Assembly (NCBI GenBank): GCA_038150265.1
Contig: JAYOTF010000009.1
Location: forward strand, 1-57,802
Source of the DNA: Deltaproteobacteria bacterium
GTDB taxonomy: Bacteria > SAR324 > NAC60-12
DNA length: 57,802 nt
Direction: 5' to 3'
Part shown: positions 1 through 57,802 of the stretch, in pieces
Numbering within the stretch: position 1 is the first letter of the stretch
How the letters are laid out: each line of letters opens with the position of its first letter
The notes under the pieces: model-generated
What the model was told of the DNA's origin: nothing
The model's input: only the letters and a program-made list of their open reading frames with translations
Database searches by the model: none
Position numbers and translations under genes: made by a program

Positions 1-707
1 CATGCCCGCATCCGGGTGCGGTTCGGAAAGCCCCCGGGGAGCAGGTATTCGGTAGAGTCCAGAGCCTGCTCCACCTCCTTCTTCTTGCGCTTCATCTTGA
101 TGCTCTCCCCGTCTCGCTTGAGCGAGCGGAGCCGGAACACGTAACGGATCTGCAACTGCTCCTGAAGGATCCGGAGCTGCAGCAGCACCTCATCCAGTTG
201 CGGGTACTCACGGGAATCCGGAATCACCAGTTTGACCTCGGTCCATCCGTCCAGGTGCTTGTGGTACTTCTCCAGAAACTTGAACTGCGTGGTGAAGGTC
301 TGGAGGAAGCTCTCGAGGATGGGGTGCAGCGAGACCTGGAGGTCAATGCGCCCTCCGGTTTCCTGAGCCTGGTCGTTCCCGAAGACGAGATGCAGGGCGC
401 CGGCCTTGTCGGTAATCGGACTCTCGGAAGGCAGGTGGAGTTCCCAGTCACTCGTGTGCGTCGCCTGTGGCTCAAGTGCCGGGACGTCCAGCTCCACGCG
501 TTCCAGGACCTGCCAGTCCACGGCGCCGGCCTTCAGGTCCTTCTTGAGGGCATAGGCCAGAATGACCTGAGCCACTTGCGGCGGAGTCGGGTCGGTACCG
601 TTGTTTGCAATGCGGAGGGTCCCGCGGATGAAATCTCCCTGGTTCCACTCTTCCGTTTCAGTGACAAGCTGATACTCCAGGGGACGCTGGAAAGATACGC
701 TACGCAT
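1..707 (-). CDS. Spo0M-like (arrestin-fold) protein, runs off the window edge
   Basis: Manual translation from ATG at 707: MRSVSFQRPLEYQLVTETEEWNQGDFIRGTLRI...WELHLPSESPITDK...LQVSLHPILESFLQ...PDSREYPQLDEVLLQLR. Open to the window edge; motifs resemble the Spo0M family. Not in the ORF track. Confidence 0.55.
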   Translation of the reverse strand, partial: MRSVSFQRPLEYQLVTETEEWNQGDFIRGTLRIANNGTDPTPPQVAQVILAYALKKDLKAGAVDWQVLERVELDVPALEPQATHTSDWELHLPSESPITDKAGALHLVFGNDQAQETGGRIDLQVSLHPILESFLQTFTTQFKFLEKYHKHLDGWTEVKLVIPDSREYPQLDEVLLQLRILQEQLQIRYVFRLRSLKRDGESIKMKRKKKEVEQALDSTEYLLPGGFPNRTRMRA

Positions 708-747
708 GAAGATTTTTTCGGGATGAAGGGATGAGGCCGTTGGCGAT

Positions 748-1404
748 TCAGAGAGTGGACAGGTGGGCCACAATCTGTTGATGGATCGCATCAAGAGATG
801 CTTCCGCGTTGAGGGACACGAAGCGTTCAGGCTGTGCGTTGGCCAGCACCTGGTAGCCACTCCGGACCCGTTCGAAGAAGTCGAGGGACTCCTGATCCAG
901 TCGGTCGGGAGTGCCCCCACGCTGCTGAAGGCGCTTGAGGCTTTGCTGGGGAGGCAGGTCCAACCAGAAGGTCCGGTCGGGAACATGAGGGGCAATGTGA
1001 TGGGCCACCACCGAATCCAGGGCCGAGAGGTCGAGGCCTCTGCCAAATCCCTGATAGGCAACGGAGGAATCATGAAACCGGTCACACAGCACCCAAGTCC
1101 CCGCCTGAAGCGCAGGCAGTATCTTTTCTTGCAGGTGCTGTACCCGATCGGCAAGGTAGAGCAGCAATTCGCTGACCTCACCCAGGGCGTGGTGTTCCGG
1201 ACTTAGCAGGACCGCTCGGATCTGCTGCCCAATCAGGGTGCCGCCGGGCTCTTTGGTCACCAGAACGGTGTGGCCCTGCGACTCGAGCCACTGCTGGGCC
1301 AGCTGCAGTTGCGTGGTTTTGCCGGACCCGTCGATTCCCTCAAAGGTCAGGAAGCGTCCAGCTCGCGGAAGGGGAGGCGCTGGTGGCGGCCAGGCGGCGG
1401 TCAC
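748..1404 (-). CDS. tmk: thymidylate kinase
   Basis: FLTFEGIDGSGKTT P-loop, TKEPGGT, LCDRF, AYQG motifs. Confidence 0.96.
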   Translation of the reverse strand: MTAAWPPPAPPLPRAGRFLTFEGIDGSGKTTQLQLAQQWLESQGHTVLVTKEPGGTLIGQQIRAVLLSPEHHALGEVSELLLYLADRVQHLQEKILPALQAGTWVLCDRFHDSSVAYQGFGRGLDLSALDSVVAHHIAPHVPDRTFWLDLPPQQSLKRLQQRGGTPDRLDQESLDFFERVRSGYQVLANAQPERFVSLNAEASLDAIHQQIVAHLSTL

Positions 1405-1769
1405 GAAGGCTTCTTGTCGTAAACCGCGTAAACCTTTTCCTTGATCTCCTGGTGCGCCTTCTGGGCGTCTCGGATGATGGTGTTGCAGGCTTCCTTGAAC
1501 TCGTGCACCTCATCCGGATCCGGATTGTTTTCCTTGAACTCCTTGAACCGAGAGTAGATCTGCGCCACGTCCTGCTTGAGGTTCTTCTTGAGGACGATGG
1601 CAATGGGAAGCTTGCTCTTCAGCTCTTCCTTGCTGCTGGCGCTCAGGAGTTGGTCCTTGGCCACGTGAAAAGACTCTGTCTTCTTCGACATGGACTCGAA
1701 GTGCTCCTTAGCCTCCTCGGGGACGGGAGCCTGAGGAATGGAGGAAAATTTTCCTGTCGTTTCTGACAT
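1401..1769 (-). CDS. hypothetical helical protein (122 aa)
   Basis: ATG-started ORF whose stop overlaps the tmk start (GTGA); coding-like composition. Confidence 0.75.
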   Translation of the reverse strand: MSETTGKFSSIPQAPVPEEAKEHFESMSKKTESFHVAKDQLLSASSKEELKSKLPIAIVLKKNLKQDVAQIYSRFKEFKENNPDPDEVHEFKEACNTIIRDAQKAHQEIKEKVYAVYDKKPS

Positions 1770-1961
1770 AATGGCTTTGTCTAAAAGAATCCCTTGAGAA
1801 AGCCGGAAGGGCCGAGGAAAAGCGGAAGGCCTGTGCCTTCCAGAACGCCTGAAGTCCTCCGGAGTTCATTGCTTGAGAAGTCCAATCAAGTACTGTAAAT
1901 TGACAGACAAACACAAGATTTTCTCGCGTGCTCAATCCTGCACACTTTACGCCAAGCCCCA

Positions 1962-2294
1962 ATGTTGAAGCTAAAACGCACCAAACCCGAAAAAATCCTT
2001 CTTGCTGACGACGTGTACGTGCTCTGGCGCGATGGCCATGAGAGCCGTTACACCTTTCTTGACCTCCGGGATGCGTGTCCCTGTGCCGAGTGTGTGGACG
2101 AGATGACCGGAGAAAAACGACTTGAGCGCTCCAGCATTCCCCCGGAGATTCACCCGCTTGGAAGTGAATACGTGGGGAACTACGCGTTGCGCATTCACTG
2201 GAGCGATGGGCACAGCACCGGGCTCTACAACTTCAAAACGCTCCGTGGCATGGATGACACCGCGGACGACTCTTCTGAGAAAGGTTCAGCATGA
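1962..2294 (+). CDS. DUF971 / GBBH-like N-terminal domain protein
   Basis: [29 protein letters not shown] motifs. Confidence 0.88.
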
Positions 2295-2752
2295 AGCACC
2301 TGGAAGGCGACTTGGTCGCCACCGACCTGCGCGTGGCCCTCGTGGTGGCTCGCTTCAACGAGTTCATCTGCGAGCGATTGCTCGAGGGCGCCCTGGATGC
2401 CTTCACGCGGCATGGTGGCTCGCGCGACCATGTCACGGTTGCCCATGTGCCCGGAGCGTTTGAGCTGCCTCTGGCGGCCAAGAAACTGGCGGCCTCCGGA
2501 AATTATGACGCCGTCGTGTGCCTCGGCGCCGTGATCCGTGGAGCCACCTCGCATTACGACTACGTCTGCGGCAGCGCGGCCTCCGGAATTGCCTCGGCCA
2601 GCCTGGAGACCGGGGTGCCCGTCATCTTTGGCGTGCTCACCACAGACACCATTGAGCAGGCCATTGAGCGCGCTGGCACCAAAGCCGGGAACCAGGGCCG
2701 CAACGCCGTGGTCACGGGCATTGAGATGGCCCGACTCCTCAAGCAGATCTAG
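2291..2752 (+). CDS. ribH: 6,7-dimethyl-8-ribityllumazine synthase
   Basis: [42 protein letters not shown]. Confidence 0.97.
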
Positions 2753-4233
2753 CCTCCATACTGCACCTTGACCGCGTCGCGGTCAACCTCGCCCTCTTGC
2801 CCTGGTAACTCCGGGGCAAACTCAATGATCCGCGGGCGTTTGAACCCGGCAATCTGACCGCCCACAAACGCTCGAAGCGCCTCGGCATCCGCGGAAGCTC
2901 CTTCCCGGAGGACGCAGATGGCCTTGACCGACTCTCCCCAGGTTGGATCCGGAACACCAATCACACAAGCAGCGGTGACATCGGGATGCCGCAGCAACAC
3001 GGCCTCCACCTCGCCGGGGTAGACGTTTTCGCCTCCGGTCTTGATCAGTTCCTTCTCAGCCTTGCGTTTGACGTAATGCAGGTAGCCGTCGGCATCCAGG
3101 CGACCCACGTCACCCGTGTGGTGCCAACCGTTGCGGAAGGCATGCGCCGTCGCTTCCGGATGTCCCCAGTACTCAAGCATGAGGTTTTCGCCCCGGACCA
3201 CAATTTCCCCGGCTTCTCCTTCCGGAAGGAACTCATCGGCCTCGTTGACGACGGCGACTGAGTTGACCCAGCTGGCGCGTCCGGAAGAGCCCGGGCGTTC
3301 GGTTGCCGGCGCCACGGTGACAAAGGCGCTGGTTTCAGCCTGCCCAAAGCCCGTCCAGAACGTGGCCTGCGTTTCCTGGTGAAGGCGCTGGATGCCGTCG
3401 GGGCCCTCGAGTCCGTAAACCAGCTTCAGGCTGCTGAGCGAGGATCCGGACTCCTGGGCCGCATCCAGGATGCGCCCGAGAATGGGCGGAAAGGATCCGA
3501 AGTACGTGAGCTGATGCTCATCGAGGGCCTGCACTGCTGCCTGTGGATCAAACTGAGGGAGCAGCACCGTCTTTCCACCACAGACAAAGGAGGCCCACAG
3601 CGACGTCAGCCCCATCACATGAAACAGCGGCATCACGCCCAGGTGTCCTTCAAGGGCGCTGGCCCCAAAGTGCAGCAGGTGCACCTGACAGGCGGCAAAG
3701 AGGTTCCGTTGACTCAACAAGGCGCCTTTGGGCACACCACCGACAGCAGCGGTGGGGATGATCACACAGCCCTGATCCGGATCGGTGGCCAGCTGAGCCA
3801 GGGGCGGGGAGTCTTGCAACGCGGCAAACGAGTGGGCTCCGGAGCCTTCAAGCAGAACCTGCTGCGGCACGTGTGCAGCCAGTGCCTGGGCCGCATCGGC
3901 ATAGCGCTCCTGAGTCACCAGAAGCCCGGGAGTGGTGACCTGAAGCACCTGCGCCATTTCTTCAGCGGCGGTGCGGGTGTTGAGTCCCACGGCAATGACT
4001 CCGGCGGCCAGGCAGGCGCCATACGTCACGGCGGCTTCCAATCCATTGTCAAGCAGCACCGCAACCCGGTCTCCGGATTCCAGCCCACGAGCGTGCAGGC
4101 CGGCAGCCATCCGCCTGACCTGATCGGCATAATCGGCGAAGGTCAGCGTCTCTGAGCCGCAGATGAACGCGGTTTGTGTGCGACGACTCTTCGCATTTTC
4201 CAGGATCCGGTCAACTAGAGAATGGGTACGCAT
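2749..4233 (-). CDS. AMP-binding acyl-CoA ligase (CaiC-like subfamily)
   Basis: [42 protein letters not shown]. Confidence 0.9.
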
Positions 4234-4270
4234 GCTTTTCCTCGCAAGGGGTCAGGTGAAGGCCGTCCGC

Positions 4271-4678
4271 TCAGTTGGCAGGAGGCGGTTCTGCTGCAGG
4301 CTCCGGAGGCAGGTCGCCTTCCTGAGGAGGAGCAGGCTCTGGAGCAGGAGGCGGGGCTTCCGGATTGAGGACAATTTCCACCTTCCCGTTCCGGACCTTG
4401 CAGAGAGCCTCACCGGTTCCGGAGGACGAGGTAAAGCCTCGGTAGACGTCCAGGCCTTCCGGAGTCTCAATGACTGCAGTGGTCAGCACACTGAACTTGA
4501 GTGACTCGCCCACGGCTTCTTCAATCGCAGGGTCGCAGCTCCGGAACGGCTCGCTCTTCGCGTCCGGGTTGTTGGTGCCCAGCAGGTGGGAGCGTCCGGT
4601 GTTTTGCAAACCGAGCCACACCAGCACCAGGCCAGCGACCACGGCTCCAGCGATCAGGATCTTGCGTTGTCCGTCCAT
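4271..4678 (-). CDS. hypothetical membrane-anchored protein with Pro-rich tail
   Basis: Likely start MDGQRKILIAG (ATG 4678); N-terminal TM, two Cys, PPPAPEPAPP tail. Confidence 0.6.
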   Translation of the reverse strand: MDGQRKILIAGAVVAGLVLVWLGLQNTGRSHLLGTNNPDAKSEPFRSCDPAIEEAVGESLKFSVLTTAVIETPEGLDVYRGFTSSSGTGEALCKVRNGKVEIVLNPEAPPPAPEPAPPQEGDLPPEPAAEPPPAN

Positions 4679-4769
4679 GGGAAGTCTTCTCGGGAAGCGC
4701 TTGAAAGAGCAGAAAAACGGCAATGAGGCATTGTCCTGAGCCCTTGCTCAATGCGCAAGGCTGGAAGCA

Positions 4770-5402
4770 TCACGAGGAATGCGCAACCGTGAGGAGGAGC
4801 TGTCCGGAGGCAAGGCGTACAGAGACCTCTGGAGCATTGGTGTGGTTGGACACACCCGCAGGCGGGCGTCCGGGAAGCAGGCTCGCGTCGCGGAGCGCAT
4901 ACGCCAGCCCGTGGGTGTAGATGCCGGAGGCGCCGCCAAAAACCGGAAGCAGTGACACCGTGGTGCCAAGTGGAAGGGTTTCGGCCCACGAGTCGTGAAT
5001 GAACTCGCAGCGCTCCTGCTCCGTCCAGAGGAGAATCCGGGCGTGGTGCGAGTACTTGAGCATCACCTCCAGGTTAGCCAGAAACTGATCCATCCGTTGG
5101 CCTGCGGCACCAAGGAGGTGGATCTGAGCCGCCCCCTGCTCGCAGCAGTAGCAGATGGCCTTGTCGGCGTCATTGGTGTTCTGGTCTTCCATCCGGATCA
5201 GCTGCTCGGGCTGCAGCTGGGCACGAGGCGCGTCTTGCAGAGAATCCAGGTCCCCAACGACCACATCCGGAATCAGGCCTTGCTGGTGCAGAGCATTGGC
5301 GCCACCATCAGCGGCAACCCGTAAGGCCACGCGGTTCCAGTGCGTGTGAAGCAGAGAAGCAGAAGGAGGGCTGCCATTGCAGACGATCAGGGCTTCTGTC
5401 AT
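4770..5402 (-). CDS. thiN: thiamine diphosphokinase
   Basis: ALIVCNG, VAADGGAN, VVGDLDS, DQNTNDADKA, GVSN; start at ATG 5402. Confidence 0.92.
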   Translation of the reverse strand: MTEALIVCNGSPPSASLLHTHWNRVALRVAADGGANALHQQGLIPDVVVGDLDSLQDAPRAQLQPEQLIRMEDQNTNDADKAICYCCEQGAAQIHLLGAAGQRMDQFLANLEVMLKYSHHARILLWTEQERCEFIHDSWAETLPLGTTVSLLPVFGGASGIYTHGLAYALRDASLLPGRPPAGVSNHTNAPEVSVRLASGQLLLTVAHSS

Positions 5403-5439
5403 CAGGCGAGCCAGAGGAAGGAAGCTTCCGGAGAAGCGG

Positions 5440-5889
5440 TCAGGGGAGGACGAGGTAGATGTGGTCTTTGTTGCCGACGAGGCCCAGCTCCTGGCGGGCC
5501 ACCTGCTCCAGGTAGGCAGGGCTTTCCCGGAGGGCCACAATCTCCTGGCGGAGTTGAGCCTTTTCGTGCTGAAGCTCGGAAATTTCTGTTTCCAGCTGAA
5601 CCCTGCGGTCGACCATCTGTCCGCGACTCCAGAGCCCGTAATCGCCAATCACCGAGATGATGCCGACGATCAAACCGAACGTCAGGAGGAGGCCGATGGT
5701 AAACAGCTGGCGCCACTCTTCCGATTCCTGCGTCTTCCGGAAGGTGTCGGGCTCCTGTTCCTTGGGCGGGGCAAAGAGGCCCCGGATGTACAGCACCCGG
5801 TCGTCTTTCCGGACCACCGTGGTGGGGCTGGCAGGCCGCGAACGCTGGGTGTGCTGTCCCTGGAGCAGACGATTCCGGTGCAGGTTCAT
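5440..5889 (-). CDS. FtsB/DivIC-family septum formation initiator
   Basis: TM + GDYGL + coiled coil + YLEQVARQELGLV; ATG 5889 overlaps the bactofilin stop (ATGA). Confidence 0.85.
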   Translation of the reverse strand: MNLHRNRLLQGQHTQRSRPASPTTVVRKDDRVLYIRGLFAPPKEQEPDTFRKTQESEEWRQLFTIGLLLTFGLIVGIISVIGDYGLWSRGQMVDRRVQLETEISELQHEKAQLRQEIVALRESPAYLEQVARQELGLVGNKDHIYLVLP

Positions 5890-6239
5890 GCGTCTCCGCT
5901 GGGCCGGGTTTCGTTGAGGAATTGACAATCGCCCTGGATGAGGGCGCCCTCCCGGATGATCATGCGTCCGGGCTTGACGTGGATGTGCCCGGTGACGTTT
6001 CCCGTGGCAGCGACTTCCAGCTGCTCATGGATGAACACGTTGCCCTCCATTTTTCCGGCAATGGTCACCGAGTCTCCATCGAGGTCGCCCCGGATGCGTC
6101 CGGACTGCCCCACGAGGATTTCACCACGACCGGTGATGGTTCCGTGGATTTCTCCGTTGATGACGATGTGCTCGCCACAGTCGATGTTGCCCTCAAGGAA
6201 CAGGTCTTCGGCCAACAACCCCAGTGATTTATTGCTCAT
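5886..6239 (-). CDS. bactofilin (polymer-forming cytoskeletal protein)
   Basis: Beta-helix repeats INGEIHGTI / IAGKMEGNV / IREGALIQG. Confidence 0.92.
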   Translation of the reverse strand: MSNKSLGLLAEDLFLEGNIDCGEHIVINGEIHGTITGRGEILVGQSGRIRGDLDGDSVTIAGKMEGNVFIHEQLEVAATGNVTGHIHVKPGRMIIREGALIQGDCQFLNETRPSGDA

Positions 6240-6242
6240 GAC

Positions 6243-7580
6243 TCAGCGGACGTAGAGGCGGCTGCCAGGATTGAAACGAGAGATGGCCAGCAGCGGATCG
6301 GCTTGGCGGTTGTTGATGAGCACTTCGTAGTGCAGGTGTGGGCCGGTGCTGCGGCCGGTGCTGCCAACGAGCCCAAGCAGGTCGCCTCGCTTCACCCGCT
6401 GTCCCTTTTTGACCAGAATCCGGGAGAGGTGGCCGAAGCGGGTCCGGTAGCGGACGGTCTGGCGCTTTCCGGGGTAGAAGCCGCGTCCGTGGTCGATTTC
6501 GACGAGCAGGCCATAGCCAAAGTGACTCTTGGCAATCCGGACCATTCCATCAGCCGGGGCATAAATCTTGGTGCCGGTCCGGGCACTGAAGTCGAGTCCG
6601 GAGTGAAAGGCTCGCTTGTCGGTGAAGGGGTCCACGCGAAAGCCGTAACGGTCGGACAGGAGCCGGCTCCGGACGGGAATCAGGGTCGGCGTTTGCCGCC
6701 AGTAGGTCTCGTTCTGAGCCACCATTTGGCTCAGGTCCTCGAACTCCCGGACAAAGTTCTCATAGTCAAATGAGCTGGAATAAAGGTAGTCGCGCAGCCG
6801 TCCCTGCTGGACAAACTCCTCCGGGTTTTCCAGAGACAGGCGGTCTTCCAGTGTCGGACCCCCGCGGTTGCCTTCTCCCTTGGCGCGTTGCAGGCTGGTG
6901 GCTTCTCCGGTGAGGTTGATGCCAGTGGTGTTGGTGATGCGCTCTGCGAGTCGCTCAACTGTGGCGCTCCGGGCTTCCAGGTAGGTCATGTGCTCAGAAA
7001 GGTCCTGCTCGGCCTTGGCCAGCTGAGACTTGAGCTGTTCAATGCGCCCCGCCTGCTCTTCATAGGTCTCTCGGTTGGCAAGGGCATCCCGGAAGCGGGT
7101 GCTGAGCATGTCCAGGTTTTGCTGAATCTGAGAGAGCCAGAGGACGTGCTGTCGGGTGTCTTCCGGATCATACGGGTTGGGCGGGCAGCTGGCCTGAAGG
7201 CGCTCACACATCAGGTCATGCAACTCCTGAAGCTGGTCGGTCGCGGCCTTGGTCAGGGCCAGGTGCTTCTTGTACGCGGTTTCGCTGTTGTAAGCCGACT
7301 GCTTCAGCTCCTCAACGTAGTCCTCCAGGAACTGGATCCGGGACTCTCGCCCATCATAAAGGTCCAGCTTGCGCTGCAGCTCCGCCTGAGCAGACTCCTG
7401 CTCAAGGATGATCGTTTGCTGCTTCTTCAGGAGTTGGTCCTGTTGGTAAAACTGGAAGCCCAGCCGCCCTCCACCTGCAAGGAGCAAAAGCCCGATAATG
7501 GCAATGATTTTGGAGCTGATGAACCACTGGTTCACCCCGCGCCCGGACTTTCTGAGTAAGACGATGGAGAAACTTTTCAT
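6243..7580 (-). CDS. M23 family metallopeptidase with N-terminal TM and coiled coil
   Basis: FHSGLD, RFGHLS, GSTGRSTGPHLHYEV. Confidence 0.93.
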   Translation of the reverse strand: MKSFSIVLLRKSGRGVNQWFISSKIIAIIGLLLLAGGGRLGFQFYQQDQLLKKQQTIILEQESAQAELQRKLDLYDGRESRIQFLEDYVEELKQSAYNSETAYKKHLALTKAATDQLQELHDLMCERLQASCPPNPYDPEDTRQHVLWLSQIQQNLDMLSTRFRDALANRETYEEQAGRIEQLKSQLAKAEQDLSEHMTYLEARSATVERLAERITNTTGINLTGEATSLQRAKGEGNRGGPTLEDRLSLENPEEFVQQGRLRDYLYSSSFDYENFVREFEDLSQMVAQNETYWRQTPTLIPVRSRLLSDRYGFRVDPFTDKRAFHSGLDFSARTGTKIYAPADGMVRIAKSHFGYGLLVEIDHGRGFYPGKRQTVRYRTRFGHLSRILVKKGQRVKRGDLLGLVGSTGRSTGPHLHYEVLINNRQADPLLAISRFNPGSRLYVR

Positions 7581-7757
7581 GCGGAGGTAGCGACGCTTTT
7601 GAGGGTAGGTCTACAAAGGAACTGAATTTATCATACCCTTAATCGAAGAGCAAACAGGGAATTGCCCTGCAACGAGTAAGCCGTCTACTTGCGAATCGGT
7701 TGAAGTTTGCTAGTTTGATGGCTCCGCTGTGCCCTCTTTTTGTGTGATTCATCTCGA

Positions 7758-9824
7758 ATGTCCAACCCCTTGTCCTCCTCCTGCGTGCCACCAGAGCAGC
7801 TTGGCCCGCTCCTGACCGAACTGGCCGGTTTGCTTCCGGAAGCACACGCCACGGTGCCGCAGTGGCAGCAGCAGCTTCAGCGCTCCTCCCAACGTCTGCG
7901 GGAAGCGTACCTGCGGGTCGCCGTGATCGGAACCGTCAAGTCGGGGAAATCGACGCTGGTGAACGCCCTGGTTGGGCAGGACCTCGTCCGACGTGGCGCG
8001 GGCATCCTGACTTCGGCGGTCACCCGCCTGCGAGCCGGAGAGGAATTTCAGGCAGAGATTCAGCTCCGTCCGCTTCCGGAGCTGACGGAAGAGGCCCTCC
8101 GTGCCGCCGCGCGATTGGCCCGGACGCTGGAGTGGGCCTGGGAGGCGCCAGACTCGCTGGAGGCGCTGATGGCGCGGCTTCCGGAGTGGATGGCGCATGT
8201 GCCTCCAAATGTCATGGCCCTGGAGGAAGACCGGCGCCTGCTGCAGAGCCTGCAGCAGGGGTGGGCGGAAATGCAACCCTGGCTGAGGGACCCCCCCCAG
8301 CCCCTGATCTGGTCGGGAGCGGCTGCCAAGCAGCACCAGGACTGGGTCAGCCGTGATGCAACAGCGGCCTACCTGGCAGGAGTGCTGCTGCGGGTGCCCG
8401 AGCTTCCGTTTGGCCTGGAGCTGGCGGACTGCCAAGGCAGCGACTCCCCGAACCCGCTGCACCTGCTCCGGGTGCAGGACTACCTCGCTGGCGCCACTGC
8501 GGTGCTGTATGTGCTCAGCTCCCGGACGGGTTTGCGCGAGGCAGACCTCCGGTTGCTGGCGGTGCTCCGGGAGTTGGGGCTGCTGGAACAGACGGTCTTT
8601 GTCCTCAACCTCGATTTGGGCGAGCACGACTCGGTGTCGGATGCCGAGCGGGTCCGGCAGTCGGTGCAGCACGAACTCGGAGGCCTGCCCAATCCGGTCC
8701 TCAGCGTTTCAGCGCTCTACCGGCTGCTTCAGCAGTTGCCTCAAGGGCCAACGGAGGCCCTCAGGCTTCAGCTCTGGGAGCAGAATCCGGAGCTGATCGA
8801 GCTGCATGAGCAAGGCTGGGCTGAGCTGAACCAGACCCTGACGGGGTGGCAAAACCGCCGGCAGGAAGAGCTGAAGCGGACGGAGCAGCAGCACCTCCGG
8901 ACCCTCACGCAGCGGGTGGTGCACTGGGTGGAACAGGCCCGGAAGGCGCTGGAAACTCACTCGGCCCAAATGCCTCTGGGCCATCTGACAGAGTCCGGAC
9001 TGGAGGAGGTCCTCCGGACGCTGGAGGCGATGCTGGATCAGAAGCTGGCCGCTCAGCGGGACCCTCTGAAGGAACGGGTCCGGTGCCTCCTTCATGAAGG
9101 GCGGCAGAGTCTGTTGCAGCAGCTTCAGCGGTTTCAGGAGCAGCACCAGCTTCCTGCCTCCTGGGGCAAGGCCATCCGCCTCCGTGAGATGGCGCTGGAG
9201 CTTCCCGGTGCGCTGGGGCTGGAGGCGTATCAGGACCTGCAGCAACGGCAGCTCCGCTTTTTGGCAGAAGAGGTCAACCCCGGATTGCTGGCTCAGTTGC
9301 GGCAACTGGCATCTGAGTTTGAGGAAGGACTGCGGCAGATGCGCCAGGCCTTCGGGACGCTGCTGGCCGCACAGGCGCCCTTTGCTGAGGTGGAGTGGGA
9401 GCGGGCCCTGCCGGTGCCCCAATTTCCAGATCTGCCACCACCCGCGTTTTCGTCAACGCTGGAATGGACGCACACCGCTCGTTTCAAGAGCCTCCTCAGC
9501 CTGGGGCGAGAAGCCTTCAAGTCTCCGGAAGCGCGGATGCAGGCGTTGCGAGAGCGATTGGAGCAGCAGCTCAAGGAAGACGCGGCCGAAGCGCTGCAGT
9601 TTGACCTGTTCAACTACCAGGAAAACCTGCTGCACCGCTACCTGCTGGCAGGGTTGACGCAGATGGGGCAGGAGTTTCGGGAGAGCGCGCTGCTGCTGGG
9701 GCAGTCACTGCTGGCGGAACAGCGGAGTCTGGAAGCCCTGCACCAGCGAGATCAGGCTTCTCAGGATGACCTCAGTCTGCGCCTGACGAAGCTGCTGGAA
9801 CGCCTGCAGGGCTCCGGAGGCTAG
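7758..9824 (+). CDS. dynamin-like GTPase
   Basis: VAVIGTVKSGKSTLVNALVG (G1), LTSAVT (G2), DCQG (G3), long helical C-terminus; start uncertain (7740 or 7758). Confidence 0.82.
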   Translation: MSNPLSSSCVPPEQLGPLLTELAGLLPEAHATVPQWQQQLQRSSQRLREAYLRVAVIGTVKSGKSTLVNALVGQDLVRRGAGILTSAVTRLRAGEEFQAEIQLRPLPELTEEALRAAARLARTLEWAWEAPDSLEALMARLPEWMAHVPPNVMALEEDRRLLQSLQQGWAEMQPWLRDPPQPLIWSGAAAKQHQDWVSRDATAAYLAGVLLRVPELPFGLELADCQGSDSPNPLHLLRVQDYLAGATAVLYVLSSRTGLREADLRLLAVLRELGLLEQTVFVLNLDLGEHDSVSDAERVRQSVQHELGGLPNPVLSVSALYRLLQQLPQGPTEALRLQLWEQNPELIELHEQGWAELNQTLTGWQNRRQEELKRTEQQHLRTLTQRVVHWVEQARKALETHSAQMPLGHLTESGLEEVLRTLEAMLDQKLAAQRDPLKERVRCLLHEGRQSLLQQLQRFQEQHQLPASWGKAIRLREMALELPGALGLEAYQDLQQRQLRFLAEEVNPGLLAQLRQLASEFEEGLRQMRQAFGTLLAAQAPFAEVEWERALPVPQFPDLPPPAFSSTLEWTHTARFKSLLSLGREAFKSPEARMQALRERLEQQLKEDAAEALQFDLFNYQENLLHRYLLAGLTQMGQEFRESALLLGQSLLAEQRSLEALHQRDQASQDDLSLRLTKLLERLQGSGG

Positions 9825-11239
9825 CGCTGGTCGAGCGCCTCAAGCAGTTGGGTGTGGATGCCACCGAAGCCGCCGTTGCTCATGATGACCACGACGTCCC
9901 CCGGACGCGCCTGCTCCGTGAGGTGGGCCACAATCTCCGGAACCCCCGGGAACGCAAAGGCGGCCTTGCCCTGCCCCTGCAGGCTGCGGACAACGGCCTC
10001 AATGTCCAGGCGCTGTTCCACCGGAATCTGCTCCTGGCGGTGGGGAACCGTGAGGATGACGGCATCGGCATCGCCAAATGCCTGCTCCAGTTCCGGCTGA
10101 TGCACCTTGAGCACGCTCGTGTTGGAACGGGGCTCAAACACCGCGATGCAGCGCTGGTCCGGATGCTTGAGGCGAACCGCTGAGAGGGTCTCCCGGATCG
10201 CTGTCGGGTGGTGGGCAAAGTCGTCATAAACGGTCACGTCTCCCGCCACGCCTCTCAGTTCCAGGCGACGCTTGATTCCTTCAAACGCCTGAAACGCCTT
10301 CTGAATCTGCTCATCCGTCAGGCCGTTATTCCGGGCGAGCACGATCACGCCCAAGGCATTCCGGACATTATGGGCCCCGAGCATCGGCAGAAAGAACTCG
10401 GCCGTGGCTCCGTTTTGCACGACCTCAAAGCGGGTTCCGGTGACGCCTGCGTGTTCTGCCAGTGTCAGGCTCCGGGCCTGAACGTCACAGGAATCCCCCA
10501 GCCCAAACGTCACCACCGGAGAGAAGGCCTGCTGGGTCACCTGCTGGACATTCGGGTCATCGCCATTGGCGGCAATGAGGCCATTTTCCGGGACCAGCCG
10601 CAGGAGCAACCGAAACGACCGGAGGATGTCTTCCAGTGAGCCAAAAATATCGGCGTGATCGAACTCGAGGTTGTTGAGGATCAGCTGGTCTGGGAGGTAG
10701 TGAAAGAACTTGGACCGCTTGTCAAAAAATGCGGTGTCGTATTCGTCCCCTTCTGTCACGAAGAAGCCGCCGCTTCCTTCTCGGCAGCTGGTCTTCAGGT
10801 TCCGGGCGATGCCTCCGATGAGAAACCCGGGGTCGCGCCCGGCGTGCAGCAGCGTCCAGGCGAGCAGAGACGTCGTGGTGGTTTTGCCATGGGTACCGGT
10901 CACGACCAGCGAGGTGGTGCCGCGGATGAAGTGTTCCTTGAGCAACTCGGCCATGGAAACGTAGCGGAGCTTCTGAGCCAGGGCGGCTTCGACTTCCGGA
11001 TTGCCCCGGGAGAGGGCGTTGCCAATGACAACCAGGTCCGGACGGTCCTGGAGGTTTGCGGCCGCATACCCACTGGCAACCGGAATCCCTTCTGCCGCAA
11101 GGAGGTCGCTCATGGGGGGATAGACGTTTTGGTCCGAGCCGGTGATGCGGTGTCCCCGGTGGTGCAGCAAGACAGCAAGGGAGGCCATCGCGGTGCCGCA
11201 GATTCCGGAAAAATGAATGTGATGGGGGGCGTGACTCAT
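9821..11239 (-). CDS. mpl: murein peptide ligase (UDP-MurNAc:L-Ala-D-Glu-mDAP ligase)
   Basis: HIHFSGICGTAMASLA, GTHGKTTT, EGDEYDTAFFDKRSKF, DDFAHHPTAI. Confidence 0.94.
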   Translation of the reverse strand: MSHAPHHIHFSGICGTAMASLAVLLHHRGHRITGSDQNVYPPMSDLLAAEGIPVASGYAAANLQDRPDLVVIGNALSRGNPEVEAALAQKLRYVSMAELLKEHFIRGTTSLVVTGTHGKTTTTSLLAWTLLHAGRDPGFLIGGIARNLKTSCREGSGGFFVTEGDEYDTAFFDKRSKFFHYLPDQLILNNLEFDHADIFGSLEDILRSFRLLLRLVPENGLIAANGDDPNVQQVTQQAFSPVVTFGLGDSCDVQARSLTLAEHAGVTGTRFEVVQNGATAEFFLPMLGAHNVRNALGVIVLARNNGLTDEQIQKAFQAFEGIKRRLELRGVAGDVTVYDDFAHHPTAIRETLSAVRLKHPDQRCIAVFEPRSNTSVLKVHQPELEQAFGDADAVILTVPHRQEQIPVEQRLDIEAVVRSLQGQGKAAFAFPGVPEIVAHLTEQARPGDVVVIMSNGGFGGIHTQLLEALDQR

Positions 11240-11270
11240 GCGTGACGTTGAGGGAAGAGGCTGAAGGAGT

Positions 11271-11708
11271 TCAGTGGGTTCCGGTGCTGCCAAAGCCTCC
11301 GGTACCGCGGACCGAGTCGTCGAGCTCGTCCACGACCTCCACGGTGCAGGGTTCCAGGCGCCGGATCAGCAGCTGGGCGATGCGTTGGCCGAGCAGGGCC
11401 TGGGCTTCAGTGAGGCCGTCTCCGGCACCCAGGTAGCGGAGCGGCACAAGGATGCGGCCCCGGTAGTCCGGATCAATGATGCCCACGCTGTTGGCGAGCA
11501 TGAAGGATGTTTTCATCAGGCTGGAACGCGGGACGACTTCCGTGTAAAAGCCGGTTTCCGGTTGCACCGAGATGCCTGTGTCAAAGAGGAAGACGGTTTC
11601 GGTTTTTTGTTCAACGCGGTAGGCGGTGAGGTCGAGGCCGGCGTCAGAGGCGTGGCCCCGGGTGGGAACCGTGACCTCGGGGTAATGGCACTTGAGTTTG
11701 AGCTGCAT
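11271..11708 (-). CDS. dut: dUTP diphosphatase
   Basis: DAGLDL, PRSS, NSVGIIDPDYRG, RIAQL, RGTGGFGSTG. Confidence 0.95.
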   Translation of the reverse strand: MQLKLKCHYPEVTVPTRGHASDAGLDLTAYRVEQKTETVFLFDTGISVQPETGFYTEVVPRSSLMKTSFMLANSVGIIDPDYRGRILVPLRYLGAGDGLTEAQALLGQRIAQLLIRRLEPCTVEVVDELDDSVRGTGGFGSTGTH

Positions 11709-12917
11709 CTAGAGAATCCAGGTGGTGGTGAGGCCGACGACGTGCTTTTGATACTCGACGTTGGAGAGGTTGGAGTCGTTTCGGGTCAGGGTGGCCGTGA
11801 CTTCAAACAGCAGCGTGGGCCAGGCCTTCCACTGCAGAGCCGTCGTCAGGGTGTGCTGCAGGCTGTGTTCCGGAGTGTCCTCGGCTTCCACGTAGTCGCT
11901 TTGGGTGGCGCCGTAGCTCAGTTTCGGAGTCCAGTCTCCAAGAGTCCAGGTGCTTTTGACGGTTGCCCCGCGTTCCGTGAGGTCGTTGGTGGGTTCGGAA
12001 TAATCCTTGAGCGCGCCAAAGAGGGTTCCGGTGAGGCGGAAGCTGCCGCTGGTCCAGGCGTAGTCCCAGGTGAGGGTGTCTTCACGTCCCTGCTCTCCGG
12101 AATCACTGGCGCCTTCAGGCAGTTGACGTTCCCAGGCGAGGCCGTGGCCCCAACCGCTTTCCGGGAGCACCTGCCAGTGAAGGCTGCCGATCAGGGTGCG
12201 TTCAGAGACCTGGCTGTCCAGCCGCGTTTCCTGCCACCCGAACGCCATGCTCCAGCGTCCGGATTCAGGCAACCCGTACTGCCACTCACCGCCGAGGCGC
12301 AGCACCCGCGACTCCTGGTCGATCAGGTCCCGGTTGTCAAATCGATTTTCGGTGAACAGCCCCTGCGCAGTGAACTGGGAGCGATGCGAAAACCGGTGGG
12401 TCCAGCGTGGGACGAACGTCAGCCGCCACTGCTCGCCTACCGTGAGCTCGCTGGTGTCGGGCTGGCTTTCGGCGTTGCTGTCGACGGAGCGTTCCAGGAG
12501 CGTGATCCAGTTCCAGGTCTGGCGCGGGCCCTGAAGCTTCTTCACATCCTCCGTTTCCCGGAAGAGGGTCCACTCCTTCTGCTGCGTCTGTTGCAGGCTG
12601 GTGGCTTCGAAGCGAAAGGAATTCTCTCCCGGAGCCAGCTGGACGGGGATCGTGACCTCCACTTCATCCACGGCTCCGGCTTCGTCAAAGAGCAACTTCC
12701 GGCCATTGAAACGCAGTTCCTGGATTGGGGAGAAGCCACTCACCCGAATGCCGAGGTCCAGCTGTTCCTGAGTGGTTTCCTCCGGAGCAAGGACAATGAT
12801 GAGCAGGCTTCCCGTTGCCGCAGGCTCCTGAGCGAACGCCACGGGCCCATTTCCCGGAATCCCGAGCAAGAGGAGCCCGAGCAATCCAATCCGACAGAGG
12901 AGCAACGAGGAGCGCAT
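11709..12917 (-). CDS. outer-membrane beta-barrel protein with N-terminal Ig-like domain (Slam/DUF560-like C-terminus)
   Basis: Signal peptide (VAFA-Q), amphipathic strands, C-terminal RNDSNLSNVEYQKHVVGLTTTWIL. Confidence 0.7.
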   Translation of the reverse strand: MRSSLLLCRIGLLGLLLLGIPGNGPVAFAQEPAATGSLLIIVLAPEETTQEQLDLGIRVSGFSPIQELRFNGRKLLFDEAGAVDEVEVTIPVQLAPGENSFRFEATSLQQTQQKEWTLFRETEDVKKLQGPRQTWNWITLLERSVDSNAESQPDTSELTVGEQWRLTFVPRWTHRFSHRSQFTAQGLFTENRFDNRDLIDQESRVLRLGGEWQYGLPESGRWSMAFGWQETRLDSQVSERTLIGSLHWQVLPESGWGHGLAWERQLPEGASDSGEQGREDTLTWDYAWTSGSFRLTGTLFGALKDYSEPTNDLTERGATVKSTWTLGDWTPKLSYGATQSDYVEAEDTPEHSLQHTLTTALQWKAWPTLLFEVTATLTRNDSNLSNVEYQKHVVGLTTTWIL

Positions 12918-12920
12918 GGA

Positions 12921-14063
12921 TCAGGGCGAGAGGCTGTTGTTGTCAAGGTAGAGGCACCCGGTCGCGGAGCCATTGTCTGCAACCAGCGTGAAGGGGGACG
13001 CCACTGCTGCTGTCAGGGTGTGGCCGAAGATGCTCTCGGCGGTGGTGTTGATGTGGATGGTGTAATTTCCGACTCCCAAGCTGTCGACGAAGTACTGGAA
13101 GGACCCCTGGTTGTCGGGAGGGACAAAAGGCAAACGGGCTTTCACATCGTCAGGAGGCACCACGGCCATGAAGAGGTTGACGTTCAGCGTGTGGCATTGG
13201 GTGCCTTCGAGCAACTGCACGGCGTCCTGTGTGCAGTCGGAGCTCGGCTGAATCGTGGTGTTGTCCATGGACTCCGAGAAGGCGACAGGGAAGCTGAAGC
13301 CGGTGCTGGGGGTCTGGTTGTCCAGAGTGCCGGTGCTGTCCCAGTTCCGGACGATTGCCGAGCATCCTGCAAAGTAAGAGAGCGCTTTGAGAGAACCGGT
13401 CGCGTTATCGGAGCCCGTGGTGTTGTCGAGCAGGGTCGTGTTGTCTGTGGTGGAGCCATTGTCGAGCGCGGTGGCGTTGTCCACAATCGCAGAGGCGTTA
13501 TCGGCAATGACAGGAGGCGGATCCGTGGTGGAGCCATTGTCGAGCCCCGTGGTGTTGTCTGAGACGGGGTTGCTGTCTCCATCAGAGGAAACGGAGGCTT
13601 CGGTCAGCAGCAGGGTCATTTCCGTGGTCCCGGATCCCACCTGAAAGGTGCTGGAAGTAAAGACCGTGGCGGGGCTGTTGCTCAGGGCTTCCTCAACGGT
13701 TTGAATGCGTTGGGTGAAGCCTCCGACGACAAGGCGCAGGGCCGTGTTGACTGGAACCGACAGGGTGACGGTATTGTCGATTTCGACAGGTCCAGACGCT
13801 TGAATCGGAGAGTTGAGGGTGATGTCGGAGAGCGTGCTGTTTGCTTCCGGAAGGGCGATGGCAAATGCCGACTGCACCTCGCCCCCGATGATGCTTTTCT
13901 GAGACGTCCGGAGGGTGCCGGCAGCCCGAAGCGCTGAAGCAGAGGTGAGCTGGGCGGTGACCGAAACCTTTTTCAGGGCTCCGGAGTCTTCCGGAGCCGC
14001 ACACCCGATCAGGCTCAGGCAGAGGAGGCTTCCCCAGAGAAGGGGGTGTCGGACCACGCTCAT
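12921..14063 (-). CDS. lipoprotein with DNx[ST] repeats and a C-terminal Ig-like (Big_5-like) domain
   Basis: Lipobox LIGC; S/T-rich linker; VAFSESMDNTTI...YTIHINTTAESIFGHTL. Confidence 0.75.
   Translation of the reverse strand: MSVVRHPLLWGSLLCLSLIGCAAPEDSGALKKVSVTAQLTSASALRAAGTLRTSQKSIIGGEVQSAFAIALPEANSTLSDITLNSPIQASGPVEIDNTVTLSVPVNTALRLVVGGFTQRIQTVEEALSNSPATVFTSSTFQVGSGTTEMTLLLTEASVSSDGDSNPVSDNTTGLDNGSTTDPPPVIADNASAIVDNATALDNGSTTDNTTLLDNTTGSDNATGSLKALSYFAGCSAIVRNWDSTGTLDNQTPSTGFSFPVAFSESMDNTTIQPSSDCTQDAVQLLEGTQCHTLNVNLFMAVVPPDDVKARLPFVPPDNQGSFQYFVDSLGVGNYTIHINTTAESIFGHTLTAAVASPFTLVADNGSATGCLYLDNNSLSP
13447..13545. repeat. 21-nt exact direct repeat within the lipoprotein linker
   Basis: gtggtggagccattgtcgagc at 13447-13467 and 13525-13545 (encodes LDNGSTT on the minus strand). 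Confidence 0.9.
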
Positions 14064-14887
14064 TGCACCTCCAGCTTGAAGCGGACCCCCCCGCCCGTGC
14101 TGGCAGGAGGCAGCTTGTTCAGCGCATCCTTGACGCCGTCAAGGGCGCGGTCATCCAGGGGAGGCGGAGCGTTCGTGGGCTCCGGAGGGCCGTCACCCGG
14201 TTGCGGGGCCGGTGTTCCCAAGGGGGGCGGGGGACCAAACGGCACGGTGGCCTGAAAGACGTCCGGAGCTTCAGAGTTGAGGATCTGCTCGCGAGCTTCT
14301 GGCGCCACGGCAACCGGCGGAGTGGCCCCGTATCCCACCTGAACGGTGGAGGCGGTTCCGGGAGAAACCTCCACGATGACCTCCGGCGCCTCGACGCTGG
14401 CGAGTCCCACGAGTCCATCCAGGGTGAGGACGCTGGTTTGGGTTCCGGAAACGCCCATCACAAACTCGGTGCCGCGTACGCCCACTACGGCATGAACCGT
14501 CCGGACCCGGAAGTCACGCTGGCCTTGAATGCGACCGAGGCGCGAGACCTTGAAGCCCGCTTTGCCCGTCAGCAGCTTGACGGTTGTGGCGGCAGGAGCA
14601 ATGTCTGCCAGTTCGAGGTACGAGTTGGAGCGCAGCTCGACTTCGTCCTCCTTGTCGTTGAGAACCACCCGGACGAGGGTCCCTGAGCCCGTTTGCAGGG
14701 TGTCGCTGCGAAAAAGATCCTGGGAGGCTCCCGGTGTCTGGAGGATTTTGGACTGGGCCTCCCGTTTGAGCCGGACGCTGCCGGTGACCAGTTCGAGCGT
14801 GCCAATGCTCTGTGCCTGTGCCCATCCGGCCAGGAGCAGGATCAGCCCGAGCACCAACCCGGCGCGAGTGGTGAGGAGGACTTGCAC
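14060..14887 (-). CDS. secreted FecR-domain protein with Pro-rich tail
   Basis: Signal peptide AQA; DTLQTGSG, VRTVHAVVGVRGTEF. Confidence 0.88.
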   Translation of the reverse strand: MQVLLTTRAGLVLGLILLLAGWAQAQSIGTLELVTGSVRLKREAQSKILQTPGASQDLFRSDTLQTGSGTLVRVVLNDKEDEVELRSNSYLELADIAPAATTVKLLTGKAGFKVSRLGRIQGQRDFRVRTVHAVVGVRGTEFVMGVSGTQTSVLTLDGLVGLASVEAPEVIVEVSPGTASTVQVGYGATPPVAVAPEAREQILNSEAPDVFQATVPFGPPPPLGTPAPQPGDGPPEPTNAPPPLDDRALDGVKDALNKLPPASTGGGVRFKLEVQ

Positions 14888-14890
14888 GGG

Positions 14891-16234
14891 TTAAGCGGAA
14901 AGAGAGGTCGGGAGGTTCCAGTGCTGACGAGCCGCTGCCAGGGCACGCTCCGCATAAAATGCCTTGCGCAGGCGCTTGGGCACCTTGCGTTCCGGGGGAT
15001 CGAGCAGGCCAAAGTTGGCATTCATCGGTTGAAAGGTCTCTGGCGCCGCTTCAGTGATGTAGCGGATCAGGGCGCCACTCATGGTGATGGGAGGCGGAGG
15101 TAGCTCCTCGCGGCCTGTGAGTTGCGCGATGATCTGACGCGCCGCCAGCGCGCCGGTGGTGGTCGACTCCATGTACCCCTCAACGCCGGTGATCTGTCCG
15201 GCAAAGAACAGCCGGGGCTCCTGCTTCAGGTTCAGCCGTGGGGTGAGGAGCTCGGGGCTGCGGATGAAGGTGTTGCGGTGGATGGAGCCCAAGCGAACAA
15301 ACTCCGCGTTTTCGAGTCCCGGAATCATCCGGAAGACCTTCTCCTGCGCGGTCCAGGTCATCTTCGTCTGGAAGCCCACGAGGTTGTAGAGCGAGCCCAC
15401 CGCATTTTCTTGCCGAAGCTGAACAACGGCGTGGAAGGATTTGCCGGTTTCCGGATGATCCAGCCCGACGGGCTTCATGGGACCAAACCGGAGGGTTTCC
15501 GCTCCGCGTTCGACCATGACCTCAATGGGCAGGCACCCTTCAAAGGGGCGGATGTCTTCAAATTGGTGCATCGGTACCTTGTCGGCCTCCTGAACCGCGG
15601 TGATGAAGCGCTCATACTGCTCCTGATCCATGGGGCAGTTCAGGTAGTCGGCTTCCCCCTTGCCATAGCGGGAGGCGCGGAAGGCGATGCGCTGGTCCAC
15701 CGATTCTGCCAGCACCACGGGGGCGATGGCGTCATAAAAGGCCAGGGTTTCGGTGCCGAGCCGTTCAGCGAGGGACTGCGCCAGGGCATCTGAAGTCAGG
15801 GGGCCGGTGGCAAGCAGGACGCAGGCGTACTGGTCGAGCAGTGCCGGCAACGCGGTGACTTCTTCGCGACAGAGGGTGACGTTGGGGTGGGCGTCCAGCT
15901 GTGCCGTGACGTACTGCGAGAAGGGCTCCCGGTCAATGGCGAGGGCCTGTCCGGCTGGCACAGAAAAGCGCTCTCCGGCTTCCAGGATGAGGGACTGATG
16001 CAGAGCCAGTTCCGCCTTCAGGAGACCGTGGGCATTTTCAACCGACCGGCTCTTGAAGGAGTTGCTGCAGACGAGCTCGGCACATCCGGAAGTCTTGTGC
16101 GCTGGCGTCATGCGCTGCGGGCGCATTTCATAGAGGTCCACGCGCAGGCCAGCCTGAGCGATTTGCCACGCGGCTTCGGAACCGGCGAGGCCCGCACCAA
16201 CAATGGCAACGGAAGAGGAGGAGGGTAAAGGCAT
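14891..16234 (-). CDS. trmFO: folate/FAD-dependent tRNA (U54) methyltransferase
   Basis: GAGLAGSEAA, ELVCSNSF, FGPMKPVGL, AGQITGVEGY, FQPMNANFG. Confidence 0.97.
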   Translation of the reverse strand: MPLPSSSSVAIVGAGLAGSEAAWQIAQAGLRVDLYEMRPQRMTPAHKTSGCAELVCSNSFKSRSVENAHGLLKAELALHQSLILEAGERFSVPAGQALAIDREPFSQYVTAQLDAHPNVTLCREEVTALPALLDQYACVLLATGPLTSDALAQSLAERLGTETLAFYDAIAPVVLAESVDQRIAFRASRYGKGEADYLNCPMDQEQYERFITAVQEADKVPMHQFEDIRPFEGCLPIEVMVERGAETLRFGPMKPVGLDHPETGKSFHAVVQLRQENAVGSLYNLVGFQTKMTWTAQEKVFRMIPGLENAEFVRLGSIHRNTFIRSPELLTPRLNLKQEPRLFFAGQITGVEGYMESTTTGALAARQIIAQLTGREELPPPPITMSGALIRYITEAAPETFQPMNANFGLLDPPERKVPKRLRKAFYAERALAAARQHWNLPTSLSA

Positions 16235-16343
16235 CGGGCTTGCAGTTCTCGGTTAATTGCTCTTAAATGGCTCGAAATTTTAGGCAATGCGAGCCCGAGC
16301 CGCAAGGCGGATTTTCTGAAAACTTGTTAACTGACCAAAGCGG

Positions 16344-16643
16344 GTGAACGCATTGAAGTGGAGGTGGATTGCCATCGGAGTGACGGCTGTGGTACTGGTG
16401 AACTGGTCGCTCCTGACCGCACAAGAGACGACGTACCAGGCAAATCGACGTCCCGTGGACAATGCCACCTCGCAGTTTTCTCGTCAGATCCGGGAACTGG
16501 CGGTGTATCAGTCGATCATCAACAAGCCGGAGCCGCCCCAGGCGAAGTACGTACCCCCTCAGTCACCAAGGTTGCCGAGTCATTCCATTTATCCGGAAGA
16601 CAACCGCCCGCAGCCGCAGTCGCTGCCCTCGTTTTTCAAGTAA
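16344..16643 (+). CDS. hypothetical exported protein
   Basis: N-terminal hydrophobic segment, Pro-rich C-terminus. Confidence 0.6.
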   Translation: MNALKWRWIAIGVTAVVLVNWSLLTAQETTYQANRRPVDNATSQFSRQIRELAVYQSIINKPEPPQAKYVPPQSPRLPSHSIYPEDNRPQPQSLPSFFK

Positions 16644-16671
16644 CGTTTTGAGACCCTGATAAGGAGCCAAC

Positions 16672-16767
16672 ATGGACGGAAGCATTGTTGCGATGATTGC
16701 TGCAGGTGTGCACATTTTGTGGGTGCTGCCTGTGATGTACTTCACCTTCATGGACATTCGCGGCTGA
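16672..16767 (+). CDS. 31-aa single-TM small protein
   Basis: TAAGGAG RBS at 16660-16666; MDGSIVAMIAAGVHILWVLPVMYFTFMDIRG*; fills the gap between two + strand genes. Confidence 0.65.
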   Translation: MDGSIVAMIAAGVHILWVLPVMYFTFMDIRG

Positions 16768-16776
16768 CGTCGGTTC

Positions 16777-17094
16777 ATGCACCTCTACTACGAGCAGCGG
16801 GTTCCGGCCCGCTTCTATCGCATCAGTTGGCAGGAGTCGATTCCGGAACACGGGCGGCTGTGCTGGCTGGTTCGGCTGCGCTGGGGTGCCTTGGGGTCGC
16901 GGGGACAGTCCCGGAGCCTGTGGTTCAATGAGCGGGAAGTGGCGCTGCGGAAGGTTCTGGAACTCCACCGGAATCGCCTGAAGCAGGGGTACGAACGCCT
17001 GCAGCGCCCCCGTACGGAGCAATCCCGGTTTTCCTTCCTTCCTCCTGATGGAACCGAGCAGCTGGAGCTGTTCCAGCCCCGTTCCGCCGCCTGA
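16777..17094 (+). CDS. WGR-domain protein
   Basis: RFYRI...VRLRWGALGSRGQ...RLKQGYE pattern. Confidence 0.7.
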   Translation: MHLYYEQRVPARFYRISWQESIPEHGRLCWLVRLRWGALGSRGQSRSLWFNEREVALRKVLELHRNRLKQGYERLQRPRTEQSRFSFLPPDGTEQLELFQPRSAA

Positions 17095-17292
17095 TCACCG
17101 AGGCGGCAGGCACTCGATCAGCACCTCTTCCTCTCGATACTCAAGCACCCGGTAGTCGGCGCCACATTCCTCAAAGGCGGCACTCTTGTAACCGTATTCA
17201 CTCTTGCGGTGAGCCCAGAAGGTGGGGTTGGTGGAACAGGCGGTCAGGGTCAGGAAAAGCAGTCCCCACAAGACGCATGTGCGTGTCATCAT
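17095..17292 (-). CDS. small lipoprotein
   Basis: Lipobox LTAC; two further Cys. Confidence 0.7.
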   Translation of the reverse strand: MMTRTCVLWGLLFLTLTACSTNPTFWAHRKSEYGYKSAAFEECGADYRVLEYREEEVLIECLPPR

Positions 17293-17312
17293 TCCCTAAA
17301 GCAAAGGTGAGC

Positions 17313-18047
17313 TTACCAGCGACTCAGAGCGCAGTGGGTATCGCGCGCCACAAGTTCCTGGAAGAGGACGTTGTGCCCCAGTCCCGGACTGACCCGGTGC
17401 CGGACTTCATGAATGAGGGTTTCGATCAGGACGCTGCTGCGGGGCGCGCCCCAGAACCAGAAGTTGGAACGGTACACCTTGATCGCCTCCTCGCCCCAGT
17501 AAACGCCCGCTTCTCCATACTGAATGAAGTTGCGGTGAAAGGGACGTTCCTTGACGTAGTGGATGGGCACCGTCCGGAGCTTGGCTTCCATGCTGGAAGA
17601 CAGGCAGTTGGTGGCCTCCAGCTGAGCGCGGTAGTCTTCAATGACCGTTTGCCGAAGCCCCAGGTCTTCTCCGACCCCCCACACCTGATACAGCTGCTGG
17701 GTGAGGAAAAAGAGCGTCAGGCTGACCAGCAGCAGCAACAGCCCGCGGGTTTGCCAACGAGACGCAGGGCGGGGCTCACGGGAGTGGTGGAGGTAGCGCT
17801 GCTTGAGGGCATACCACTCCTGCCACTCCTGCTGGATGGCTTTCAGGACTTCCGGAACCAGCGCCTCGTTGTCAGGAGTCGGCAACTCATCGACCTGAAA
17901 GAAGCCCTGCTCCTGACAGGCGGTGCAGCGAGACCGAACAAACGACTCCCCGGTTTGCCCCAATCCCCCCTGAAGCAGCACCTGCTCCGACCCGCAGGCC
18001 GGGCACTGAAGCCAGAAAAAGGATTGAATTTCAGGAGCTGCCGTCAT
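17313..18047 (-). CDS. Zn-ribbon + TM + HExxH metallopeptidase-like protein
   Basis: CPACG...CTAC; TM LLLLLVSLTLFFL; LIHEVRH...GH; start 18047 or 18074. Confidence 0.7.
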   Translation of the reverse strand: MTAAPEIQSFFWLQCPACGSEQVLLQGGLGQTGESFVRSRCTACQEQGFFQVDELPTPDNEALVPEVLKAIQQEWQEWYALKQRYLHHSREPRPASRWQTRGLLLLLVSLTLFFLTQQLYQVWGVGEDLGLRQTVIEDYRAQLEATNCLSSSMEAKLRTVPIHYVKERPFHRNFIQYGEAGVYWGEEAIKVYRSNFWFWGAPRSSVLIETLIHEVRHRVSPGLGHNVLFQELVARDTHCALSRW

Positions 18048-18134
18048 CAGTAGGAGTGCGCTGAGGTTTGTCAAAGCTTGTGTTAGATTATCGAGAATGC
18101 ACCTTAGAACGCAACCCCAATCCCCAAATCACTC

Positions 18135-18713
18135 ATGCGTTTGCTGATTCTGTTCCTCCTGTTTCCCCTGCTTGCTCAGGCTCAAGACGCCTTGCTGCAG
18201 CTGCCGGCGCTGCTTGGCAAGCAGACACAAACCTATGACGACTGCCTGCTCCAGAACCTCCGGGGAGTGCAGAGCGATCTGGCTGCCGGTGCGATCATTG
18301 AAGCCTGTGACCGCAAGTATCCGGACCCCAAGCGCTCGCCACTGGAAGCCCGGAAGCGCTACCAGAAGCTGCCTCCGGAAGAGGCTCAGAAGCTGGGAGG
18401 CTCGCTGGGCGAGCTGCGCGGCGAGACCCTGCAGGTCTGGCTGACCAATGGCTCAAACGAGTGGGCGGTTGCCCGGGTTGTGCTGGGATTTCTGTCGTGG
18501 AACCCGAAGACGATGGACTACCGGACCCTGCGGCTCACCTCGACCCCCTTGCAGGAGCAGGGGTGGGTGAATCCCGGACACCAGCGGATCTTTGAGTTTG
18601 CTCCCATGCGGGCGCAGGATCACTTCTACCTGGAACGCTGGTGGGTGGAGGAAGCCGAAGGCTATGCGATGCAGCCCCAGGAGCCAGCGACTGCCGGCGC
18701 CGCTCAGCCTTAG
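18135..18713 (+). CDS. hypothetical secreted protein
   Basis: Signal peptide AQA; YDDCLL...AIIEACDRKYP. Confidence 0.7.
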   Translation: MRLLILFLLFPLLAQAQDALLQLPALLGKQTQTYDDCLLQNLRGVQSDLAAGAIIEACDRKYPDPKRSPLEARKRYQKLPPEEAQKLGGSLGELRGETLQVWLTNGSNEWAVARVVLGFLSWNPKTMDYRTLRLTSTPLQEQGWVNPGHQRIFEFAPMRAQDHFYLERWWVEEAEGYAMQPQEPATAGAAQP

Positions 18714-18715
18714 GC

Positions 18716-20947
18716 TCAGGTGGTGGGCAGCTCAATGACAAAAATGGCCCCGCCCTGGTCTCGGTTCCGGAAGCGAACAAAGCCGTTATGGTCAGAAACC
18801 GTCTGGTTCAGGATCGTCAGACCGAGTCCGGTGCCGTCGGGTTTGGTCGTGGCATAGGGGTCAAAGAGACGGTCAGCGACCTCAGGCTCCACGCCGGCGC
18901 CGTTGTCTTCCACTTCAATGTGGGCAATCCGCAACGTCGCATCAAAACTCGACCGGAGGAAAATTTCTCCCTGACGGAAGAGGCGCGACAGCCGCCCTTT
19001 CTTTTCAATGGCATCAATGGCGTTGTCCACCAGGTTGATGAGGGCCCGCCGCATCTGTTCGTGATCAAAGGGGAAGTGCGGGAGGCGCTCGTCCAGCTCC
19101 ATGCGTAGGATCATCCGGCCCGGCAGGTTTTCGGCATAGAGCGCTTCAACCTCACGGAGCAGCTCATTGAAGTCACCGGGCTGCGGGTTGGACTCTGGAA
19201 TGCGGGCAAACTGGGAAAATTCGGCGACCATCTGCTTCAGGCGTTCCACCTCCCGGACGATCGTCTGGGTGGCCTGCCGGAGGGTGGTGTCGTCGGCCAC
19301 CTGAGGAGCATACTTCCGGAGGATGCGCTCAGCAGAAAGCTGGATGGGGGTGAGAGGGTTCTTGATCTCATGGGCAATGCGCCGGGCCACCTCGCGCCAG
19401 GCCTGCGCCCGCTGCAGGCGCTGAATTTCCGTGATGTTGTTGCACACCAGCACGGTCCCAACGGCCTGGTGCTCCCGGTTTTCCAGCGGCAGCAGCGCCA
19501 CCACCACCTGAATGGGAGCCTCCTTGGTAATGGTCAGGTTCCGCGACACCACTGCTCCTCCAGCCTCCACCTCTTCGAGCATCCCCTCCAGTGCCTCCAG
19601 CGACTCCCGCTCCAGGACATCCCGGAAGTGCTGGTTGTGCGGGTTCTCTTCCTGGAACTGCAGAAGCTGCTTGGCTGCGCGGTTGGCGCCTTCAATGCGT
19701 CCTTCAAGGTCGAGCGAGACAACCCCGGTGCTGATGTTTTCCAGCACCAGCTCCACAAAGCGGGTGTGTTCCTCAAGGACCCGGTTGCTCTGCTGGAGGT
19801 TGTCGGTCGTCTGCTCAAGGGCAAGGCGGCTCTCCTGGAGGTCCACGCTCATGGCGTTGAAGGACCGGATCAGCAGGGCAAAGTCTCGGTCGAGGGACAT
19901 TTCCAGCTCCACCTGATAGCCCAACTCTCCCCCCGCCACGCGCTCGGTGGCCTGGGCGAGTTCCTCAATGGGTTCCACAAAGCCCCGGGCGAGGTAGAAC
20001 GCCAACCACGTGGCCACAAAGATGATGAAGGACATCATCAGCAGGAACACGACGATGTAGTACCGCCGAATGAGGTCTTCCGAAGCGGTGAGGAACTCGC
20101 TGGTGTGCTGCTGCTGGATGATCATGTTGATCGCCTGGGACGCCGGGCGGGCCGACGGCTGAAAGACCTCGAGCCACACGGTTCCCCTGGGCGTCTCCAC
20201 GGCGCGGAGGTGCCGGTACATCAGGCGCTGCTCTCCGGCCTCGGTCAACCACGAGGTCTGTTGCTCTTCCACCTGCAGCCACTCGGCTCCGGAAAGCGGG
20301 CGCCAGGAATCCTGGGCCACTTCGGTCCGGAGCGACCGCTGGAGGATGATGCGGTCCTTGCCGTACAGCACCACCCCGGCGCCGAGTTGATCATCGGGAC
20401 GCCACGTGTGCCACAGCCCTCCGGAGTCGAGGTGGGCGAGGAGTTCCTTTTCCAGAAGCCGGGCCTGCAGTTCCAGGGTCATCCGGAGGTTCTGGTGGTA
20501 CACCTCAGATACCTTCTGAGCACTCCGGACCACGCTCCGGTGCTGATCGACGATCCAGGTCTCGAGCGTGGAGACGACGAAGGTGCTGGCAAAGAGGTGG
20601 AAGCCCAGTGCCGGAAGCGACAGCACAATGAAGGCGAGGATCAGCTTGGTCTTGAGGTTGACGCCCAGTGCCCGCTGGCGACGCTCGTAGGCCAGCTTGA
20701 GGAGGTTCTTGGCAATGAGGTAGAAGACGATCGCAATCAGGACGATGTTGACGTTGATTGCGAGGAACAGGACCAGGCGGGATTCGCTCTCATCCTGCAG
20801 CGGGAGCCCCTGCCGGAAGCTGAAGGTCGTGAGGAAGAACAGAAGGGCGAGGAGCATCAGAACCGCCAGGAGGCGGTTCCGGATGCGCGGGTCTTCAGCA
20901 ATCAGCTCATGCAGCTGAGTCTGAACGGCTCGGAGGCGAGTCCACAT
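18716..20947 (-). CDS. NtrY-like sensor histidine kinase (HAMP-PAS-HisKA-HATPase)
   Basis: AWREVARRIAHEIKNPLTPIQLSAER, NLVDNA, DNGAG, GTGLGL. Confidence 0.93.
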   Translation of the reverse strand: MWTRLRAVQTQLHELIAEDPRIRNRLLAVLMLLALLFFLTTFSFRQGLPLQDESESRLVLFLAINVNIVLIAIVFYLIAKNLLKLAYERRQRALGVNLKTKLILAFIVLSLPALGFHLFASTFVVSTLETWIVDQHRSVVRSAQKVSEVYHQNLRMTLELQARLLEKELLAHLDSGGLWHTWRPDDQLGAGVVLYGKDRIILQRSLRTEVAQDSWRPLSGAEWLQVEEQQTSWLTEAGEQRLMYRHLRAVETPRGTVWLEVFQPSARPASQAINMIIQQQHTSEFLTASEDLIRRYYIVVFLLMMSFIIFVATWLAFYLARGFVEPIEELAQATERVAGGELGYQVELEMSLDRDFALLIRSFNAMSVDLQESRLALEQTTDNLQQSNRVLEEHTRFVELVLENISTGVVSLDLEGRIEGANRAAKQLLQFQEENPHNQHFRDVLERESLEALEGMLEEVEAGGAVVSRNLTITKEAPIQVVVALLPLENREHQAVGTVLVCNNITEIQRLQRAQAWREVARRIAHEIKNPLTPIQLSAERILRKYAPQVADDTTLRQATQTIVREVERLKQMVAEFSQFARIPESNPQPGDFNELLREVEALYAENLPGRMILRMELDERLPHFPFDHEQMRRALINLVDNAIDAIEKKGRLSRLFRQGEIFLRSSFDATLRIAHIEVEDNGAGVEPEVADRLFDPYATTKPDGTGLGLTILNQTVSDHNGFVRFRNRDQGGAIFVIELPTT

Positions 20948-20962
20948 TCCCGGAGGCTCGTG

Positions 20963-21400
20963 TTACTGAGCGAGGGACTTGTAGTACTCGTCTTTGCTTT
21001 TTTGGTGGTTGGGGTCCACCTTGTAGTCTTCGCTGTGCTTGACCAGCAGCTGGTCGGCGTGGAAGGTTCCGTCGGAGCGCATGCGTCCTTCGACGACCAC
21101 ACCCTGGCCTTCTCGGAACATGTCGGGCTTCACCCCCTGATAGACAACGGGGATGGAGTGCTGGGAGTCTTCTGTGATCCGGAAGGCCAGCTGGATGTCC
21201 TTGGCATTCCAGTCGGCGGTTCCCGGCATCACCAGGGCGCCGATGCGGATGGTTTTTTCCTCAAAGTCGGCTGGCTGGGCCAGGACTTCCTGAGGGGTGT
21301 AGAAGAAGACGGTCATTTCCTGCAGCCCCTGAACGGAGAGCAGGGTCAGGACGGCCAGAATGGCTGCCCCTCCAATCACAAACTTGGTTCGTGTTTTCAT
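20963..21400 (-). CDS. ccmE: cytochrome c maturation heme chaperone
   Basis: FFYTP, PDMFREGQGVVVEG, KHSEDY (HxxxY); start at ATG 21400. Confidence 0.95.
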   Translation of the reverse strand: MKTRTKFVIGGAAILAVLTLLSVQGLQEMTVFFYTPQEVLAQPADFEEKTIRIGALVMPGTADWNAKDIQLAFRITEDSQHSIPVVYQGVKPDMFREGQGVVVEGRMRSDGTFHADQLLVKHSEDYKVDPNHQKSKDEYYKSLAQ

Positions 21401-21564
21401 TGAGCCTTCATGGAAGCGGACGTCGGTTGCGGTTGAGCGTCCTTGAGCTGCTGCAACCCTTGGCGGTAGCGCCGCATCTTCAGCGCCACCCAAGGCACAT
21501 AGACAAGAAAGGCGATGCCCCAGATGCCGTAGCTGGCCAGGACGTATTCCAGGTTCATGGGCAT
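21397..21564 (-). CDS. ccmD: CcmD-like heme exporter small subunit (55 aa)
   Basis: Manual translation MPMNLEYVLASYGIWGIAFLVYVPWVALKMRRYRQ...; lies between ccmC and ccmE with ATGA overlap. Confidence 0.8.
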   Translation of the reverse strand: MPMNLEYVLASYGIWGIAFLVYVPWVALKMRRYRQGLQQLKDAQPQPTSASMKAQ

Positions 21565-21570
21565 GGGCGG

Positions 21571-22287
21571 TTACCCTTCGTTAGCCAGAGCGATCTGCTC
21601 CTGCAGTTCGTCGTGAAGCTCCTCCGTTTTGGTCCGGAGCAGGAGCAGGAAGACGTAGAACACGAGCATGGCGCCCATGCAGGTCAGGAGCGGGTACAGC
21701 AGTTCCGGAGGCATGGCCGGCTTGGCCGCTCCCTGCTGCACCTTGAAGAGCGTGGACGGCTGATGCAGGGTCCGCCACCACTCCACAGATTTGTGAATGA
21801 TGGGAATGTCAAGGAAGCCGATGATGCCCAGCACGGAGGCCAGGCGGGCTTCCTTGTGTCGCTCCGGAGTGGCTGCCCGGAGCAGGAAGTACCCGACAAA
21901 GATCAGGAAGAGCAACAAGGTGGTGGTCAGGCGGGCATCCCACACCCAGTAGGTGCCCCAGGTCGGACGCCCCCACACGGCCCCGGTGATGAGGACCATG
22001 GCACAGAACAGCAACCCGATCTCGGCAGACGCCTTGGCAATGCGATCAAACATCAGGTCCCGCTTCCACAGGTACCCAATGCTGAAGGCAAAGACGACAA
22101 AGAAGGCGACGTACGAGACAATCACCGAGGGCACATGCAGGTACATGATCTTCTGGACAAACCCTTGCTCCGTCTCGGTCGGAGCGACTCCGAACACCCA
22201 GAAGACGCACCCGGCCAGGGCAAGCAGGGAGGCCACGCCCAGAGCCGGAATGACGGGTTTTTGAGGCTCCAAAGCTGGACTAGCCAT
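21571..22287 (-). CDS. ccmC: heme exporter protein C
   Basis: YLHVP, WGRPTWGTYWVWDARLT, WWRTLHQ. Confidence 0.95.
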   Translation of the reverse strand: MASPALEPQKPVIPALGVASLLALAGCVFWVFGVAPTETEQGFVQKIMYLHVPSVIVSYVAFFVVFAFSIGYLWKRDLMFDRIAKASAEIGLLFCAMVLITGAVWGRPTWGTYWVWDARLTTTLLLFLIFVGYFLLRAATPERHKEARLASVLGIIGFLDIPIIHKSVEWWRTLHQPSTLFKVQQGAAKPAMPPELLYPLLTCMGAMLVFYVFLLLLRTKTEELHDELQEQIALANEG

Positions 22288-23710
22288 CGAGACGCTCCTT
22301 GAGTAATTGGTTAATGACTTGGGGGTTCCCTTGCCCCTTCGTTTGCTTCATCATCTGTCCGACAAAGAACCCGAGGAGCTGAACCTTCCCCGCCCGGTAC
22401 TGCTCAACCTGTGACGGGTTGGCCGCCAGGATCTCGTCGACCAGCGTGGCCAGGGCCGAGGTGTCGGAAACCTGCCGCAGCCCCTTGGCTTCGACCACCT
22501 GCTGCGGACTCTGCCCCGAACTCCGCGATTCTTCAAACACGGTCTTGGCAATCTTGTTGCTGATCTCGCCTTGCTTCAGCAGCAGGGTCAGCTCCGCCAG
22601 GTGTTCCGGAGTCAGCCCAACGTCCTGAATGGACCCGCCGGATTCATTCATCACGCGAATGAATTCGCCCATGATCCAGTTGCAGGCCAGCTTCGGATCG
22701 GCCCCTGCCTGAACCGATGCCTCAAAGAAGAGGGCGACTTCCTGGCTGGCCACCAGGACGCCGGCATCGTAGGAGCTCAGGCCAAACGCTTCGCTGTACC
22801 GCTCACGCTTGGCGTCCGGAAGCTCCGGAAGCTGAGCCCGAATGGCCTCCACCTGAGCCTCGGTGACCCGGGCCAGCGGAAGGTCCGGATCGGGGAAGTA
22901 GCGGTAGTCTTCCGCCTCTTCCTTGGTCCGCATGGTGAACGTGACCCGGCGCTCCGAGTCCCACAGCCGCGTCTCCTGTACCAGCTTGCGGCCATCCAGG
23001 ATCTCTTCGCGGTGCCGCTCGATTTCATACGCCACCGCCTGCTGAATGAACCGGAAGGAGTTGAGGTTCTTGATCTCGGCGCGGACCCCGAAGGCCTCCT
23101 GTCCCCGGGGACGAACCGACACGTTGGCATCGCAGCGGAAGTGCCCCTTCTCGAGGTCGCCTTCGCAGACGCCGAGGTAGGTGACAATGGAGTGGATCTT
23201 TTCCATGTACGCCTTGGCCTCTTCCGGAGAGCGCAGGTCGGGCTCACTGACAATTTCCAGCAGCGGCACGCCCGCCCGGTTCAGGTCAATGTGGCTTGAA
23301 TCGCCAGCGGAGTCATGGACCAGCTTGCCGGCATCTTCTTCGAGGTGGATGCGGGTGATGCCAATGCGTTTGGTCTCGCCGTCCACCTCAATCTCAATCC
23401 ACCCGTTCTCACAAATAGGACGGTCATACTGAGAAATTTGATACGCCTTGGGCAGGTCGGGGTAGAAGTAGTTCTTCCGGGCAAACTGGGAGTCGAGCCG
23501 GATCTCGCAGTGGGTGGCCAGTCCCAGCTTGACGGCAAAGTCCAGCACCTGGTTGTTGAGCACCGGAAGCGCGCCGGGAAGCCCAAGGCACACGGGACAG
23601 GTGTTGGCATTCGGGTCTTGCCCAAAGGTGGTTGGGCAGCTGCAGAAGATCTTGGACTGGGTGGCCAACTGGGCGTGAATTTCCAGTCCGATGACAGGTT
23701 CAAATTCCAT
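22280..23710 (-). CDS. gatB: Asp/Glu-tRNA amidotransferase subunit B
   Basis: IGLEIHAQL, RKNYFYPDLPK, RCDANVSVR, YRYFPDPDL. Confidence 0.98.
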   Translation of the reverse strand: MEFEPVIGLEIHAQLATQSKIFCSCPTTFGQDPNANTCPVCLGLPGALPVLNNQVLDFAVKLGLATHCEIRLDSQFARKNYFYPDLPKAYQISQYDRPICENGWIEIEVDGETKRIGITRIHLEEDAGKLVHDSAGDSSHIDLNRAGVPLLEIVSEPDLRSPEEAKAYMEKIHSIVTYLGVCEGDLEKGHFRCDANVSVRPRGQEAFGVRAEIKNLNSFRFIQQAVAYEIERHREEILDGRKLVQETRLWDSERRVTFTMRTKEEAEDYRYFPDPDLPLARVTEAQVEAIRAQLPELPDAKRERYSEAFGLSSYDAGVLVASQEVALFFEASVQAGADPKLACNWIMGEFIRVMNESGGSIQDVGLTPEHLAELTLLLKQGEISNKIAKTVFEESRSSGQSPQQVVEAKGLRQVSDTSALATLVDEILAANPSQVEQYRAGKVQLLGFFVGQMMKQTKGQGNPQVINQLLKERLDG

Positions 23711-24267
23711 TAGGCTTTCAACTCCTCAACTTCCCGTTCCAGTTCTCGAATCCGAGCCTGCAGGGCGTCCACGTCCTTGGGCTCTCCGGCTTCCGGAGCG
23801 GCAGCTCCTTCGGTTTCCAGGTTGCTCCGGAGGTGGTCCATGTGTTCCGCAAAGCTGGCAAAGGGGTTCATCAGGTTCTGCATGGTCGACGCTTGCATCC
23901 ACCCCTGGGGCGACACCAGGGCGTTCATCTGCCGGCGCATGAGGTCCCGGGTCTCGAGGTAGGAATCCAGGAGCTTGGGGACAAACTCGGTAAAAAACTC
24001 CCCCATCACGCCGTTGTGGTTGCGGATGAGTTGGTGCAGAAACGCGGAAGAGAACAGGAAGGTGTTCTTCTCCAGGAAGATCTGGGTGAGGACGCTCTGG
24101 GTGAGGTCCTCCTTGGTCCGGGAGTCAAAGACCTGCACCTCGTGCCCTTCCAGGATCAACTCCACCAGGTCATCAATGGTCAGGTACCCACTGTGGGTGA
24201 CATTGTACAGACGGCGGTTGGCGTACTTCTTGATGACAATGGGGTCCGTGTTCCGGGAAGCAGTCAT
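23710..24267 (-). CDS. PhaR-like polyhydroxyalkanoate synthesis regulator (DNA-binding)
   Basis: IKKYANRRLY, EDLTQSVLTQI; start at ATG 24267. Confidence 0.85.
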   Translation of the reverse strand: MTASRNTDPIVIKKYANRRLYNVTHSGYLTIDDLVELILEGHEVQVFDSRTKEDLTQSVLTQIFLEKNTFLFSSAFLHQLIRNHNGVMGEFFTEFVPKLLDSYLETRDLMRRQMNALVSPQGWMQASTMQNLMNPFASFAEHMDHLRSNLETEGAAAPEAGEPKDVDALQARIRELEREVEELKA

Positions 24268-24427
24268 GCGCAATTGAGTTCTGGGAAGCAGCAAAAGGAT
24301 CTGTTTAGCCCTGAAAATATAACGTCCTGACCGCCTCGCCTCAAGACATTTCGGTGGCTCGCAAGGGACGGCCCCTTGAGCCTGGCGTCCGAATTTCGCC
24401 TTCACCTCCAGCCCTGGTCCTGTTTTC

Positions 24428-25213
24428 ATGCCCACGCTCTCTGTTGTCATTTTGACCAAGAATGAAGCCTCCAATCTTCCGGACTGCCTGCAGGCGCTGG
24501 ACTGGGTGGATGAGGTGCTGGTCATGGATTCCGGAAGCGAGGATGCGACCGTGACGCTGGCACAAGAACGAGGCGCCCGCGTGGAGGTCCGTACCGACTG
24601 GGCCGGCTACGGGGCCCAGCGTCAGCGGGCCGAAGCCCTGGTGACGTCAGATTGGGTGCTGATGATTGATGCCGATGAGCGGGTCACACCCGAGCTGAGG
24701 GCAAGCATTGAAGCGGTTGTGCAGGCCAACGTCCCGGTAGTGGGCGAGCTGCCGCGTCTGAGCTGGTGCTTTGGGCGCTACATCCGGCACTCCGGTTGGT
24801 ATCCGGATTGGGTGGCGCGGCTGTATCCGAGGGGGCAGGCGGGTTACGATGAGGCCCGGGTTCACGAGTCAGTCCAGAATCCCCACGCCTTGCCCATCCG
24901 GAAGCTGCAGGGGGACCTGCTCCACTTCACCTACCGCAACCTGCGGCACTACCTTGAAAAATCCGCTCGCTACGCCGATGACTGGAGTGAGGCGCGTCGG
25001 CAGCAGGGGCGCAGCTCCACGCTCCGGAATGCCCTCCTGCACGCCTTCGGGTGCTTTGTGAAGATGTACCTCGTCAAAGCCGGGTTTCTGGATGGGCGGC
25101 AGGGGTTTCTGCTGGCCGCCCTTTCCTCGCACTCCACCTTTGTGAAGTACGCGGACCTGTGGATCAAGACCCGGACCGTGCCGTCGCCGGTTCAGCGTCC
25201 GGAGGCTTCCTGA
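24428..25213 (+). CDS. GT2 glycosyltransferase (LPS core, WaaE/KdtX-like)
   Basis: ILTKNEA, DSGSED, IDADE, WYPD, VHE. Confidence 0.9.
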   Translation: MPTLSVVILTKNEASNLPDCLQALDWVDEVLVMDSGSEDATVTLAQERGARVEVRTDWAGYGAQRQRAEALVTSDWVLMIDADERVTPELRASIEAVVQANVPVVGELPRLSWCFGRYIRHSGWYPDWVARLYPRGQAGYDEARVHESVQNPHALPIRKLQGDLLHFTYRNLRHYLEKSARYADDWSEARRQQGRSSTLRNALLHAFGCFVKMYLVKAGFLDGRQGFLLAALSSHSTFVKYADLWIKTRTVPSPVQRPEAS

Positions 25214-25905
25214 AGGAAGTTCAGCATCCAGGTTCCCACCTCCCAGGACTGAAGGGGCTTTTCCAGTGACCGGACTCCTTCGGCAAACACCTCGGCGCCC
25301 AGAAGCTCTTCCCGGAGCTTCATCAGGTCCAGCGAGTACGCCTTTTCAAATTCCGGATGCCCCTGAAAGGCCAGCACCTGCTTCCCGATCCGGAACATTG
25401 CGTGGGGACAGAAGGCGTTGTGCCCCATCAACTCTGCATCCGGAGGCAGCTGCGTCACCTGATCCTGGTGGCTGGCAACAATGGAGAAGGTGTCGAGGTC
25501 GGGGCTCATCCAGGTGTCGTGCTGGCTGACCTGATAGGTCTGCACCCCCACGCCCCAGCCCTGTGTGGCTTTCTCCGTCTTGCCGCCCAACGCATGGGCG
25601 ATCATCTGGTGTCCAAAGCAGATCCCCAAAAGAGGCGCCTTCGCCTGGTAGAGGTGCCGGACCTGCTCGGCGAGCGTCCGCACCCACGGCTCGTCCTCAT
25701 AGACGCTGTGCTTGCTTCCGGTGATGATGTAGCCATCGCACTCATCCGGCGTTTCGGGGTACTCCAGAGCCTGAACGCGGTAGACCTCGAAGGTCAGCCC
25801 TTCACGGAGGGGACGGAGCAACCGAAAGAACATGTCTGGATAATTTCCGTGGAGGGGCCGCAGTTCCTCACGGGTTTCATCACACTGCAGAATTCCAATC
25901 TTCAT
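25192..25905 (-). CDS. class I glutamine amidotransferase
   Basis: ITGS, LGICFGHQ, QGHPEF. Confidence 0.9.
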   Translation of the reverse strand: MKIGILQCDETREELRPLHGNYPDMFFRLLRPLREGLTFEVYRVQALEYPETPDECDGYIITGSKHSVYEDEPWVRTLAEQVRHLYQAKAPLLGICFGHQMIAHALGGKTEKATQGWGVGVQTYQVSQHDTWMSPDLDTFSIVASHQDQVTQLPPDAELMGHNAFCPHAMFRIGKQVLAFQGHPEFEKAYSLDLMKLREELLGAEVFAEGVRSLEKPLQSWEVGTWMLNFLQEASGR

Positions 25906-26164
25906 GGTTGCTCGTTCTTCATGGTTGGGGTCAATGTTGGTCCACGGCTCCTGAAACCGGAGCCTGGTGAGGGGCGGAGGTTAGCGGAATGAGGGGCCTC
26001 GCGCCTGTTCGCAATCATGCCCGAGATGCCGGGGAAGCGCAAGAAATCGCAGGGAAAGGCGACGCTGACACATTTCGTTTCGATTCCACTGTTGACGGAA
26101 AATGGGGATTTGGCATAACGGAAGGGTTCCTTTTTCCCTTTCAATCCCTTTTGAGGAGTCCCGC

Positions 26165-26920
26165 ATGTTTGCACTCAAACGCACCTTTTTGGTTGGCCTG
26201 ACCCTGTTCCTCGGTGTCGGCCTGGCCCAAGCAGAAAATACGGTTTCCACGGTGTCTTACGACTCCACTCAACCGAACTCCCAGGGCACCCTGGTGGTTC
26301 CGGATCAGCCGGGCAAGAAGCCGGCCCTGATTCTGATTCACGAGTGGTGGGGCCTGAATGACAACATCCGGGACTTTGCCCAGGAGTTTGCGGATTTGGG
26401 ATACGTGGCCCTGGCGGTGGACATGTACAACGGGGAGTCGGCGACCGATCCGCAGGACGCCCGGCGTCTCGCCGGCTCGGTTCGTGGCAACCTCGATGGC
26501 GCCTTTACCAACCTGCGGAGCGCGGTGGAGTTCCTCAAGCAGCATCCGGAGGTGGATGCCGACCGCCTGGCCGCTGTGGGGTGGTGCTTCGGAGGAGGCT
26601 GGGCGTACCAGATGGCCAAGAATGACCTCGGGGTGCGCGCTTCGGTGATGTACTACGGGCAGTTCAACCCGGAGGACGACCTAGCGATGATGCGAGCCAG
26701 CATCATGGGACACTTTGGCGCCGAAGACCGGTCCATCAAGGTGGATGACGTCAAGGCCTTCCAGGCGACGCTGAAGACTCAGGGCGGCGATCATGAGATC
26801 TTCATCTACGAAAACGCCGGGCACGCCTTCGCCAACAAGGACAACGCACGGGCTTACCGTGAGGAGTCTGCCAAGCAGGCGTGGGGACGCACCACGACCT
26901 TCCTGGAAAAGCACCTCTGA
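26165..26920 (+). CDS. secreted dienelactone hydrolase family protein
   Basis: GAGGAG RBS; signal peptide; HEWWGLN, GWCFGG, AGHAFAN. Confidence 0.92.
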   Translation: MFALKRTFLVGLTLFLGVGLAQAENTVSTVSYDSTQPNSQGTLVVPDQPGKKPALILIHEWWGLNDNIRDFAQEFADLGYVALAVDMYNGESATDPQDARRLAGSVRGNLDGAFTNLRSAVEFLKQHPEVDADRLAAVGWCFGGGWAYQMAKNDLGVRASVMYYGQFNPEDDLAMMRASIMGHFGAEDRSIKVDDVKAFQATLKTQGGDHEIFIYENAGHAFANKDNARAYREESAKQAWGRTTTFLEKHL

Positions 26921-26946
26921 TCCCTGCTCAGGGCCTCCCTTCTTGA

Positions 26947-26976
26947 AAGCCACAGCGTCGGTTGAAGCTGTGGCTT
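26947..26976. terminator. stem-loop between convergent genes
   Basis: aagccacagc-N10-gctgtggctt, 10-bp perfect stem. Confidence 0.6.
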
Positions 26977-27038
26977 CCTGTCATGTTCTCAAAATCATTT
27001 GGAAAACCAGGCGCCTCTCCGGACTCGGACGCTGAGGG

Positions 27039-27428
27039 TCAGGACGATGGGGCCGGCAGGCTGCTGTTGCCCTCCAGCTGCAACTGAACCCGTTCCGCGA
27101 TCTGCTGCAGTTCCGTGTTGCGCTGCTCCAGGCCCTTGACCTTTTCCCGCTCCACGAGCACCAGGCGTTTCAGGCGCTTGACCTCCTGCACGTTCTGCTG
27201 AGCCTGGCGTCGCAGGTGGAGGTGGTAGGAAAAGAAGTAGGCGACGCTGAAGAGGATCCCCCAGCCGAGGGTGAGGAGGATGGGGACAAAGAGCGGACCC
27301 TCGCTGCTCCAGCGGATGCCGAGCCACTCAAGGTGATACTTGACGATTACCGGATCCGCATTTTTGGTGGCAAAGTCTGCAGCAAAGAAGAGAAAGACCA
27401 CAAAGAAGATCATCCAGACGTATCGCAT
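27039..27428 (-). CDS. LapA-family membrane protein
   Basis: TM-FATKNADPV-TM then coiled coil. Confidence 0.7.
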   Translation of the reverse strand: MRYVWMIFFVVFLFFAADFATKNADPVIVKYHLEWLGIRWSSEGPLFVPILLTLGWGILFSVAYFFSYHLHLRRQAQQNVQEVKRLKRLVLVEREKVKGLEQRNTELQQIAERVQLQLEGNSSLPAPSS

Positions 27429-27518
27429 CGAAAGGCTCCTGAAAGGGTGAAGGTCCGGAAAGACGGTCGAGAAGGCGGCGCGATAAACGTGCTCAGTATC
27501 CGCAAATCCGGAAGAGTT

Positions 27519-28805
27519 TCAAGTTACAGCACGATGCTGAAAGTCAACGACGCGCGTTTTTCCGGGAAGGTAGACCTCGGTTTGGAGAGGCTCGGAGCGG
27601 GCGAGGATGGCTCCACGTCGGACCACCAGCAGGCGGTGGGCCTTTAGTCGTAGCGCCTCCAGTGGGTCCTGAGCCTGCAGCACCACAAAGCTGGCCTGGC
27701 ACCCGGGTTCCAGGCCGTAGCCTTCGAGCCCAAGCGTTCGGGCCGGGTTAACGGTGACGGCATCAAAGCAGGAACGCATGGCCGTGACGCCAGTCATCTG
27801 GGCCACATGCAGGCCCATGCTGGCGACCTCCAGCAGGTCTGCCGAGCCAAGGGCGTACCACGGGTCCATGACGCAATCGTGTCCGAAGGAAACATTCAGG
27901 CCGTGGGCGAGCTGTTCCGGAACCCGGGTGAGTCCCCGTCGCTTGGGGTAGCTGTCGTGCCGTCCCTGCAGAGTGATGTTGATCAGCGGGTTGGCGACCA
28001 CCTGCAGGTCTGCCTCTGCCATCAGGGGGAGGAGCTTGCTGACGTAGTAGTTGTCCATGGAGTGCATGGACGTCAGGTGCGATCCGGTCACTCGTCCCTG
28101 CAGGCCGTACCGGAGGGTTTCCCGGGCGAGCGTCTCCACGTGCCGGGAGAGGGGGTCGTCGCTCTCGTCGCAATGCAGGTCCACCCGGAGGCCCCGGTCG
28201 GCAGCAAGGCGGCAGAGCTGTTCCACCGACTGCCTTCCCTCGTCCATGGTCCGCTCAAAGTGGGGAATTCCCCCAATGACGTCAACGCCGCGGTCCAGTG
28301 CCGTTTTCAGCAATGCCGCGGCCTGCGGGTCCCGGAGGTAGCCGTCTTGCGGGAACGCGACCAGTTGCAGGTCAAGAAACGGAGCCATCTCACGCTTCAC
28401 CTCCAGCAGCGCTTCAACGGCAAGCAGCCGGGGGTCGCAGACGTCCACGTGGCTCCGGATGGCGAGCAGCCCGCGGGCAAGGGCGAGTTCGCAGTACTGC
28501 AGCGCGCGCCGCTTGATGGCCTCCACCGTGAGGTGCGGCTTCAGCTCTCCCCAAAGCGCAATGCCCTCCAGCAAGGTGCCAGACTCATTCAGGCGGGGCT
28601 GCCCAAGGGAAAGGGTCGCGTCCATGTGAAAGTGCGCATCCACAAACGGCGGGCTGACCAATCGCCCGGCGGCATCAAACTCTTCCGGAGCGGAGGCGGC
28701 GAGGTTCGGTTCAACCGCAACGAGGGTCTCGCCTTGCACCCCAAGGTCCTGATGGCTGCGTCCGTCCGGAAGCGTGGCATTGCGGATGATGAGGTCGAGG
28801 GTCAT
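27519..28805 (-). CDS. codA: cytosine/creatinine deaminase (amidohydrolase)
   Basis: DAHFHMD, GGIPHFE, HCDESDD, GHDCVMDPWY. Confidence 0.88.
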   Translation of the reverse strand: MTLDLIIRNATLPDGRSHQDLGVQGETLVAVEPNLAASAPEEFDAAGRLVSPPFVDAHFHMDATLSLGQPRLNESGTLLEGIALWGELKPHLTVEAIKRRALQYCELALARGLLAIRSHVDVCDPRLLAVEALLEVKREMAPFLDLQLVAFPQDGYLRDPQAAALLKTALDRGVDVIGGIPHFERTMDEGRQSVEQLCRLAADRGLRVDLHCDESDDPLSRHVETLARETLRYGLQGRVTGSHLTSMHSMDNYYVSKLLPLMAEADLQVVANPLINITLQGRHDSYPKRRGLTRVPEQLAHGLNVSFGHDCVMDPWYALGSADLLEVASMGLHVAQMTGVTAMRSCFDAVTVNPARTLGLEGYGLEPGCQASFVVLQAQDPLEALRLKAHRLLVVRRGAILARSEPLQTEVYLPGKTRVVDFQHRAVT

Positions 28806-29902
28806 GACAGGCTGGGGGAAAGCAGCGCAGGAGCGTCACGGAGGGCCGCTTCAGCCTCTTGAAGAAACCGGGCCACGACGGCTGCCGCAGGTTCGGCGGG
28901 ACCGCTCAGAGCGGCGGCCTGCCCGGCCCAGAAGGCGGAGAAGGCGAAGTCTCCCTGCTGGGCGGCGGCGGCGGCCAGGGCCTTCCCGACCGAGTAGGCT
29001 TCCGGGTAGCCTGGTGGCAGTGGACCGGCCTGAGCTTCCTGCACAAAGCGGTTCACGAGTCCACGGGCAGAACGTCCGGAGAAGGCCCGGGTGAGGGCCG
29101 TGTGTTGGGCCGCTGGCGAGCGCAGGGCTTCTCGGTGAGCCGCACTGGCTGAGGACTCCGGACAGGCGATGAAGGCGGTTCCGACCTGAGCTCCAGCAGC
29201 ACCGAGGATCAAGGCGGCCGCGAGGCTGCGTCCGTTGGCAATTCCTCCTGCAGCAATGACCGGAATCCGGACCGCCTGGGCAACCTGAGGCACAAGCGCC
29301 AGGGTACCGATTTGCTCATCCTGATCAGCGCTGAAGTGCCCTCGGTGCCCTCCAGCTTCGGCTCCTTGTGCCACCAGCAGGTCCACGCCCAGGGCTTCTG
29401 CTTGCTGAGCCTCTGCAACGGTCGTCACGCAGGCGAGCACCAGGCTTCCCTCCTGCTGCAAGGCCTGCAGAAACGCCCGGTCGGGCAGACCAAAGTGGAA
29501 GCTGACCACAGGCAGCCGGGCCCGCAGCAGCACTTCCTGCTTCTCGGGATCCTCGCCAATGGTGCGGTAAGGCGTGGTCAGGTGCTCCGGAACCGGGGCT
29601 CCGAATTCGGCAAAGTACGGCGCAAGGAAGGCGAGCCACTGCTGCTCGTGTTCCGGATCTCGGTGTTCGGGCTGGTGGGCAAAGACGTTGACATTGAAGG
29701 GGGCCGAGGTCTGCGCCCGGACCTCGTGGATGAGGGCCGCCGTGGCTTCTGCAGAAACGGCGCCCACGGCAAGAGACCCCAAACCGCCCGCGTTGGAAAC
29801 TGCAGCCGCGAGTGACGGCGTGGAGACCCCGGCCATCGGGGCCTGCACCAATGGCACACGAAGGCCCAATTGGGCACAGAACTGCTGAGAAGGAACGGTC
29901 AT
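28802..29902 (-). CDS. nitronate monooxygenase family flavoprotein
   Basis: QAPMAG, SFHFG, QGAEAGGHRG, AAGGI, GTAF. Confidence 0.9.
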   Translation of the reverse strand: MTVPSQQFCAQLGLRVPLVQAPMAGVSTPSLAAAVSNAGGLGSLAVGAVSAEATAALIHEVRAQTSAPFNVNVFAHQPEHRDPEHEQQWLAFLAPYFAEFGAPVPEHLTTPYRTIGEDPEKQEVLLRARLPVVSFHFGLPDRAFLQALQQEGSLVLACVTTVAEAQQAEALGVDLLVAQGAEAGGHRGHFSADQDEQIGTLALVPQVAQAVRIPVIAAGGIANGRSLAAALILGAAGAQVGTAFIACPESSASAAHREALRSPAAQHTALTRAFSGRSARGLVNRFVQEAQAGPLPPGYPEAYSVGKALAAAAAQQGDFAFSAFWAGQAAALSGPAEPAAAVVARFLQEAEAALRDAPALLSPSLS

Positions 29903-30441
29903 ACGCGTCCGGACACGGTGTCGTAGACGGTGCGCTTGACCGGCTTGACGTGAGACGGATCGACCTGGATCTTGACGGATCCGGGAATGGAATCCACATG
30001 AATGCCGAGAAAGCGACGGTCAGCTTCATCAACGAGGCCACGCAGGCCGGTCAGGGGGCCTTCCACCACAACGACCTCTTCTCCCACTTCAAAGGTTGGG
30101 GCCTGAAAGACCTCGCCGACGTGGTGCTCCAGCAGCCGGACGTTTTCAATCTGATCGGCAGGCACCGGAGTCGGGCCATGGCTGGTCTGGAGCAACTCGA
30201 TGACTCCCTGCGTTTTCAGGATTTCCAGGTGCCGCTCCGGGTTCAGCTCCACATGCAGGAACATGTACCCGACAAAGATGGGGCGAATGAGGATCTTCTT
30301 CCGGTCCCGGCGCCTGCTCTCGACCTGGTAGGTGGGATTGAGGACCTCAAACTGCTTCCGCTGCAACCCCAGCAGCACCAGCTTTTCTGCGTTGGACCGA
30401 ATTCGGGCGACGTACCATTGTTCTCCGGGAACGTACTCCAT
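29899..30441 (-). CDS. NusG paralog (UpxY/RfaH/LoaP-type antiterminator)
   Basis: NGN domain WYVARIRSNAEK...PIFVGYMF; KOW VGEEVVVVEGPLTGLRG. Confidence 0.85.
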   Translation of the reverse strand: MEYVPGEQWYVARIRSNAEKLVLLGLQRKQFEVLNPTYQVESRRRDRKKILIRPIFVGYMFLHVELNPERHLEILKTQGVIELLQTSHGPTPVPADQIENVRLLEHHVGEVFQAPTFEVGEEVVVVEGPLTGLRGLVDEADRRFLGIHVDSIPGSVKIQVDPSHVKPVKRTVYDTVSGRV

Positions 30442-30640
30442 AATGAAATGACTCTTAGACGGATGAGTAATTTGTGGGCTGTCCAATTCAGGAGGGACCA
30501 GTATTCAATCCGAATCAGAAAATCGCAATCCGAGAACAGGGCTGCTCAGGCTTGAGACTTTCAGTAGGCGAGAGGAGCAAGGGGCGGTTCCGGAAGGAGA
30601 GCGGCCTGGGACGTCTCACGTAGAAAAGGGATGGGGCGTG

Positions 30641-30686
30641 ACCGCAAAAAACAGGTGTTCCGGAGGCTGGCGGGGGCCTCCGGAAC
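30641..30686 (-). terminator. probable intrinsic terminator of copA
   Basis: 11-bp perfect stem gttccggaggc-N8-gcctccggaac (30657-30686) followed by a T run on the minus strand. Confidence 0.6.
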
Positions 30687-30694
30687 GGCGGGAA

Positions 30695-32947
30695 TCAGAA
30701 GCGGAAGGTCCGGAGGCGAAGGGCATTGAGGACCACAGAGACTGAACTCAGCGCCATGGCGGTTGCCGCAAACATCGGGTGCAGTCCGGGACCGCCAAAT
30801 GGAATGAGCAGGCCCGCCGCAACGGGGATGCCGATGACGTTGTAGGCAAAGGCCCAGAAGAGATTTTGCCGGATGTTCCGGAGGGTCGAGCGGCTCAGGC
30901 GGATGGCACCAGAAACGTGACGGAGGTCGTTTTGAGTGAGGACCACATCAGCCGTCTCCAGTGCGACGTCGGTGCCGGCACCCATGGCGATGCCGACGTT
31001 TGCCTGGGCCAGCGCTGGGGCATCGTTGACGCCATCTCCAATCATGGCCACCTGTCGGCCTTCGCTTTGGTAGTGCTGCGCGATCTGGGGTTTTTCTTCT
31101 GGCAAAACGCCTGCGTGGTAGCGCTCAATCCCGAGTTCTTTTGCGACCGCCTGCACCGCAGAGGAGCGGTCGCCTGTCAGCATCACCACCTCGATTCCCG
31201 ACTGCTGAAGCGTACGCAGGGCCTCGGCGGTTTCTTTCCGGATCTGATCGGCGAGCCAGAGGGTTCCTTGCCACTGCCCCTCACGAGCCAGTTCCAGCGG
31301 AATGGCACCGGGGACGTCTTTCGTGTGGCCGGGCAGGGAAACGCCTTGCGCCTGAAGGTACTCGGCGTGTCCGACCTGCAGGAGGCTGCCTTCGAGCCGA
31401 GCGGAGACCCCCTGGCCTCGGATGGCCTGAAACTCGGTGACGGGTAGCAGCGGGATCTGTTGCTCCTGAGCGGCTGTGATCACAGCGCGTCCCAGCGGGT
31501 GCTCGGAGTTCTGTTCGGCGGCGGTCGCCCACTTCAGCAGGTCCCTGCTTGCCACCCCCGGAGCCGGTGTCACGTCCACCAGCTTCAGGCGTCCCTCGGT
31601 GAGGGTGCCCGTCTTGTCGCAGAGGATCGTGTCAACGGCATGGAGGGCTTCAAGCGCGGGGGCATTCCGGAAGAGGATGCCGTGTCGGGCGCCGACTCCG
31701 GAGGAAACAAGGATGGCGATGGGGGTGGCGAGTCCCAGCGCACATGGGCAGGCAATGACCAGGACTGCGATGGTGTGGATGAGGACCTCGGTTTGTGAAG
31801 CTCCCGCCCACCACCAACCCAGCGCGGTCAGCGCAGCAATCAGGAGCACCACCGGGACAAAAATCGCTGCAACCTGATCGGCCAACCGAGCAATGGGAGC
31901 CTTGCTGAGCTGCGCCTGTTCGACCATCTTGATGATGCGCGCCAGGGTGCTCTGGCTTCCAGCTCGCAGCACCCGGAAGGTGAGGACGCCCTGCTGATTG
32001 ATGGTGCCGCCAGTGACGGGGGCTTCCGGAGCCTTGGACACGGGCAGAGGCTCTCCCGTCAGCATGGACTCGTCGACACGACTTTCCCCTTCCACAACGA
32101 TGCCATCGGCTGGAATGATTTCACCGGGTCGGACCTTGAGGAGGTCTCCGGGGTGAACCTGGTCGATGGCAATGGCAAACTCCTCGCCGTTGTGGACCTG
32201 GGTGGCCAGTTTGGGGCGCAGGCGGAGCAGGGCGCTGATGGCTTCCGAGGCCCGAGCGCGGCTGCGGGTTTCCAGCATCTTTCCGAGGAGGATCAAGGCC
32301 AGAATGACCGCAGCGGTTTCAAAGAAGAAGCGATCTTCTGCCGGCGCGACCAGCAGGTTCCAGGCGCTGAGTCCCACGGCTGCTCCGGAACCGATCATGA
32401 CGAGCGCGTCCATGGTGGGGCTTCGGTGGAGCAGGGACTGCGTGCCACGGATGAAGAAGGAGCGCCCTGCCCAAAGCACCGGAAGGGTCAGCAGCAGCTG
32501 AAGCCCCCCCCACGTCTGAGGGTTGGTGTGCGGAGACAGCACCTCGGGGAAGGGAACTCCGAGCATGGGGAGCATGGCGAGCAAGACGACCGGGAGCGCA
32601 AATCCAAGGGCGAGGATCGTGTTCTGACGGAGGCTTTGGTACTCCTGCTCACCGAGGTCGACGCGGGTGTCATCGGCCTCTTCCTCCACGAGTCGCTCCG
32701 CTTCATAACCCGCGTGCCGGATGGCGTCCACGAGGCCGTTGGGGCCAATTGCCTCCGGAGCATACTGGACCTTGGCCCGCCCAAGCGTCAGGTTGACCTG
32801 GACGTCTTCCACTCCCGGAAGGGCATGGAGGGCTTTCTCCACCGCACTCACACAGCCGACGCAGCGCAGGCCGCCGACGCGGAGTTCGCAGTCCTGATCG
32901 GCACGGGGGGATTCTGAAGAGGGGAGAGGGGATTCGGTTACAAGCAT
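30695..32947 (-). CDS. copA: Cu(I)-translocating P1B-type ATPase
   Basis: HMA CVGC, TGE, CPC, DKTGT, GDGVND, YN, MALSS; start at ATG 32947 fits the upstream promoter. Confidence 0.93.
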
Positions 32948-32989
32948 GGTCAGGTTTATGGGCTTTTCTGAAAAGGTCAACTGGTCCTC

Positions 32990-33018
32990 AGTGTATACCC
33001 CTGTAGGGTATATTTCAA
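32990..33018 (-). promoter_or_regulatory. sigma70 promoter of copA with CsoR-type operator
   Basis: Minus strand TTGAAA-N17-TACACT; inverted repeat TATACCC-N5-GGGTATA at 32994-33012. Confidence 0.8.
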
Positions 33019-33213
33019 GAGCGGTCTGGGGCAGGAACTTCAGGGAAAGGCTTTCAAAAAGAAAGAGGGGGCTCAGAAGGCGGATCCGGAGAGAGGGAAG
33101 GGGGGGAGGCGCTTTGAGTTTTTCCCTTGCAGTAATAGAGCTGTTTATGCTAGCTTTTGCGCTGTTTATCACCTCTTCTTCAGAGGCGAATTGAAACTCA
33201 ACGAGCCGTTCCC

Positions 33214-34119
33214 GTGCCCACCCCGACAAAAGCATATTCGCTAGAAGGCGTTGCACCACAAACGAACAAACTCGCCGACTACTGGGCGCTGACGAAGCCC
33301 CGGCTGCTGGGCATGGTGCTGCTGAGCGCAGCGCTGGGATTTAGCCTGGCTCCCCAGGCAGCAGAGCCGTTGGCGTTGCTGCACATGCTGATCGGAACCG
33401 CCCTGGTGGGGGCAGCAGCGCATGCGTTGAACCAGTGGTACGAGCGCATTCCGGACGGCCGCATGCCGCGAACCCGGAACCGCCCGTTGCCGGCAGGCCG
33501 CCTGAGTTCGGAAGAGGCGCTGCGATTTGGGGTGGGGTTGATGCTGGTGGGGCTGCTGTACCTGAGCCTGACCGTCAACTCGCTGACGGCGATTTTGGGC
33601 GGACTGACTCTTGCTTCTTACGTTTTGCTGTACACGCCCCTCAAGCAGGTGACGGCGCTGAACACCTGGATGGGGGCCATCACGGGGGCATTGCCACCGC
33701 TGATGGGCTGGGCTGCGGCGGCTGGAGAGATGAGTTGGCAGATGCTGCCGATCTTCCTGCTGATGTACTTCTGGCAACTGCCGCACTTCCTTGCGCTGGC
33801 CTGGGCCTTCCGGAAGGACTATGCGATGGGCGGGTTCCGCATGCTCTCCCTCGGAGATGACCAAGGCGTCCGGACGTCTCGTCAGATTGTACTCAATACC
33901 GTGATCCTGATTGCGGCGAGCCTGACCTTCAACTGGGCGGGGCAAGCCGACACGCTGTATCTGGTGAGCGCACTGGTTCTGGGTGGAGCCTTCCTTGCGG
34001 GCTCTCTTTGGTTCTGGCACCAACCGACTGTGGCCAAGGCGCGGACGGTGTTTTTGATTTCCATCATTTACCTGCCTCTGATTGCGATCGCGCTGGTCGT
34101 AGATAACTTCCTCATTTAA
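33214..34119 (+). CDS. ctaB: heme o synthase (protoheme IX farnesyltransferase)
   Basis: [37 protein letters not shown]; start uncertain. Confidence 0.94.
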
Positions 34120-34134
34120 CCCGGAGAGCCCCTC

Positions 34135-34266
34135 ATGTCCCACGACAAGCATTCCATGCACCACACCCTGCCTCAGGAGGCCGACCAGCTGGTTTCCAAG
34201 GTTTTTGTTGTTACTGTCGCCGGCTGCGTCCTGTTCATGATGTCGGTCATTATCTTTGTCCTCTAA
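34135..34266 (+). CDS. 43-aa His/Met-rich single-TM small protein
   Basis: GGAG RBS; MSHDKHSMHHTLPQEADQLVSKVFVVTVAGCVLFMMSVIIFVL*; between ctaB and coxB. Confidence 0.7.
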   Translation: MSHDKHSMHHTLPQEADQLVSKVFVVTVAGCVLFMMSVIIFVL

Positions 34267-34303
34267 CCCTCCTTGCCGGAGTTAACCTCAAAAAGGTAGT
34301 TCC

Positions 34304-35092
34304 ATGCTTGATTACTTTATGCCCCAAGCGTCGACCTTCAGTGGAGACGTGGACAACGTGTTCCTGATGATCGTGTGGGTCGTGGGCTTCTGGTTTGTCC
34401 TGACCCTGGCGACGCTGGCGTACTTCATGATCCGCTACCGGCACCGTGAAGGCGTGAAGGCCTCGTACGTAACGGGTGAGAAGCACTCGGAAAACAAGTG
34501 GATCCATTATCCGCACTACGTCATCATTCTCTGTGACGTCGTGCTGATTGCAGGCTCCATTATGGTCTGGGTGAACGTGAAGCAGACCCTGCCTCCGAAG
34601 GATGACACCATCCGGGTGATTGGTCAGCAGTGGTCGTGGGCCTTCATCCACTCGGGTCCGGACGGTCAGTTGGACACGGAAGATGACATTTCCACCGTGA
34701 ACGACCTGCACGTGGAAGTGAACAAGGTGTATCACTTTGAGCTGCAGTCTCGGGACGTGTTGCACAACTTCTCGGTTCCGGCCTTCCGCCTGAAGCAGGA
34801 CATGATTCCGGGTCGAACGATCACCGGCTGGTTTGAAGCCACCCAGGTGGGCACGTACGATGTTCAGTGTGCTGAAATGTGCGGACACGGACACGGCATC
34901 ATGGGGGGCTCCATCACTGTTCATACCCCAGAAGACTACCAACGCACCATGGAAGCCATCAAGAATGGCACCTATGAGAGTGATTACTTGAAGCGACTCG
35001 AGAATGATCCGATTCCGATCGCTGCCAAGCGTCCCCAAGTGAGCCAGAACACCGTGAATGCGGGTGAGGAAAATCTGGTCAGCAGCAACTAA
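34304..35092 (+). CDS. coxB: cytochrome c oxidase subunit II
   Basis: QWSW, DVLHNF, CuA motif CAEMCGHGHGIM; no fused cytochrome c. Confidence 0.95.
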   Translation: MLDYFMPQASTFSGDVDNVFLMIVWVVGFWFVLTLATLAYFMIRYRHREGVKASYVTGEKHSENKWIHYPHYVIILCDVVLIAGSIMVWVNVKQTLPPKDDTIRVIGQQWSWAFIHSGPDGQLDTEDDISTVNDLHVEVNKVYHFELQSRDVLHNFSVPAFRLKQDMIPGRTITGWFEATQVGTYDVQCAEMCGHGHGIMGGSITVHTPEDYQRTMEAIKNGTYESDYLKRLENDPIPIAAKRPQVSQNTVNAGEENLVSSN

Positions 35093-35129
35093 CGCTTTCC
35101 CTATCATCTGAGATCCAAAAGGAGGATTG

Positions 35130-36848
35130 ATGAGTCAAACCGCAACGGTACAGCATCAGGAGGCCCACGCTCATGATGATCATCATCATGATCAGAGCTT
35201 CCTGAGCAAGTACATCTTCTCGGTGGATCACAAAGTGATCGGCCTGCAGTACATGTTCCTGGGGTTGCTGATGGCAGCCCTGGGGGGCTTCTTTGCCTAC
35301 GCCTTCCGGATGCAGCTCGCCTTTCCGGGAGAAGCCGTCCCTGGTTTCGGAGTCGTGAGCCCGGCAGAATACAACATGATGATCACCAACCACGGGACCA
35401 TCATGATCTTCTGGGTGGCGATGCCGGTTCTGATTGCCGCCTTCGGTAACTACCTGATCCCGCTGATGATCGGTTGTGACGACATGGCCTTCCCGCGGCT
35501 GAATCGCCTGTCGATTCAGGTGTTCTTCGTCAGCATCCTCGTGCTGCTGCTTTCCTACTTCGTGGAAGGGGGGGGATTCGGCGGAGCCTGGACGTCGTAC
35601 CCGCCGCTTTCTTCAGTGGCCGAGTACAGCCTCACCAACTGGGGCTCGTCTCTTTGGCTCCTTGCCGTGACGCTGGAGATCGTCGCCTTCCTGATTGGCG
35701 GAGTGAACTTCCTGACCACGACCATGAACTCCCGGGCACCGGGCATGAAGATGACCGACGTCCCGATCCTCGTGTGGACGATCAACATCGCCGTCATCAT
35801 GTTCATGGGCTCGGTGGGACCGCTGGTGGCCGGTGCCGTGATGCTGTTCATGGATCAGCGCCTGGGCACCACCTTCTTCCTGCCGTCGGCCGGGGGTGAC
35901 CCCGTCCTGTGGCAGCACCTGTTCTGGTTCTTCGGACACCCGGAAGTGTACGTCGTGCTCTTCCCGGCCATGGGCGTGGTGGCTGAGATCATCACCACCT
36001 TTGCCCGCAAGAAGCTGTTCGGCTACCGCGCGATCCTCTACACGATCATTGCAACCGGAGCCCTCTCCTTCATCGTCTGGGCGCACCACCAGTTCATCGC
36101 GGGCATTGACCCCCGGATGGCAAACATCTTCACCGTGACCACGGTTCTCATTTCGGTCCCCATTGCGGAGATGCTGTTCTGCTACATTGCGACCCTCTAC
36201 GGAGGATCCATCCGTTATGAGCTGCCGATGCTCTGGGCTGTGGCCTTCCTGGTGACCTTCCTGGTTGGAGGGGTAACGGGCATTCCGCTGGGTTCGAGTG
36301 GAACCGACCTGTTCTTCCACGATACCTACTTCGTGATTGCCCACTTCCACTACACCTTCTTCCCGATTGCGATCATTGCAATGTTCGCAGCGCTCTACTT
36401 CTGGTACCCAAAGATGTTTGGGCGCCACATGAACAAGACGCTGGGACTGATCCACTTCTGGGGAACCGTGATCTTCTTCAACGGGCTCTTCATGCCGCTC
36501 TTCCTCCTGGGAATGGCGGGCCAGCACCGACGGATCTACAACTACCAGCACTTCCCTGACCTGGCCTCTGCCGACCTTCAGGGCATCCGGATCTTCGCGA
36601 CGACGAGTCTGGTGCTGCTGCTGCTCTTCCAGATTCCGTTTGTCTGGAACTTCTTCTCCAGCATGTTTACTGGAGAGAAGGCCGAGGCGAACCCCTGGAA
36701 GGCCAACACGCTGGAATGGGCGGCGCCGTCGCCTCCTCCGCACGGGAACTTCAAGGAACTCCCGGTGGTTTACCGTGGACCGTACGAGTACAGCGTCCCC
36801 GGAAACCGTGAAGACTTCTGGCCCCAACACATGCCGGATCGCAACTGA
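35130..36848 (+). CDS. coxA: cytochrome c oxidase subunit I (A1-type GHPEVY)
   Basis: NHGTIM, WFFGHPEVY, WAHH, HDT, HFHY, RR. Confidence 0.96.
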   Translation: MSQTATVQHQEAHAHDDHHHDQSFLSKYIFSVDHKVIGLQYMFLGLLMAALGGFFAYAFRMQLAFPGEAVPGFGVVSPAEYNMMITNHGTIMIFWVAMPVLIAAFGNYLIPLMIGCDDMAFPRLNRLSIQVFFVSILVLLLSYFVEGGGFGGAWTSYPPLSSVAEYSLTNWGSSLWLLAVTLEIVAFLIGGVNFLTTTMNSRAPGMKMTDVPILVWTINIAVIMFMGSVGPLVAGAVMLFMDQRLGTTFFLPSAGGDPVLWQHLFWFFGHPEVYVVLFPAMGVVAEIITTFARKKLFGYRAILYTIIATGALSFIVWAHHQFIAGIDPRMANIFTVTTVLISVPIAEMLFCYIATLYGGSIRYELPMLWAVAFLVTFLVGGVTGIPLGSSGTDLFFHDTYFVIAHFHYTFFPIAIIAMFAALYFWYPKMFGRHMNKTLGLIHFWGTVIFFNGLFMPLFLLGMAGQHRRIYNYQHFPDLASADLQGIRIFATTSLVLLLLFQIPFVWNFFSSMFTGEKAEANPWKANTLEWAAPSPPPHGNFKELPVVYRGPYEYSVPGNREDFWPQHMPDRN

Positions 36849-36855
36849 GCAAGTG

Positions 36856-36875
36856 GCCCCCAGCTCGCTGGGGGC
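36856..36875. promoter_or_regulatory. intra-operon stem-loop after coxA
   Basis: gcccccagc-tc-gctgggggc; no U tract, possibly an mRNA stability element. Confidence 0.45.
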
Positions 36876-36914
36876 GTTGCCAGTCCCGCTTAATTTCTTT
36901 GAGAGAGTCGTTTC

Positions 36915-37496
36915 ATGTCAATGCAAGGACCCATTGCCACCGGCCGCTGTGCCACCGGCATCCCCTCTGCGCGCCTCGCAGTCTGGTGGTTGCTGGCCTC
37001 TGAGGTGTTCATCTTTGGCGGTCTGATTGCCGTCTTCCTGCTCTACAAGTTCAACGGTGCCCCCGGAATGGAGGACGCCTCCCTCACCGTCACCTGGGCA
37101 GGGGCCTTGAACACCTTTGTCCTGCTGACATCGAGTCTGACGATTGTGCTGGCCCATGATGCGGCTGAGCATGGAGATGGCCACAAGGCCTTCAAGTTCA
37201 CGTGGATCACCATCGCGGGTGGCCTGATCTTCATGTGTGTGAAGGCTTTTGAGTACTACAGCAAGATCTCCCATGGGGTGGGCTTCACGACCAACATCTT
37301 CTGGTCCTTCTACTTCACCATGACTGGCCTGCACGCGCTACACGTCATGGGCGGGATGATCATCATGGGGCTCGTGTCCTTTGACGTTCGCAAGGGACGG
37401 AACCTGCAGCGCACCGAGCTGGTGGGGCTGTACTGGCACTTTGTGGACATCGTCTGGATCTTCCTCTTCCCCATGCTTTACATCGCTAACTTCTGA
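36915..37496 (+). CDS. cytochrome c oxidase subunit III family protein (copy 1)
   Basis: LASEVFIFG, TGLHALHV, YWHFVDIVW. Confidence 0.92.
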   Translation: MSMQGPIATGRCATGIPSARLAVWWLLASEVFIFGGLIAVFLLYKFNGAPGMEDASLTVTWAGALNTFVLLTSSLTIVLAHDAAEHGDGHKAFKFTWITIAGGLIFMCVKAFEYYSKISHGVGFTTNIFWSFYFTMTGLHALHVMGGMIIMGLVSFDVRKGRNLQRTELVGLYWHFVDIVWIFLFPMLYIANF

Positions 37497-37504
37497 GGCG
37501 CCTT

Positions 37505-37921
37505 ATGTCAGAGTCTGCACACGCACATCCTAATTACGTCAAGATTTGGGCGATTCTGCTCGGCCTGCTCATCGTCAGCCTGATTGGTCCGGAGATTGGG
37601 CATGCGTTTGACGCGCCCTGGATCATCGTGGTCACTGCATTCGGAATTGCAGTCGTGAAGGCCTACATGGTCTGCGCCGATTTCATGCATTTACGTTTTG
37701 AAAAGAAAATTGTCTGGTTCCTGCTGCTGGCGTCCTTGATTGTGATTAGTGCAGTATTCTTCTTTGGGGTGGCTTCGGACGTCATCAAGACGACGGGGCA
37801 GAACTGGGAAGACTGCGTTGCCAATAAAACCTGCACGGTTGAGCAGCGAATCATTGTGACGCCTCACACATACGCTGAAGTTTCTGCTGCTCACGACGCA
37901 CAGACTCATAGCGGCCAATGA
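37505..37921 (+). CDS. cytochrome c oxidase subunit IV family protein with C-terminal extension
   Basis: YVKIW, VKAYMVCADFMHLRFE. Confidence 0.85.
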   Translation: MSESAHAHPNYVKIWAILLGLLIVSLIGPEIGHAFDAPWIIVVTAFGIAVVKAYMVCADFMHLRFEKKIVWFLLLASLIVISAVFFFGVASDVIKTTGQNWEDCVANKTCTVEQRIIVTPHTYAEVSAAHDAQTHSGQ

Positions 37922-38538
37922 ACCTTTCCCTCTTAGTCGGGCTTGTTGTGGAGCCGTCCCGTGACGGGGCTGCTCCCGCTCGCCAGGCTCCCCTGGTGCC
38001 CAGCTCCGTGTTCGCCGTCCTGGCGTTCATTGTGACGGAGCTGATGCTCTTTGCCTCCCTGATCAGCGCCTACATCATCATCCGCTCCGGCATTGACGAG
38101 TGGCCTCCCTGGGGACAGCCTCGTCTGCCGGTTTGGAGTACCGCCTTCAACTCGCTGGTGCTGCTGGGGAGTGGGGTGCTGATGTTTCTGGCAGGACGGC
38201 ACCTGAAGACCGACCGCAGTCAGGTCTACCGCCTGATGGGCATGAGCATTGCGGCGGGTGTGTTCTTTCTGGTTTTTCAGGGATTTGAGTGGGCGCAGCT
38301 GCTGGCCTACGGCTTGACCGTGACCTCGAGCAATTACGGGGGCATGTTCTACCTGATCATTGGCATGCATGGCCTGCACGTCCTCACCGCTGTGATGGCG
38401 ATGGTCTATACCTGGATGCGCCTGGCGCCCAATGCCAAGAAACCCCTGACCGATGACGGTTTCCGGGCCATGGAAGTCTTCTGGTACTTCGTGGTGGGAA
38501 TCTGGCCGGTCCTTTATGTGCTGGTGTACCTCGCATGA
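37918..38538 (+). CDS. cytochrome c oxidase subunit III family protein (copy 2)
   Basis: TELMLFASL, WPP, GMHGLHV, FWYFVVGIW. Confidence 0.88.
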   Translation: MNLSLLVGLVVEPSRDGAAPARQAPLVPSSVFAVLAFIVTELMLFASLISAYIIIRSGIDEWPPWGQPRLPVWSTAFNSLVLLGSGVLMFLAGRHLKTDRSQVYRLMGMSIAAGVFFLVFQGFEWAQLLAYGLTVTSSNYGGMFYLIIGMHGLHVLTAVMAMVYTWMRLAPNAKKPLTDDGFRAMEVFWYFVVGIWPVLYVLVYLA

Positions 38539-38747
38539 CCAAAGCCACACTTTTTCTGCTGACCGCGCTGGCGGTTCTCCTTCCTCAGTCCGTTTGGGCC
38601 TGTGCCGTCTGCTTTTCGGGGGCAGGAGGATCGCTGAACGCGTACTACATTGCCACCGCGCTGATGATGTTCATCCCGATCTTCTTGATTGGTGGATTCG
38701 TCTACTGGCTGGTGCGGAAGTCCCGTCAGGCAGGCTCCGAGCTCTGA
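38535..38747 (+). CDS. small membrane protein with CxxC (ACAVCF)
   Basis: Signal-like N-terminus, CAVC, TM; ATGA-coupled to the upstream gene. Confidence 0.75.
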   Translation: MTKATLFLLTALAVLLPQSVWACAVCFSGAGGSLNAYYIATALMMFIPIFLIGGFVYWLVRKSRQAGSEL

Positions 38748-38751
38748 GCGG

Positions 38752-39606
38752 CTACTGAGTGATGATCTTGGTGCCGATGCCCTGATCGGTAAACAGCTCA
38801 GCCAGAACCGAATGCGGGTCTGTTCCGTTGATGATCTGAGCGGACTGGACCCCATTCCGGACACAGTACAGCAAGGCCTCAACCTTTGGGGCCATCCCTC
38901 CTCGAATGACTCCCTCTTCCATGAGCCGCTCCGTTTGATCAACGGTGAGTTCGGACTGCAGCTCGTTCTCCTTGAGGATGCCGTCCACATCCGTCATGAA
39001 GATGATGCGGAAGGCCTTGAGCGCAACGGCAATTCGAGACGCCACCGTGTCGGCGTTGATGTTGTAGGTCGTGCCATCCTTGCCCATGCCAATTGGGGAA
39101 ACCACCGGAAGGAAGCCTCGCCCGAGCAGAACCTCCAGCAGCTCCGGATTCGTCTGCACCACGTCCCCGACGTACCCAAGATCCTGACCTGAGGGAGTGA
39201 TCTTCTTCCGAGCATCAATGAGGTGCCCGTCCTTTCCACTCAGTCCAACCGCCTTGCCACCAAACGTGGTCAGGTTGGCGATGATCTCCTTGTTGATGTT
39301 TCCGGAAAGGACCATCTCAGCCACCCGGAGGTTGTCGGCACTGGTCACCCGCAGGCCATCCACAAACTCCACCTCCTGCCCCATCTGCTGCATCGCCCGA
39401 GAGACCTCAGGCCCTCCTCCATGCACCACCACCGGGCGCATGCCGAGGGACTGCAGCAGCACCACGTCCTGCGCAAAGCTCTTCTTGAGTTCAGGGTCAA
39501 TCATGGCAGCGCCACCGTATTTGATGACCACCACCTTTTGGTGGAACCGCTGGATGTAAGGAAGCGCCTCCAGGAGAAGCGCTTTCTTTTCGCTGATGGT
39601 TTGCAC
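38752..39606 (-). CDS. argB: acetylglutamate kinase
   Basis: LEALPYI, VIKYGG, VVHGGGP, YNINAD, GGMAPK; start placed at GTG 39606. Confidence 0.96.
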   Translation of the reverse strand: MQTISEKKALLLEALPYIQRFHQKVVVIKYGGAAMIDPELKKSFAQDVVLLQSLGMRPVVVHGGGPEVSRAMQQMGQEVEFVDGLRVTSADNLRVAEMVLSGNINKEIIANLTTFGGKAVGLSGKDGHLIDARKKITPSGQDLGYVGDVVQTNPELLEVLLGRGFLPVVSPIGMGKDGTTYNINADTVASRIAVALKAFRIIFMTDVDGILKENELQSELTVDQTERLMEEGVIRGGMAPKVEALLYCVRNGVQSAQIINGTDPHSVLAELFTDQGIGTKIITQ

Positions 39607-39616
39607 GAGGGAACTC

Positions 39617-41506
39617 TTAGGATTCGTCGCGGGAGGGAACAATCAGTTTCTGATTGGGAAGCAGCGGTCGCCCGGCCTTGAGGTCGTTCAGAGCCACCAG
39701 GTTCTGGACAGAGGTGCGGTACTTGCGGGCCAGTTGCCAGAGGGTGTCTCCGCGTTGAACCCGAATCGTGATGTGTCCGGGAGTGGCCGCTGGACGTCCG
39801 AGCCGCCGCTCACCAACGATGAGGCTCTGGCCCGCCTTCAACTGGCGGGGGTGGTCCAGGTTGTTCCAGGCCAGCAACTGCGACACGCTGACCTTGTAAC
39901 GGATGGCCAACTCGGAAAGCGTGGAGTTGCGGGGCACCCGGATGCTCTGGTAACCGTCTGCCGGACGAGCGTAGGTGGCTGGAACCAGGGACTGCGCCAC
40001 AATGAGGCTCTGACCCGCCTTGAGGTCTCGGGCGCTGGAGAAGCCGTTCCACTCCATCAACCGGGAAACGGAAGTCTTGTAGCGCTGAGCGAGTCCGGAA
40101 AGGGTGGAGCCCCGGGGCACCCGGATCTTGCGAGTCCGGACGACGTGCTGGCCCACAACGAGCTTCTGGCCAGCCCGGATCTGATCTCCAGGCTCCAGCT
40201 GGTTCAGCTCCCGCAGCTTGGAGGGGCTGATGTTGTACCGTCGGCCCAGGTCCTCAAGGGTGACTCCAGCCGGAACCTTGACCTCAAGAGGGGACTTCGA
40301 AGCGACCAGGCGTGAAGCCGGCTTGGACGAGCTCTTTCCGGTCTGCTCCATTTTGGCGACTTCCCGGACCACATCCCACGTGGGAATGTAGAGCTTGAGG
40401 CGCTGGTTGATGCGGAGCATGGAGTTGGTCCGGAGGCCATTCCAGCTGGCCAGGCGCTGGACCGTGGTGTTGTGCTTGCGCGCAAGGTCCCACAGGTTGT
40501 CGCCGGAGCGGACCCGGATGTAGTTGACCGCACCATGCTTTTGCAGCAACCGCGTCACGGCGCTGGAGTTCCCGAGGTGGTTGGAGTAGGCGGCAATCCA
40601 GTCCAGAGAAGGCTCTGGATCCTGGCGCAGGGACTCCAGCAGCTTCTCGTGGTGGAGCTTGGGGAGGTAAACCGTGTACTTGTCATCGGTCAGCGGAGGC
40701 GTGCTCCGGAAGTACTTGGCATTGATGAGCTTGAAGTCGTCAAACGGCATGCCCACTCGCGTTGCCACCTCTTCAAGGGAGTAGCTCACCGGAAGCGCCA
40801 CCTGTGCCTCATCCATGGGCGGATCGAGTTTGATCCAGCTCAATCCGTGAGCACTCGGATTCCGGTGGATCATGGCCAGTGCCATGATCGAGGGCACGTA
40901 ACCTCGGGTCTCCCGAGGCAGGGGCAGGGAGCGGTAATCGGTTTTGCGGTTGCGGGCCTTGTTGTAACGGATGGCGCGCTCAACTCGGTTTTCACCGGCG
41001 TTGTAGCCCGCCATGGCCAGTTCCCAGTCCTCAAACCGCACGTAGAGGTCCGAAAGGTAGGAAATTGCTGCCCGGGTGGACTTGATCGGGTCCCGGCGTT
41101 CATCGACCCAGCTGTCGATTCGCAGGCCGTGCCGTCGTCCGGTAGGGGCAATGAACTGCCACAGGCCCACGGCATTCATGTGGGAACGGGCATTGAGGTT
41201 GAAGTTACTCTCGGCAGCCACCATGTAGGCCAGGTCCAGCGGCAATCCGGCATCGCGCAGCTCCCTCCGGATCATCGGCAGGTACCGTCCGGAGCGCTGA
41301 ATGCCCTTGGCAATCTGGTCCCGCTTCTTGGTGGTGTAGAGCTTGATCAGGCTGGCGGCACGCTTGTCCACATGGATGGGGAATTCCTTGACCACCAGAT
41401 CCGGTGGCAGGTGCGGACGCTCTTCCGCAAAAACGGTGTGCGCCAGTAACAGGCATCCGGCCAGCAACCCAGAGGTCCAGCGGGAAGAAGTCAGAAAAGT
41501 GGTCAT
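39617..41506 (-). CDS. MltD-like lytic transglycosylase with five LysM domains
   Basis: AESNF, AVGLWQFI, YNAGE, ETRGYVP; five LysM repeats. Confidence 0.92.
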   Translation of the reverse strand: MTTFLTSSRWTSGLLAGCLLLAHTVFAEERPHLPPDLVVKEFPIHVDKRAASLIKLYTTKKRDQIAKGIQRSGRYLPMIRRELRDAGLPLDLAYMVAAESNFNLNARSHMNAVGLWQFIAPTGRRHGLRIDSWVDERRDPIKSTRAAISYLSDLYVRFEDWELAMAGYNAGENRVERAIRYNKARNRKTDYRSLPLPRETRGYVPSIMALAMIHRNPSAHGLSWIKLDPPMDEAQVALPVSYSLEEVATRVGMPFDDFKLINAKYFRSTPPLTDDKYTVYLPKLHHEKLLESLRQDPEPSLDWIAAYSNHLGNSSAVTRLLQKHGAVNYIRVRSGDNLWDLARKHNTTVQRLASWNGLRTNSMLRINQRLKLYIPTWDVVREVAKMEQTGKSSSKPASRLVASKSPLEVKVPAGVTLEDLGRRYNISPSKLRELNQLEPGDQIRAGQKLVVGQHVVRTRKIRVPRGSTLSGLAQRYKTSVSRLMEWNGFSSARDLKAGQSLIVAQSLVPATYARPADGYQSIRVPRNSTLSELAIRYKVSVSQLLAWNNLDHPRQLKAGQSLIVGERRLGRPAATPGHITIRVQRGDTLWQLARKYRTSVQNLVALNDLKAGRPLLPNQKLIVPSRDES

Positions 41507-41624
41507 GGACGAGGCAAAGGCGTAAGGGGTTCAGATGCCGAAGATGACCGGCATCGTTGTTTTTCTCAGCACAGATGTGCAAATTGCGTGCGTACCTGAG
41601 TGAATCACTGTGTGAAAAAAGGGG

Positions 41625-41652
41625 TTGACTCTCAATCTGGATTGAGTAACAT
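41625..41652 (+). promoter_or_regulatory. sigma70-like promoter of tRNA-Gly
   Basis: TTGACT-N16-TAACAT, 14 nt upstream of the tRNA. Confidence 0.6.
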
Positions 41653-41666
41653 AGGATTTTCCTCAA

Positions 41667-41742
41667 GCGAGAATAGCTCAGCTGGTAGAGCGCAACCTTG
41701 CCAAGGTTGAGGTCGCGGGTTCGAACCCCGTTTCTCGCTCCA
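41667..41742 (+). tRNA. tRNA-Gly (GCC)
   Basis: GCGAGAA/TTCTCGC acceptor stem, D-arm TAGCTCAGCTGGTAGAGC, anticodon loop TTGCCAA, GTTCGAA, encoded CCA. Confidence 0.98.
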
Positions 41743-41862
41743 GTCCTCCCTGCTTCACCGTACCCCCGAAAATTCCACGAGCAAGCAGCAACGGTTAATA
41801 GACCATTGTCAGAAGTTCATGGTGAAGTGTCCAGCCGTTTTGGGAATCCCTGCTCGGTGCCG

Positions 41863-42993
41863 ATGAGTTGGTTCCAGAAAAAAACGAGGTGGCCGGCTTC
41901 CTGGGAGTGGCGCACCCCTCGGTTTTTGTTGCTGCTGCTCAGCAGCACGTGGCTGCTTGCAGGCTGTTCTCAGGTCGGTTTTTACTGGCAGGCCGCGTCC
42001 GGACACCTGAAGCTGTTGCAGGAAAAGCAGTCGATTGAACGGCTGCTGGCTGATCCAGAGACCCCTCCGGAACTGAAGCATCGCCTGCAGCTGGTGCAAG
42101 CGGTCCGGACCTTTGCCATTGAAGAGCTGAAGCTTCCGGAGCGCGCAGGGTACACGGGCTACGTGAAGCTCAATCGCCCCTATGCGACCGTTGTGGTCAC
42201 GGCTGCCCAGCCCCTTGAACTGAAGGCGTACCGCTGGTGCTACCTGCTCATTGGCTGCCAGGAATACCGGGGCTACTTCGACGAGGGCGAGGCGCAGGCG
42301 TATGCAAAGCAGCTTGAGCAAACCGAGTCCCTTGATGTTGCCGTGGGGTATGCCACGGCGTACTCCACCCTCGGCTGGCTGAATGGCCCCCTCATTCCCG
42401 ACTTCTTTTCCGATCCCATCCTCAGCACCTTCCTGGAGCAACGGACCGAAGTGGTCATTGCAACACTCATCCACGAAATGGCACACCAGGTCCTCTACGT
42501 CAAGGGCGACACCTCCTTCAATGAGTCCTTTGCCGTCTTTGTGGAGCAAGAAGGCGTCCGGCGCTTCCTGGCCTCGCAGACCGAGCGGGACCGCCGCGTT
42601 TGGGAACGCTACCAGCAGGCCAACCGGGAGCGGGCTCGCTTTCGGGAATTGATCCGGCAGGCAACGGCCCAATTGCAGGAGGTGTATCAGCAGGCGCTTC
42701 CGGATGAGGAAAAACGTCAGCGGAAGCAGGCGGTGCTGCTGCAACTCAAGGCCGCCTATGCGGCGGAGCGAGACTCGTTTGAGGTGCTTTCGTACGACCG
42801 CTGGTTTGCTCAGGACCTCAATCACGCCCATTTGCTGGGAGTGGCGCGTTACCACAACCGTGTGGCGGCCTTTGAGCGCCTGTTTGCCGATTCCGGAGCC
42901 GACTGGAACAGTTTTTATGAAAAGGTCCGCGAGCTGGGCGCCCTCTCGGCTGCTGACCGTGCCAAACGATTGGAGGAACCCGATGCTTCTTGA
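41863..42993 (+). CDS. putative zinc aminopeptidase lipoprotein (DUF2265-type)
   Basis: Lipobox LAGC, YRGYF, AYSTLGW, HEMAH...FNESFA. Confidence 0.88.
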   Translation: MSWFQKKTRWPASWEWRTPRFLLLLLSSTWLLAGCSQVGFYWQAASGHLKLLQEKQSIERLLADPETPPELKHRLQLVQAVRTFAIEELKLPERAGYTGYVKLNRPYATVVVTAAQPLELKAYRWCYLLIGCQEYRGYFDEGEAQAYAKQLEQTESLDVAVGYATAYSTLGWLNGPLIPDFFSDPILSTFLEQRTEVVIATLIHEMAHQVLYVKGDTSFNESFAVFVEQEGVRRFLASQTERDRRVWERYQQANRERARFRELIRQATAQLQEVYQQALPDEEKRQRKQAVLLQLKAAYAAERDSFEVLSYDRWFAQDLNHAHLLGVARYHNRVAAFERLFADSGADWNSFYEKVRELGALSAADRAKRLEEPDAS

Positions 42994-43561
42994 CCGTGCT
43001 CGCCTGAAAGGGGTACTGCTCGACCGTGACGGAGTGCTCAATGAAGAACCCGGCCCGCCGCTGACCCCTGAAGAGTTCCGCTGGATTCCCGGAAGCGCCG
43101 AGGCGGTGGCGCAGCTCAATGCGTCCGGACTGTGGGTCGCGGTAGTGACCAATCAGGCGGCAATGGCCCGTGGGAAGCTCCGTCCGGAAGGATTGCAGGC
43201 CATCACGGACCAGATGACCCACGACCTTGCTGCCGTGCAGGGGCATGTGGATGGCTTCTACTTCTGTCCACACCATCCGGACTGGCAGGAGGGCGTCCGG
43301 AGGGTGCCCCCGCACCCCTGCACGTGTCGTAAGCCAGAGCCCGGGTTGCTGGAGCAGGCGTCCCAGGCTGCGGGGCTGCCTCCGGAAGCGTGGGTGCTGA
43401 TTGGAGACAAGACCTCTGACCTGGAAGCGGCCCGCCGCTTCGGGTGCCCCTCCATTGGGGTCCGGACCGGACACGCGGGGCAAGATCAGGCGTTTGCGCT
43501 CGAGCCCGTGTTTTGGGCCGACGACCTGGCAGGCGCTGTCCAGTACCTTCTCCACGAGTAA
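42983..43561 (+). CDS. gmhB: D,D-heptose 1,7-bisphosphate phosphatase (HAD IIIA)
   Basis: LDRDGVLN, VTNQ, CPHHP, CRKPEPG, IGDK; GGAGG RBS. Confidence 0.88.
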   Translation: MLLDRARLKGVLLDRDGVLNEEPGPPLTPEEFRWIPGSAEAVAQLNASGLWVAVVTNQAAMARGKLRPEGLQAITDQMTHDLAAVQGHVDGFYFCPHHPDWQEGVRRVPPHPCTCRKPEPGLLEQASQAAGLPPEAWVLIGDKTSDLEAARRFGCPSIGVRTGHAGQDQAFALEPVFWADDLAGAVQYLLHE

Positions 43562-43567
43562 AGGAGC

Positions 43568-44590
43568 ATGTTCCACAACATCCTGATCATCCGTTTCAGT
43601 TCGCTCGGGGACCTGGTGCTGACAACGCCCGTGTACCGCGAGCTGCGTCGCTGCTTTCCAGACGCCCGCCTCACGCTGCTCACCAGTGTTGGCTTTGGCG
43701 AGGTGCTGGCGAACAACCCCCACCTGGATGAAATCCACTTTCACCCACGCAAGGAGACGCCTGAAGACCGAGAAGCGCTGCTGAACTGGCTCCAGCAGCA
43801 CAAGTTCGACCTCCTCTACGACCTTCATGCCTCGCTCCGAAGCCGTTGGGTTTCGCTCAGGCTCCAGGCCTCTGGGCAGTCACCCGTGGTGTGGCGGATC
43901 AACAAGCGCACCCTCCGGCGAACGCTGCTGATTCGGTTGCAACTGAACCTCCTGCAGGGGGGGCGGTCGCAGCGGGAACAGTGGCTGCTGCCGCTAAGCC
44001 GACATCAGGGCCAGGAACTGGACGCGCACACCGAGCTCTTCCCAACGGAAGCAGACCGCACCCGGGTGGCCGAGCTCCTGGCGCAGCACCACCTGACCCC
44101 GAAGCAGTTTGTCGCCGTTGGCCCGGGAGCGTCTTATGAGCTGAAGCGCTGGCCGCTGGAATTCTATGAGCAGGTGATCCGGAACTGGACAGAAGTCGGG
44201 TGGCAGGTGGTGCTGGTGGGAGGTCCCGGAGAGCTGGAGCCCGATCAGCTGCAGCGTCGGATTGGCGCCGGTGTCATCAACCTTGCCGGGCAACTGAGCC
44301 TGCTGGAGTCGGCGGCACTGCTGGAGCAGGCGCAGTGGGTGCTGTGCAACGACACCTCCATTGCTCACCTCGCAGAAGCCATGGGCACGCCGGTCCACGT
44401 CATCTTTGGGCCGACGGTCCGGGAATTTGGGTACGCGCCGTTCCTTCCGGACAGTCAGGTGCTGGAAACGGAGGTTCCGCTGCTGTGCCGTCCGTGTTCT
44501 CGAGACGGCCGCGGCACGTGTTCCCACCCGCAGTTCCTCCGCTGCCTGACCAGCTTGCCTCCGGAGGCGGTGCCGGCGTTGCGGGCCTAG
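43568..44590 (+). CDS. GT9 LPS heptosyltransferase
   Basis: IRFSSLGDLVL, KRWP, NDTSIAHLA, IFGPT. Confidence 0.9.
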   Translation: MFHNILIIRFSSLGDLVLTTPVYRELRRCFPDARLTLLTSVGFGEVLANNPHLDEIHFHPRKETPEDREALLNWLQQHKFDLLYDLHASLRSRWVSLRLQASGQSPVVWRINKRTLRRTLLIRLQLNLLQGGRSQREQWLLPLSRHQGQELDAHTELFPTEADRTRVAELLAQHHLTPKQFVAVGPGASYELKRWPLEFYEQVIRNWTEVGWQVVLVGGPGELEPDQLQRRIGAGVINLAGQLSLLESAALLEQAQWVLCNDTSIAHLAEAMGTPVHVIFGPTVREFGYAPFLPDSQVLETEVPLLCRPCSRDGRGTCSHPQFLRCLTSLPPEAVPALRA

Positions 44591-45168
44591 TGGTGCCCGG
44601 AGCGGTTCCGGATGAAGGGGAGCCAGCGGATCTTGCGAGAGTCGAGGACCAGGTGCGTGTAGTGCCCCAAGACGCAGGCAAAGACGTACATCCAGAAGTG
44701 GTTCAGGAACAGCCACACCTTTTGCCAGGAAAACTCGGTCAGCCAGGCTTCCTGAATCCGGAAGTACTCAAAGATGACCGCAAAGAAAACCGCCATGAGC
44801 CACGGGGTGAGCTTCCAGTGCGTCCAGCCTCGGTGCTTGTGCATCACCGGAAGCAGTGACGCAAAGGCGCAGATGGCAAACAGCTCGATCTTCTGATTGA
44901 AGAAGAGCACCGCCATGCAGACGAACATGGTCCGGAAGAACCACTTCTGCGGCACCGAGGTGGTGTCGAGGTCTGGAAACAGCGCCATGAAGACGGTGGT
45001 CAGGAAGAGTCCCACCAGCGTCTGGACCTCTCCTTCCCAGTGCAGGGGCGCGGCCAGAAAGCGCTGCAGGGAGTCGGGCTGAAGGGTGACGTACTGCGTG
45101 GAGATGGCAACTGCCACCGTGACGGTTCCGGCTGCGAGGCCGCCGTTGAGGTGTCCGCGAAAGTTCAT
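44587..45168 (-). CDS. YdjM-like membrane metal-dependent hydrolase
   Basis: FRGH, FPDLD, HRGWTH, HLVLD. Confidence 0.85.
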   Translation of the reverse strand: MNFRGHLNGGLAAGTVTVAVAISTQYVTLQPDSLQRFLAAPLHWEGEVQTLVGLFLTTVFMALFPDLDTTSVPQKWFFRTMFVCMAVLFFNQKIELFAICAFASLLPVMHKHRGWTHWKLTPWLMAVFFAVIFEYFRIQEAWLTEFSWQKVWLFLNHFWMYVFACVLGHYTHLVLDSRKIRWLPFIRNRSGHH

Positions 45169-45379
45169 GATCGTTCAAGCGTGAGTCATCAAGTTAAGAA
45201 CACTTTTCCCTGAGGATGCTGAAACCTCAGCAACTCCTGTGCCCCCATGGCGGGAAAGGCGCCTGAAGGCTCCGGACGAAAATGCTTACGCCTTCAGCAG
45301 CAGCCTGCTAAGGTGACGCCTTGGTACCTGCCTGCCGAAGGCCCCGTTGACTTGAAGGAACTGTTCTCGGAGAAAAAAC

Positions 45380-46780
45380 ATGGCCCTGCCCCAATCCACT
45401 TCCCTGACGCATCTGGACGCCTGCCTGCAGGAGCTGCAAGACCTGCTGGGAGAGCGACTGTCCACCGCTGAGTCCGTTCGTGAGCAGCACGGGCGCGACG
45501 AGTCCTTTCACCACCCCATGCCTCCGGACGCGGTGGCTTTTGCACAAACGAACGAAGAGGTCGCTGACATCGTCCGCATCTGCGTCCGGCACCAGTGTCC
45601 GATCATTCCGTTTGGCACCGGAACCTCTCTCGAGGGCCACATTGCGGCGGTTCGCGGAGGCATCTGCCTGGACCTCTCGCTGATGAATCAGGTGCTGGAG
45701 GTCAACACCGACGACCTCGACTGCCGGGTGCAGGCCGGGGTCACCCGCAAGCAGCTCAACCAGCACCTTCGCCAGACCGGCCTGTTCTTCCCAATTGACC
45801 CCGGCGCCGATGCCTCCATTGGCGGAATGGCGGCCACCCGGGCTTCGGGAACCAACGCCGTCCGCTATGGCACCATGCGCGAAAATGTCCTGGGGTTGAC
45901 GATTGTGAATGCCGAAGGCCGGATCCTGAAAACCGGAACCCGCTCCCGGAAGTCCTCCTCCGGCTATGACCTGACCCGGCTGATGGTTGGCTCGGAAGGA
46001 ACCCTGGGGATCATCACGGAGGTGCAGGTGCGTCTGCATGGCATCCCGGAGGCCATCTCGGCAGCCGTCTGCTCGTTTGAGACCCTCGCCGGCGCCGTCA
46101 ATACCGTCATCCCGGTGATCCAGATGGGCATCCCCGTGGCACGGATTGAGCTGCTGGACGAGGTGCAGATGCGGGCGCTCAATCAGTTTTCACAGCTCGA
46201 TTACCCGGAGCAACCGACCCTGTTCTTCGAGTTTCATGGCACCGAACGCTGGGTGGCCGAGCAGGCCGAAATCGTGGGCGAGGTGGCGGCTGAAAATGGC
46301 GGAGGAGACTTCCGTTGGGCCTCGCAGGAGCAGGACCGTCAGAAGCTCTGGGAAGCCCGCCACAATGCCCTTTACGCCAGCCTGGCCCTCAAGCCGGGGT
46401 CGAAGGGCTGGCCAACCGATGTCTGTGTACCGATTTCTCGCCTGGCGGAGTGCATCCTGGAAACCCGCCGAGACATCGACGAAGCGGGGCTGATGGTCCC
46501 GATTGTCGGACACGTCGGAGACGGAAACTTTCACCTGCTCTTTTTGGTGGACCCTGAGCAGGAAGCCGAGGACCTGGCGCAGTTTCAGGTGCTCAACGAC
46601 CGGCTCATCGAGCGGGCCTTGCGCATGGGCGGCACCTGCACCGGCGAGCACGGCATCGGGTCTGGCAAGATCCGCTACATGAACGCCGAGCACGGCGAGT
46701 CCATTGAACTCATGCGGCAGATCAAGCAGGCGCTCGATCCCCAGAACCTGCTGAACCCGGGGAAGTTGCTTCCGGCGTGA
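45380..46780 (+). CDS. FAD-linked oxidase (D-lactate dehydrogenase-like)
   Basis: GTGTSLEG, PIDPG, GSEGTLG, GHVGDGNFH, GEHGIG. Confidence 0.92.
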   Translation: MALPQSTSLTHLDACLQELQDLLGERLSTAESVREQHGRDESFHHPMPPDAVAFAQTNEEVADIVRICVRHQCPIIPFGTGTSLEGHIAAVRGGICLDLSLMNQVLEVNTDDLDCRVQAGVTRKQLNQHLRQTGLFFPIDPGADASIGGMAATRASGTNAVRYGTMRENVLGLTIVNAEGRILKTGTRSRKSSSGYDLTRLMVGSEGTLGIITEVQVRLHGIPEAISAAVCSFETLAGAVNTVIPVIQMGIPVARIELLDEVQMRALNQFSQLDYPEQPTLFFEFHGTERWVAEQAEIVGEVAAENGGGDFRWASQEQDRQKLWEARHNALYASLALKPGSKGWPTDVCVPISRLAECILETRRDIDEAGLMVPIVGHVGDGNFHLLFLVDPEQEAEDLAQFQVLNDRLIERALRMGGTCTGEHGIGSGKIRYMNAEHGESIELMRQIKQALDPQNLLNPGKLLPA

Positions 46781-46847
46781 GCGGACGCCAATCTTCTGCT
46801 ATCCTGAAGGGTCCCGCGATTGTTCCTTACGAGTGAAGAAAGACACG

Positions 46848-47456
46848 ATGCCCGATTTATTTTCTGAGAAAGCCCAGGACTGGGACGCGCAAACTCCGGT
46901 CCAGAAGATTTCCAGCGCCGTGGGCGCGACCCTGAAGCAGCAGGTGGCCCTGCATCCGGAGATGGAGGTGATGGACTTTGGGGCCGGAACCGGACTCATC
47001 AGCTCGCACGTGGCCCCTCAGGTGGCGCAAATTGTCGCGGTTGATGTTTCAGCGGCGATGCTGGAGAAGCTTCAGGAAAAACCGGAGCTGCAGGGCAAGG
47101 TGGAGGCCGTTTGCCAGAACATCCTCGATCAGCCCCTCAAGCGGTCCTTTGACCTCATCATGAGCGCCATGGCCCTGCACCATGTGGAAGACACCGCCCA
47201 GCTCTTTCGGTGCTTTGCCGATCACCTCAAGCCCGGAGGACAGGTGGCCCTCGCCGACCTGGACACCGAAGACGGCACCTTCCACCAGCAGGGAAACGAC
47301 GGTGTCTTTCACTTTGGATTTGACCGCGACCACCTGCAGAAGCTGCTGACTGCCAGCGGTTTCACCGAGGTGACCTTCCAGACTCCGCACGTGGTCAAGC
47401 GTGAAGACAGCGACCGCGAGTACCCGCTGTTCTTTGTCACGGCCACCCGCTCCTGA
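46848..47456 (+). CDS. class I SAM-dependent methyltransferase
   Basis: MDFGAGTG, VDVS, SAMALHH, DLDTEDGTFH. Confidence 0.9.
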   Translation: MPDLFSEKAQDWDAQTPVQKISSAVGATLKQQVALHPEMEVMDFGAGTGLISSHVAPQVAQIVAVDVSAAMLEKLQEKPELQGKVEAVCQNILDQPLKRSFDLIMSAMALHHVEDTAQLFRCFADHLKPGGQVALADLDTEDGTFHQQGNDGVFHFGFDRDHLQKLLTASGFTEVTFQTPHVVKREDSDREYPLFFVTATRS

Positions 47457-47465
47457 CCCTGCCTT

Positions 47466-47486
47466 GCGGGAGGAACGCCCTCCCGC
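47466..47486. terminator. stem-loop between convergent genes
   Basis: gcgggagg-aacgc-cctcccgc. Confidence 0.5.
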
Positions 47487-47525
47487 TTCCTTGCCTCCTG
47501 GGCCCCTCCTTCCAGGTTCCGGAAC

Positions 47526-50500
47526 TCAGCCGCTGATGTGGAGGCTGTGCCGGAGCAATTCCTCAAAATCCGAGTGCTGCAGGCGGTCGAGGTCCTGCGG
47601 ATCGATGTAAAAGGTATTCATCACCTGGTGTCCGGTGGTGGTGATGAGCGACTGCCGAACCGGAACATTCACGGTTTCAAAGGCGTGGGCCATCTTGAAG
47701 TACACCATCGGTGCATCTTCCACTGTCACCTTGACGCGAAGGTAGCTCGCCGGGCGCCGCAGGAAGCGTCCGGACGGAGCCGCCTGCTCCGGACCCTGCT
47801 CTTCAACGAGGTAGCCCTTCTCGTCATCATCAAGGTACTCCACCTGAACCCGGCTGTTGTACATGAATTCGTGGGTGGGCAGGCGCAGCGGTGGTGGTGA
47901 ATCTCGGAGGATGGACGATTCAATGTCCCGTGGGAAGATCATTTCGCCACTGGCGCGCCGGGAGACCTCGAAGAAGTAGCAGTAGGCCGCGCTTCCGTCA
48001 TGAAAGCGGACCCGGTTCATCTTGGCCGAGTCGACGTTCAGGTTGAACTTGTTGATGGCATAAGCGGCACGGCTGTGCGGGGAGTCCTCGAGGCGGATGT
48101 AGACGAGCAAGCCGGTGATCCGGCCTCGTGCGTTGGTGAGCACGTTGGCCAACACGGGGCGGTCAATGTGCTGAAAAATGGACAGGTTCTGGGCCAGCAC
48201 ATCCGGAGGCGCACTGAGCAGGAAGCGGTTGGGGAACGCGGTGAAGAACCAGTTGATCATCGTGTTGAACGACTCCGTCAGCGTCATGATGGAGCTGTTG
48301 CTCAGCGTCTGACGGATCATCCGGATCATCCGCTCCGTGTGTTCATCAATGCCCTTGGCATCAAGTGACCCCACCTTCAGCGCCCGCCACATTCGCTGCA
48401 GCTCAGCCTCGGAGTTCCGGATGCGTTCGCGTTCCTTGGGGTGCGTGCGTTCCAGAGGCTCAAACAGCTCCTGCTCCAGGTCGTTCCGGAGGCTCCGTTT
48501 GATGAGCAGGTCGATGCGGGTATCAAACTCCAGGTCGCTCTTCTTGTTGTCGAGGTACGAGTGAATGAAATCGAGCGACTCCTCAAGGGTTCCGGAGGTC
48601 CGCATTTCGGAAAAGACCCGGTAGGTTTCCTCAAAGAAGTTCCGGAGGTGCCGGGTGTCGCGGGCATTGGCGTCACTGACAGCGCTGTAGTCAGAGACGT
48701 TGACCAGGAAGAGCAGAATGACGTTGACGAGGTTCCGGTCGGCAATCTCAAAGAAGTTCTGGAGCGCCTGGTCAAAGTACGCGGAGGTCTTGCTGAGCTG
48801 CACCACGGTCATGTGGTGGGCAATCAGCAGCGACACCAACCGAAACAGCTCCGGGTCCTGATAGCCGATGCGTTCCAGCGCATGAACGGCCATGAGGGTT
48901 CCGGAAATCTGGTGCCGGGTGGTTGGGTCGATCTTTCCCACATCATGAAACAGCATCCCCCACTTGAGGGCGAGGAGGTGCTGTGGCTTGAGGTAGTGGT
49001 ACAACTCCGGGTAGTTCTGCTTGAGCAGCTTCAGCTCCTCCTGGCTCCGCTCCACGGCATTGAGGGAGTGGATGCAGACGGGGTGCTGATGGTACGAGAG
49101 GTTCCGGAGCAGGAAGCGCATCTGGTTGCACTCCGGGATGTACCGGCCGATGAGGGTGTCGGGCAGGTTGGAGCTGCTGATCGGGTCACTGATCTCGAAC
49201 ATCACCCGCAACGCGTTGGCCGTGTGCCGGGTCAGCATCAATTCCGTAAACTTGGCGGGTAGCTCCTGGGCATGGGCCTGGATGCGTTCCGGAGTCAGGG
49301 TCGGAATCAGCTCTGCCAGCTCATCCTTGAGCTCCACAGAAAGGTCGTATCCGGACTGCCCAATGTAGATGAACAGCTCCAGCAGCACGAGGGGGGTGCT
49401 GAAGATGAGTGCGAGCGGCACCTGAGGCAGCCCCTCCAGCGCATGAATTTCAACAATCCGGCGCTTGCGCAGGTGCACCACCAGCTGGAAATCCGAGAAG
49501 GTCCGGACAACGGTCCGGTCCATCAGCTTCCGGAGCATCATCCGGGAGAGGGAGCGGATGTTGTCCACCATCTGCAGGCGGTAGCGGTCAAACTCGTCGA
49601 CATTCTGAAACCGCTGACGCTTGAGCAGGTAGAGGCGCTCGAGGCTGTCGTTGACCACATTGAATTCGAGGTTCCGGTCCACACACCCGCTGGCGCGTGC
49701 CTCTTCATCATAATAGGCCTGCGCCGCGCCGCTGAAGTTCCGGAGGTCGTAGAAGAACTCAAGGGCCTGGCACAGCTTGTACCCCTGCCGAGGCGAGAGG
49801 ATGCGCTTCTGGATCAGCAAAGCCAGCAGGTCGGCCGTCTGGCTCGGAAACACGCCATAGGTGGCCGCAGCAATCCAGAGCGGAATCTGCAGGGTCCGGA
49901 GCCCACCAAAGTCTTCCTTGATGTCCATCTCGTTGAGGTCGGGCTGGTGACTCTTCTGGTACTCGTCGAGCTTGTTGAGCACATAGGGCTCGTACGGAAG
50001 GATGTGGAAGAACCGGCGCTTGAGGGCCTCTGCGAGGGTGTTGCTGCCAAGCAGGACCCGGCTTTCCAGAATGGACGGAATGGTGTGAACGCTGTTGGGC
50101 TCGCTGAAGCGGGAGAGGTCCTCGTCAATCTCGAAGTACTGGTGGGCGGTTTCGATGCCGGACTCGCGCAGGAGGTACTCCATCCGCATGATGAGCTGCT
50201 TGCAGGTCTCAATCTCTCCTGCATTGAGCGATTGCGTGTCCACGCAGTAGCCGAGGTCCCGGTCGGAGGCAAAGCTGAGTTCGGCGCGTCCGTATCCTCC
50301 ACGGGCAAAGATGACCATGTGTCCGAGCAGAAACTCCTGATTCAGGCTGCACTGTTCCAGCTGCGGCAGGGCTTCCTGCAACTCCTGCAGCCGGACCTGC
50401 AGCTGCTCGACCTCCCGGAGGTGATCGTCGTGGATGCGCTGGTAGTACTTGAGCATCTGCCGGGCATCCTGGGCCTGCGAGTGCCGGTGGGTTTCGAGCT

Positions 50501-50939
50501 CCTGCTTGAGGATCCCGCACTTCTCTTGCTTCTCCGGCAGGATGCGGCGTTTGTAGTCCTGCTCCTTCCGGAGCTGCTCCACAAGGTTTTCCCGAATGGC
50601 CGGAAGGTCTTCCAGGCTGTACTCAAAGGCGATGCTGAGAATGGCATCAAGCAGGTGGGTGTTCCGCGCCAGGATCTGGAAGGAGTTCTGGACCGTCAGG
50701 TTGGCCTGAACGGCCGCCTGGTACTCGTGCTGGTAGTACGCGGCAACGGTCTGGGCAAACGCACGCTCGCGCAACTCGAGGTGCTCAAGCGCCGAGACGG
50801 AGGCTTCTTGAATCTGAGCCTGCTGGAGCAACTCACGGAGGCTGTCTTGGTGACGGTTGCGGGCGTCTTCATCTTGAAGGAGGCGGAACTCCGACAGAAA
50901 GGGATAGTTTTCTGCAGAAATCAGGAGCGGGCTGTTCAT
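47526..50939 (-). CDS. GlnD-like [protein-PII] uridylyltransferase (NTase + HD + degenerate ACT), enlarged
   Basis: ARGGYGRAELSFASDRDL, DIKEDFGGLR, HPVCIHS, LFHDVGK. Confidence 0.82.
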   Translation of the reverse strand: MNSPLLISAENYPFLSEFRLLQDEDARNRHQDSLRELLQQAQIQEASVSALEHLELRERAFAQTVAAYYQHEYQAAVQANLTVQNSFQILARNTHLLDAILSIAFEYSLEDLPAIRENLVEQLRKEQDYKRRILPEKQEKCGILKQELETHRHSQAQDARQMLKYYQRIHDDHLREVEQLQVRLQELQEALPQLEQCSLNQEFLLGHMVIFARGGYGRAELSFASDRDLGYCVDTQSLNAGEIETCKQLIMRMEYLLRESGIETAHQYFEIDEDLSRFSEPNSVHTIPSILESRVLLGSNTLAEALKRRFFHILPYEPYVLNKLDEYQKSHQPDLNEMDIKEDFGGLRTLQIPLWIAAATYGVFPSQTADLLALLIQKRILSPRQGYKLCQALEFFYDLRNFSGAAQAYYDEEARASGCVDRNLEFNVVNDSLERLYLLKRQRFQNVDEFDRYRLQMVDNIRSLSRMMLRKLMDRTVVRTFSDFQLVVHLRKRRIVEIHALEGLPQVPLALIFSTPLVLLELFIYIGQSGYDLSVELKDELAELIPTLTPERIQAHAQELPAKFTELMLTRHTANALRVMFEISDPISSSNLPDTLIGRYIPECNQMRFLLRNLSYHQHPVCIHSLNAVERSQEELKLLKQNYPELYHYLKPQHLLALKWGMLFHDVGKIDPTTRHQISGTLMAVHALERIGYQDPELFRLVSLLIAHHMTVVQLSKTSAYFDQALQNFFEIADRNLVNVILLFLVNVSDYSAVSDANARDTRHLRNFFEETYRVFSEMRTSGTLEESLDFIHSYLDNKKSDLEFDTRIDLLIKRSLRNDLEQELFEPLERTHPKERERIRNSEAELQRMWRALKVGSLDAKGIDEHTERMIRMIRQTLSNSSIMTLTESFNTMINWFFTAFPNRFLLSAPPDVLAQNLSIFQHIDRPVLANVLTNARGRITGLLVYIRLEDSPHSRAAYAINKFNLNVDSAKMNRVRFHDGSAAYCYFFEVSRRASGEMIFPRDIESSILRDSPPPLRLPTHEFMYNSRVQVEYLDDDEKGYLVEEQGPEQAAPSGRFLRRPASYLRVKVTVEDAPMVYFKMAHAFETVNVPVRQSLITTTGHQVMNTFYIDPQDLDRLQHSDFEELLRHSLHISG

Positions 50940-51179
50940 GAGGAGCTGACGAATGAGGGTGACAACCGGCCCAGCATGGTGGCCTGAAGCCGGGAAGAAA
51001 TTGGGACTGTCCGCGGATCCGGAACCGAGCCATGCGGCGTCTCATCAGCACGCCAGGGCGTCGGCCCAGCGGTCCGGAGGTTCAGGGGCGGAAGGGGGCC
51101 TCAAACGGTCACTTTTAACACGTATGAGCCACGCAGCAAGCCTTCCGTCGAGAAACCCTGCTGCGGTGGGGCGCACCGA

Positions 51180-52214
51180 TCAGAACAGAGGCATCTGCGG
51201 AGTGCCGGGCTGGGCGGTCAGCCCAAGGTGTTCGTAGGCCCGGACCGTCACCATCCGCCCGCGTGGGGTCCGCTGCAGAAAGCCCTGGAGCATGAGAAAG
51301 GGCTCATAGACATCCTCAAGGGTGTCCTTTTCTTCCGAGACAGCCGCCGCCAGGGTGCTGAGCCCAACCGGGCCTCCGCTGAATTTTTCCACAATGGTGG
51401 TGAGGATGTGCCGGTCCATCTGGTCGAGCCCTTCGAGGTCCACCCCCAGGCGCTTGAGGCTCCGTTGCACCAGGGCGTGGGTGATGACTCCGGAAGTCTC
51501 AAGGTCGGCAAAGTCTCGGCAACGGCGCAGCATGCGGTTGGCAATCCGGGGGGTGCCTCGGGAGCGTTTGGCCAGCTCCATGGCGGCTTCTTCCACAATC
51601 TCCATTTCCAGAATGGCGGCAGAGCGGATGATGATGACCTGCAGCTCTTCCGGGGTGTAGTAGTTGAGGCGGCACTGGATGCCAAAGCGGTCCCGGAGGG
51701 GGGCTGACAGCAACCCGGCGCGCGTGGTGGCTCCCACGAGCGTAAAGCGCGGAAGGTCCAGCTTCACCGTCCGGGCAGCCGGGCCCTGCCCAATGATGAT
51801 GTCGAGGGTGAAGTCTTCCATTGCGCTGTAGAGGACTTCTTCCACCACGCGATTCATGCGGTGGATCTCATCAATGAAGAGGATGGTTCCGGGGTCCAGG
51901 TTCGTCAAGATGGCAGCAAGGTCGCCCTGACGCTCAATGACCGGTCCGGAGGTGCTGCGGAGCTGGACGCCCATCTCGCGGGCAAAGATGTTGGCGAGGG
52001 TCGTCTTGCCGAGCCCGGGGGGGCCGCTGAGGAGGACGTGGTCGAGCGGCTGCTTGCGCTTCTTGGCGGCTTCAATGAAGACCTGGAGGTTGTCCTTGAT
52101 TTCGCTTTGCCCAATGTAGTCCCGGAGCCGTTCGGGTCGCAGGGAAAGGTCGTACTGCTCCTCGGGCTGCTCCTCCGGGGTGACCAGGCGTTCGTCGTCC
52201 GTCCAGTCGCTCAT
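51180..52214 (-). CDS. ruvB: Holliday junction branch migration helicase
   Basis: [36 protein letters not shown]. Confidence 0.98.
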
Positions 52215-53707
52215 GATTCGGTTTTGGGAGAAGACGAAACCGGGCCTTCCTGCGCGGCAATTTCAGGGCTGATGCGCCACGTCAGCAGCGGTGAAAGGGC
52301 ATAGAGCAGCAGGTAGGCATAGCCGGCATAACCGAAGTAGGGCGTAAAGACAAAGGTCATCAGCACCACGAGGGTGACGCGCCCCACCCACTTGTTGCGG
52401 CTCATCAGCCGTCCGATGTGCAGGTAGTGGATCATGTAGAGGTTCATCAGCACCCCGGTCAGGCCAAGGTTCCAGAGGCAGAACCGGGCCCAGAAGATCA
52501 GGGTGTCCGGATGAGACTCCAGGGCCTGCTCCAGCATGATGAAGGGGGCGGACACGAAGAGGGCGGCAGCCGGCGAGGGGAGGCCCTTGAAGAAGCCGGG
52601 AATGCTGTTGCGGTCGAGGGTGAAGTACACGAGCCGTGCAATGCCCAGGACGCCGTAACTCAGGGCGACCCAGCCATAAGGCATCGCCTGAACCGTCGGA
52701 TTCGGAATCTGCTCCATGAGCAGGTAGAACATGAGAGCCGGGGCAATGCAGAAGCTGACGCCATCCGAAATGTCATCCAGGATGCCGCCCAGGGTGATGT
52801 GGTGCTTCTTCGGAGGAGCCGACGGCAACGGGGTGGTCAGGCCCAGCTTGCGGGCCAGCGCGCCATCGAGTTTGTCAAAAAAAGCCGCACCGATGAGCAG
52901 GAGGAAGGCCTCGTGCATGCGGGCCTGGCTGGCAAAGAACACGGCCATCAGCCCCATGAGCGCATTCATGAGGGTCAGGGCGTTTGGAAAGACCGAAAGG
53001 ATGCGGCGACGCAACACGAGGTCCCCCAGGCACAGCTCATCCAGGCAGGAGGACCCGTACTTCCGGATGTACCCGGCAATGGATCCGAAGTTGATGATCA
53101 GGAAGAGGACCTCGAGGTAGATGAGTTGGCTCGTGGGCATCTGCCCCAACGCAGAAAGCCAGCTGTAGGTGGAGTCCTGGGGGTAGCTGGGCAGGTAGAA
53201 GGCATAGGCGTAGAGGATGGCTCCAACCGGAGCTGCCACCATGGTCCGGAGCCGGTTGATCTCGGCCATCTCCTCATCTGCGCCACGACGCAGCGAGAAG
53301 TTCCGGAGGAAGTGCGCAAAGTTGTCCCGCATCAGCACCGTGATGCTGAGCAGCAAAACCATGAGGACGTGCAGCAGCTCCAGGCGCGCGTTGGAGCCTG
53401 GAGGCAGGTGCTGGTAGCGCCACATCATTCCAACGGCCACCAGGGGGAAGACGATGGAGTACACCGCCTTGTCCATGATGCGGTCAGCGAGGTGCGCGAG
53501 CTTGGCCTGAGGGCGAAACCGAGCCGAAAACCAACCATCGACCCAGTCGAAGCACATGGACACAAACAGGCACATGACGCCGACGGTGTACACCCCGGGG
53601 CCAGGGTTGAGCATCACGGCAAGCGCCAGCAGGAGTCCCGCAAACACCAGGGGCGGGCGTCCATACACCAGCAACAGGGCCGTGGGGGTGGAGATGGTGG
53701 GCTTCAT
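52211..53707 (-). CDS. tandem CDP-alcohol phosphatidyltransferase (two domains)
   Basis: [10 protein letters not shown]...ADRIMD and PNALT...DKLDGALAR...GGILDDISD...FKGLPSP. Confidence 0.85.
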
Positions 53708-53715
53708 GGGGCTCG

Positions 53716-54771
53716 TCAGTACTCGGCAAGCTTGTGGGAGCGTCCGAACACGTGCAGCATCAGTGCAGCCCGGATGTAAACGCCGTTGCGCAACTGACGC
53801 CAGTACATGGCTCGCGGGTCGGAATCGACCTCTGGGTGAATCTCATCACGTCGTGGAAGGGGGTGCAGGATGATGGCGTCTGGACGCATCGTCTGCACGT
53901 TCTTCAGGTTCAGGCTGTAGCTCGAGGAGTCAATCAGGCTCGATTCTCCAGAAAGGTCGTACTCGTCCTGAACACGGGTCATGTACACACAATCGACTTC
54001 CGGGAGCACCTCGGCAATCCGGTCGGACTTGTGAATCGGGATGTTGAGGGCATTGAGGTGCGCTTCAATGTCGGGCGCAATCTGAAAGGCATCAGGGGCG
54101 ACAAAGAACAGTTCAATGTCGGAAAACTGGCTGAGCAGGTACACCGCTGAACGCACGGCTCGGCCCCGGAGGAGGTCGCCCACAAACGCATAGCGCTTGC
54201 CCCGCATGCCGCCACGTTCCTTGAAGGAGCGGTGCATGGTGTAGAGGTCCAGCAGCGCCTGTGTGGGGTGCTGGTCCTTGCCGCTGCCGCCGTTCAGGAT
54301 GGGGACGCTCCGTCCGGTGCGCTCCAGCAGGTAGGCCATGTATTCGCAAAAGCCCGGCTTGGGGTCGCGCATGACAATGGCGTCAAAGTAACTGCTGAAG
54401 ACCCGGACCCCGTCTTCCTGGCTCTCGCCTTTGTATTCCGAGGAAAGCGCGGCATCCCGGACCTCTCCGGTGTCCATGCCAACAAGCTGGCTGGCTGTGA
54501 GGAAGGACAGGAAGGTTCGGGTGGACGGCTGGGTGAAGTACAGCATCGTCCGCCGGTGCCGGAGCTGCGACTTGAGGTAGTCGATGCCATTGGGACGACG
54601 CATCAGCCCCTTCACGAGGTCGGCATCACGAAAGAGGCGGTCCAGCAGGGGCTCATCAAACTGCTGAGCCACCATCACGTGAAAGAGGCGCCCTTCTTTG
54701 GAGTAGTTGGGAAGTCGTTCCTGAAGGGGAAGCCGGAGGTAATCTTCAAATGGAAGCAGCGTGTCGGGCAT
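53716..54771 (-). CDS. pyrB: aspartate carbamoyltransferase catalytic subunit
   Basis: PSTRT, KGES, HPTQALLD, TRVQ, HPLPR. Confidence 0.93.
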   Translation of the reverse strand: MPDTLLPFEDYLRLPLQERLPNYSKEGRLFHVMVAQQFDEPLLDRLFRDADLVKGLMRRPNGIDYLKSQLRHRRTMLYFTQPSTRTFLSFLTASQLVGMDTGEVRDAALSSEYKGESQEDGVRVFSSYFDAIVMRDPKPGFCEYMAYLLERTGRSVPILNGGSGKDQHPTQALLDLYTMHRSFKERGGMRGKRYAFVGDLLRGRAVRSAVYLLSQFSDIELFFVAPDAFQIAPDIEAHLNALNIPIHKSDRIAEVLPEVDCVYMTRVQDEYDLSGESSLIDSSSYSLNLKNVQTMRPDAIILHPLPRRDEIHPEVDSDPRAMYWRQLRNGVYIRAALMLHVFGRSHKLAEY

Positions 54772-54839
54772 ATCGGGAAGTCATCTGCAGAGAAAAAAGT
54801 GAAGAATACGGCGAGACTCCCGGAACAGTCCAGCCCAAA

Positions 54840-55964
54840 TCAAGCCGGCACCGGATCCGCCGGCGTGCTCTTCTGGACCACGAGCTGGCCGCAGGCCCCT
54901 TGAATGTCCTGCCCCTTGGAGATGCGCACGGTGGCCACCACCCCACGGTCCAGGAGGTACTGCTGGAAGGCCCGGACCTGTTCCCAGTCGGGTTTCTTGT
55001 ACTTGCTGGAGGGGGATTCGTTGAAGGGAATCAGGTTGACCTTGAACTTCAGGCCGTGGAGCAGCTTGATCAGGGCCTTGGCATCCTCCAGCGAGTCGGT
55101 GACCCCCTTCATGAGGATGTACTCGAAGGTGATGCGCTTGCGCGATTCCAGCGGATACTCCTTGCAGGCCGCCACAAGCTTCTCAAGGTTGTAGGCTCGG
55201 TTGACCGGCATCAGCTGGGAGCGGACCTGGTCGGTGACCCCATTCAGGGAAACCGCCAGGTTGGCCTTGACGCGTTCCTGGCCAAACTTCCGGATCGCCG
55301 GAAGCAGCCCGGAGGTGGAGACCGTGATGCGCCGCTGAGAGAGGTTGAAGCCGTGTTCGTCAGTGAAGATCTCCAGCGCCCGCATCACGTTGTCGTAGTT
55401 GTGAAAGGGTTCTCCCATGCCCATGAAGACGATGTTGCGGATGACCTCGCCCTCGGGAAGTCCCTCCCAGGCCGTCTGGATCTGCATCACGATTTCGGCC
55501 ACGCTGAGGTTCCGGATCAGGCCCATGGTGCCCGTCATGCAGAAGTCACAGCCCATCGCACACCCCACTTGAGACGAAATGCAGACGGTGAAGTGATCGG
55601 TGTGTGGCATGAGCACGGTTTCGATGCTGCGCCCATCGCGGAGGACAAAGCGGTACTTGATGGACCCATCCTGAGACCGAAACGCATCTCCGGTTTCCAG
55701 GGTGCCCAGCTCAAACTCGGCGGCCAGCGCCTGCTGGGTGGCCTTCCCGAGGTTGCTCATGCCCTCAAACGACGTCACTCGCTTCTGGTACAGCCACGTG
55801 AACACCTGGTCTGCCCGGTAGGCCGGAAAACCGTGGGCTTCCATCCACTGGCGCAGTTCCAGACGAGTCCGTTCCTGAAGCAAGACCGGCGGTGTAGCAG
55901 GAGCTGTTGGGGAAGAGGAAAGAGGGGGAGCAACTTCCAAGGGATCACCTGAGAGCGGGTTCAA
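54840..55964 (-). CDS. rlmN: 23S rRNA (A2503-C2) radical SAM methyltransferase
   Basis: CISSQVGCAMGCDFC, MGMGEP, IQGACGQL; start uncertain. Confidence 0.95.
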   Translation of the reverse strand: MNPLSGDPLEVAPPLSSSPTAPATPPVLLQERTRLELRQWMEAHGFPAYRADQVFTWLYQKRVTSFEGMSNLGKATQQALAAEFELGTLETGDAFRSQDGSIKYRFVLRDGRSIETVLMPHTDHFTVCISSQVGCAMGCDFCMTGTMGLIRNLSVAEIVMQIQTAWEGLPEGEVIRNIVFMGMGEPFHNYDNVMRALEIFTDEHGFNLSQRRITVSTSGLLPAIRKFGQERVKANLAVSLNGVTDQVRSQLMPVNRAYNLEKLVAACKEYPLESRKRITFEYILMKGVTDSLEDAKALIKLLHGLKFKVNLIPFNESPSSKYKKPDWEQVRAFQQYLLDRGVVATVRISKGQDIQGACGQLVVQKSTPADPVPA

Positions 55965-56024
55965 GCGGCAGGGCCCTCCGGAAACAGTCGTCGGCAGTGC
56001 CCAGGATTCGGAGCGGGTTCAAGC
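55953..56024. repeat. 14-nt direct repeat
   Basis: gagcgggttcaagc at 55953-55966 and 56011-56024. Confidence 0.8.
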
Positions 56025-56077
56025 AGGGGGAAGGCGCCAGTGGGCGCAAACTCAACCGAGTATTATTCCACTGAACT

Positions 56078-56099
56078 CGGGGACGGTCAAGCGTCCCCG
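56078..56099. terminator. stem-loop downstream of pyk
   Basis: cggggacg-gtcaag-cgtccccg. Confidence 0.5.
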
Positions 56100-56109
56100 C
56101 AGAGGCGGT

Positions 56110-57513
56110 TCAGGGAAGGTGCCGGATCTGGAGCGCGTCGATGCGTCCGGAGCCCGCGAGGACGTCGGAAATCACCACGACCTTCTCTCCGGACTGGAAG
56201 CCCTGGCGCTCCTTGAGGACCGAGAAGGCGGTCTGGAGCGTCTTTTCCGGATCATCGCTGAAGTTGATGCGGAAGGAGCGGACCGACCGGTTGAGCAGCA
56301 GGGTCCGGCGCGCCTGGCTGACGTTGGTGAAGGCGTAGATGAAGCTCTTGGTGGGACGGCAGTTGCTGACGTAGTCCGCCATCACGCCGCGGCGGGTGAT
56401 GACGACAATTCCACGGACCCCCAGAGACTCCGCGAGCTGGACGGCTGAGGTGGAGAGCTGCTGCTTGTCGCTGTTCGACCGCAGGTTTTCGACAAACCGC
56501 AGGCCCGGCTTCAGCTCGACGGTCTGGGCAATGTTGACCAGCTGATCGATGCAGCGCAGCGGGTACTTGCCCACCGTTGTCTCGCCAGAGAGCATGACCG
56601 CGTCCACCTCTTCGTAAATGGCGTTGGCGACGTCGGTCACTTCCGCCCGGGTGGGAATGGGGTTGTCGATCATCGACTCCAGCAGGTGGGTGGCGACAAT
56701 GACGCGGCGCCCTGCTTCGGCACACTTCCGGACAATCTCCCGCTGCACCGTGGGCACGGTGTGGTTCGGGATCTCCACGCCCAGGTCCCCTCGAGCGACC
56801 ATGATGCCGTCCACTTCCTCAATGATCTCATCCAGATTCGAGACCCCTTCCTGGTCTTCAATCTTGGCAATGATCTTGACCTTCCCGACCTTGTCTCCCA
56901 TCAGCTCCTTCAGCTGCCGGACGTCATTGGCCTCCCGGACAAAGGACAGGGCGATGAAATCCACATCGTGCTCCAGCCCAAAGAGGATGTCGCGGCGGTC
57001 CTTGCTCGTGATGGCAGGGAGGTTGACCCGCACTCCCGGGAGGTTGACGTGCCGTTTGCTCTTGAGGACCCCTCCGTCCAGCACCCGGCACTTCATCTCG
57101 CGGTCCTGCTTTTCGAGCACCTCCAGGTTGATGAGGCCGTTGTCCACGGTGATCTTGTCCCCCGGGTTGACCGTCCGGATCAGGTCATCGTAATCGACAT
57201 GAATGGAGGTCTGCTCCACGTCGCTCTCTCCGCGGACGTTGATGGTGATGACCGTGCCTTCCCGCAGGTCCAGGTCTTCCGCCAGGTTCCCGGTGCGGAT
57301 CTCCGGCCCCTGTGTGTCCAGCAGCACGGCAATGGGCGTGCGGATCTTCTTGTTGAGGCTCTTGATGCGCTGGATGACCTTCCCGTGCCACTCATGATCG
57401 CCGTGAGACATGTTCAGCCGCGCGATGTGCATGCCGGCTCCGGACATGTTTTGCAGCATCTCGTGGGATTCGGTGGCTGGACCGATGGTGCAGATGATTT
57501 TGGTGCGGATCAT
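56110..57513 (-). CDS. pyk: pyruvate kinase
   Basis: RTKIICTIGPA, RLNMSHG, DTQGPEIR, MVARGDLG, MLSGET. Confidence 0.97.
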   Translation of the reverse strand: MIRTKIICTIGPATESHEMLQNMSGAGMHIARLNMSHGDHEWHGKVIQRIKSLNKKIRTPIAVLLDTQGPEIRTGNLAEDLDLREGTVITINVRGESDVEQTSIHVDYDDLIRTVNPGDKITVDNGLINLEVLEKQDREMKCRVLDGGVLKSKRHVNLPGVRVNLPAITSKDRRDILFGLEHDVDFIALSFVREANDVRQLKELMGDKVGKVKIIAKIEDQEGVSNLDEIIEEVDGIMVARGDLGVEIPNHTVPTVQREIVRKCAEAGRRVIVATHLLESMIDNPIPTRAEVTDVANAIYEEVDAVMLSGETTVGKYPLRCIDQLVNIAQTVELKPGLRFVENLRSNSDKQQLSTSAVQLAESLGVRGIVVITRRGVMADYVSNCRPTKSFIYAFTNVSQARRTLLLNRSVRSFRINFSDDPEKTLQTAFSVLKERQGFQSGEKVVVISDVLAGSGRIDALQIRHLP

Positions 57514-57611
57514 GGGGAACGCCTGAATTGAGGGAGAAGACACAAAAAACGCTTACACTACTGAATTTCTCGAAGAAGCGAAAGTCACATTCCAGAAAAT
57601 CAGCCTTCTTT

Positions 57612-57802
57612 TTACGCGTCTCGAAGCTGTCGGACGAGGCGGATGTGGTCCGGAGTGGTGTGGGCCCCCAGGGCGATCCAGGCGACGCCCAGCGACAGGA
57701 GTCCCATCACCGCTTGCTGAAATGCATCGGAAGGCGCCGACACGTCCGGAAGCTCATCCAGTTCCACCCCCACCACGCCCACGGTTTCCACAAGCGTTGC
57801 GA
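57612..57802 (-). CDS. C-terminal fragment of a CDS, possibly homocysteine S-methyltransferase-like
   Basis: Manual translation ...PSDAFQQAVMGLLSLGVAWIALGAHTTPDHIRLVRQLRDA*; 5' part lies outside the window. Confidence 0.4.
   Translation of the reverse strand, partial: ATLVETVGVVGVELDELPDVSAPSDAFQQAVMGLLSLGVAWIALGAHTTPDHIRLVRQLRDA

Follow-up and report, generated by a model that had tools for sequence, protein, structure and literature searches.

What keeps the palindromic hexamer TCCGGA so frequent in this DNA, and does anything read it? The window, meaning the whole analysed stretch of 57,802 nucleotides, comes from the 3.39-Mb genome of an uncultured SAR324-phylum bacterium (G000) and contains 201 copies (3.5 per kb), within genes of both strands and in intergenic DNA. 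Shuffles preserving dinucleotides gave 21.0 ± 4.7 copies (largest 33; 0 of 100 reached 201). The earlier note on this DNA had proposed a HIP-like (highly iterated palindrome) signature from counts made by eye. Its 24 copies in bases 1-5000 and 20 in 47500-51100 proved exact; ACCGGT, which it had seen about twice in 1-5000, occurs there exactly two times, at 1077 and 4412.

Annotated genes of the window include ribH, an acyl-CoA ligase, mpl, dut, trmFO, gatB, ccmCE, cox genes, argB, ruvB, pyrB, rlmN and pyk, and the local features are collected in Table 1. The tandem pair reported by the earlier note is present, and 14 pairs lie at distance 6 genome-wide. The two GCC-TCC-GGA sites it described in ribH have the identical context GCGGCCTCCGGAA at frame offset 0, and both use the minor codon GGA in a gene where GGC is, as it had said, the dominant glycine codon (GGC 9, GGA 4, GGG 2, GGT 1). 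The sparsest stretch has sites at 34657, 35305, 36586, 37588, 38856 and 39143 and underlies CoxB, CtaD and two CtaE-like genes; the 5-kb window C9:35000 holds 6 copies against a genome mean of 14.5.

Table 1. TCCGGA features and associated genes in the window.
Feature	Coordinates	Strand	Details
Whole window	1..57802		201 TCCGGA copies
Direct tandem pair of TCCGGA	1513..1524		sites 1513 and 1519
ribH, lumazine synthase	2291-2749		NCBIfam match, 188.9 bits
Two in-frame GCC-TCC-GGA (Ala-Ser-Gly) sites in ribH	2495..2587	+	sites 2495 and 2582
Run of four TCCGGA	4359..4463		4359, 4390, 4418, 4458; spacings 31, 28, 40, near-integer helical turns
Three TCCGGA sites	30659..30714		30659, 30679, 30709; spacings 20 and 30
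Sparsest stretch, cytochrome oxidase genes	34657..39148		6 TCCGGA in 4.5 kb
Dense stretch	47518..51078		20 TCCGGA in 3.6 kb, mostly inside GlnD-like gene
GlnD-like gene, 1137 residues	47529-50939	minus	weak uridylyltransferase match

Across G000, TCCGGA is the commonest hexamer (9,711 copies, 2.86 per kb) and tops all 64 palindromic hexamers. Its observed/expected ratio is 8.7 under a mononucleotide model, 7.6 under Markov-1, 3.95 under Markov-2, 2.4 under Markov-3 and 1.22 under Markov-4, the last being conservative because more than half of all TCCGG are TCCGGA. At 8.67x the word is an extreme outlier: the next independent hexamer reaches about 4.1x, and among all 4,096 hexamers the 99th percentile is 3.29x. 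The enrichment is not general to CCGG-containing hexamers, since the other NCCGGN words range from 0.66 to 2.3x (TCCGGG/CCCGGA 2.26, TCCGGT 1.62, TCCGGC 1.40) and the nine lacking an outer T or A from 0.66 to 0.89x. Enrichment holds for each of the 16 flanked octamers (4.8-26.9x), which agrees with the claim that the hexamer is the unit and its flanks vary; T(-1)/A(+1) is mildly preferred (0.32 vs 0.19), and neither the conserved flanks nor the longer repeat unit of REP or mobile short repeats were found, the flanks being close to background beyond ±1.

Coding sequences of G000 contain 8,734 copies, compared to 2,104 ± 33 after within-gene shuffling of synonymous codons (4.15x), with excesses of 3.97, 3.19 and 5.10 in the three frames. 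Non-coding DNA contains 934 (2.13 per kb, vs 0.30 per kb expected, about 7x), compared to 74-207 for palindromes of the same composition. The frame-independent and intergenic occurrence first noticed in the window thus extends to the genome, and the excess survives codon-shuffle correction. Proteins permit 20,794 opportunities, 42% of which are realised, and the non-coding density is nearly equal; T occupies 68% of the third codon positions that precede CCG-GA, against 13.8% overall. Counts per 5-kb window are near-Poisson (mean 14.5, variance 16.5), density dips at start codons, and no enrichment was seen upstream of genes in G000.

We counted TCCGGA in 88 genomes of the SAR324 phylum. It is the top observed/expected hexamer in relatives of G000 with 42-60% GC, including G013 (7.7x, 56.5% GC), six marine SAR324 loci (8.4x, 41.9% GC), G002 (7.8x) and G001 (7.4x), and four genera of family f7 are enriched 2.4-8x. 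Other lineages are neutral or strongly deplete it, 20- to 100-fold in some (31 vs 1,584 and 15 vs 1,435 for the control word), and there is no excess in the sister genus g2. As a highly iterated palindrome of SAR324 bacteria, TCCGGA is real and clade-wide, and our literature search found no description of a HIP-like signature in this lineage, as the earlier note had supposed.

The copies in G000 are helically phased, at 10.45 bp. Power at 10.5 bases was 1248, against 43 ± 34 when the same opportunities were realised at random (largest 170 among 200), and normalised power was 64.7, while the 39 other hexamers of highest abundance ranged from 1.2 to 13.7. Among abundant hexamers this phasing is specific to TCCGGA, and the encoded proteins do not account for it. 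Its amplitude falls from 33% at 8-71 bases to 8% at 260-323, being detectable to about 300 bases, and spacing peaks lie near 9, 19-20, 30-31, 41-42 and 51-52. As in Dam/SeqA systems, a fixed rotational setting is favoured between neighbours. Spacings of 11-17 bases are avoided, beyond which copies follow the helical register, and 45 pairs lie at distance 9, the smallest spacing that would permit a hairpin. No A/T periodicity, as a sign of wrapped or curved DNA, was found around the sites in G000.

In a sample of G013, power at 10.45 bases was 12.4, reached by 0 of 300 nulls. Whole-genome pair counts at distances 34-38/39-43/44-48 were 97/172/100 in G000, 327/698/346 in genus g11 and 195/51/201 in genus g12, indicating the same helical face in G000 and g11 and a shifted one in g12. 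From partial samples (0.85 and 1.12 Mb), the best period in G001 was 10.9 and the phase of G013 was shifted by about 2.4 radians. Phase or period thus differs between related lineages. That the phase varies among lineages with orthologous proteins in common speaks against protein structure as its source.

A polarised three-genome comparison with codon-matched controls and G001 as outgroup revealed how the density is held. TCCGGA was created at 25 of 44 synonymous opportunities (7.7 expected, 3.2x), while 309 third positions of ancestral copies showed 80 changes compared to 123.5 expected (0.65x); synonymous sites in relatives therefore show creations fixed too often and losses too rarely. The reduced loss is visible only in the codon-matched test, and looks normal against unmatched words of the same composition (82/190 vs 1,194/2,686; 52/136 vs 921/2,217). 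Gains arise via C>G, G>A and C>T changes, both transversions and transitions, and deamination-type neighbours were the source of 0 of 83. Pairwise conservation was 633/1,418 (44.6%), compared to 31.7% for same-composition words, and codons at TCCGGA were identical in 84 cases vs 39.3 expected. Among one-letter differences between G000 and G002, 49 of 96 fall at outer letters. No near-cognate word is depleted in G000, the deamination-type neighbours included (TCTGGA/TCCAGA 2.57x, TTCGGA/TCCGAA 1.34x), and a low-power test of conservation by neighbour phase showed no gain for in-phase sites (35/81 vs 19/44 out of phase). A two-way fixation bias on the word as such holds TCCGGA at about 8x expectation, so that individual copies turn over while the density stays constant. 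Biased repair or conversion produces the same two-way bias as selection, and substitution data do not separate them.

Together, these helically spaced and renewed copies suggest a protein that reads the chromosome through this word. The explanation that we prefer, with a probability of roughly 0.4, is a clade-wide highly iterated palindrome, phased and kept by two-way bias, that serves an abundant, putative dimeric DNA-binding reader. This protein, with TCCGGA as its site, may help to organise the nucleoid or may work along the lines of SeqA on GATC. How adjacent sites are rotated relative to each other would affect its binding or cooperation, and weak selection would act on the density and spacing of sites along the chromosome, not on single copies. 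Of the alternatives in the earlier note, it is the chromosome-organising signal that the helical phasing strengthens most. TCCGGA may be methylated, but the evidence so far does not require it. Models of the histone fold, SeqA (PF03925) and MutH (PF02976) found no match in G000, although the last two both did in an E. coli control; the blank for a Bse634I-type (CCGG-family) nuclease is weak, as that model was also silent in 14 of 14 control genomes. A single conserved reader fits awkwardly with close relatives that differ in phase or period.

An unlikely alternative, after the HIP model of Elhai (2015), is a repair drive linked to methylation: TCCGGA would be marked by a methyltransferase, methyl- or site-directed repair would convert near-cognates into it, and copies would accumulate with no other purpose in their being read. 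Biased conversion is expected to yield just such a two-way fixation bias, the share of outer-letter differences resembles reports on HIP1, and cyanobacterial alternate HIPs are each paired with a matching methylase in the accessible part of PMC4390886. G000 does carry a predicted chromosomal orphan type II-like methylase, P0001 (PADLOC MTase_II, 1.8e-35), with an SPPY catalytic motif, a weak Dam-type motif match and no nuclease neighbour; its specificity is not readable from sequence, and no other Dam-type methylase was found in this genome. It is the only methylase shared within the genus, and orthologues occur in 3/3 genomes of each of g1, g12 and g4. However, P0001 does not track the enrichment, being equally present where there is none (7/9 genomes of g2, 18/19 of family f2), found in 0/19 genomes of f7 despite its four enriched genera, and cleanly deleted at the syntenic place, with no copy elsewhere, in the strongly enriched G018 and G052. 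In G018, TCCGGA numbers 4,913 against 353 for the control word, with a spacing contrast of 95 vs 35. The enriched genomes have no methylase family in common, and Vsr, MutH and C5 methylase had no match in G000. The signature of Vsr-type very-short-patch repair is lacking, with neither Vsr and C5 methylase matches in G000 nor depletion of the deamination words. Gains by transversion as well as transition and the undepleted near-cognates also speak against repair drive, which does not predict the helical phasing or the short-range exclusion. Of the orphan-methyltransferase ratchet put forward in the earlier note, the ratchet-like bias therefore stands, while the link to a methyltransferase or Vsr is not supported.

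The remaining explanations are less probable. An uptake or self-recognition word, with competence or defence machinery preferring TCCGGA-rich DNA and thereby taking up or sparing DNA of its own kind, seems distinctly improbable. A few copies per kb in genes and spacers do resemble uptake sequences, and HIP1 itself is now proposed as an uptake signal in the parts of PMC13756078 and bioRxiv 2024.09.10.611283 available to us. Certain viral contigs contain TCCGGA at 10-15x expectation, but these were chosen by a pattern containing TCCGGA itself, and the one contig tested (L275) showed no SAR324 link beyond a tRNA-like 70-base match. Six bases offer little specificity for uptake, and we know of no uptake sequence that shows phasing over 300 bases or exclusion at 11-17 bases. 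Somewhat harder still to credit is intrinsic DNA mechanics without a specific reader, in which the CG step bends or flexes and phased copies tune curvature or supercoil handling. The helical period of 10.4-10.9 bases and lineage-specific phase could reflect curvature-building versus curvature-cancelling arrangements, but just one of 16 NCCGGN words is used, the identical word serves at 42% and at 61% GC, A/T periodicity does not accompany it, and so specific a use of a complete 6-base palindrome suggests recognition by a protein. That self-complementary UCCGGA pairs in transcripts is highly improbable: the palindrome is present in mRNA whichever strand is coded, and the distance-9 pairs would allow hairpins, but the distance-9 count equals the opportunity null (39 vs 39), non-coding DNA is enriched almost equally, and a 10.45-base period is most readily a property of double-stranded DNA. 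Virtually no weight falls on the view that the word's abundance is an ordinary side effect of base composition or of codon and dicodon preferences. The low Markov-4 ratio and the commonness of TCC, GGA, CCG and CGG as codons would fit it; against it stand the excess over shuffles that keep each gene's codon usage (4.15x) and in non-coding DNA (~7x), the equal excess at 42% and 61% GC and its absence from sister genus g2, and codon usage is itself inflated by TCCGGA.

Among known systems, Dam/SeqA/MutH on GATC comes closest to showing how a short word could be read in a phase-dependent way. SeqA reads GATC genome-wide in gamma-proteobacteria, binding pairs of sites on the same helix face; we know of no 8-fold enrichment of GATC in such genomes, and G000 has no SeqA or MutH match. 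In E. coli, the classic repair ratchet of Dcm/Vsr raises CCWGG at the expense of deamination products, whereas G000 lacks a Vsr or C5 methylase match. The DUS of Neisseria and USS of Pasteurellaceae resemble TCCGGA as short words spread genome-wide, with roughly one copy per kb or more, and maintained in a drive-like manner. They differ in being non-palindromic and 9-12 bases long, and we know of no helical phasing in them. TCCGGA is recognised by restriction-modification systems of the Kpn2I/BspEI/AccIII type, and its depletion in several SAR324 lineages resembles classical restriction-site avoidance, while G000 shows an 8.7x enrichment instead.

The closest parallels are the cyanobacterial palindromes. 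In the accessible text of PMC4390886, Calothrix PCC 7103 has the alternate HIP GGCGCC together with a methylase of matching specificity; as far as that text goes, alternate HIPs and TCCGGA are alike in being one GC-rich palindromic hexamer that is an extreme outlier within one lineage, and no consistent counterpart of the companion methylase was found for TCCGGA. HIP1 (GCGATCGC) has 8 bases and is accompanied, according to the available part of PMC13756078, by two dedicated methylases, DmtA and DmtC, whereas TCCGGA has 6 bases at about 3 per kb and no methylase that tracks it. The available part of PMC5861425 reports HIP1 periodicity at 18-94 kb, in contrast to the helical repeat of 10.45 bases in TCCGGA. 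It also describes selection that appears to act on the distribution of HIP1 rather than on single copies, a point of likeness to the reading preferred here for TCCGGA. Depletion of 20- to 100-fold in some SAR324 lineages also departs from the HIP1 picture. Nevertheless, HIP1, whose function is still unresolved after decades, and TCCGGA are both hyper-abundant palindromes, found in all frames and between genes, phylum-wide with exceptions and conserved above control words, and TCCGGA displays three hallmarks of HIPs in Elhai's (2015) sense: an outlier palindrome, present in all frames and in non-coding DNA, and conserved more than its controls.

No hexamer occurs more often in the source genome G000 (3,393,712 bases in 87 contigs, 61.2% GC) than TCCGGA, with 9,711 copies (2.86 per kb). 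The window holds 201 copies, a number reached by 0 of 100 shuffles that preserve dinucleotides (21.0 ± 4.7), and the counts and examples of the earlier note were exact on recount. The ratio of observed to expected copies in the genome was 8.7 under base composition and 7.6, 3.95, 2.4 and 1.22 under Markov models of order 1 to 4, respectively, the last being conservative because more than half of the TCCGG pentamers belong to TCCGGA. The runner-up among palindromic hexamers (64 in all) was CTGCAG (3.15-fold), and ACCGGT stood at 0.66-fold. The earlier note had asked about similar enrichment of other CCGG hexamers, and none was comparable: besides TCCGGA, the 16 NCCGGN words were raised only with an outer T or A, by 1.4- to 2.3-fold. 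By our arithmetic, the half-sites predict approximately 4-fold for TCCGGA against the 8.67-fold observed, so that the combined effect of the outer T and A exceeds the product of their separate effects about 2-fold, and a general enrichment of CCGG or CCGGA was rejected on this ground. A longer motif was also rejected given the variable flanks; all 16 flanked octamers (NTCCGGAN) were enriched, by 4.8- to 26.9-fold, with a mild preference only for T at −1 and A at +1, and the hexamer is the unit, as had been claimed. The hexamer counts of G000 revealed no depletion of the one-mismatch neighbours of TCCGGA. Hexamers that contain CTAG and TA-rich palindromes were extremely rare in the same genome (CCTAGG, 38 sites, 0.03-fold; ACTAGT, 12; CATATG, 15; TCTAGA, 27), and CTACTA/TAGTAG was conspicuous under higher-order Markov models.

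We then separated coding from non-coding copies using 2,732 genes from a simple codon-model caller, for which start codons are approximate. Genes wholly contain 8,771 copies (2.97 per kb), and 934 lie wholly outside them (2.13 per kb versus 0.30 per kb from base composition), compared to just 74 to 207 copies of same-composition palindromes. Shuffling synonymous codons within genes, which leaves protein sequences and the codon usage of every gene unchanged (a usage already inflated by TCCGGA), gave 2,104 ± 33 copies versus 8,734 observed (4.15-fold), and control palindromes ranged from 0.85- to 1.57-fold under the same shuffle. The excess was 3.97-fold for TCC-GGA, 3.19-fold for xTC-CGG-A and 5.10-fold for xxT-CCG-GAx, bearing out the frame-independent and intergenic occurrence noticed by eye, and it remained under both kinds of model that had been proposed as a check (1.22- to 8.7-fold for Markov and composition models, 4.15-fold for synonymous codons). 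Forty-two percent of the opportunities, places where the encoded amino acids permit the word, are filled (8,734 of 20,794). Ser-Gly is written TCC-GGA in 2,039 of 5,951 cases versus about 8% expected from codon frequencies, and T precedes CCG-GA in 68% of cases, compared to 13.8% T at third positions overall. The excess of TCCGGA is not a coding or composition effect. Inferences from codon usage in SAR324 need to allow for the bias that the word introduces in GGA, CGG, CCG and, before Pro-Asp/Glu, T-ending codons.

Along the chromosome of G000, counts in 5-kb windows were close to Poisson (mean 14.5, variance 16.5), and TCCGGA-free islands were rejected since the poorest window has 3 sites. 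Density was 1.3 to 1.4 per kb at start codons (up to 25 bases away) and 2.0 to 3.3 per kb elsewhere; this dip, with no enrichment upstream of genes, led us to reject an association with promoters or terminators. A/T content around the sites showed the codon period and no other periodicity. TCCGGA behaves as a feature of the bulk chromosome and not as a promoter or terminator element. Other features of the window and the methylase loci of G000 are listed in the table below.

Features of the window and methylase loci in G000
Feature	Location	Remarks
Window	C9:1-57802	
Cytochrome oxidase subunit III-like gene	window 36921-37493	downstream of coxB and ctaD; 138-residue ORF between the two subunit III-like genes
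Cytochrome oxidase subunit III-like gene	window 37918-38535	
Candidate tRNA gene (probable)	window ~41660-41750	~83-base intergenic stretch; 98% identity to G001, 79-82% to several other G001/G002 contigs
P0001, methylase shared within genus g1	C51:2-1387 (L026/L107)	frame open at contig start; PADLOC type II methylase model match 1.8e-35; motif I precedes motif IV
Island L025	C45:40-6228	upstream protein of 935 residues, retron-type reverse transcriptase C-terminal (PADLOC RT_XIII, 5.2e-69); its stop overlaps the P0002 start; followed by two ORFs (311 and 546 residues) that match nothing in Pfam or PADLOC
P0002, second methylase	C45:2844-3620	258 residues; behind the reverse transcriptase

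The distances between TCCGGA sites in G000 displayed a trough at 11 to 17 bases (3 to 12 pairs per distance versus 27.8 under Poisson) and peaks near 9, 19-20, 30-31, 41-42, 51-52, 62-63, 72, 84 and 93 bases. Some of the peaks fall at distances not divisible by three, and pairs that span two reading frames therefore contribute. Spectral power of the coding sites at 10.5 bases was 1248, compared to 43 ± 34 (largest 170) in 200 nulls in which opportunities were fixed in place and realised at random with frame-specific frequencies; in the set of all opportunities the 10.5-base component was weak. Normalised power was 64.7 for TCCGGA versus 1.2 to 13.7 for the 39 other most abundant hexamers, the top ones of which overlap TCCGGA. 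The relative amplitude was 33% at 8-71 bases, 17% at 71-134, 15% at 134-197, 10% at 197-260 and 8% at 260-323, with a phase that stayed constant with distance, and the signal was gone beyond approximately 530 bases. This register with the helix points to a physical reading of double-stranded DNA and not to a mutational accident.

Pair counts over whole genomes were compared across relatives (table below); for G000 the opportunity null gave near-equal numbers at 39-43 and 44-48 bases (134 versus 126). In a 1.12-Mb sample of G013, a genome of genus g12 with 2,604 TCCGGA and 33% of opportunities realised, we found a component at 10.4 to 10.45 bases (normalised power 10.6 to 12.4, reached by 0 of 300 nulls) whose phase was shifted by approximately 2.4 radians relative to G000, together with strong deficits of pairs at 11-35 bases (59 versus 135.6) and 39-43 bases (15 versus 29.9). 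For the relative G001 (0.85-Mb sample) the period with the highest power was 10.9 bases (9.8), and a 500-kb sample of G002 was too small and gave no clear spectrum. Across these partial samples, the helical register is shared among lineages and its phase or period differs. The phase differs though the lineages share orthologous proteins, which speaks against protein-structure periodicity as its origin.

TCCGGA abundance and spacing in the SAR324 phylum (control, AGGCCT; pairs in whole genomes, g11 summed)
Lineage	TCCGGA versus control	Observed/expected (GC)	Pairs at 34-38/39-43/44-48 bases
G000			97/172/100
g1 (includes G000)	4-6x		
G001		7.4x, pieces (59.7%)	97/66/90
G002		7.8x, 100-kb sample (59.8%)	75/99/72
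g12	14-30x		195/51/201
G013 (g12)		7.7x, 1.12-Mb sample (56.5%)	
g11, 18 marine species	up to 32x; ~1.6x in three low-completeness species		327/698/346
g4	3-8x		47/80/55
g6	4.5-4.7x		
f4, one genome	357 vs 10		
f7, four genera	2.4-8x		
Six marine SAR324 loci		8.4x (41.9%)	
g2, 9 species	~1x		
Several f7, f2, f5, f6 genomes	31 vs 1,584; 25 vs 1,728; 15 vs 1,435; 133 vs 987		

The nearest relatives of the GatB protein of the window are in SAR324-cluster genomes, first one uncultured genome (93% identity) and then named SAR324 genomes (59% to 70%). TCCGGA had the top observed/expected ratio of all hexamers in every relative sampled (G013, the six marine loci, G002 and G001). When TCCGGA was counted genome-wide in 88 genomes of the phylum, with the reversed word AGGCCT as control, it proved to be either accumulated or purged, depending on the lineage. 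In practice, TCCGGA is a strong marker for binning SAR324 DNA. The depleters (G081, G083-G087, G023, G021, G026, G067 and G068) have the word reduced 4- to 100-fold relative to the control, as expected under a TCCGGA restriction system. Three of them with genomes of 1.6 to 3.0 Mb (G021, G023 and G026) have 21 to 26 PF01555 methylase matches each; a search for a cognate methylase in the most depleted genomes found no PF01555 match in G083 and G084. Within g11, GC at the locus syntenic with P0001 is 36% and 31% in the non-enriched species G041 (L377) and G050 (L378), and 44% in enriched congeners; loss of the signature may accompany genome streamlining in this genus. Outside the phylum, a 21-kb stretch of an unrelated Bdellovibrionales genome (L051) has 30 TCCGGA versus 6.3 expected (4.7-fold) and may be an independent case. 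Several IMG/VR viral contigs (L239, L254, L274, L229, L275 and L215), which were chosen by a pattern that itself contains TCCGGA, carry the word at 10 to 15 times the composition expectation. L275 genuinely derives from a phage, with genes for a small terminase, a minor capsid protein and a Tad2-like anti-Thoeris protein, and no SAR324 host link was found for it, the one contig tested; giant collagen-repeat genes may account for the count in L215.

How the word is maintained was approached through alignments with G002 and G001; contig C6 of G002 is colinear with the window (79% to 84% identity). Over 471 kb aligned between G000 and G002, 633 of 1,418 TCCGGA were conserved (44.6%), compared to 31.7% for words of the same composition and 33.1% for hexamers in general, and the 785 sites private to G000 and 453 private to G002 indicate much turnover. 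At sites where all overlapped amino acids are conserved, identical codons were kept in 84 of 193, whereas the behaviour of those codons elsewhere predicts 39.3. Changes were polarised in 111 kb of three-way alignment, with G001 as the outgroup: 30 of 403 one-mismatch ancestors gained TCCGGA (7.4%) versus 832 of 45,119 for same-composition words (1.8%; Fisher p = 3e-10), and losses appeared normal (82 of 190 versus 1,194 of 2,686; p = 0.76), a picture unchanged at positions with amino acids identical in the three genomes. Because survival of a position in all three genomes is not matched in the same-composition control, we judged that control to be confounded and substituted a codon-matched test. 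In this test, 25 of 44 synonymous third-position opportunities to create TCCGGA were taken, where the rate of each codon change at other places predicts 7.7 (3.2-fold; 12 versus 4.3 and 13 versus 3.4 in the two lineages), and 80 changes had occurred at 309 third positions within ancestral TCCGGA versus 123.5 expected (0.65-fold; 31 versus 54.9 and 49 versus 68.6). The ratio of these effects, approximately 5, fits the synonymous excess, and the substitution process that maintains TCCGGA is directly measurable. In a test of low power, no link between conservation of the sites and their helical phase was seen.

The codon changes behind the gains included CGC to CGG, GGG to GGA and several xxC to xxT; by source word, gains came from CCCGGA/TCCGGG (17 of 133), TGCGGA/TCCGCA (10 of 36) and GCCGGA/TCCGGC (3 of 41). 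The bias is two-directional and runs through transitions and transversions alike, and therefore acts on the word and not on one kind of mutation, which is what selection or word-directed biased repair would give. Neither a simple context mutation bias nor Vsr-type patch repair fits this pattern. The Vsr-like repair link suggested in the earlier note is not supported by other evidence either, with no gains in 83 cases from TCTGGA/TCCAGA or TTCGGA/TCCGAA in the three-way alignment, and with neither Vsr nor a C5 methylase (PF00145) found in G000. The search of that genome likewise returned no gamma-class N6 methylase (PF02384), MutH, SeqA or histone fold; the blank for a Bse634I-type nuclease is weak, as the model matched no control genome either.

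The same note offered an orphan methylase as one possibility, and G000 does encode two methylases with an SPPY motif. P0002 is common to G000 and G001 only, and therefore cannot explain G002 or other genera. P0001, the candidate shared within the genus, is an orphan type II-like methylase with synteny conserved across two families of the order and no nuclease neighbour; in g1 it carries a long Arg/Asp/Glu-rich N-terminal repeat (732-residue frame in G002). Its orthologues were found in 33 of the 44 genomes in family f1 and in 18 of the 19 in f2, counts that include 7 of 9 from the non-enriched genus g2, and in 0 of 19 of f7, though four f7 genera are enriched. In at least 4 g11 species P0001 is cleanly deleted, the flanking genes abutting with no methylase between; strong enrichment and phasing persist in G018 (4,913 versus 353 control, spacing 95 versus 35) and in G052, and G041 and G050 are not enriched. 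We found no other methylase family common to the enriched genomes, and the methylase matches of G018 were just two weak PF02384 hits in large open frames. The specificity of P0001 was also sought through distant plasmid homologues and their neighbours, which were uninformative (24% to 29% identity, no named nuclease nearby); PDB matches of both proteins were generic N4/N6 methylase folds only, and the Kpn2I paper holds nothing on the methylated base (PMC6237814). Judged from these sequences, a methylase link is not supported by its distribution.

From this material we infer, tentatively and with a probability of about one in three, that TCCGGA is a methylation-independent address written across the whole chromosome. 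A putative, abundant, SAR324-specific DNA-binding protein, not yet recognisable from sequence, would bind the word as a dimer and bridge or stack neighbouring sites according to their rotational setting. Synonymous and non-coding positions would have been rewritten into helically phased arrays, each genus would have a preferred phase co-evolved with its own version of the reader, and other lineages of the phylum would treat the word as a restriction target.

TCCGGA is a real, strong, clade-wide signature of the highly iterated palindrome (HIP) type, and it is new for the SAR324 phylum: a literature search, part of it loosely worded, found no paper joining SAR324 or TCCGGA with over-representation, consistent with the earlier remark that none was known in this lineage. 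To our knowledge, work on hyper-abundant palindromes has been almost confined to cyanobacteria (HIP1), and after thirty years there is still debate about what they do. Finding a second and independent case, in an ocean phylum that is abundant and uncultured, makes the question more testable. The shortness of TCCGGA yields thousands of copies per genome, and its lineages in SAR324 differ naturally in enrichment (enriched, neutral or depleted), in phase and, among species, in whether they carry the candidate methylase, contrasts that phylogenetic profiling and metagenomic methylomes could use to find the factor involved. HIP1 is the closest kind; SeqA on GATC, Vsr/Dcm on CCWGG, uptake sequences and the Kpn2I-type enzymes served as further points of comparison. 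The HIP1 literature describes selection on the distribution and not on single copies (PMC5861425), methylases of matching specificity for HIP1 and for alternate HIPs such as the hexamer GGCGCC (PMC4390886), and a proposed role in uptake (PMC13756078). The periodicity of HIP1 is given there as 18 to 94 kb (PMC5861425), whereas that of TCCGGA in SAR324 is the helical repeat. TCCGGA differs from HIP1 in word length, in density, in having no methylase that tracks it and, above all, in helical phasing with a lineage-specific phase.

Follow-up and report, generated by a model that had tools for sequence, protein, structure and literature searches.

The exchange K362M is expected, by textbook knowledge, to inactivate model oxidases. 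Mutations in the K-path cripple model enzymes according to the accessible part of PMC7196763, and the accessible part of PMC11214002 still describes the A family with two conserved proton channels and the B and C families with one. Lysine-less COX1 proteins of the A family have been catalogued in the classes 'KC-channel', 'hybrid' and 'modified' by Degli Esposti et al. 2021 (PMC8239418, Suppl. Table 3), with examples from bacterium HR19 (Calescamantes), Elusimicrobia, Methylacidiphilum, Halobacteriovorax and acidophilic iron oxidisers.

The oxidase analysed here is encoded in a stretch of DNA of 57,802 nucleotides, hereafter called the window. It belongs to the same fold and family as the canonical A1-type aa3 oxidases of R. 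sphaeroides (1M56/2GSM) and P. denitrificans (1AR1/1QLE) and mitochondrial COX1 (E 1e-118 to 1e-125). With these it shares the features examined for the A1 type, i.e. the six histidine ligands, the motif GHPEVY with E286 and the cross-linked tyrosine, the entrance Asp and the Asn triad of the D-channel, a CuA subunit II and subunit III (two PF00510 genes), as well as the Arg pair and subunit IV. In contrast to the canonical enzymes, its K-path comprises no lysine, threonine or serine, while glutamate occurs at 197 and 361, phenylalanine at 201 and threonine at 319 and 323 (R. sphaeroides numbering), glutamine follows the HH pair, histidine precedes the Arg pair, and TM2 of subunit II is longer by four residues and contains His71 and Asp78. 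Such a lineage represents a natural experiment on the role of the K-path, because the only A-family oxidase classified in the bacterial family of the window is lysine-less and the lineage is widespread. It also bears on energy-yield estimates for abundant environmental aerobes.

Gene cluster and subunit composition

The coordinates of the genes and of the altered helix segments are given in Table 1. The cassette comprises six genes, of which the order cox2-cox1-cox3-cox4-cox3' was kept in 17/17 complete clade loci. Two COX3-like genes around COX4 are likewise found in the COX operon subtype a-III, which is listed with a canonical K-channel in contrast to the lysine-less channel here (accessible part of PMC8239418, Suppl. 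Table 1). The CuA site of subunit II is complete (H154, C189, E191, C193, H197, M200), and on this ground a quinol oxidase was rejected. The numbering of subunit I starts with the TTG at 35127, which gives 573 aa. The ATG at 35130, with AAGGAGG just ahead, is the likelier start, in which case one has to be subtracted from each number. By tblastn, a homologue of the membrane ORF of 70 aa was detected right behind cox3b in 12 of the 17 complete clade loci, and the same arrangement occurs in L022, a locus of an earlier branch. Directly upstream of cox2, five of the seven relatives checked carry a gene for a dihaem cytochrome c, and a homologue with 46% identity is present in the genome of the window.

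Table 1. Positions of the oxidase genes and of the substituted segments of subunit I within the window.
Feature	Position	Strand	Basis and remarks
ctaB/cyoE, heme O synthase (UbiA family)	33157..34119	+	Pfam PF01040, E 7.6e-54; first gene of the + strand cluster
Subunit II, 262 aa	34304..35092	+	PF00116; full CuA site, without cytochrome c domain
Subunit I, A1-type (GHPEVY), lysine-less helix VIII	35127..36848	+	PF00115, E 8.6e-128; alignment to 1M56_A
Helix IV, top of D-channel: E184 (S197; codon 35676-35678), A187 (S200), F188 (S201)	35676..35690	+	alignment, codon check
Helix VI: A286 (S299), E287 (H300)	35982..35987	+	alignment to 1M56_A
Helix VII, hydroxyl ladder T306, T310, S314 (R. sphaeroides A319, I323, G327)	36042..36068	+	homologue conservation
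Helix VIII segment S343...I346-A347-E348-M349	36153..36173	+	M349 at the place of Lys; S343 and E348 in the predicted subunit II interface; I346-M349 at 36162-36173
Short subunit III, COX3-like, 193 aa	36915..37496	+	PF00510, E 1.3e-16; kept in 17/17 complete clade loci
Prokaryotic subunit IV, COX4_pro, 138 aa	37505..37921	+	PF03626, E 1.5e-9; cassette-conserved
Second COX3-like subunit, 206 aa	37918..38538	+	PF00510, E 3.7e-18; cassette-conserved
Membrane ORF, 70 aa, CxxC motif	38535..38747	+	without Pfam match; last gene of the cassette

Substituted and retained residues of subunit I

Subunit I was aligned to R. sphaeroides 1M56_A by phmmer against the PDB (E 2.2e-118). The alignment was gap-free across helices IV, VI and VIII and placed AVPTGIKIF of 1M56_A on isvpiaemlf of the query. 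Compared to R. sphaeroides, helix VIII showed the changes T359 to I346, G360 to A347, I361 to E348, K362 to M349 and S365 to C352, helix VI the changes S299 to A286 and H300 to E287, and helix IV the changes S197 to E184, S200 to A187 and S201 to F188. The subunit I residues of the A1-type K-channel are absent, with M349, I346, A286 and C352 at the positions of K362, T359, S299 and S365. These data bear out a preliminary description of the gene, which had reported the exchanges at 362, 359 and 299, a new glutamate at 361 and the replacement of SGASS by EIVAF, and its positions for the codon of E184 and for PIAEM (36159-36173) are exact. The residues that it had listed as intact were also recovered by the alignment, namely N121 (N108), D132 (D119), N139 (N126) and N207 (N194) of the D-channel, E286 (E273) and the cross-linked Y288 (Y275) within FGHPEVY, the histidine ligands H102, H284, H333, H334, H419 and H421 (H89, H271, H320, H321, H406, H408) and the Arg pair R481/R482 (R468/R469). 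Further changes were observed close to the CuB ligands and the Arg pair, with Q322 after the HH pair and H467 before the arginines. The acidic residue at the position of H300 is a common state in the A family, inside as well as outside the clade.

Conservation was determined for 119 homologues with at least 69% identity (mean column identity 0.74); clustering of representatives at 50% merges the whole clade into one cluster. A lysine at the K362 column was found in 0/119, so that proper alignment restores none at the K-channel position. E184, F188 and S343 were present in 119/119 and E348 in 118/119, while the helix VII hydroxyl residues amounted to 118/119 (T306), 115/119 (T310) and 117/119 (S314). 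Position 286 was Ala in 114/119 and position 287 Glu or Asp in 119/119, the six histidines were kept in 118-119 of 119, and the helix VI motif GHPEV with tyrosine in 119/119. Since the substitution pattern is fixed across a large clade, it lies far beyond chance.

Compared to two genomes of the same genus, dN/dS amounted to 0.010 and 0.074 for cox1 and to 0.048 and 0.108 for cox2. Loss of the signature in orthologues, which the preliminary description had named as a sign of decay, was not seen among the 119 homologues. A pseudogene is refuted by these selection and conservation data, and the probability of a decaying or inactive paralogue is close to nil, given a cox1 dN/dS of 0.01-0.07, the fixed signature, the kept cassette and the status of the gene as the sole A-family copy classified. 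Only the inactivation that K362M is expected to cause in model oxidases would speak for it.

Subunit II and the predicted interface

TM2 of subunit II contains E63-N-K-W66 (E63 at 34490-34492), H71 (34514-34516) and D78 (34535-34537), and its extension comprises residues 81-84. The ENKW motif and the His and Asp in TM2 had been noted before and are present; the retention of ExxW does not hold as a feature of the clade, as the entry glutamate occurs in only 3/16 clade sequences (query included) compared to 43/43 outgroups. At family level, it was conserved in the nine sequences checked (eight relatives and the query). H71 and D78 show the opposite distribution, each being found in 16/16 clade subunit II sequences and in 0/43 outgroups.

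In three runs, the predicted complex of subunits I and II reached an ipSAE of 0.89, compared to 0.00 for the best control (contact agreement at least 91%, partner pLDDT at least 80). For this textbook pair, such values reflect the likeness to solved oxidases, and of the prediction only the interface lists, which give no distances, were used. On the side of subunit I they comprise residues 343-344 and 347-348 but neither 346 nor 349, and on the side of subunit II residues 63-64, 66-67, 70-71, 74-75 and 78. In this model the touching faces of helix VIII and TM2 carry E348, H71 and D78. The glutamate at 361 is real and clade-specific, and its predicted place is the side of helix VIII in contact with TM2. 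From the antiparallel register, E348 would stand level with H71, the contact between both being suggested by the register only. Among 33 lysine-less I/II pairs, E348 and H71 occurred together in 26, neither in six, H71 only in one and E348 only in none. Because both residues arose once and together, this co-occurrence counts as one evolutionary event with one later loss and not as statistics. The later loss concerns L017, which stems from an isolate of Puniceicoccaceae and lacks E348.

Proposed proton path

It is assumed, with a probability of roughly 50%, that the locus encodes an aa3-type, CuA-dependent cytochrome c oxidase (A1) which would work with a relocated K-type proton path. The large lineage to which it belongs lost the lysine pathway of helix VIII, with Met, Ile, Ala and Cys in place of K362, T359, S299 and S365. 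Pumped protons and those of the oxidative phase would be expected to enter via the retained D-channel (D119, N108, N126, N194, E273) together with E184 as a second buried carboxylate. Substrate protons for the reduction of the active site would most likely be delivered by a relocated polar track, formed by helix VIII (E348, S343) against TM2 of subunit II (H71, D78). In this reading, the enzyme would turn over, the interface track would conduct protons and pumping would be retained. The track would also need a connection between D78 and the tyrosine of the active site. Against the relocated track, earlier branches of the same lysine-less series (L022, L025, L098, L101, L111) contain neither E348 nor H71, and the earliest one (P0143 type) has no acid at 197 either. 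An oxidase that lacks the lysine can thus do without E348 and H71. Residues that can be tested are E348, H71 (II), D78 (II) and E184, together with the stepwise evolutionary series described below.

Order of residue gains and alternative paths

In the tree (IQ-TREE -fast with SH-aLRT, 53 sequences), a single loss of the lysine was followed by stepwise gains, from an acid at 197 via Ala200/Phe201 and Thr306 to Glu348 with Thr310. Parallel losses were observed outside this series. In L109, which lost the lysine independently within the lysine-containing sister group, the entry glutamate is lost, TM2 is lengthened and a Glu occupies the column of D78. Haloarchaeal COX1-COX3 fusions (metagenome loci L118-L197) form a separate lineage in the tree; here Met likewise stands at the place of the lysine and a carboxylate has been gained next to it on helix VIII (F-D-L-M), but the acid (Asp) lies at 360 instead of 361 and TM2 of subunit II contains none. 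An acid at 360 or 361 was found in 0/141 lysine-containing sequences. These cases suggest, tentatively and at somewhat less than even odds, that the lysine K-path was not only lost but replaced by a novel proton and charge relay outside the pore of subunit I, at the interface of helix VIII and TM2, built from carboxylates with or without His (here E348, S343, H71 and D78), and that this arose at least three times, namely in the present series, in L109 and among haloarchaea. In that case, A-type catalysis could do without the lysine, subunit II would take part directly in proton delivery, and the H+/e- stoichiometry or the regulation by the membrane potential could be affected.

The acid at 197 leads to another explanation, in which the oxidase has no K-type path, all eight protons per O2 pass the D-channel, the additional Glu184 next to Glu273 serves to buffer protons or to branch them off to the active site, and the His, Asp and Glu of the interface are structural. 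The acid is restricted to lysine-less sequences (26/72 compared to 0/141 lysine-containing ones), arose soon after the lysine loss and appeared again in P0272 and P0285, which fits this explanation, as do the invariant D-channel residues, the complete conservation of E184 and F188 and the hydrophobic character of all four canonical K-path positions. A D-channel alone is also what the accessible part of a bioRxiv preprint proposes for the lysine-less oxidases of iron oxidisers. Nonetheless, an acid at 197 is missing from the earliest lysine-less branch (P0143 type), and both the interface carboxylate in three separate lysine-less lineages and the invariance of H71 and D78, buried and charged, among the clade members examined would be left unexplained. 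A D-channel-only enzyme is considered unlikely.

A further route within subunit I would resemble the 'KC' path of cbb3 oxidases and lead from E287 (helix VI) via T306, T310 and S314 (helix VII) to the cross-linked tyrosine. Besides the high conservation of these three residues, T306 and T310 replace an Ala (A117/S22) and a near-invariant Ile (I140/L1, i.e. 140/141) of the lysine-containing enzymes. The four KC columns, which we take from cbb3 numbering to be G299, I303, T306 and S314, read G-I-T-S. On that presumed mapping, the pattern resembles rows labelled 'KC-channel' in PMC8239418 (Suppl. Table 3), a class into which Degli Esposti and co-workers placed part of the A-family COX1 proteins. 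On the other hand, T310 is missing in the older branches and in L098 and L099. As the path in use, it is regarded as quite unlikely. The KC path and the interface route do not exclude each other.

Comparison with other lysine-less oxidases

A K-type path without lysine likewise serves an oxygen reductase of the B family, ba3 of T. thermophilus. This family differs by the lack of the D-channel and of E286, both of which are kept here, and the similarity to ba3 is distant (E 4e-12).

The lysine-less classes of PMC8239418 have in common with the present clade that A-family enzymes lack the lysine and often the entry glutamate of subunit II. The exchanges used there are present here, with M, A and I at the columns of P. 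denitrificans K354, S291 and T351, and the Calescibacterium locus L025 branches within the lysine-less series of this gene. The combination Y, A, M, I, V/C, E of the first six columns was not among the rows of Suppl. Table 3, and no clade member is listed; the table tracks neither 197 nor 361 nor the mid-TM2 His and Asp of subunit II. The earlier suggestion of an already catalogued subtype was right for lysine-less A-family oxidases as such, which are known from other lineages; this particular signature is absent from Suppl. Table 3. Neither a description of the clade nor its biochemistry nor a substitute for the lysine in subunit II was found in the literature searched, which yielded only the Degli Esposti papers, while a 2020 BBA review and the supplements of the bioRxiv preprint lay outside the search and could mention the clade.

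Genome context, function and expression

Apart from the A-family enzyme of this locus, the sole one among the matches classified, the genome encodes only a cbb3 oxidase at a separate locus (C22, CcoN and CcoO). This is 19% identical to subunit I, which does not belong to the C family, defined by CcoN with the helix VII tyrosine and by the cytochrome c subunits CcoO/CcoP. CtaA (heme A synthase) is also encoded. The lysine-less type is carried by 10/12 relatives of the bacterial family, and every A-family match fetched and classified, which covers those above 234 bits, was of this type. Members of the lineage come from Myxococcota, Bradymonadia, Gemmatimonadota, Bdellovibrionota and an isolate of Puniceicoccaceae, as well as SAR324 by the label of one homologue. 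Altogether, the coordinated conserved substitutions, the strong purifying selection, the presence of heme A synthase and the position as sole A-family enzyme classified suggest that the gene almost certainly encodes a working oxidase.

This part of the preliminary description can be kept, while nothing points to the other ion, the NO reduction or the different role that it had also considered. Another job, be it the reduction of NO, the translocation of Na+ or the scavenging of O2 without pumping, is very unlikely. The general channel remodelling, including H467 near the Arg pair and Q322 near the CuB ligands, is the single point in its favour; it is opposed by the presence of the cross-linked tyrosine, the three CuB histidines, the CuA site and E273, by the finding that the matches classified, both from this genome and from family relatives, contained no other A-family oxidase, and by the fact that no denitrification genes were seen within the window. 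Described NO reductases lack the cross-linked tyrosine and have a different set of CuB/FeB ligands, and cNOR and qNOR have no CuA (accessible part of PMC11214002). With this tyrosine, the three CuB histidines and CuA present, membership in the NO reductases (cNOR, qNOR and newer NOR families) was rejected.

Short, near-identical contigs covering ctaB to the 70-aa ORF were found in four salt-marsh metatranscriptome runs (150-470 nt, 0-7 differences, depth 2-4). They give a weak hint of expression, with a carry-over of DNA being possible. An apparent joint from 36089 to 36324 in two metatranscriptome runs, with a side of 22 nt and flanked by two universally conserved motifs, was read as chimeric contigs of other organisms.

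Subunit I: alignment, conservation and distribution

In a phmmer search against all PDB chains, the subunit I protein of the window (COX1; residues counted from TTG 35127) was aligned to R. sphaeroides subunit I (1M56_A, E 2.2e-118), with helices IV, VI and VIII free of gaps. Judged from the sequence, ATG 35130, which is preceded by AAGGAGG, is the likelier start. In helix VIII, K362 is replaced by M349, T359 by I346, G360 by A347, I361 by E348 and S365 by C352; helix IV shows S197 to E184, S200 to A187 and S201 to F188, while S299 and H300 became A286 and E287. Glu 287 is no novelty, Glu or Asp being the usual state at the H300 column. This confirms the loss of the canonical Lys and the remodeled channel residues (K362M, T359I, Glu 361, S299A, Glu 197) claimed in the preliminary description, the codon coordinates of which were exact. 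The six His ligands, E286, the cross-link Tyr, D132, N121, N139, N207 and R481/R482 were all found intact, as it had also stated.

In a word-indexed homologue search of 8000 candidates, 7998 reached E <= 1e-50. The best 120 were 69-100% identical, one 72%-identical homologue bearing a SAR324 label, and residues were counted in 119 of them, leaving out the window's own protein. Column 349 contained no Lys (0/119; M 103, I 8, L 5, V 2, T 1), while E184, F188, E/D287, S343, Q322, T410, Q131 and D118 occurred in all 119, followed by E348 and T306 (118 each), S314 (117), H467 (116), T310 (115) and A286 (114), at a mean column identity of 0.74. Compared to two same-genus genomes, cox1 gave dN/dS values (Nei-Gojobori) of 0.010 and 0.074, and cox2 gave 0.048 and 0.108. 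A COX1 match was present in 11 of 12 relatives of the window's family; in 10 of these 11, all A-family matches classified (only those above 234 bits) were of the Lys-less type, and the remaining strong matches were cbb3-like. Order-level relatives carry canonical TGVKN enzymes. The low dN/dS, the conserved signature and the retention of the Lys-less type in the family exclude a decay of the oxidase.

Among GTDB species representatives, at least 600 stretches matched; 80 loci were kept and COX1 was recovered from 78. The signature is common to 19 of them (L003-L021), 64-71% identical to the window's COX1, and this clade forms a single representative at 50% clustering. The hosts comprise Myxococcota, Bradymonadia, Polyangiales, Archangiaceae, Gemmatimonadota/Longimicrobiales, Bdellovibrionaceae, a Puniceicoccaceae isolate and Eisenbacteria. 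One record (L016, CAMASI010000044.1) is titled as a Klebsiella pneumoniae MAG and carries a Myxococcota/Gemmatimonadota-type oxidase cassette, probably due to a binning or labeling error. Four further loci are Lys-less (L022, L023, L025, L079), and 55 possess the Lys.

Evolution of the Lys-less state

Lys-less A-family COX1 proteins are already catalogued in PMC8239418, as is the fact that the Glu of subunit II is often lost, so that the suspicion of a known subtype was justified for the Lys-less state as such. The residue combination of the clade, acid 197, Glu 361 and the TM2 His/Asp are not listed in Suppl. Table 3 of that paper. A literature text search, whose scope lay outside the 2020 BBA review and the preprint supplements, returned no biochemistry or description of the clade's features.

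Of 214 aligned loci and representatives, 141 contain the Lys, 72 lack it and one is gapped. In a FastTree tree, the Lys-less sequences are scattered over seven or more positions, in agreement with the seven losses reported in PMC8239418, although the latter were counted in an archaeal COX1 tree. Acids at 197, 360 and 361 were found in 26, 5 and 19 of the 72 Lys-less sequences, compared to 0/141 Lys-containing ones in each case. A large A-family group (P0197, P0220, P0221, P0224, P0237 and others) has Gln for the K-channel Lys and Glu for N207.

In an IQ-TREE analysis (LG+G4, -fast, 53 sequences), this gene lies inside a monophyletic Lys-less series (SH-aLRT 100), whose sister comprises Lys-containing enzymes of Binatia, Poribacteria, Gemmatimonadota and Acidobacteriota. 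The changes are nested: loss of the Lys (most of the earliest branch also shows S299A, Ser being kept in P0143), acid at 197 (SH-aLRT 88.5), A200/F201 (99.3), T306 (97.3) and, in the crown, E348 together with T310 (80.2).

Outside the series, locus L109 (G014:C302) falls inside the Lys-containing sister group with both subunits (56%/44% identity to its neighbors vs 44%/30% to this gene). Here both the Lys and the entry Glu disappeared independently, TM2 is lengthened, and a Glu stands at the D78 column. The same genome also has a canonical Lys-containing enzyme (L096). Haloarchaeal-looking COX1-COX3 fusions of ~820-950 aa (L118-L197; 40 of 76 loci listed) on brine and marine metagenome contigs show F-D-L-M in helix VIII, with Asp at 360, no Lys and no acid in subunit II TM2.

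Subunit II and the predicted interface

The preliminary description had noted for subunit II a retained ENKW and a His and Asp in TM2. The latter hold throughout, P70, H71 and D78 being present in 16/16 clade sequences (H71 and D78 in 0/43 Lys-containing outgroups), and TM2 is four residues longer in these 16 than in the outgroups. The canonical entry Glu (E63) is kept in all nine family-level sequences, but in only 3/16 of the clade vs 43/43 outgroups.

Subunits I and II were co-folded with family alignments in three runs with three controls. The predicted complex reached an ipSAE of 0.89 in the three runs (best control 0.00), contact agreement of at least 91% and partner pLDDT of at least 80; since this is a textbook pair, such scores show only likeness to solved oxidases. 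Interface residues were 340-341, 343-344, 347-348, 350-352 and 354-355 in helix VIII, with 346 and 349 absent, and 63-64, 66-67, 70-71, 74-75, 78, 81-82, 84-86 and 88-90 in TM2. Based on the matching 3-4 residue periodicity of the two antiparallel helices, the model would place E348 at the height of H71, S343 at that of 74/75 and 340/341 at that of D78. Interface and register thus point E348 towards subunit II with its invariant His and Asp, away from the old channel.

Among 33 Lys-less I/II pairs, 26 combine E348 with H71, six have neither, one has H71 alone (L017) and none E348 alone. Since this amounts to essentially one gain and one loss, the pairing is suggestive only. Four of the six pairs with neither (L022, L098, L101, L111; not L025, L109) have another acid in subunit II, at position 82. 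These four are older Lys-less branches, and their two TM2 acids, D78 and D/E82, suggest that they solved the same problem in another way.

Altogether, with a probability of roughly 0.5, sequence and model suggest a working aa3-type cytochrome c oxidase that retains the D-channel with the additional E184; the proton and charge role of the Lys path would have shifted to a carboxylate/His track between helix VIII and TM2. An enzyme using the D-channel only, as the preprint of PMC8239418 proposed for such Lys-less oxidases, is rather unlikely; E184, invariant in the homologues, would then be the key adaptation. Somewhat more doubtful is a cbb3-like path via E287 and the Thr/Thr/Ser ladder of helix VII. 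These two and the interface track may coexist. Another ion or other chemistry, raised in the preliminary description, found no support in this analysis and is highly improbable.

Gene neighborhood and genome

In the plus-strand cluster, ctaB is followed by subunit II, which has a complete CuA site and lacks a cytochrome c domain, and then by subunit I, a short COX3 gene, COX4_pro, another COX3-like gene and a 70-aa ORF. The order cox2-cox1-cox3-cox4-cox3' is kept in 17/17 complete loci of relatives; 12 of the 17 clade loci that are complete, and L022 as well, have the 70-aa ORF behind cox3b. The adjoining P1B ATPase may supply the oxidase with Cu. The assembly (97.8% complete) encodes heme A synthase and only one other heme-copper oxidase, of the cbb3 type, on another contig.

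Coordinates of the oxidase gene and other features
Feature	Position	Strand	Remarks
COX1 ORF, 573/572 aa by start	35127-36848	+	PF00115, E 8.6e-128
70-aa ORF	38535-38747	+	cassette end; signal-like N-terminus, CxxC, one TM helix; no Pfam family
Copper-type P1B ATPase (E1-E2 ATPase, HMA domain)	30695-33259	-	divergent, upstream; adjoins ctaB and oxidase cluster
NusG-like paralogue, 195 aa	29899-30486	-	directly downstream of Cu-ATPase gene, same strand
Dynamin-family GTPase, 694 aa	7740-9821	+	side observation
1137-aa protein	47526-50939	-	weak GlnD-type match only
cbb3 oxidase (L002), CcoN (502 aa) then CcoO	G000 contig C22:1232-2740		two-component regulator adjoins

A ~215-aa dihaem cytochrome c gene lies directly upstream of cox2 in 5 of 7 loci with scanned flanks, and a 46% identical homologue is encoded elsewhere in the window's genome.
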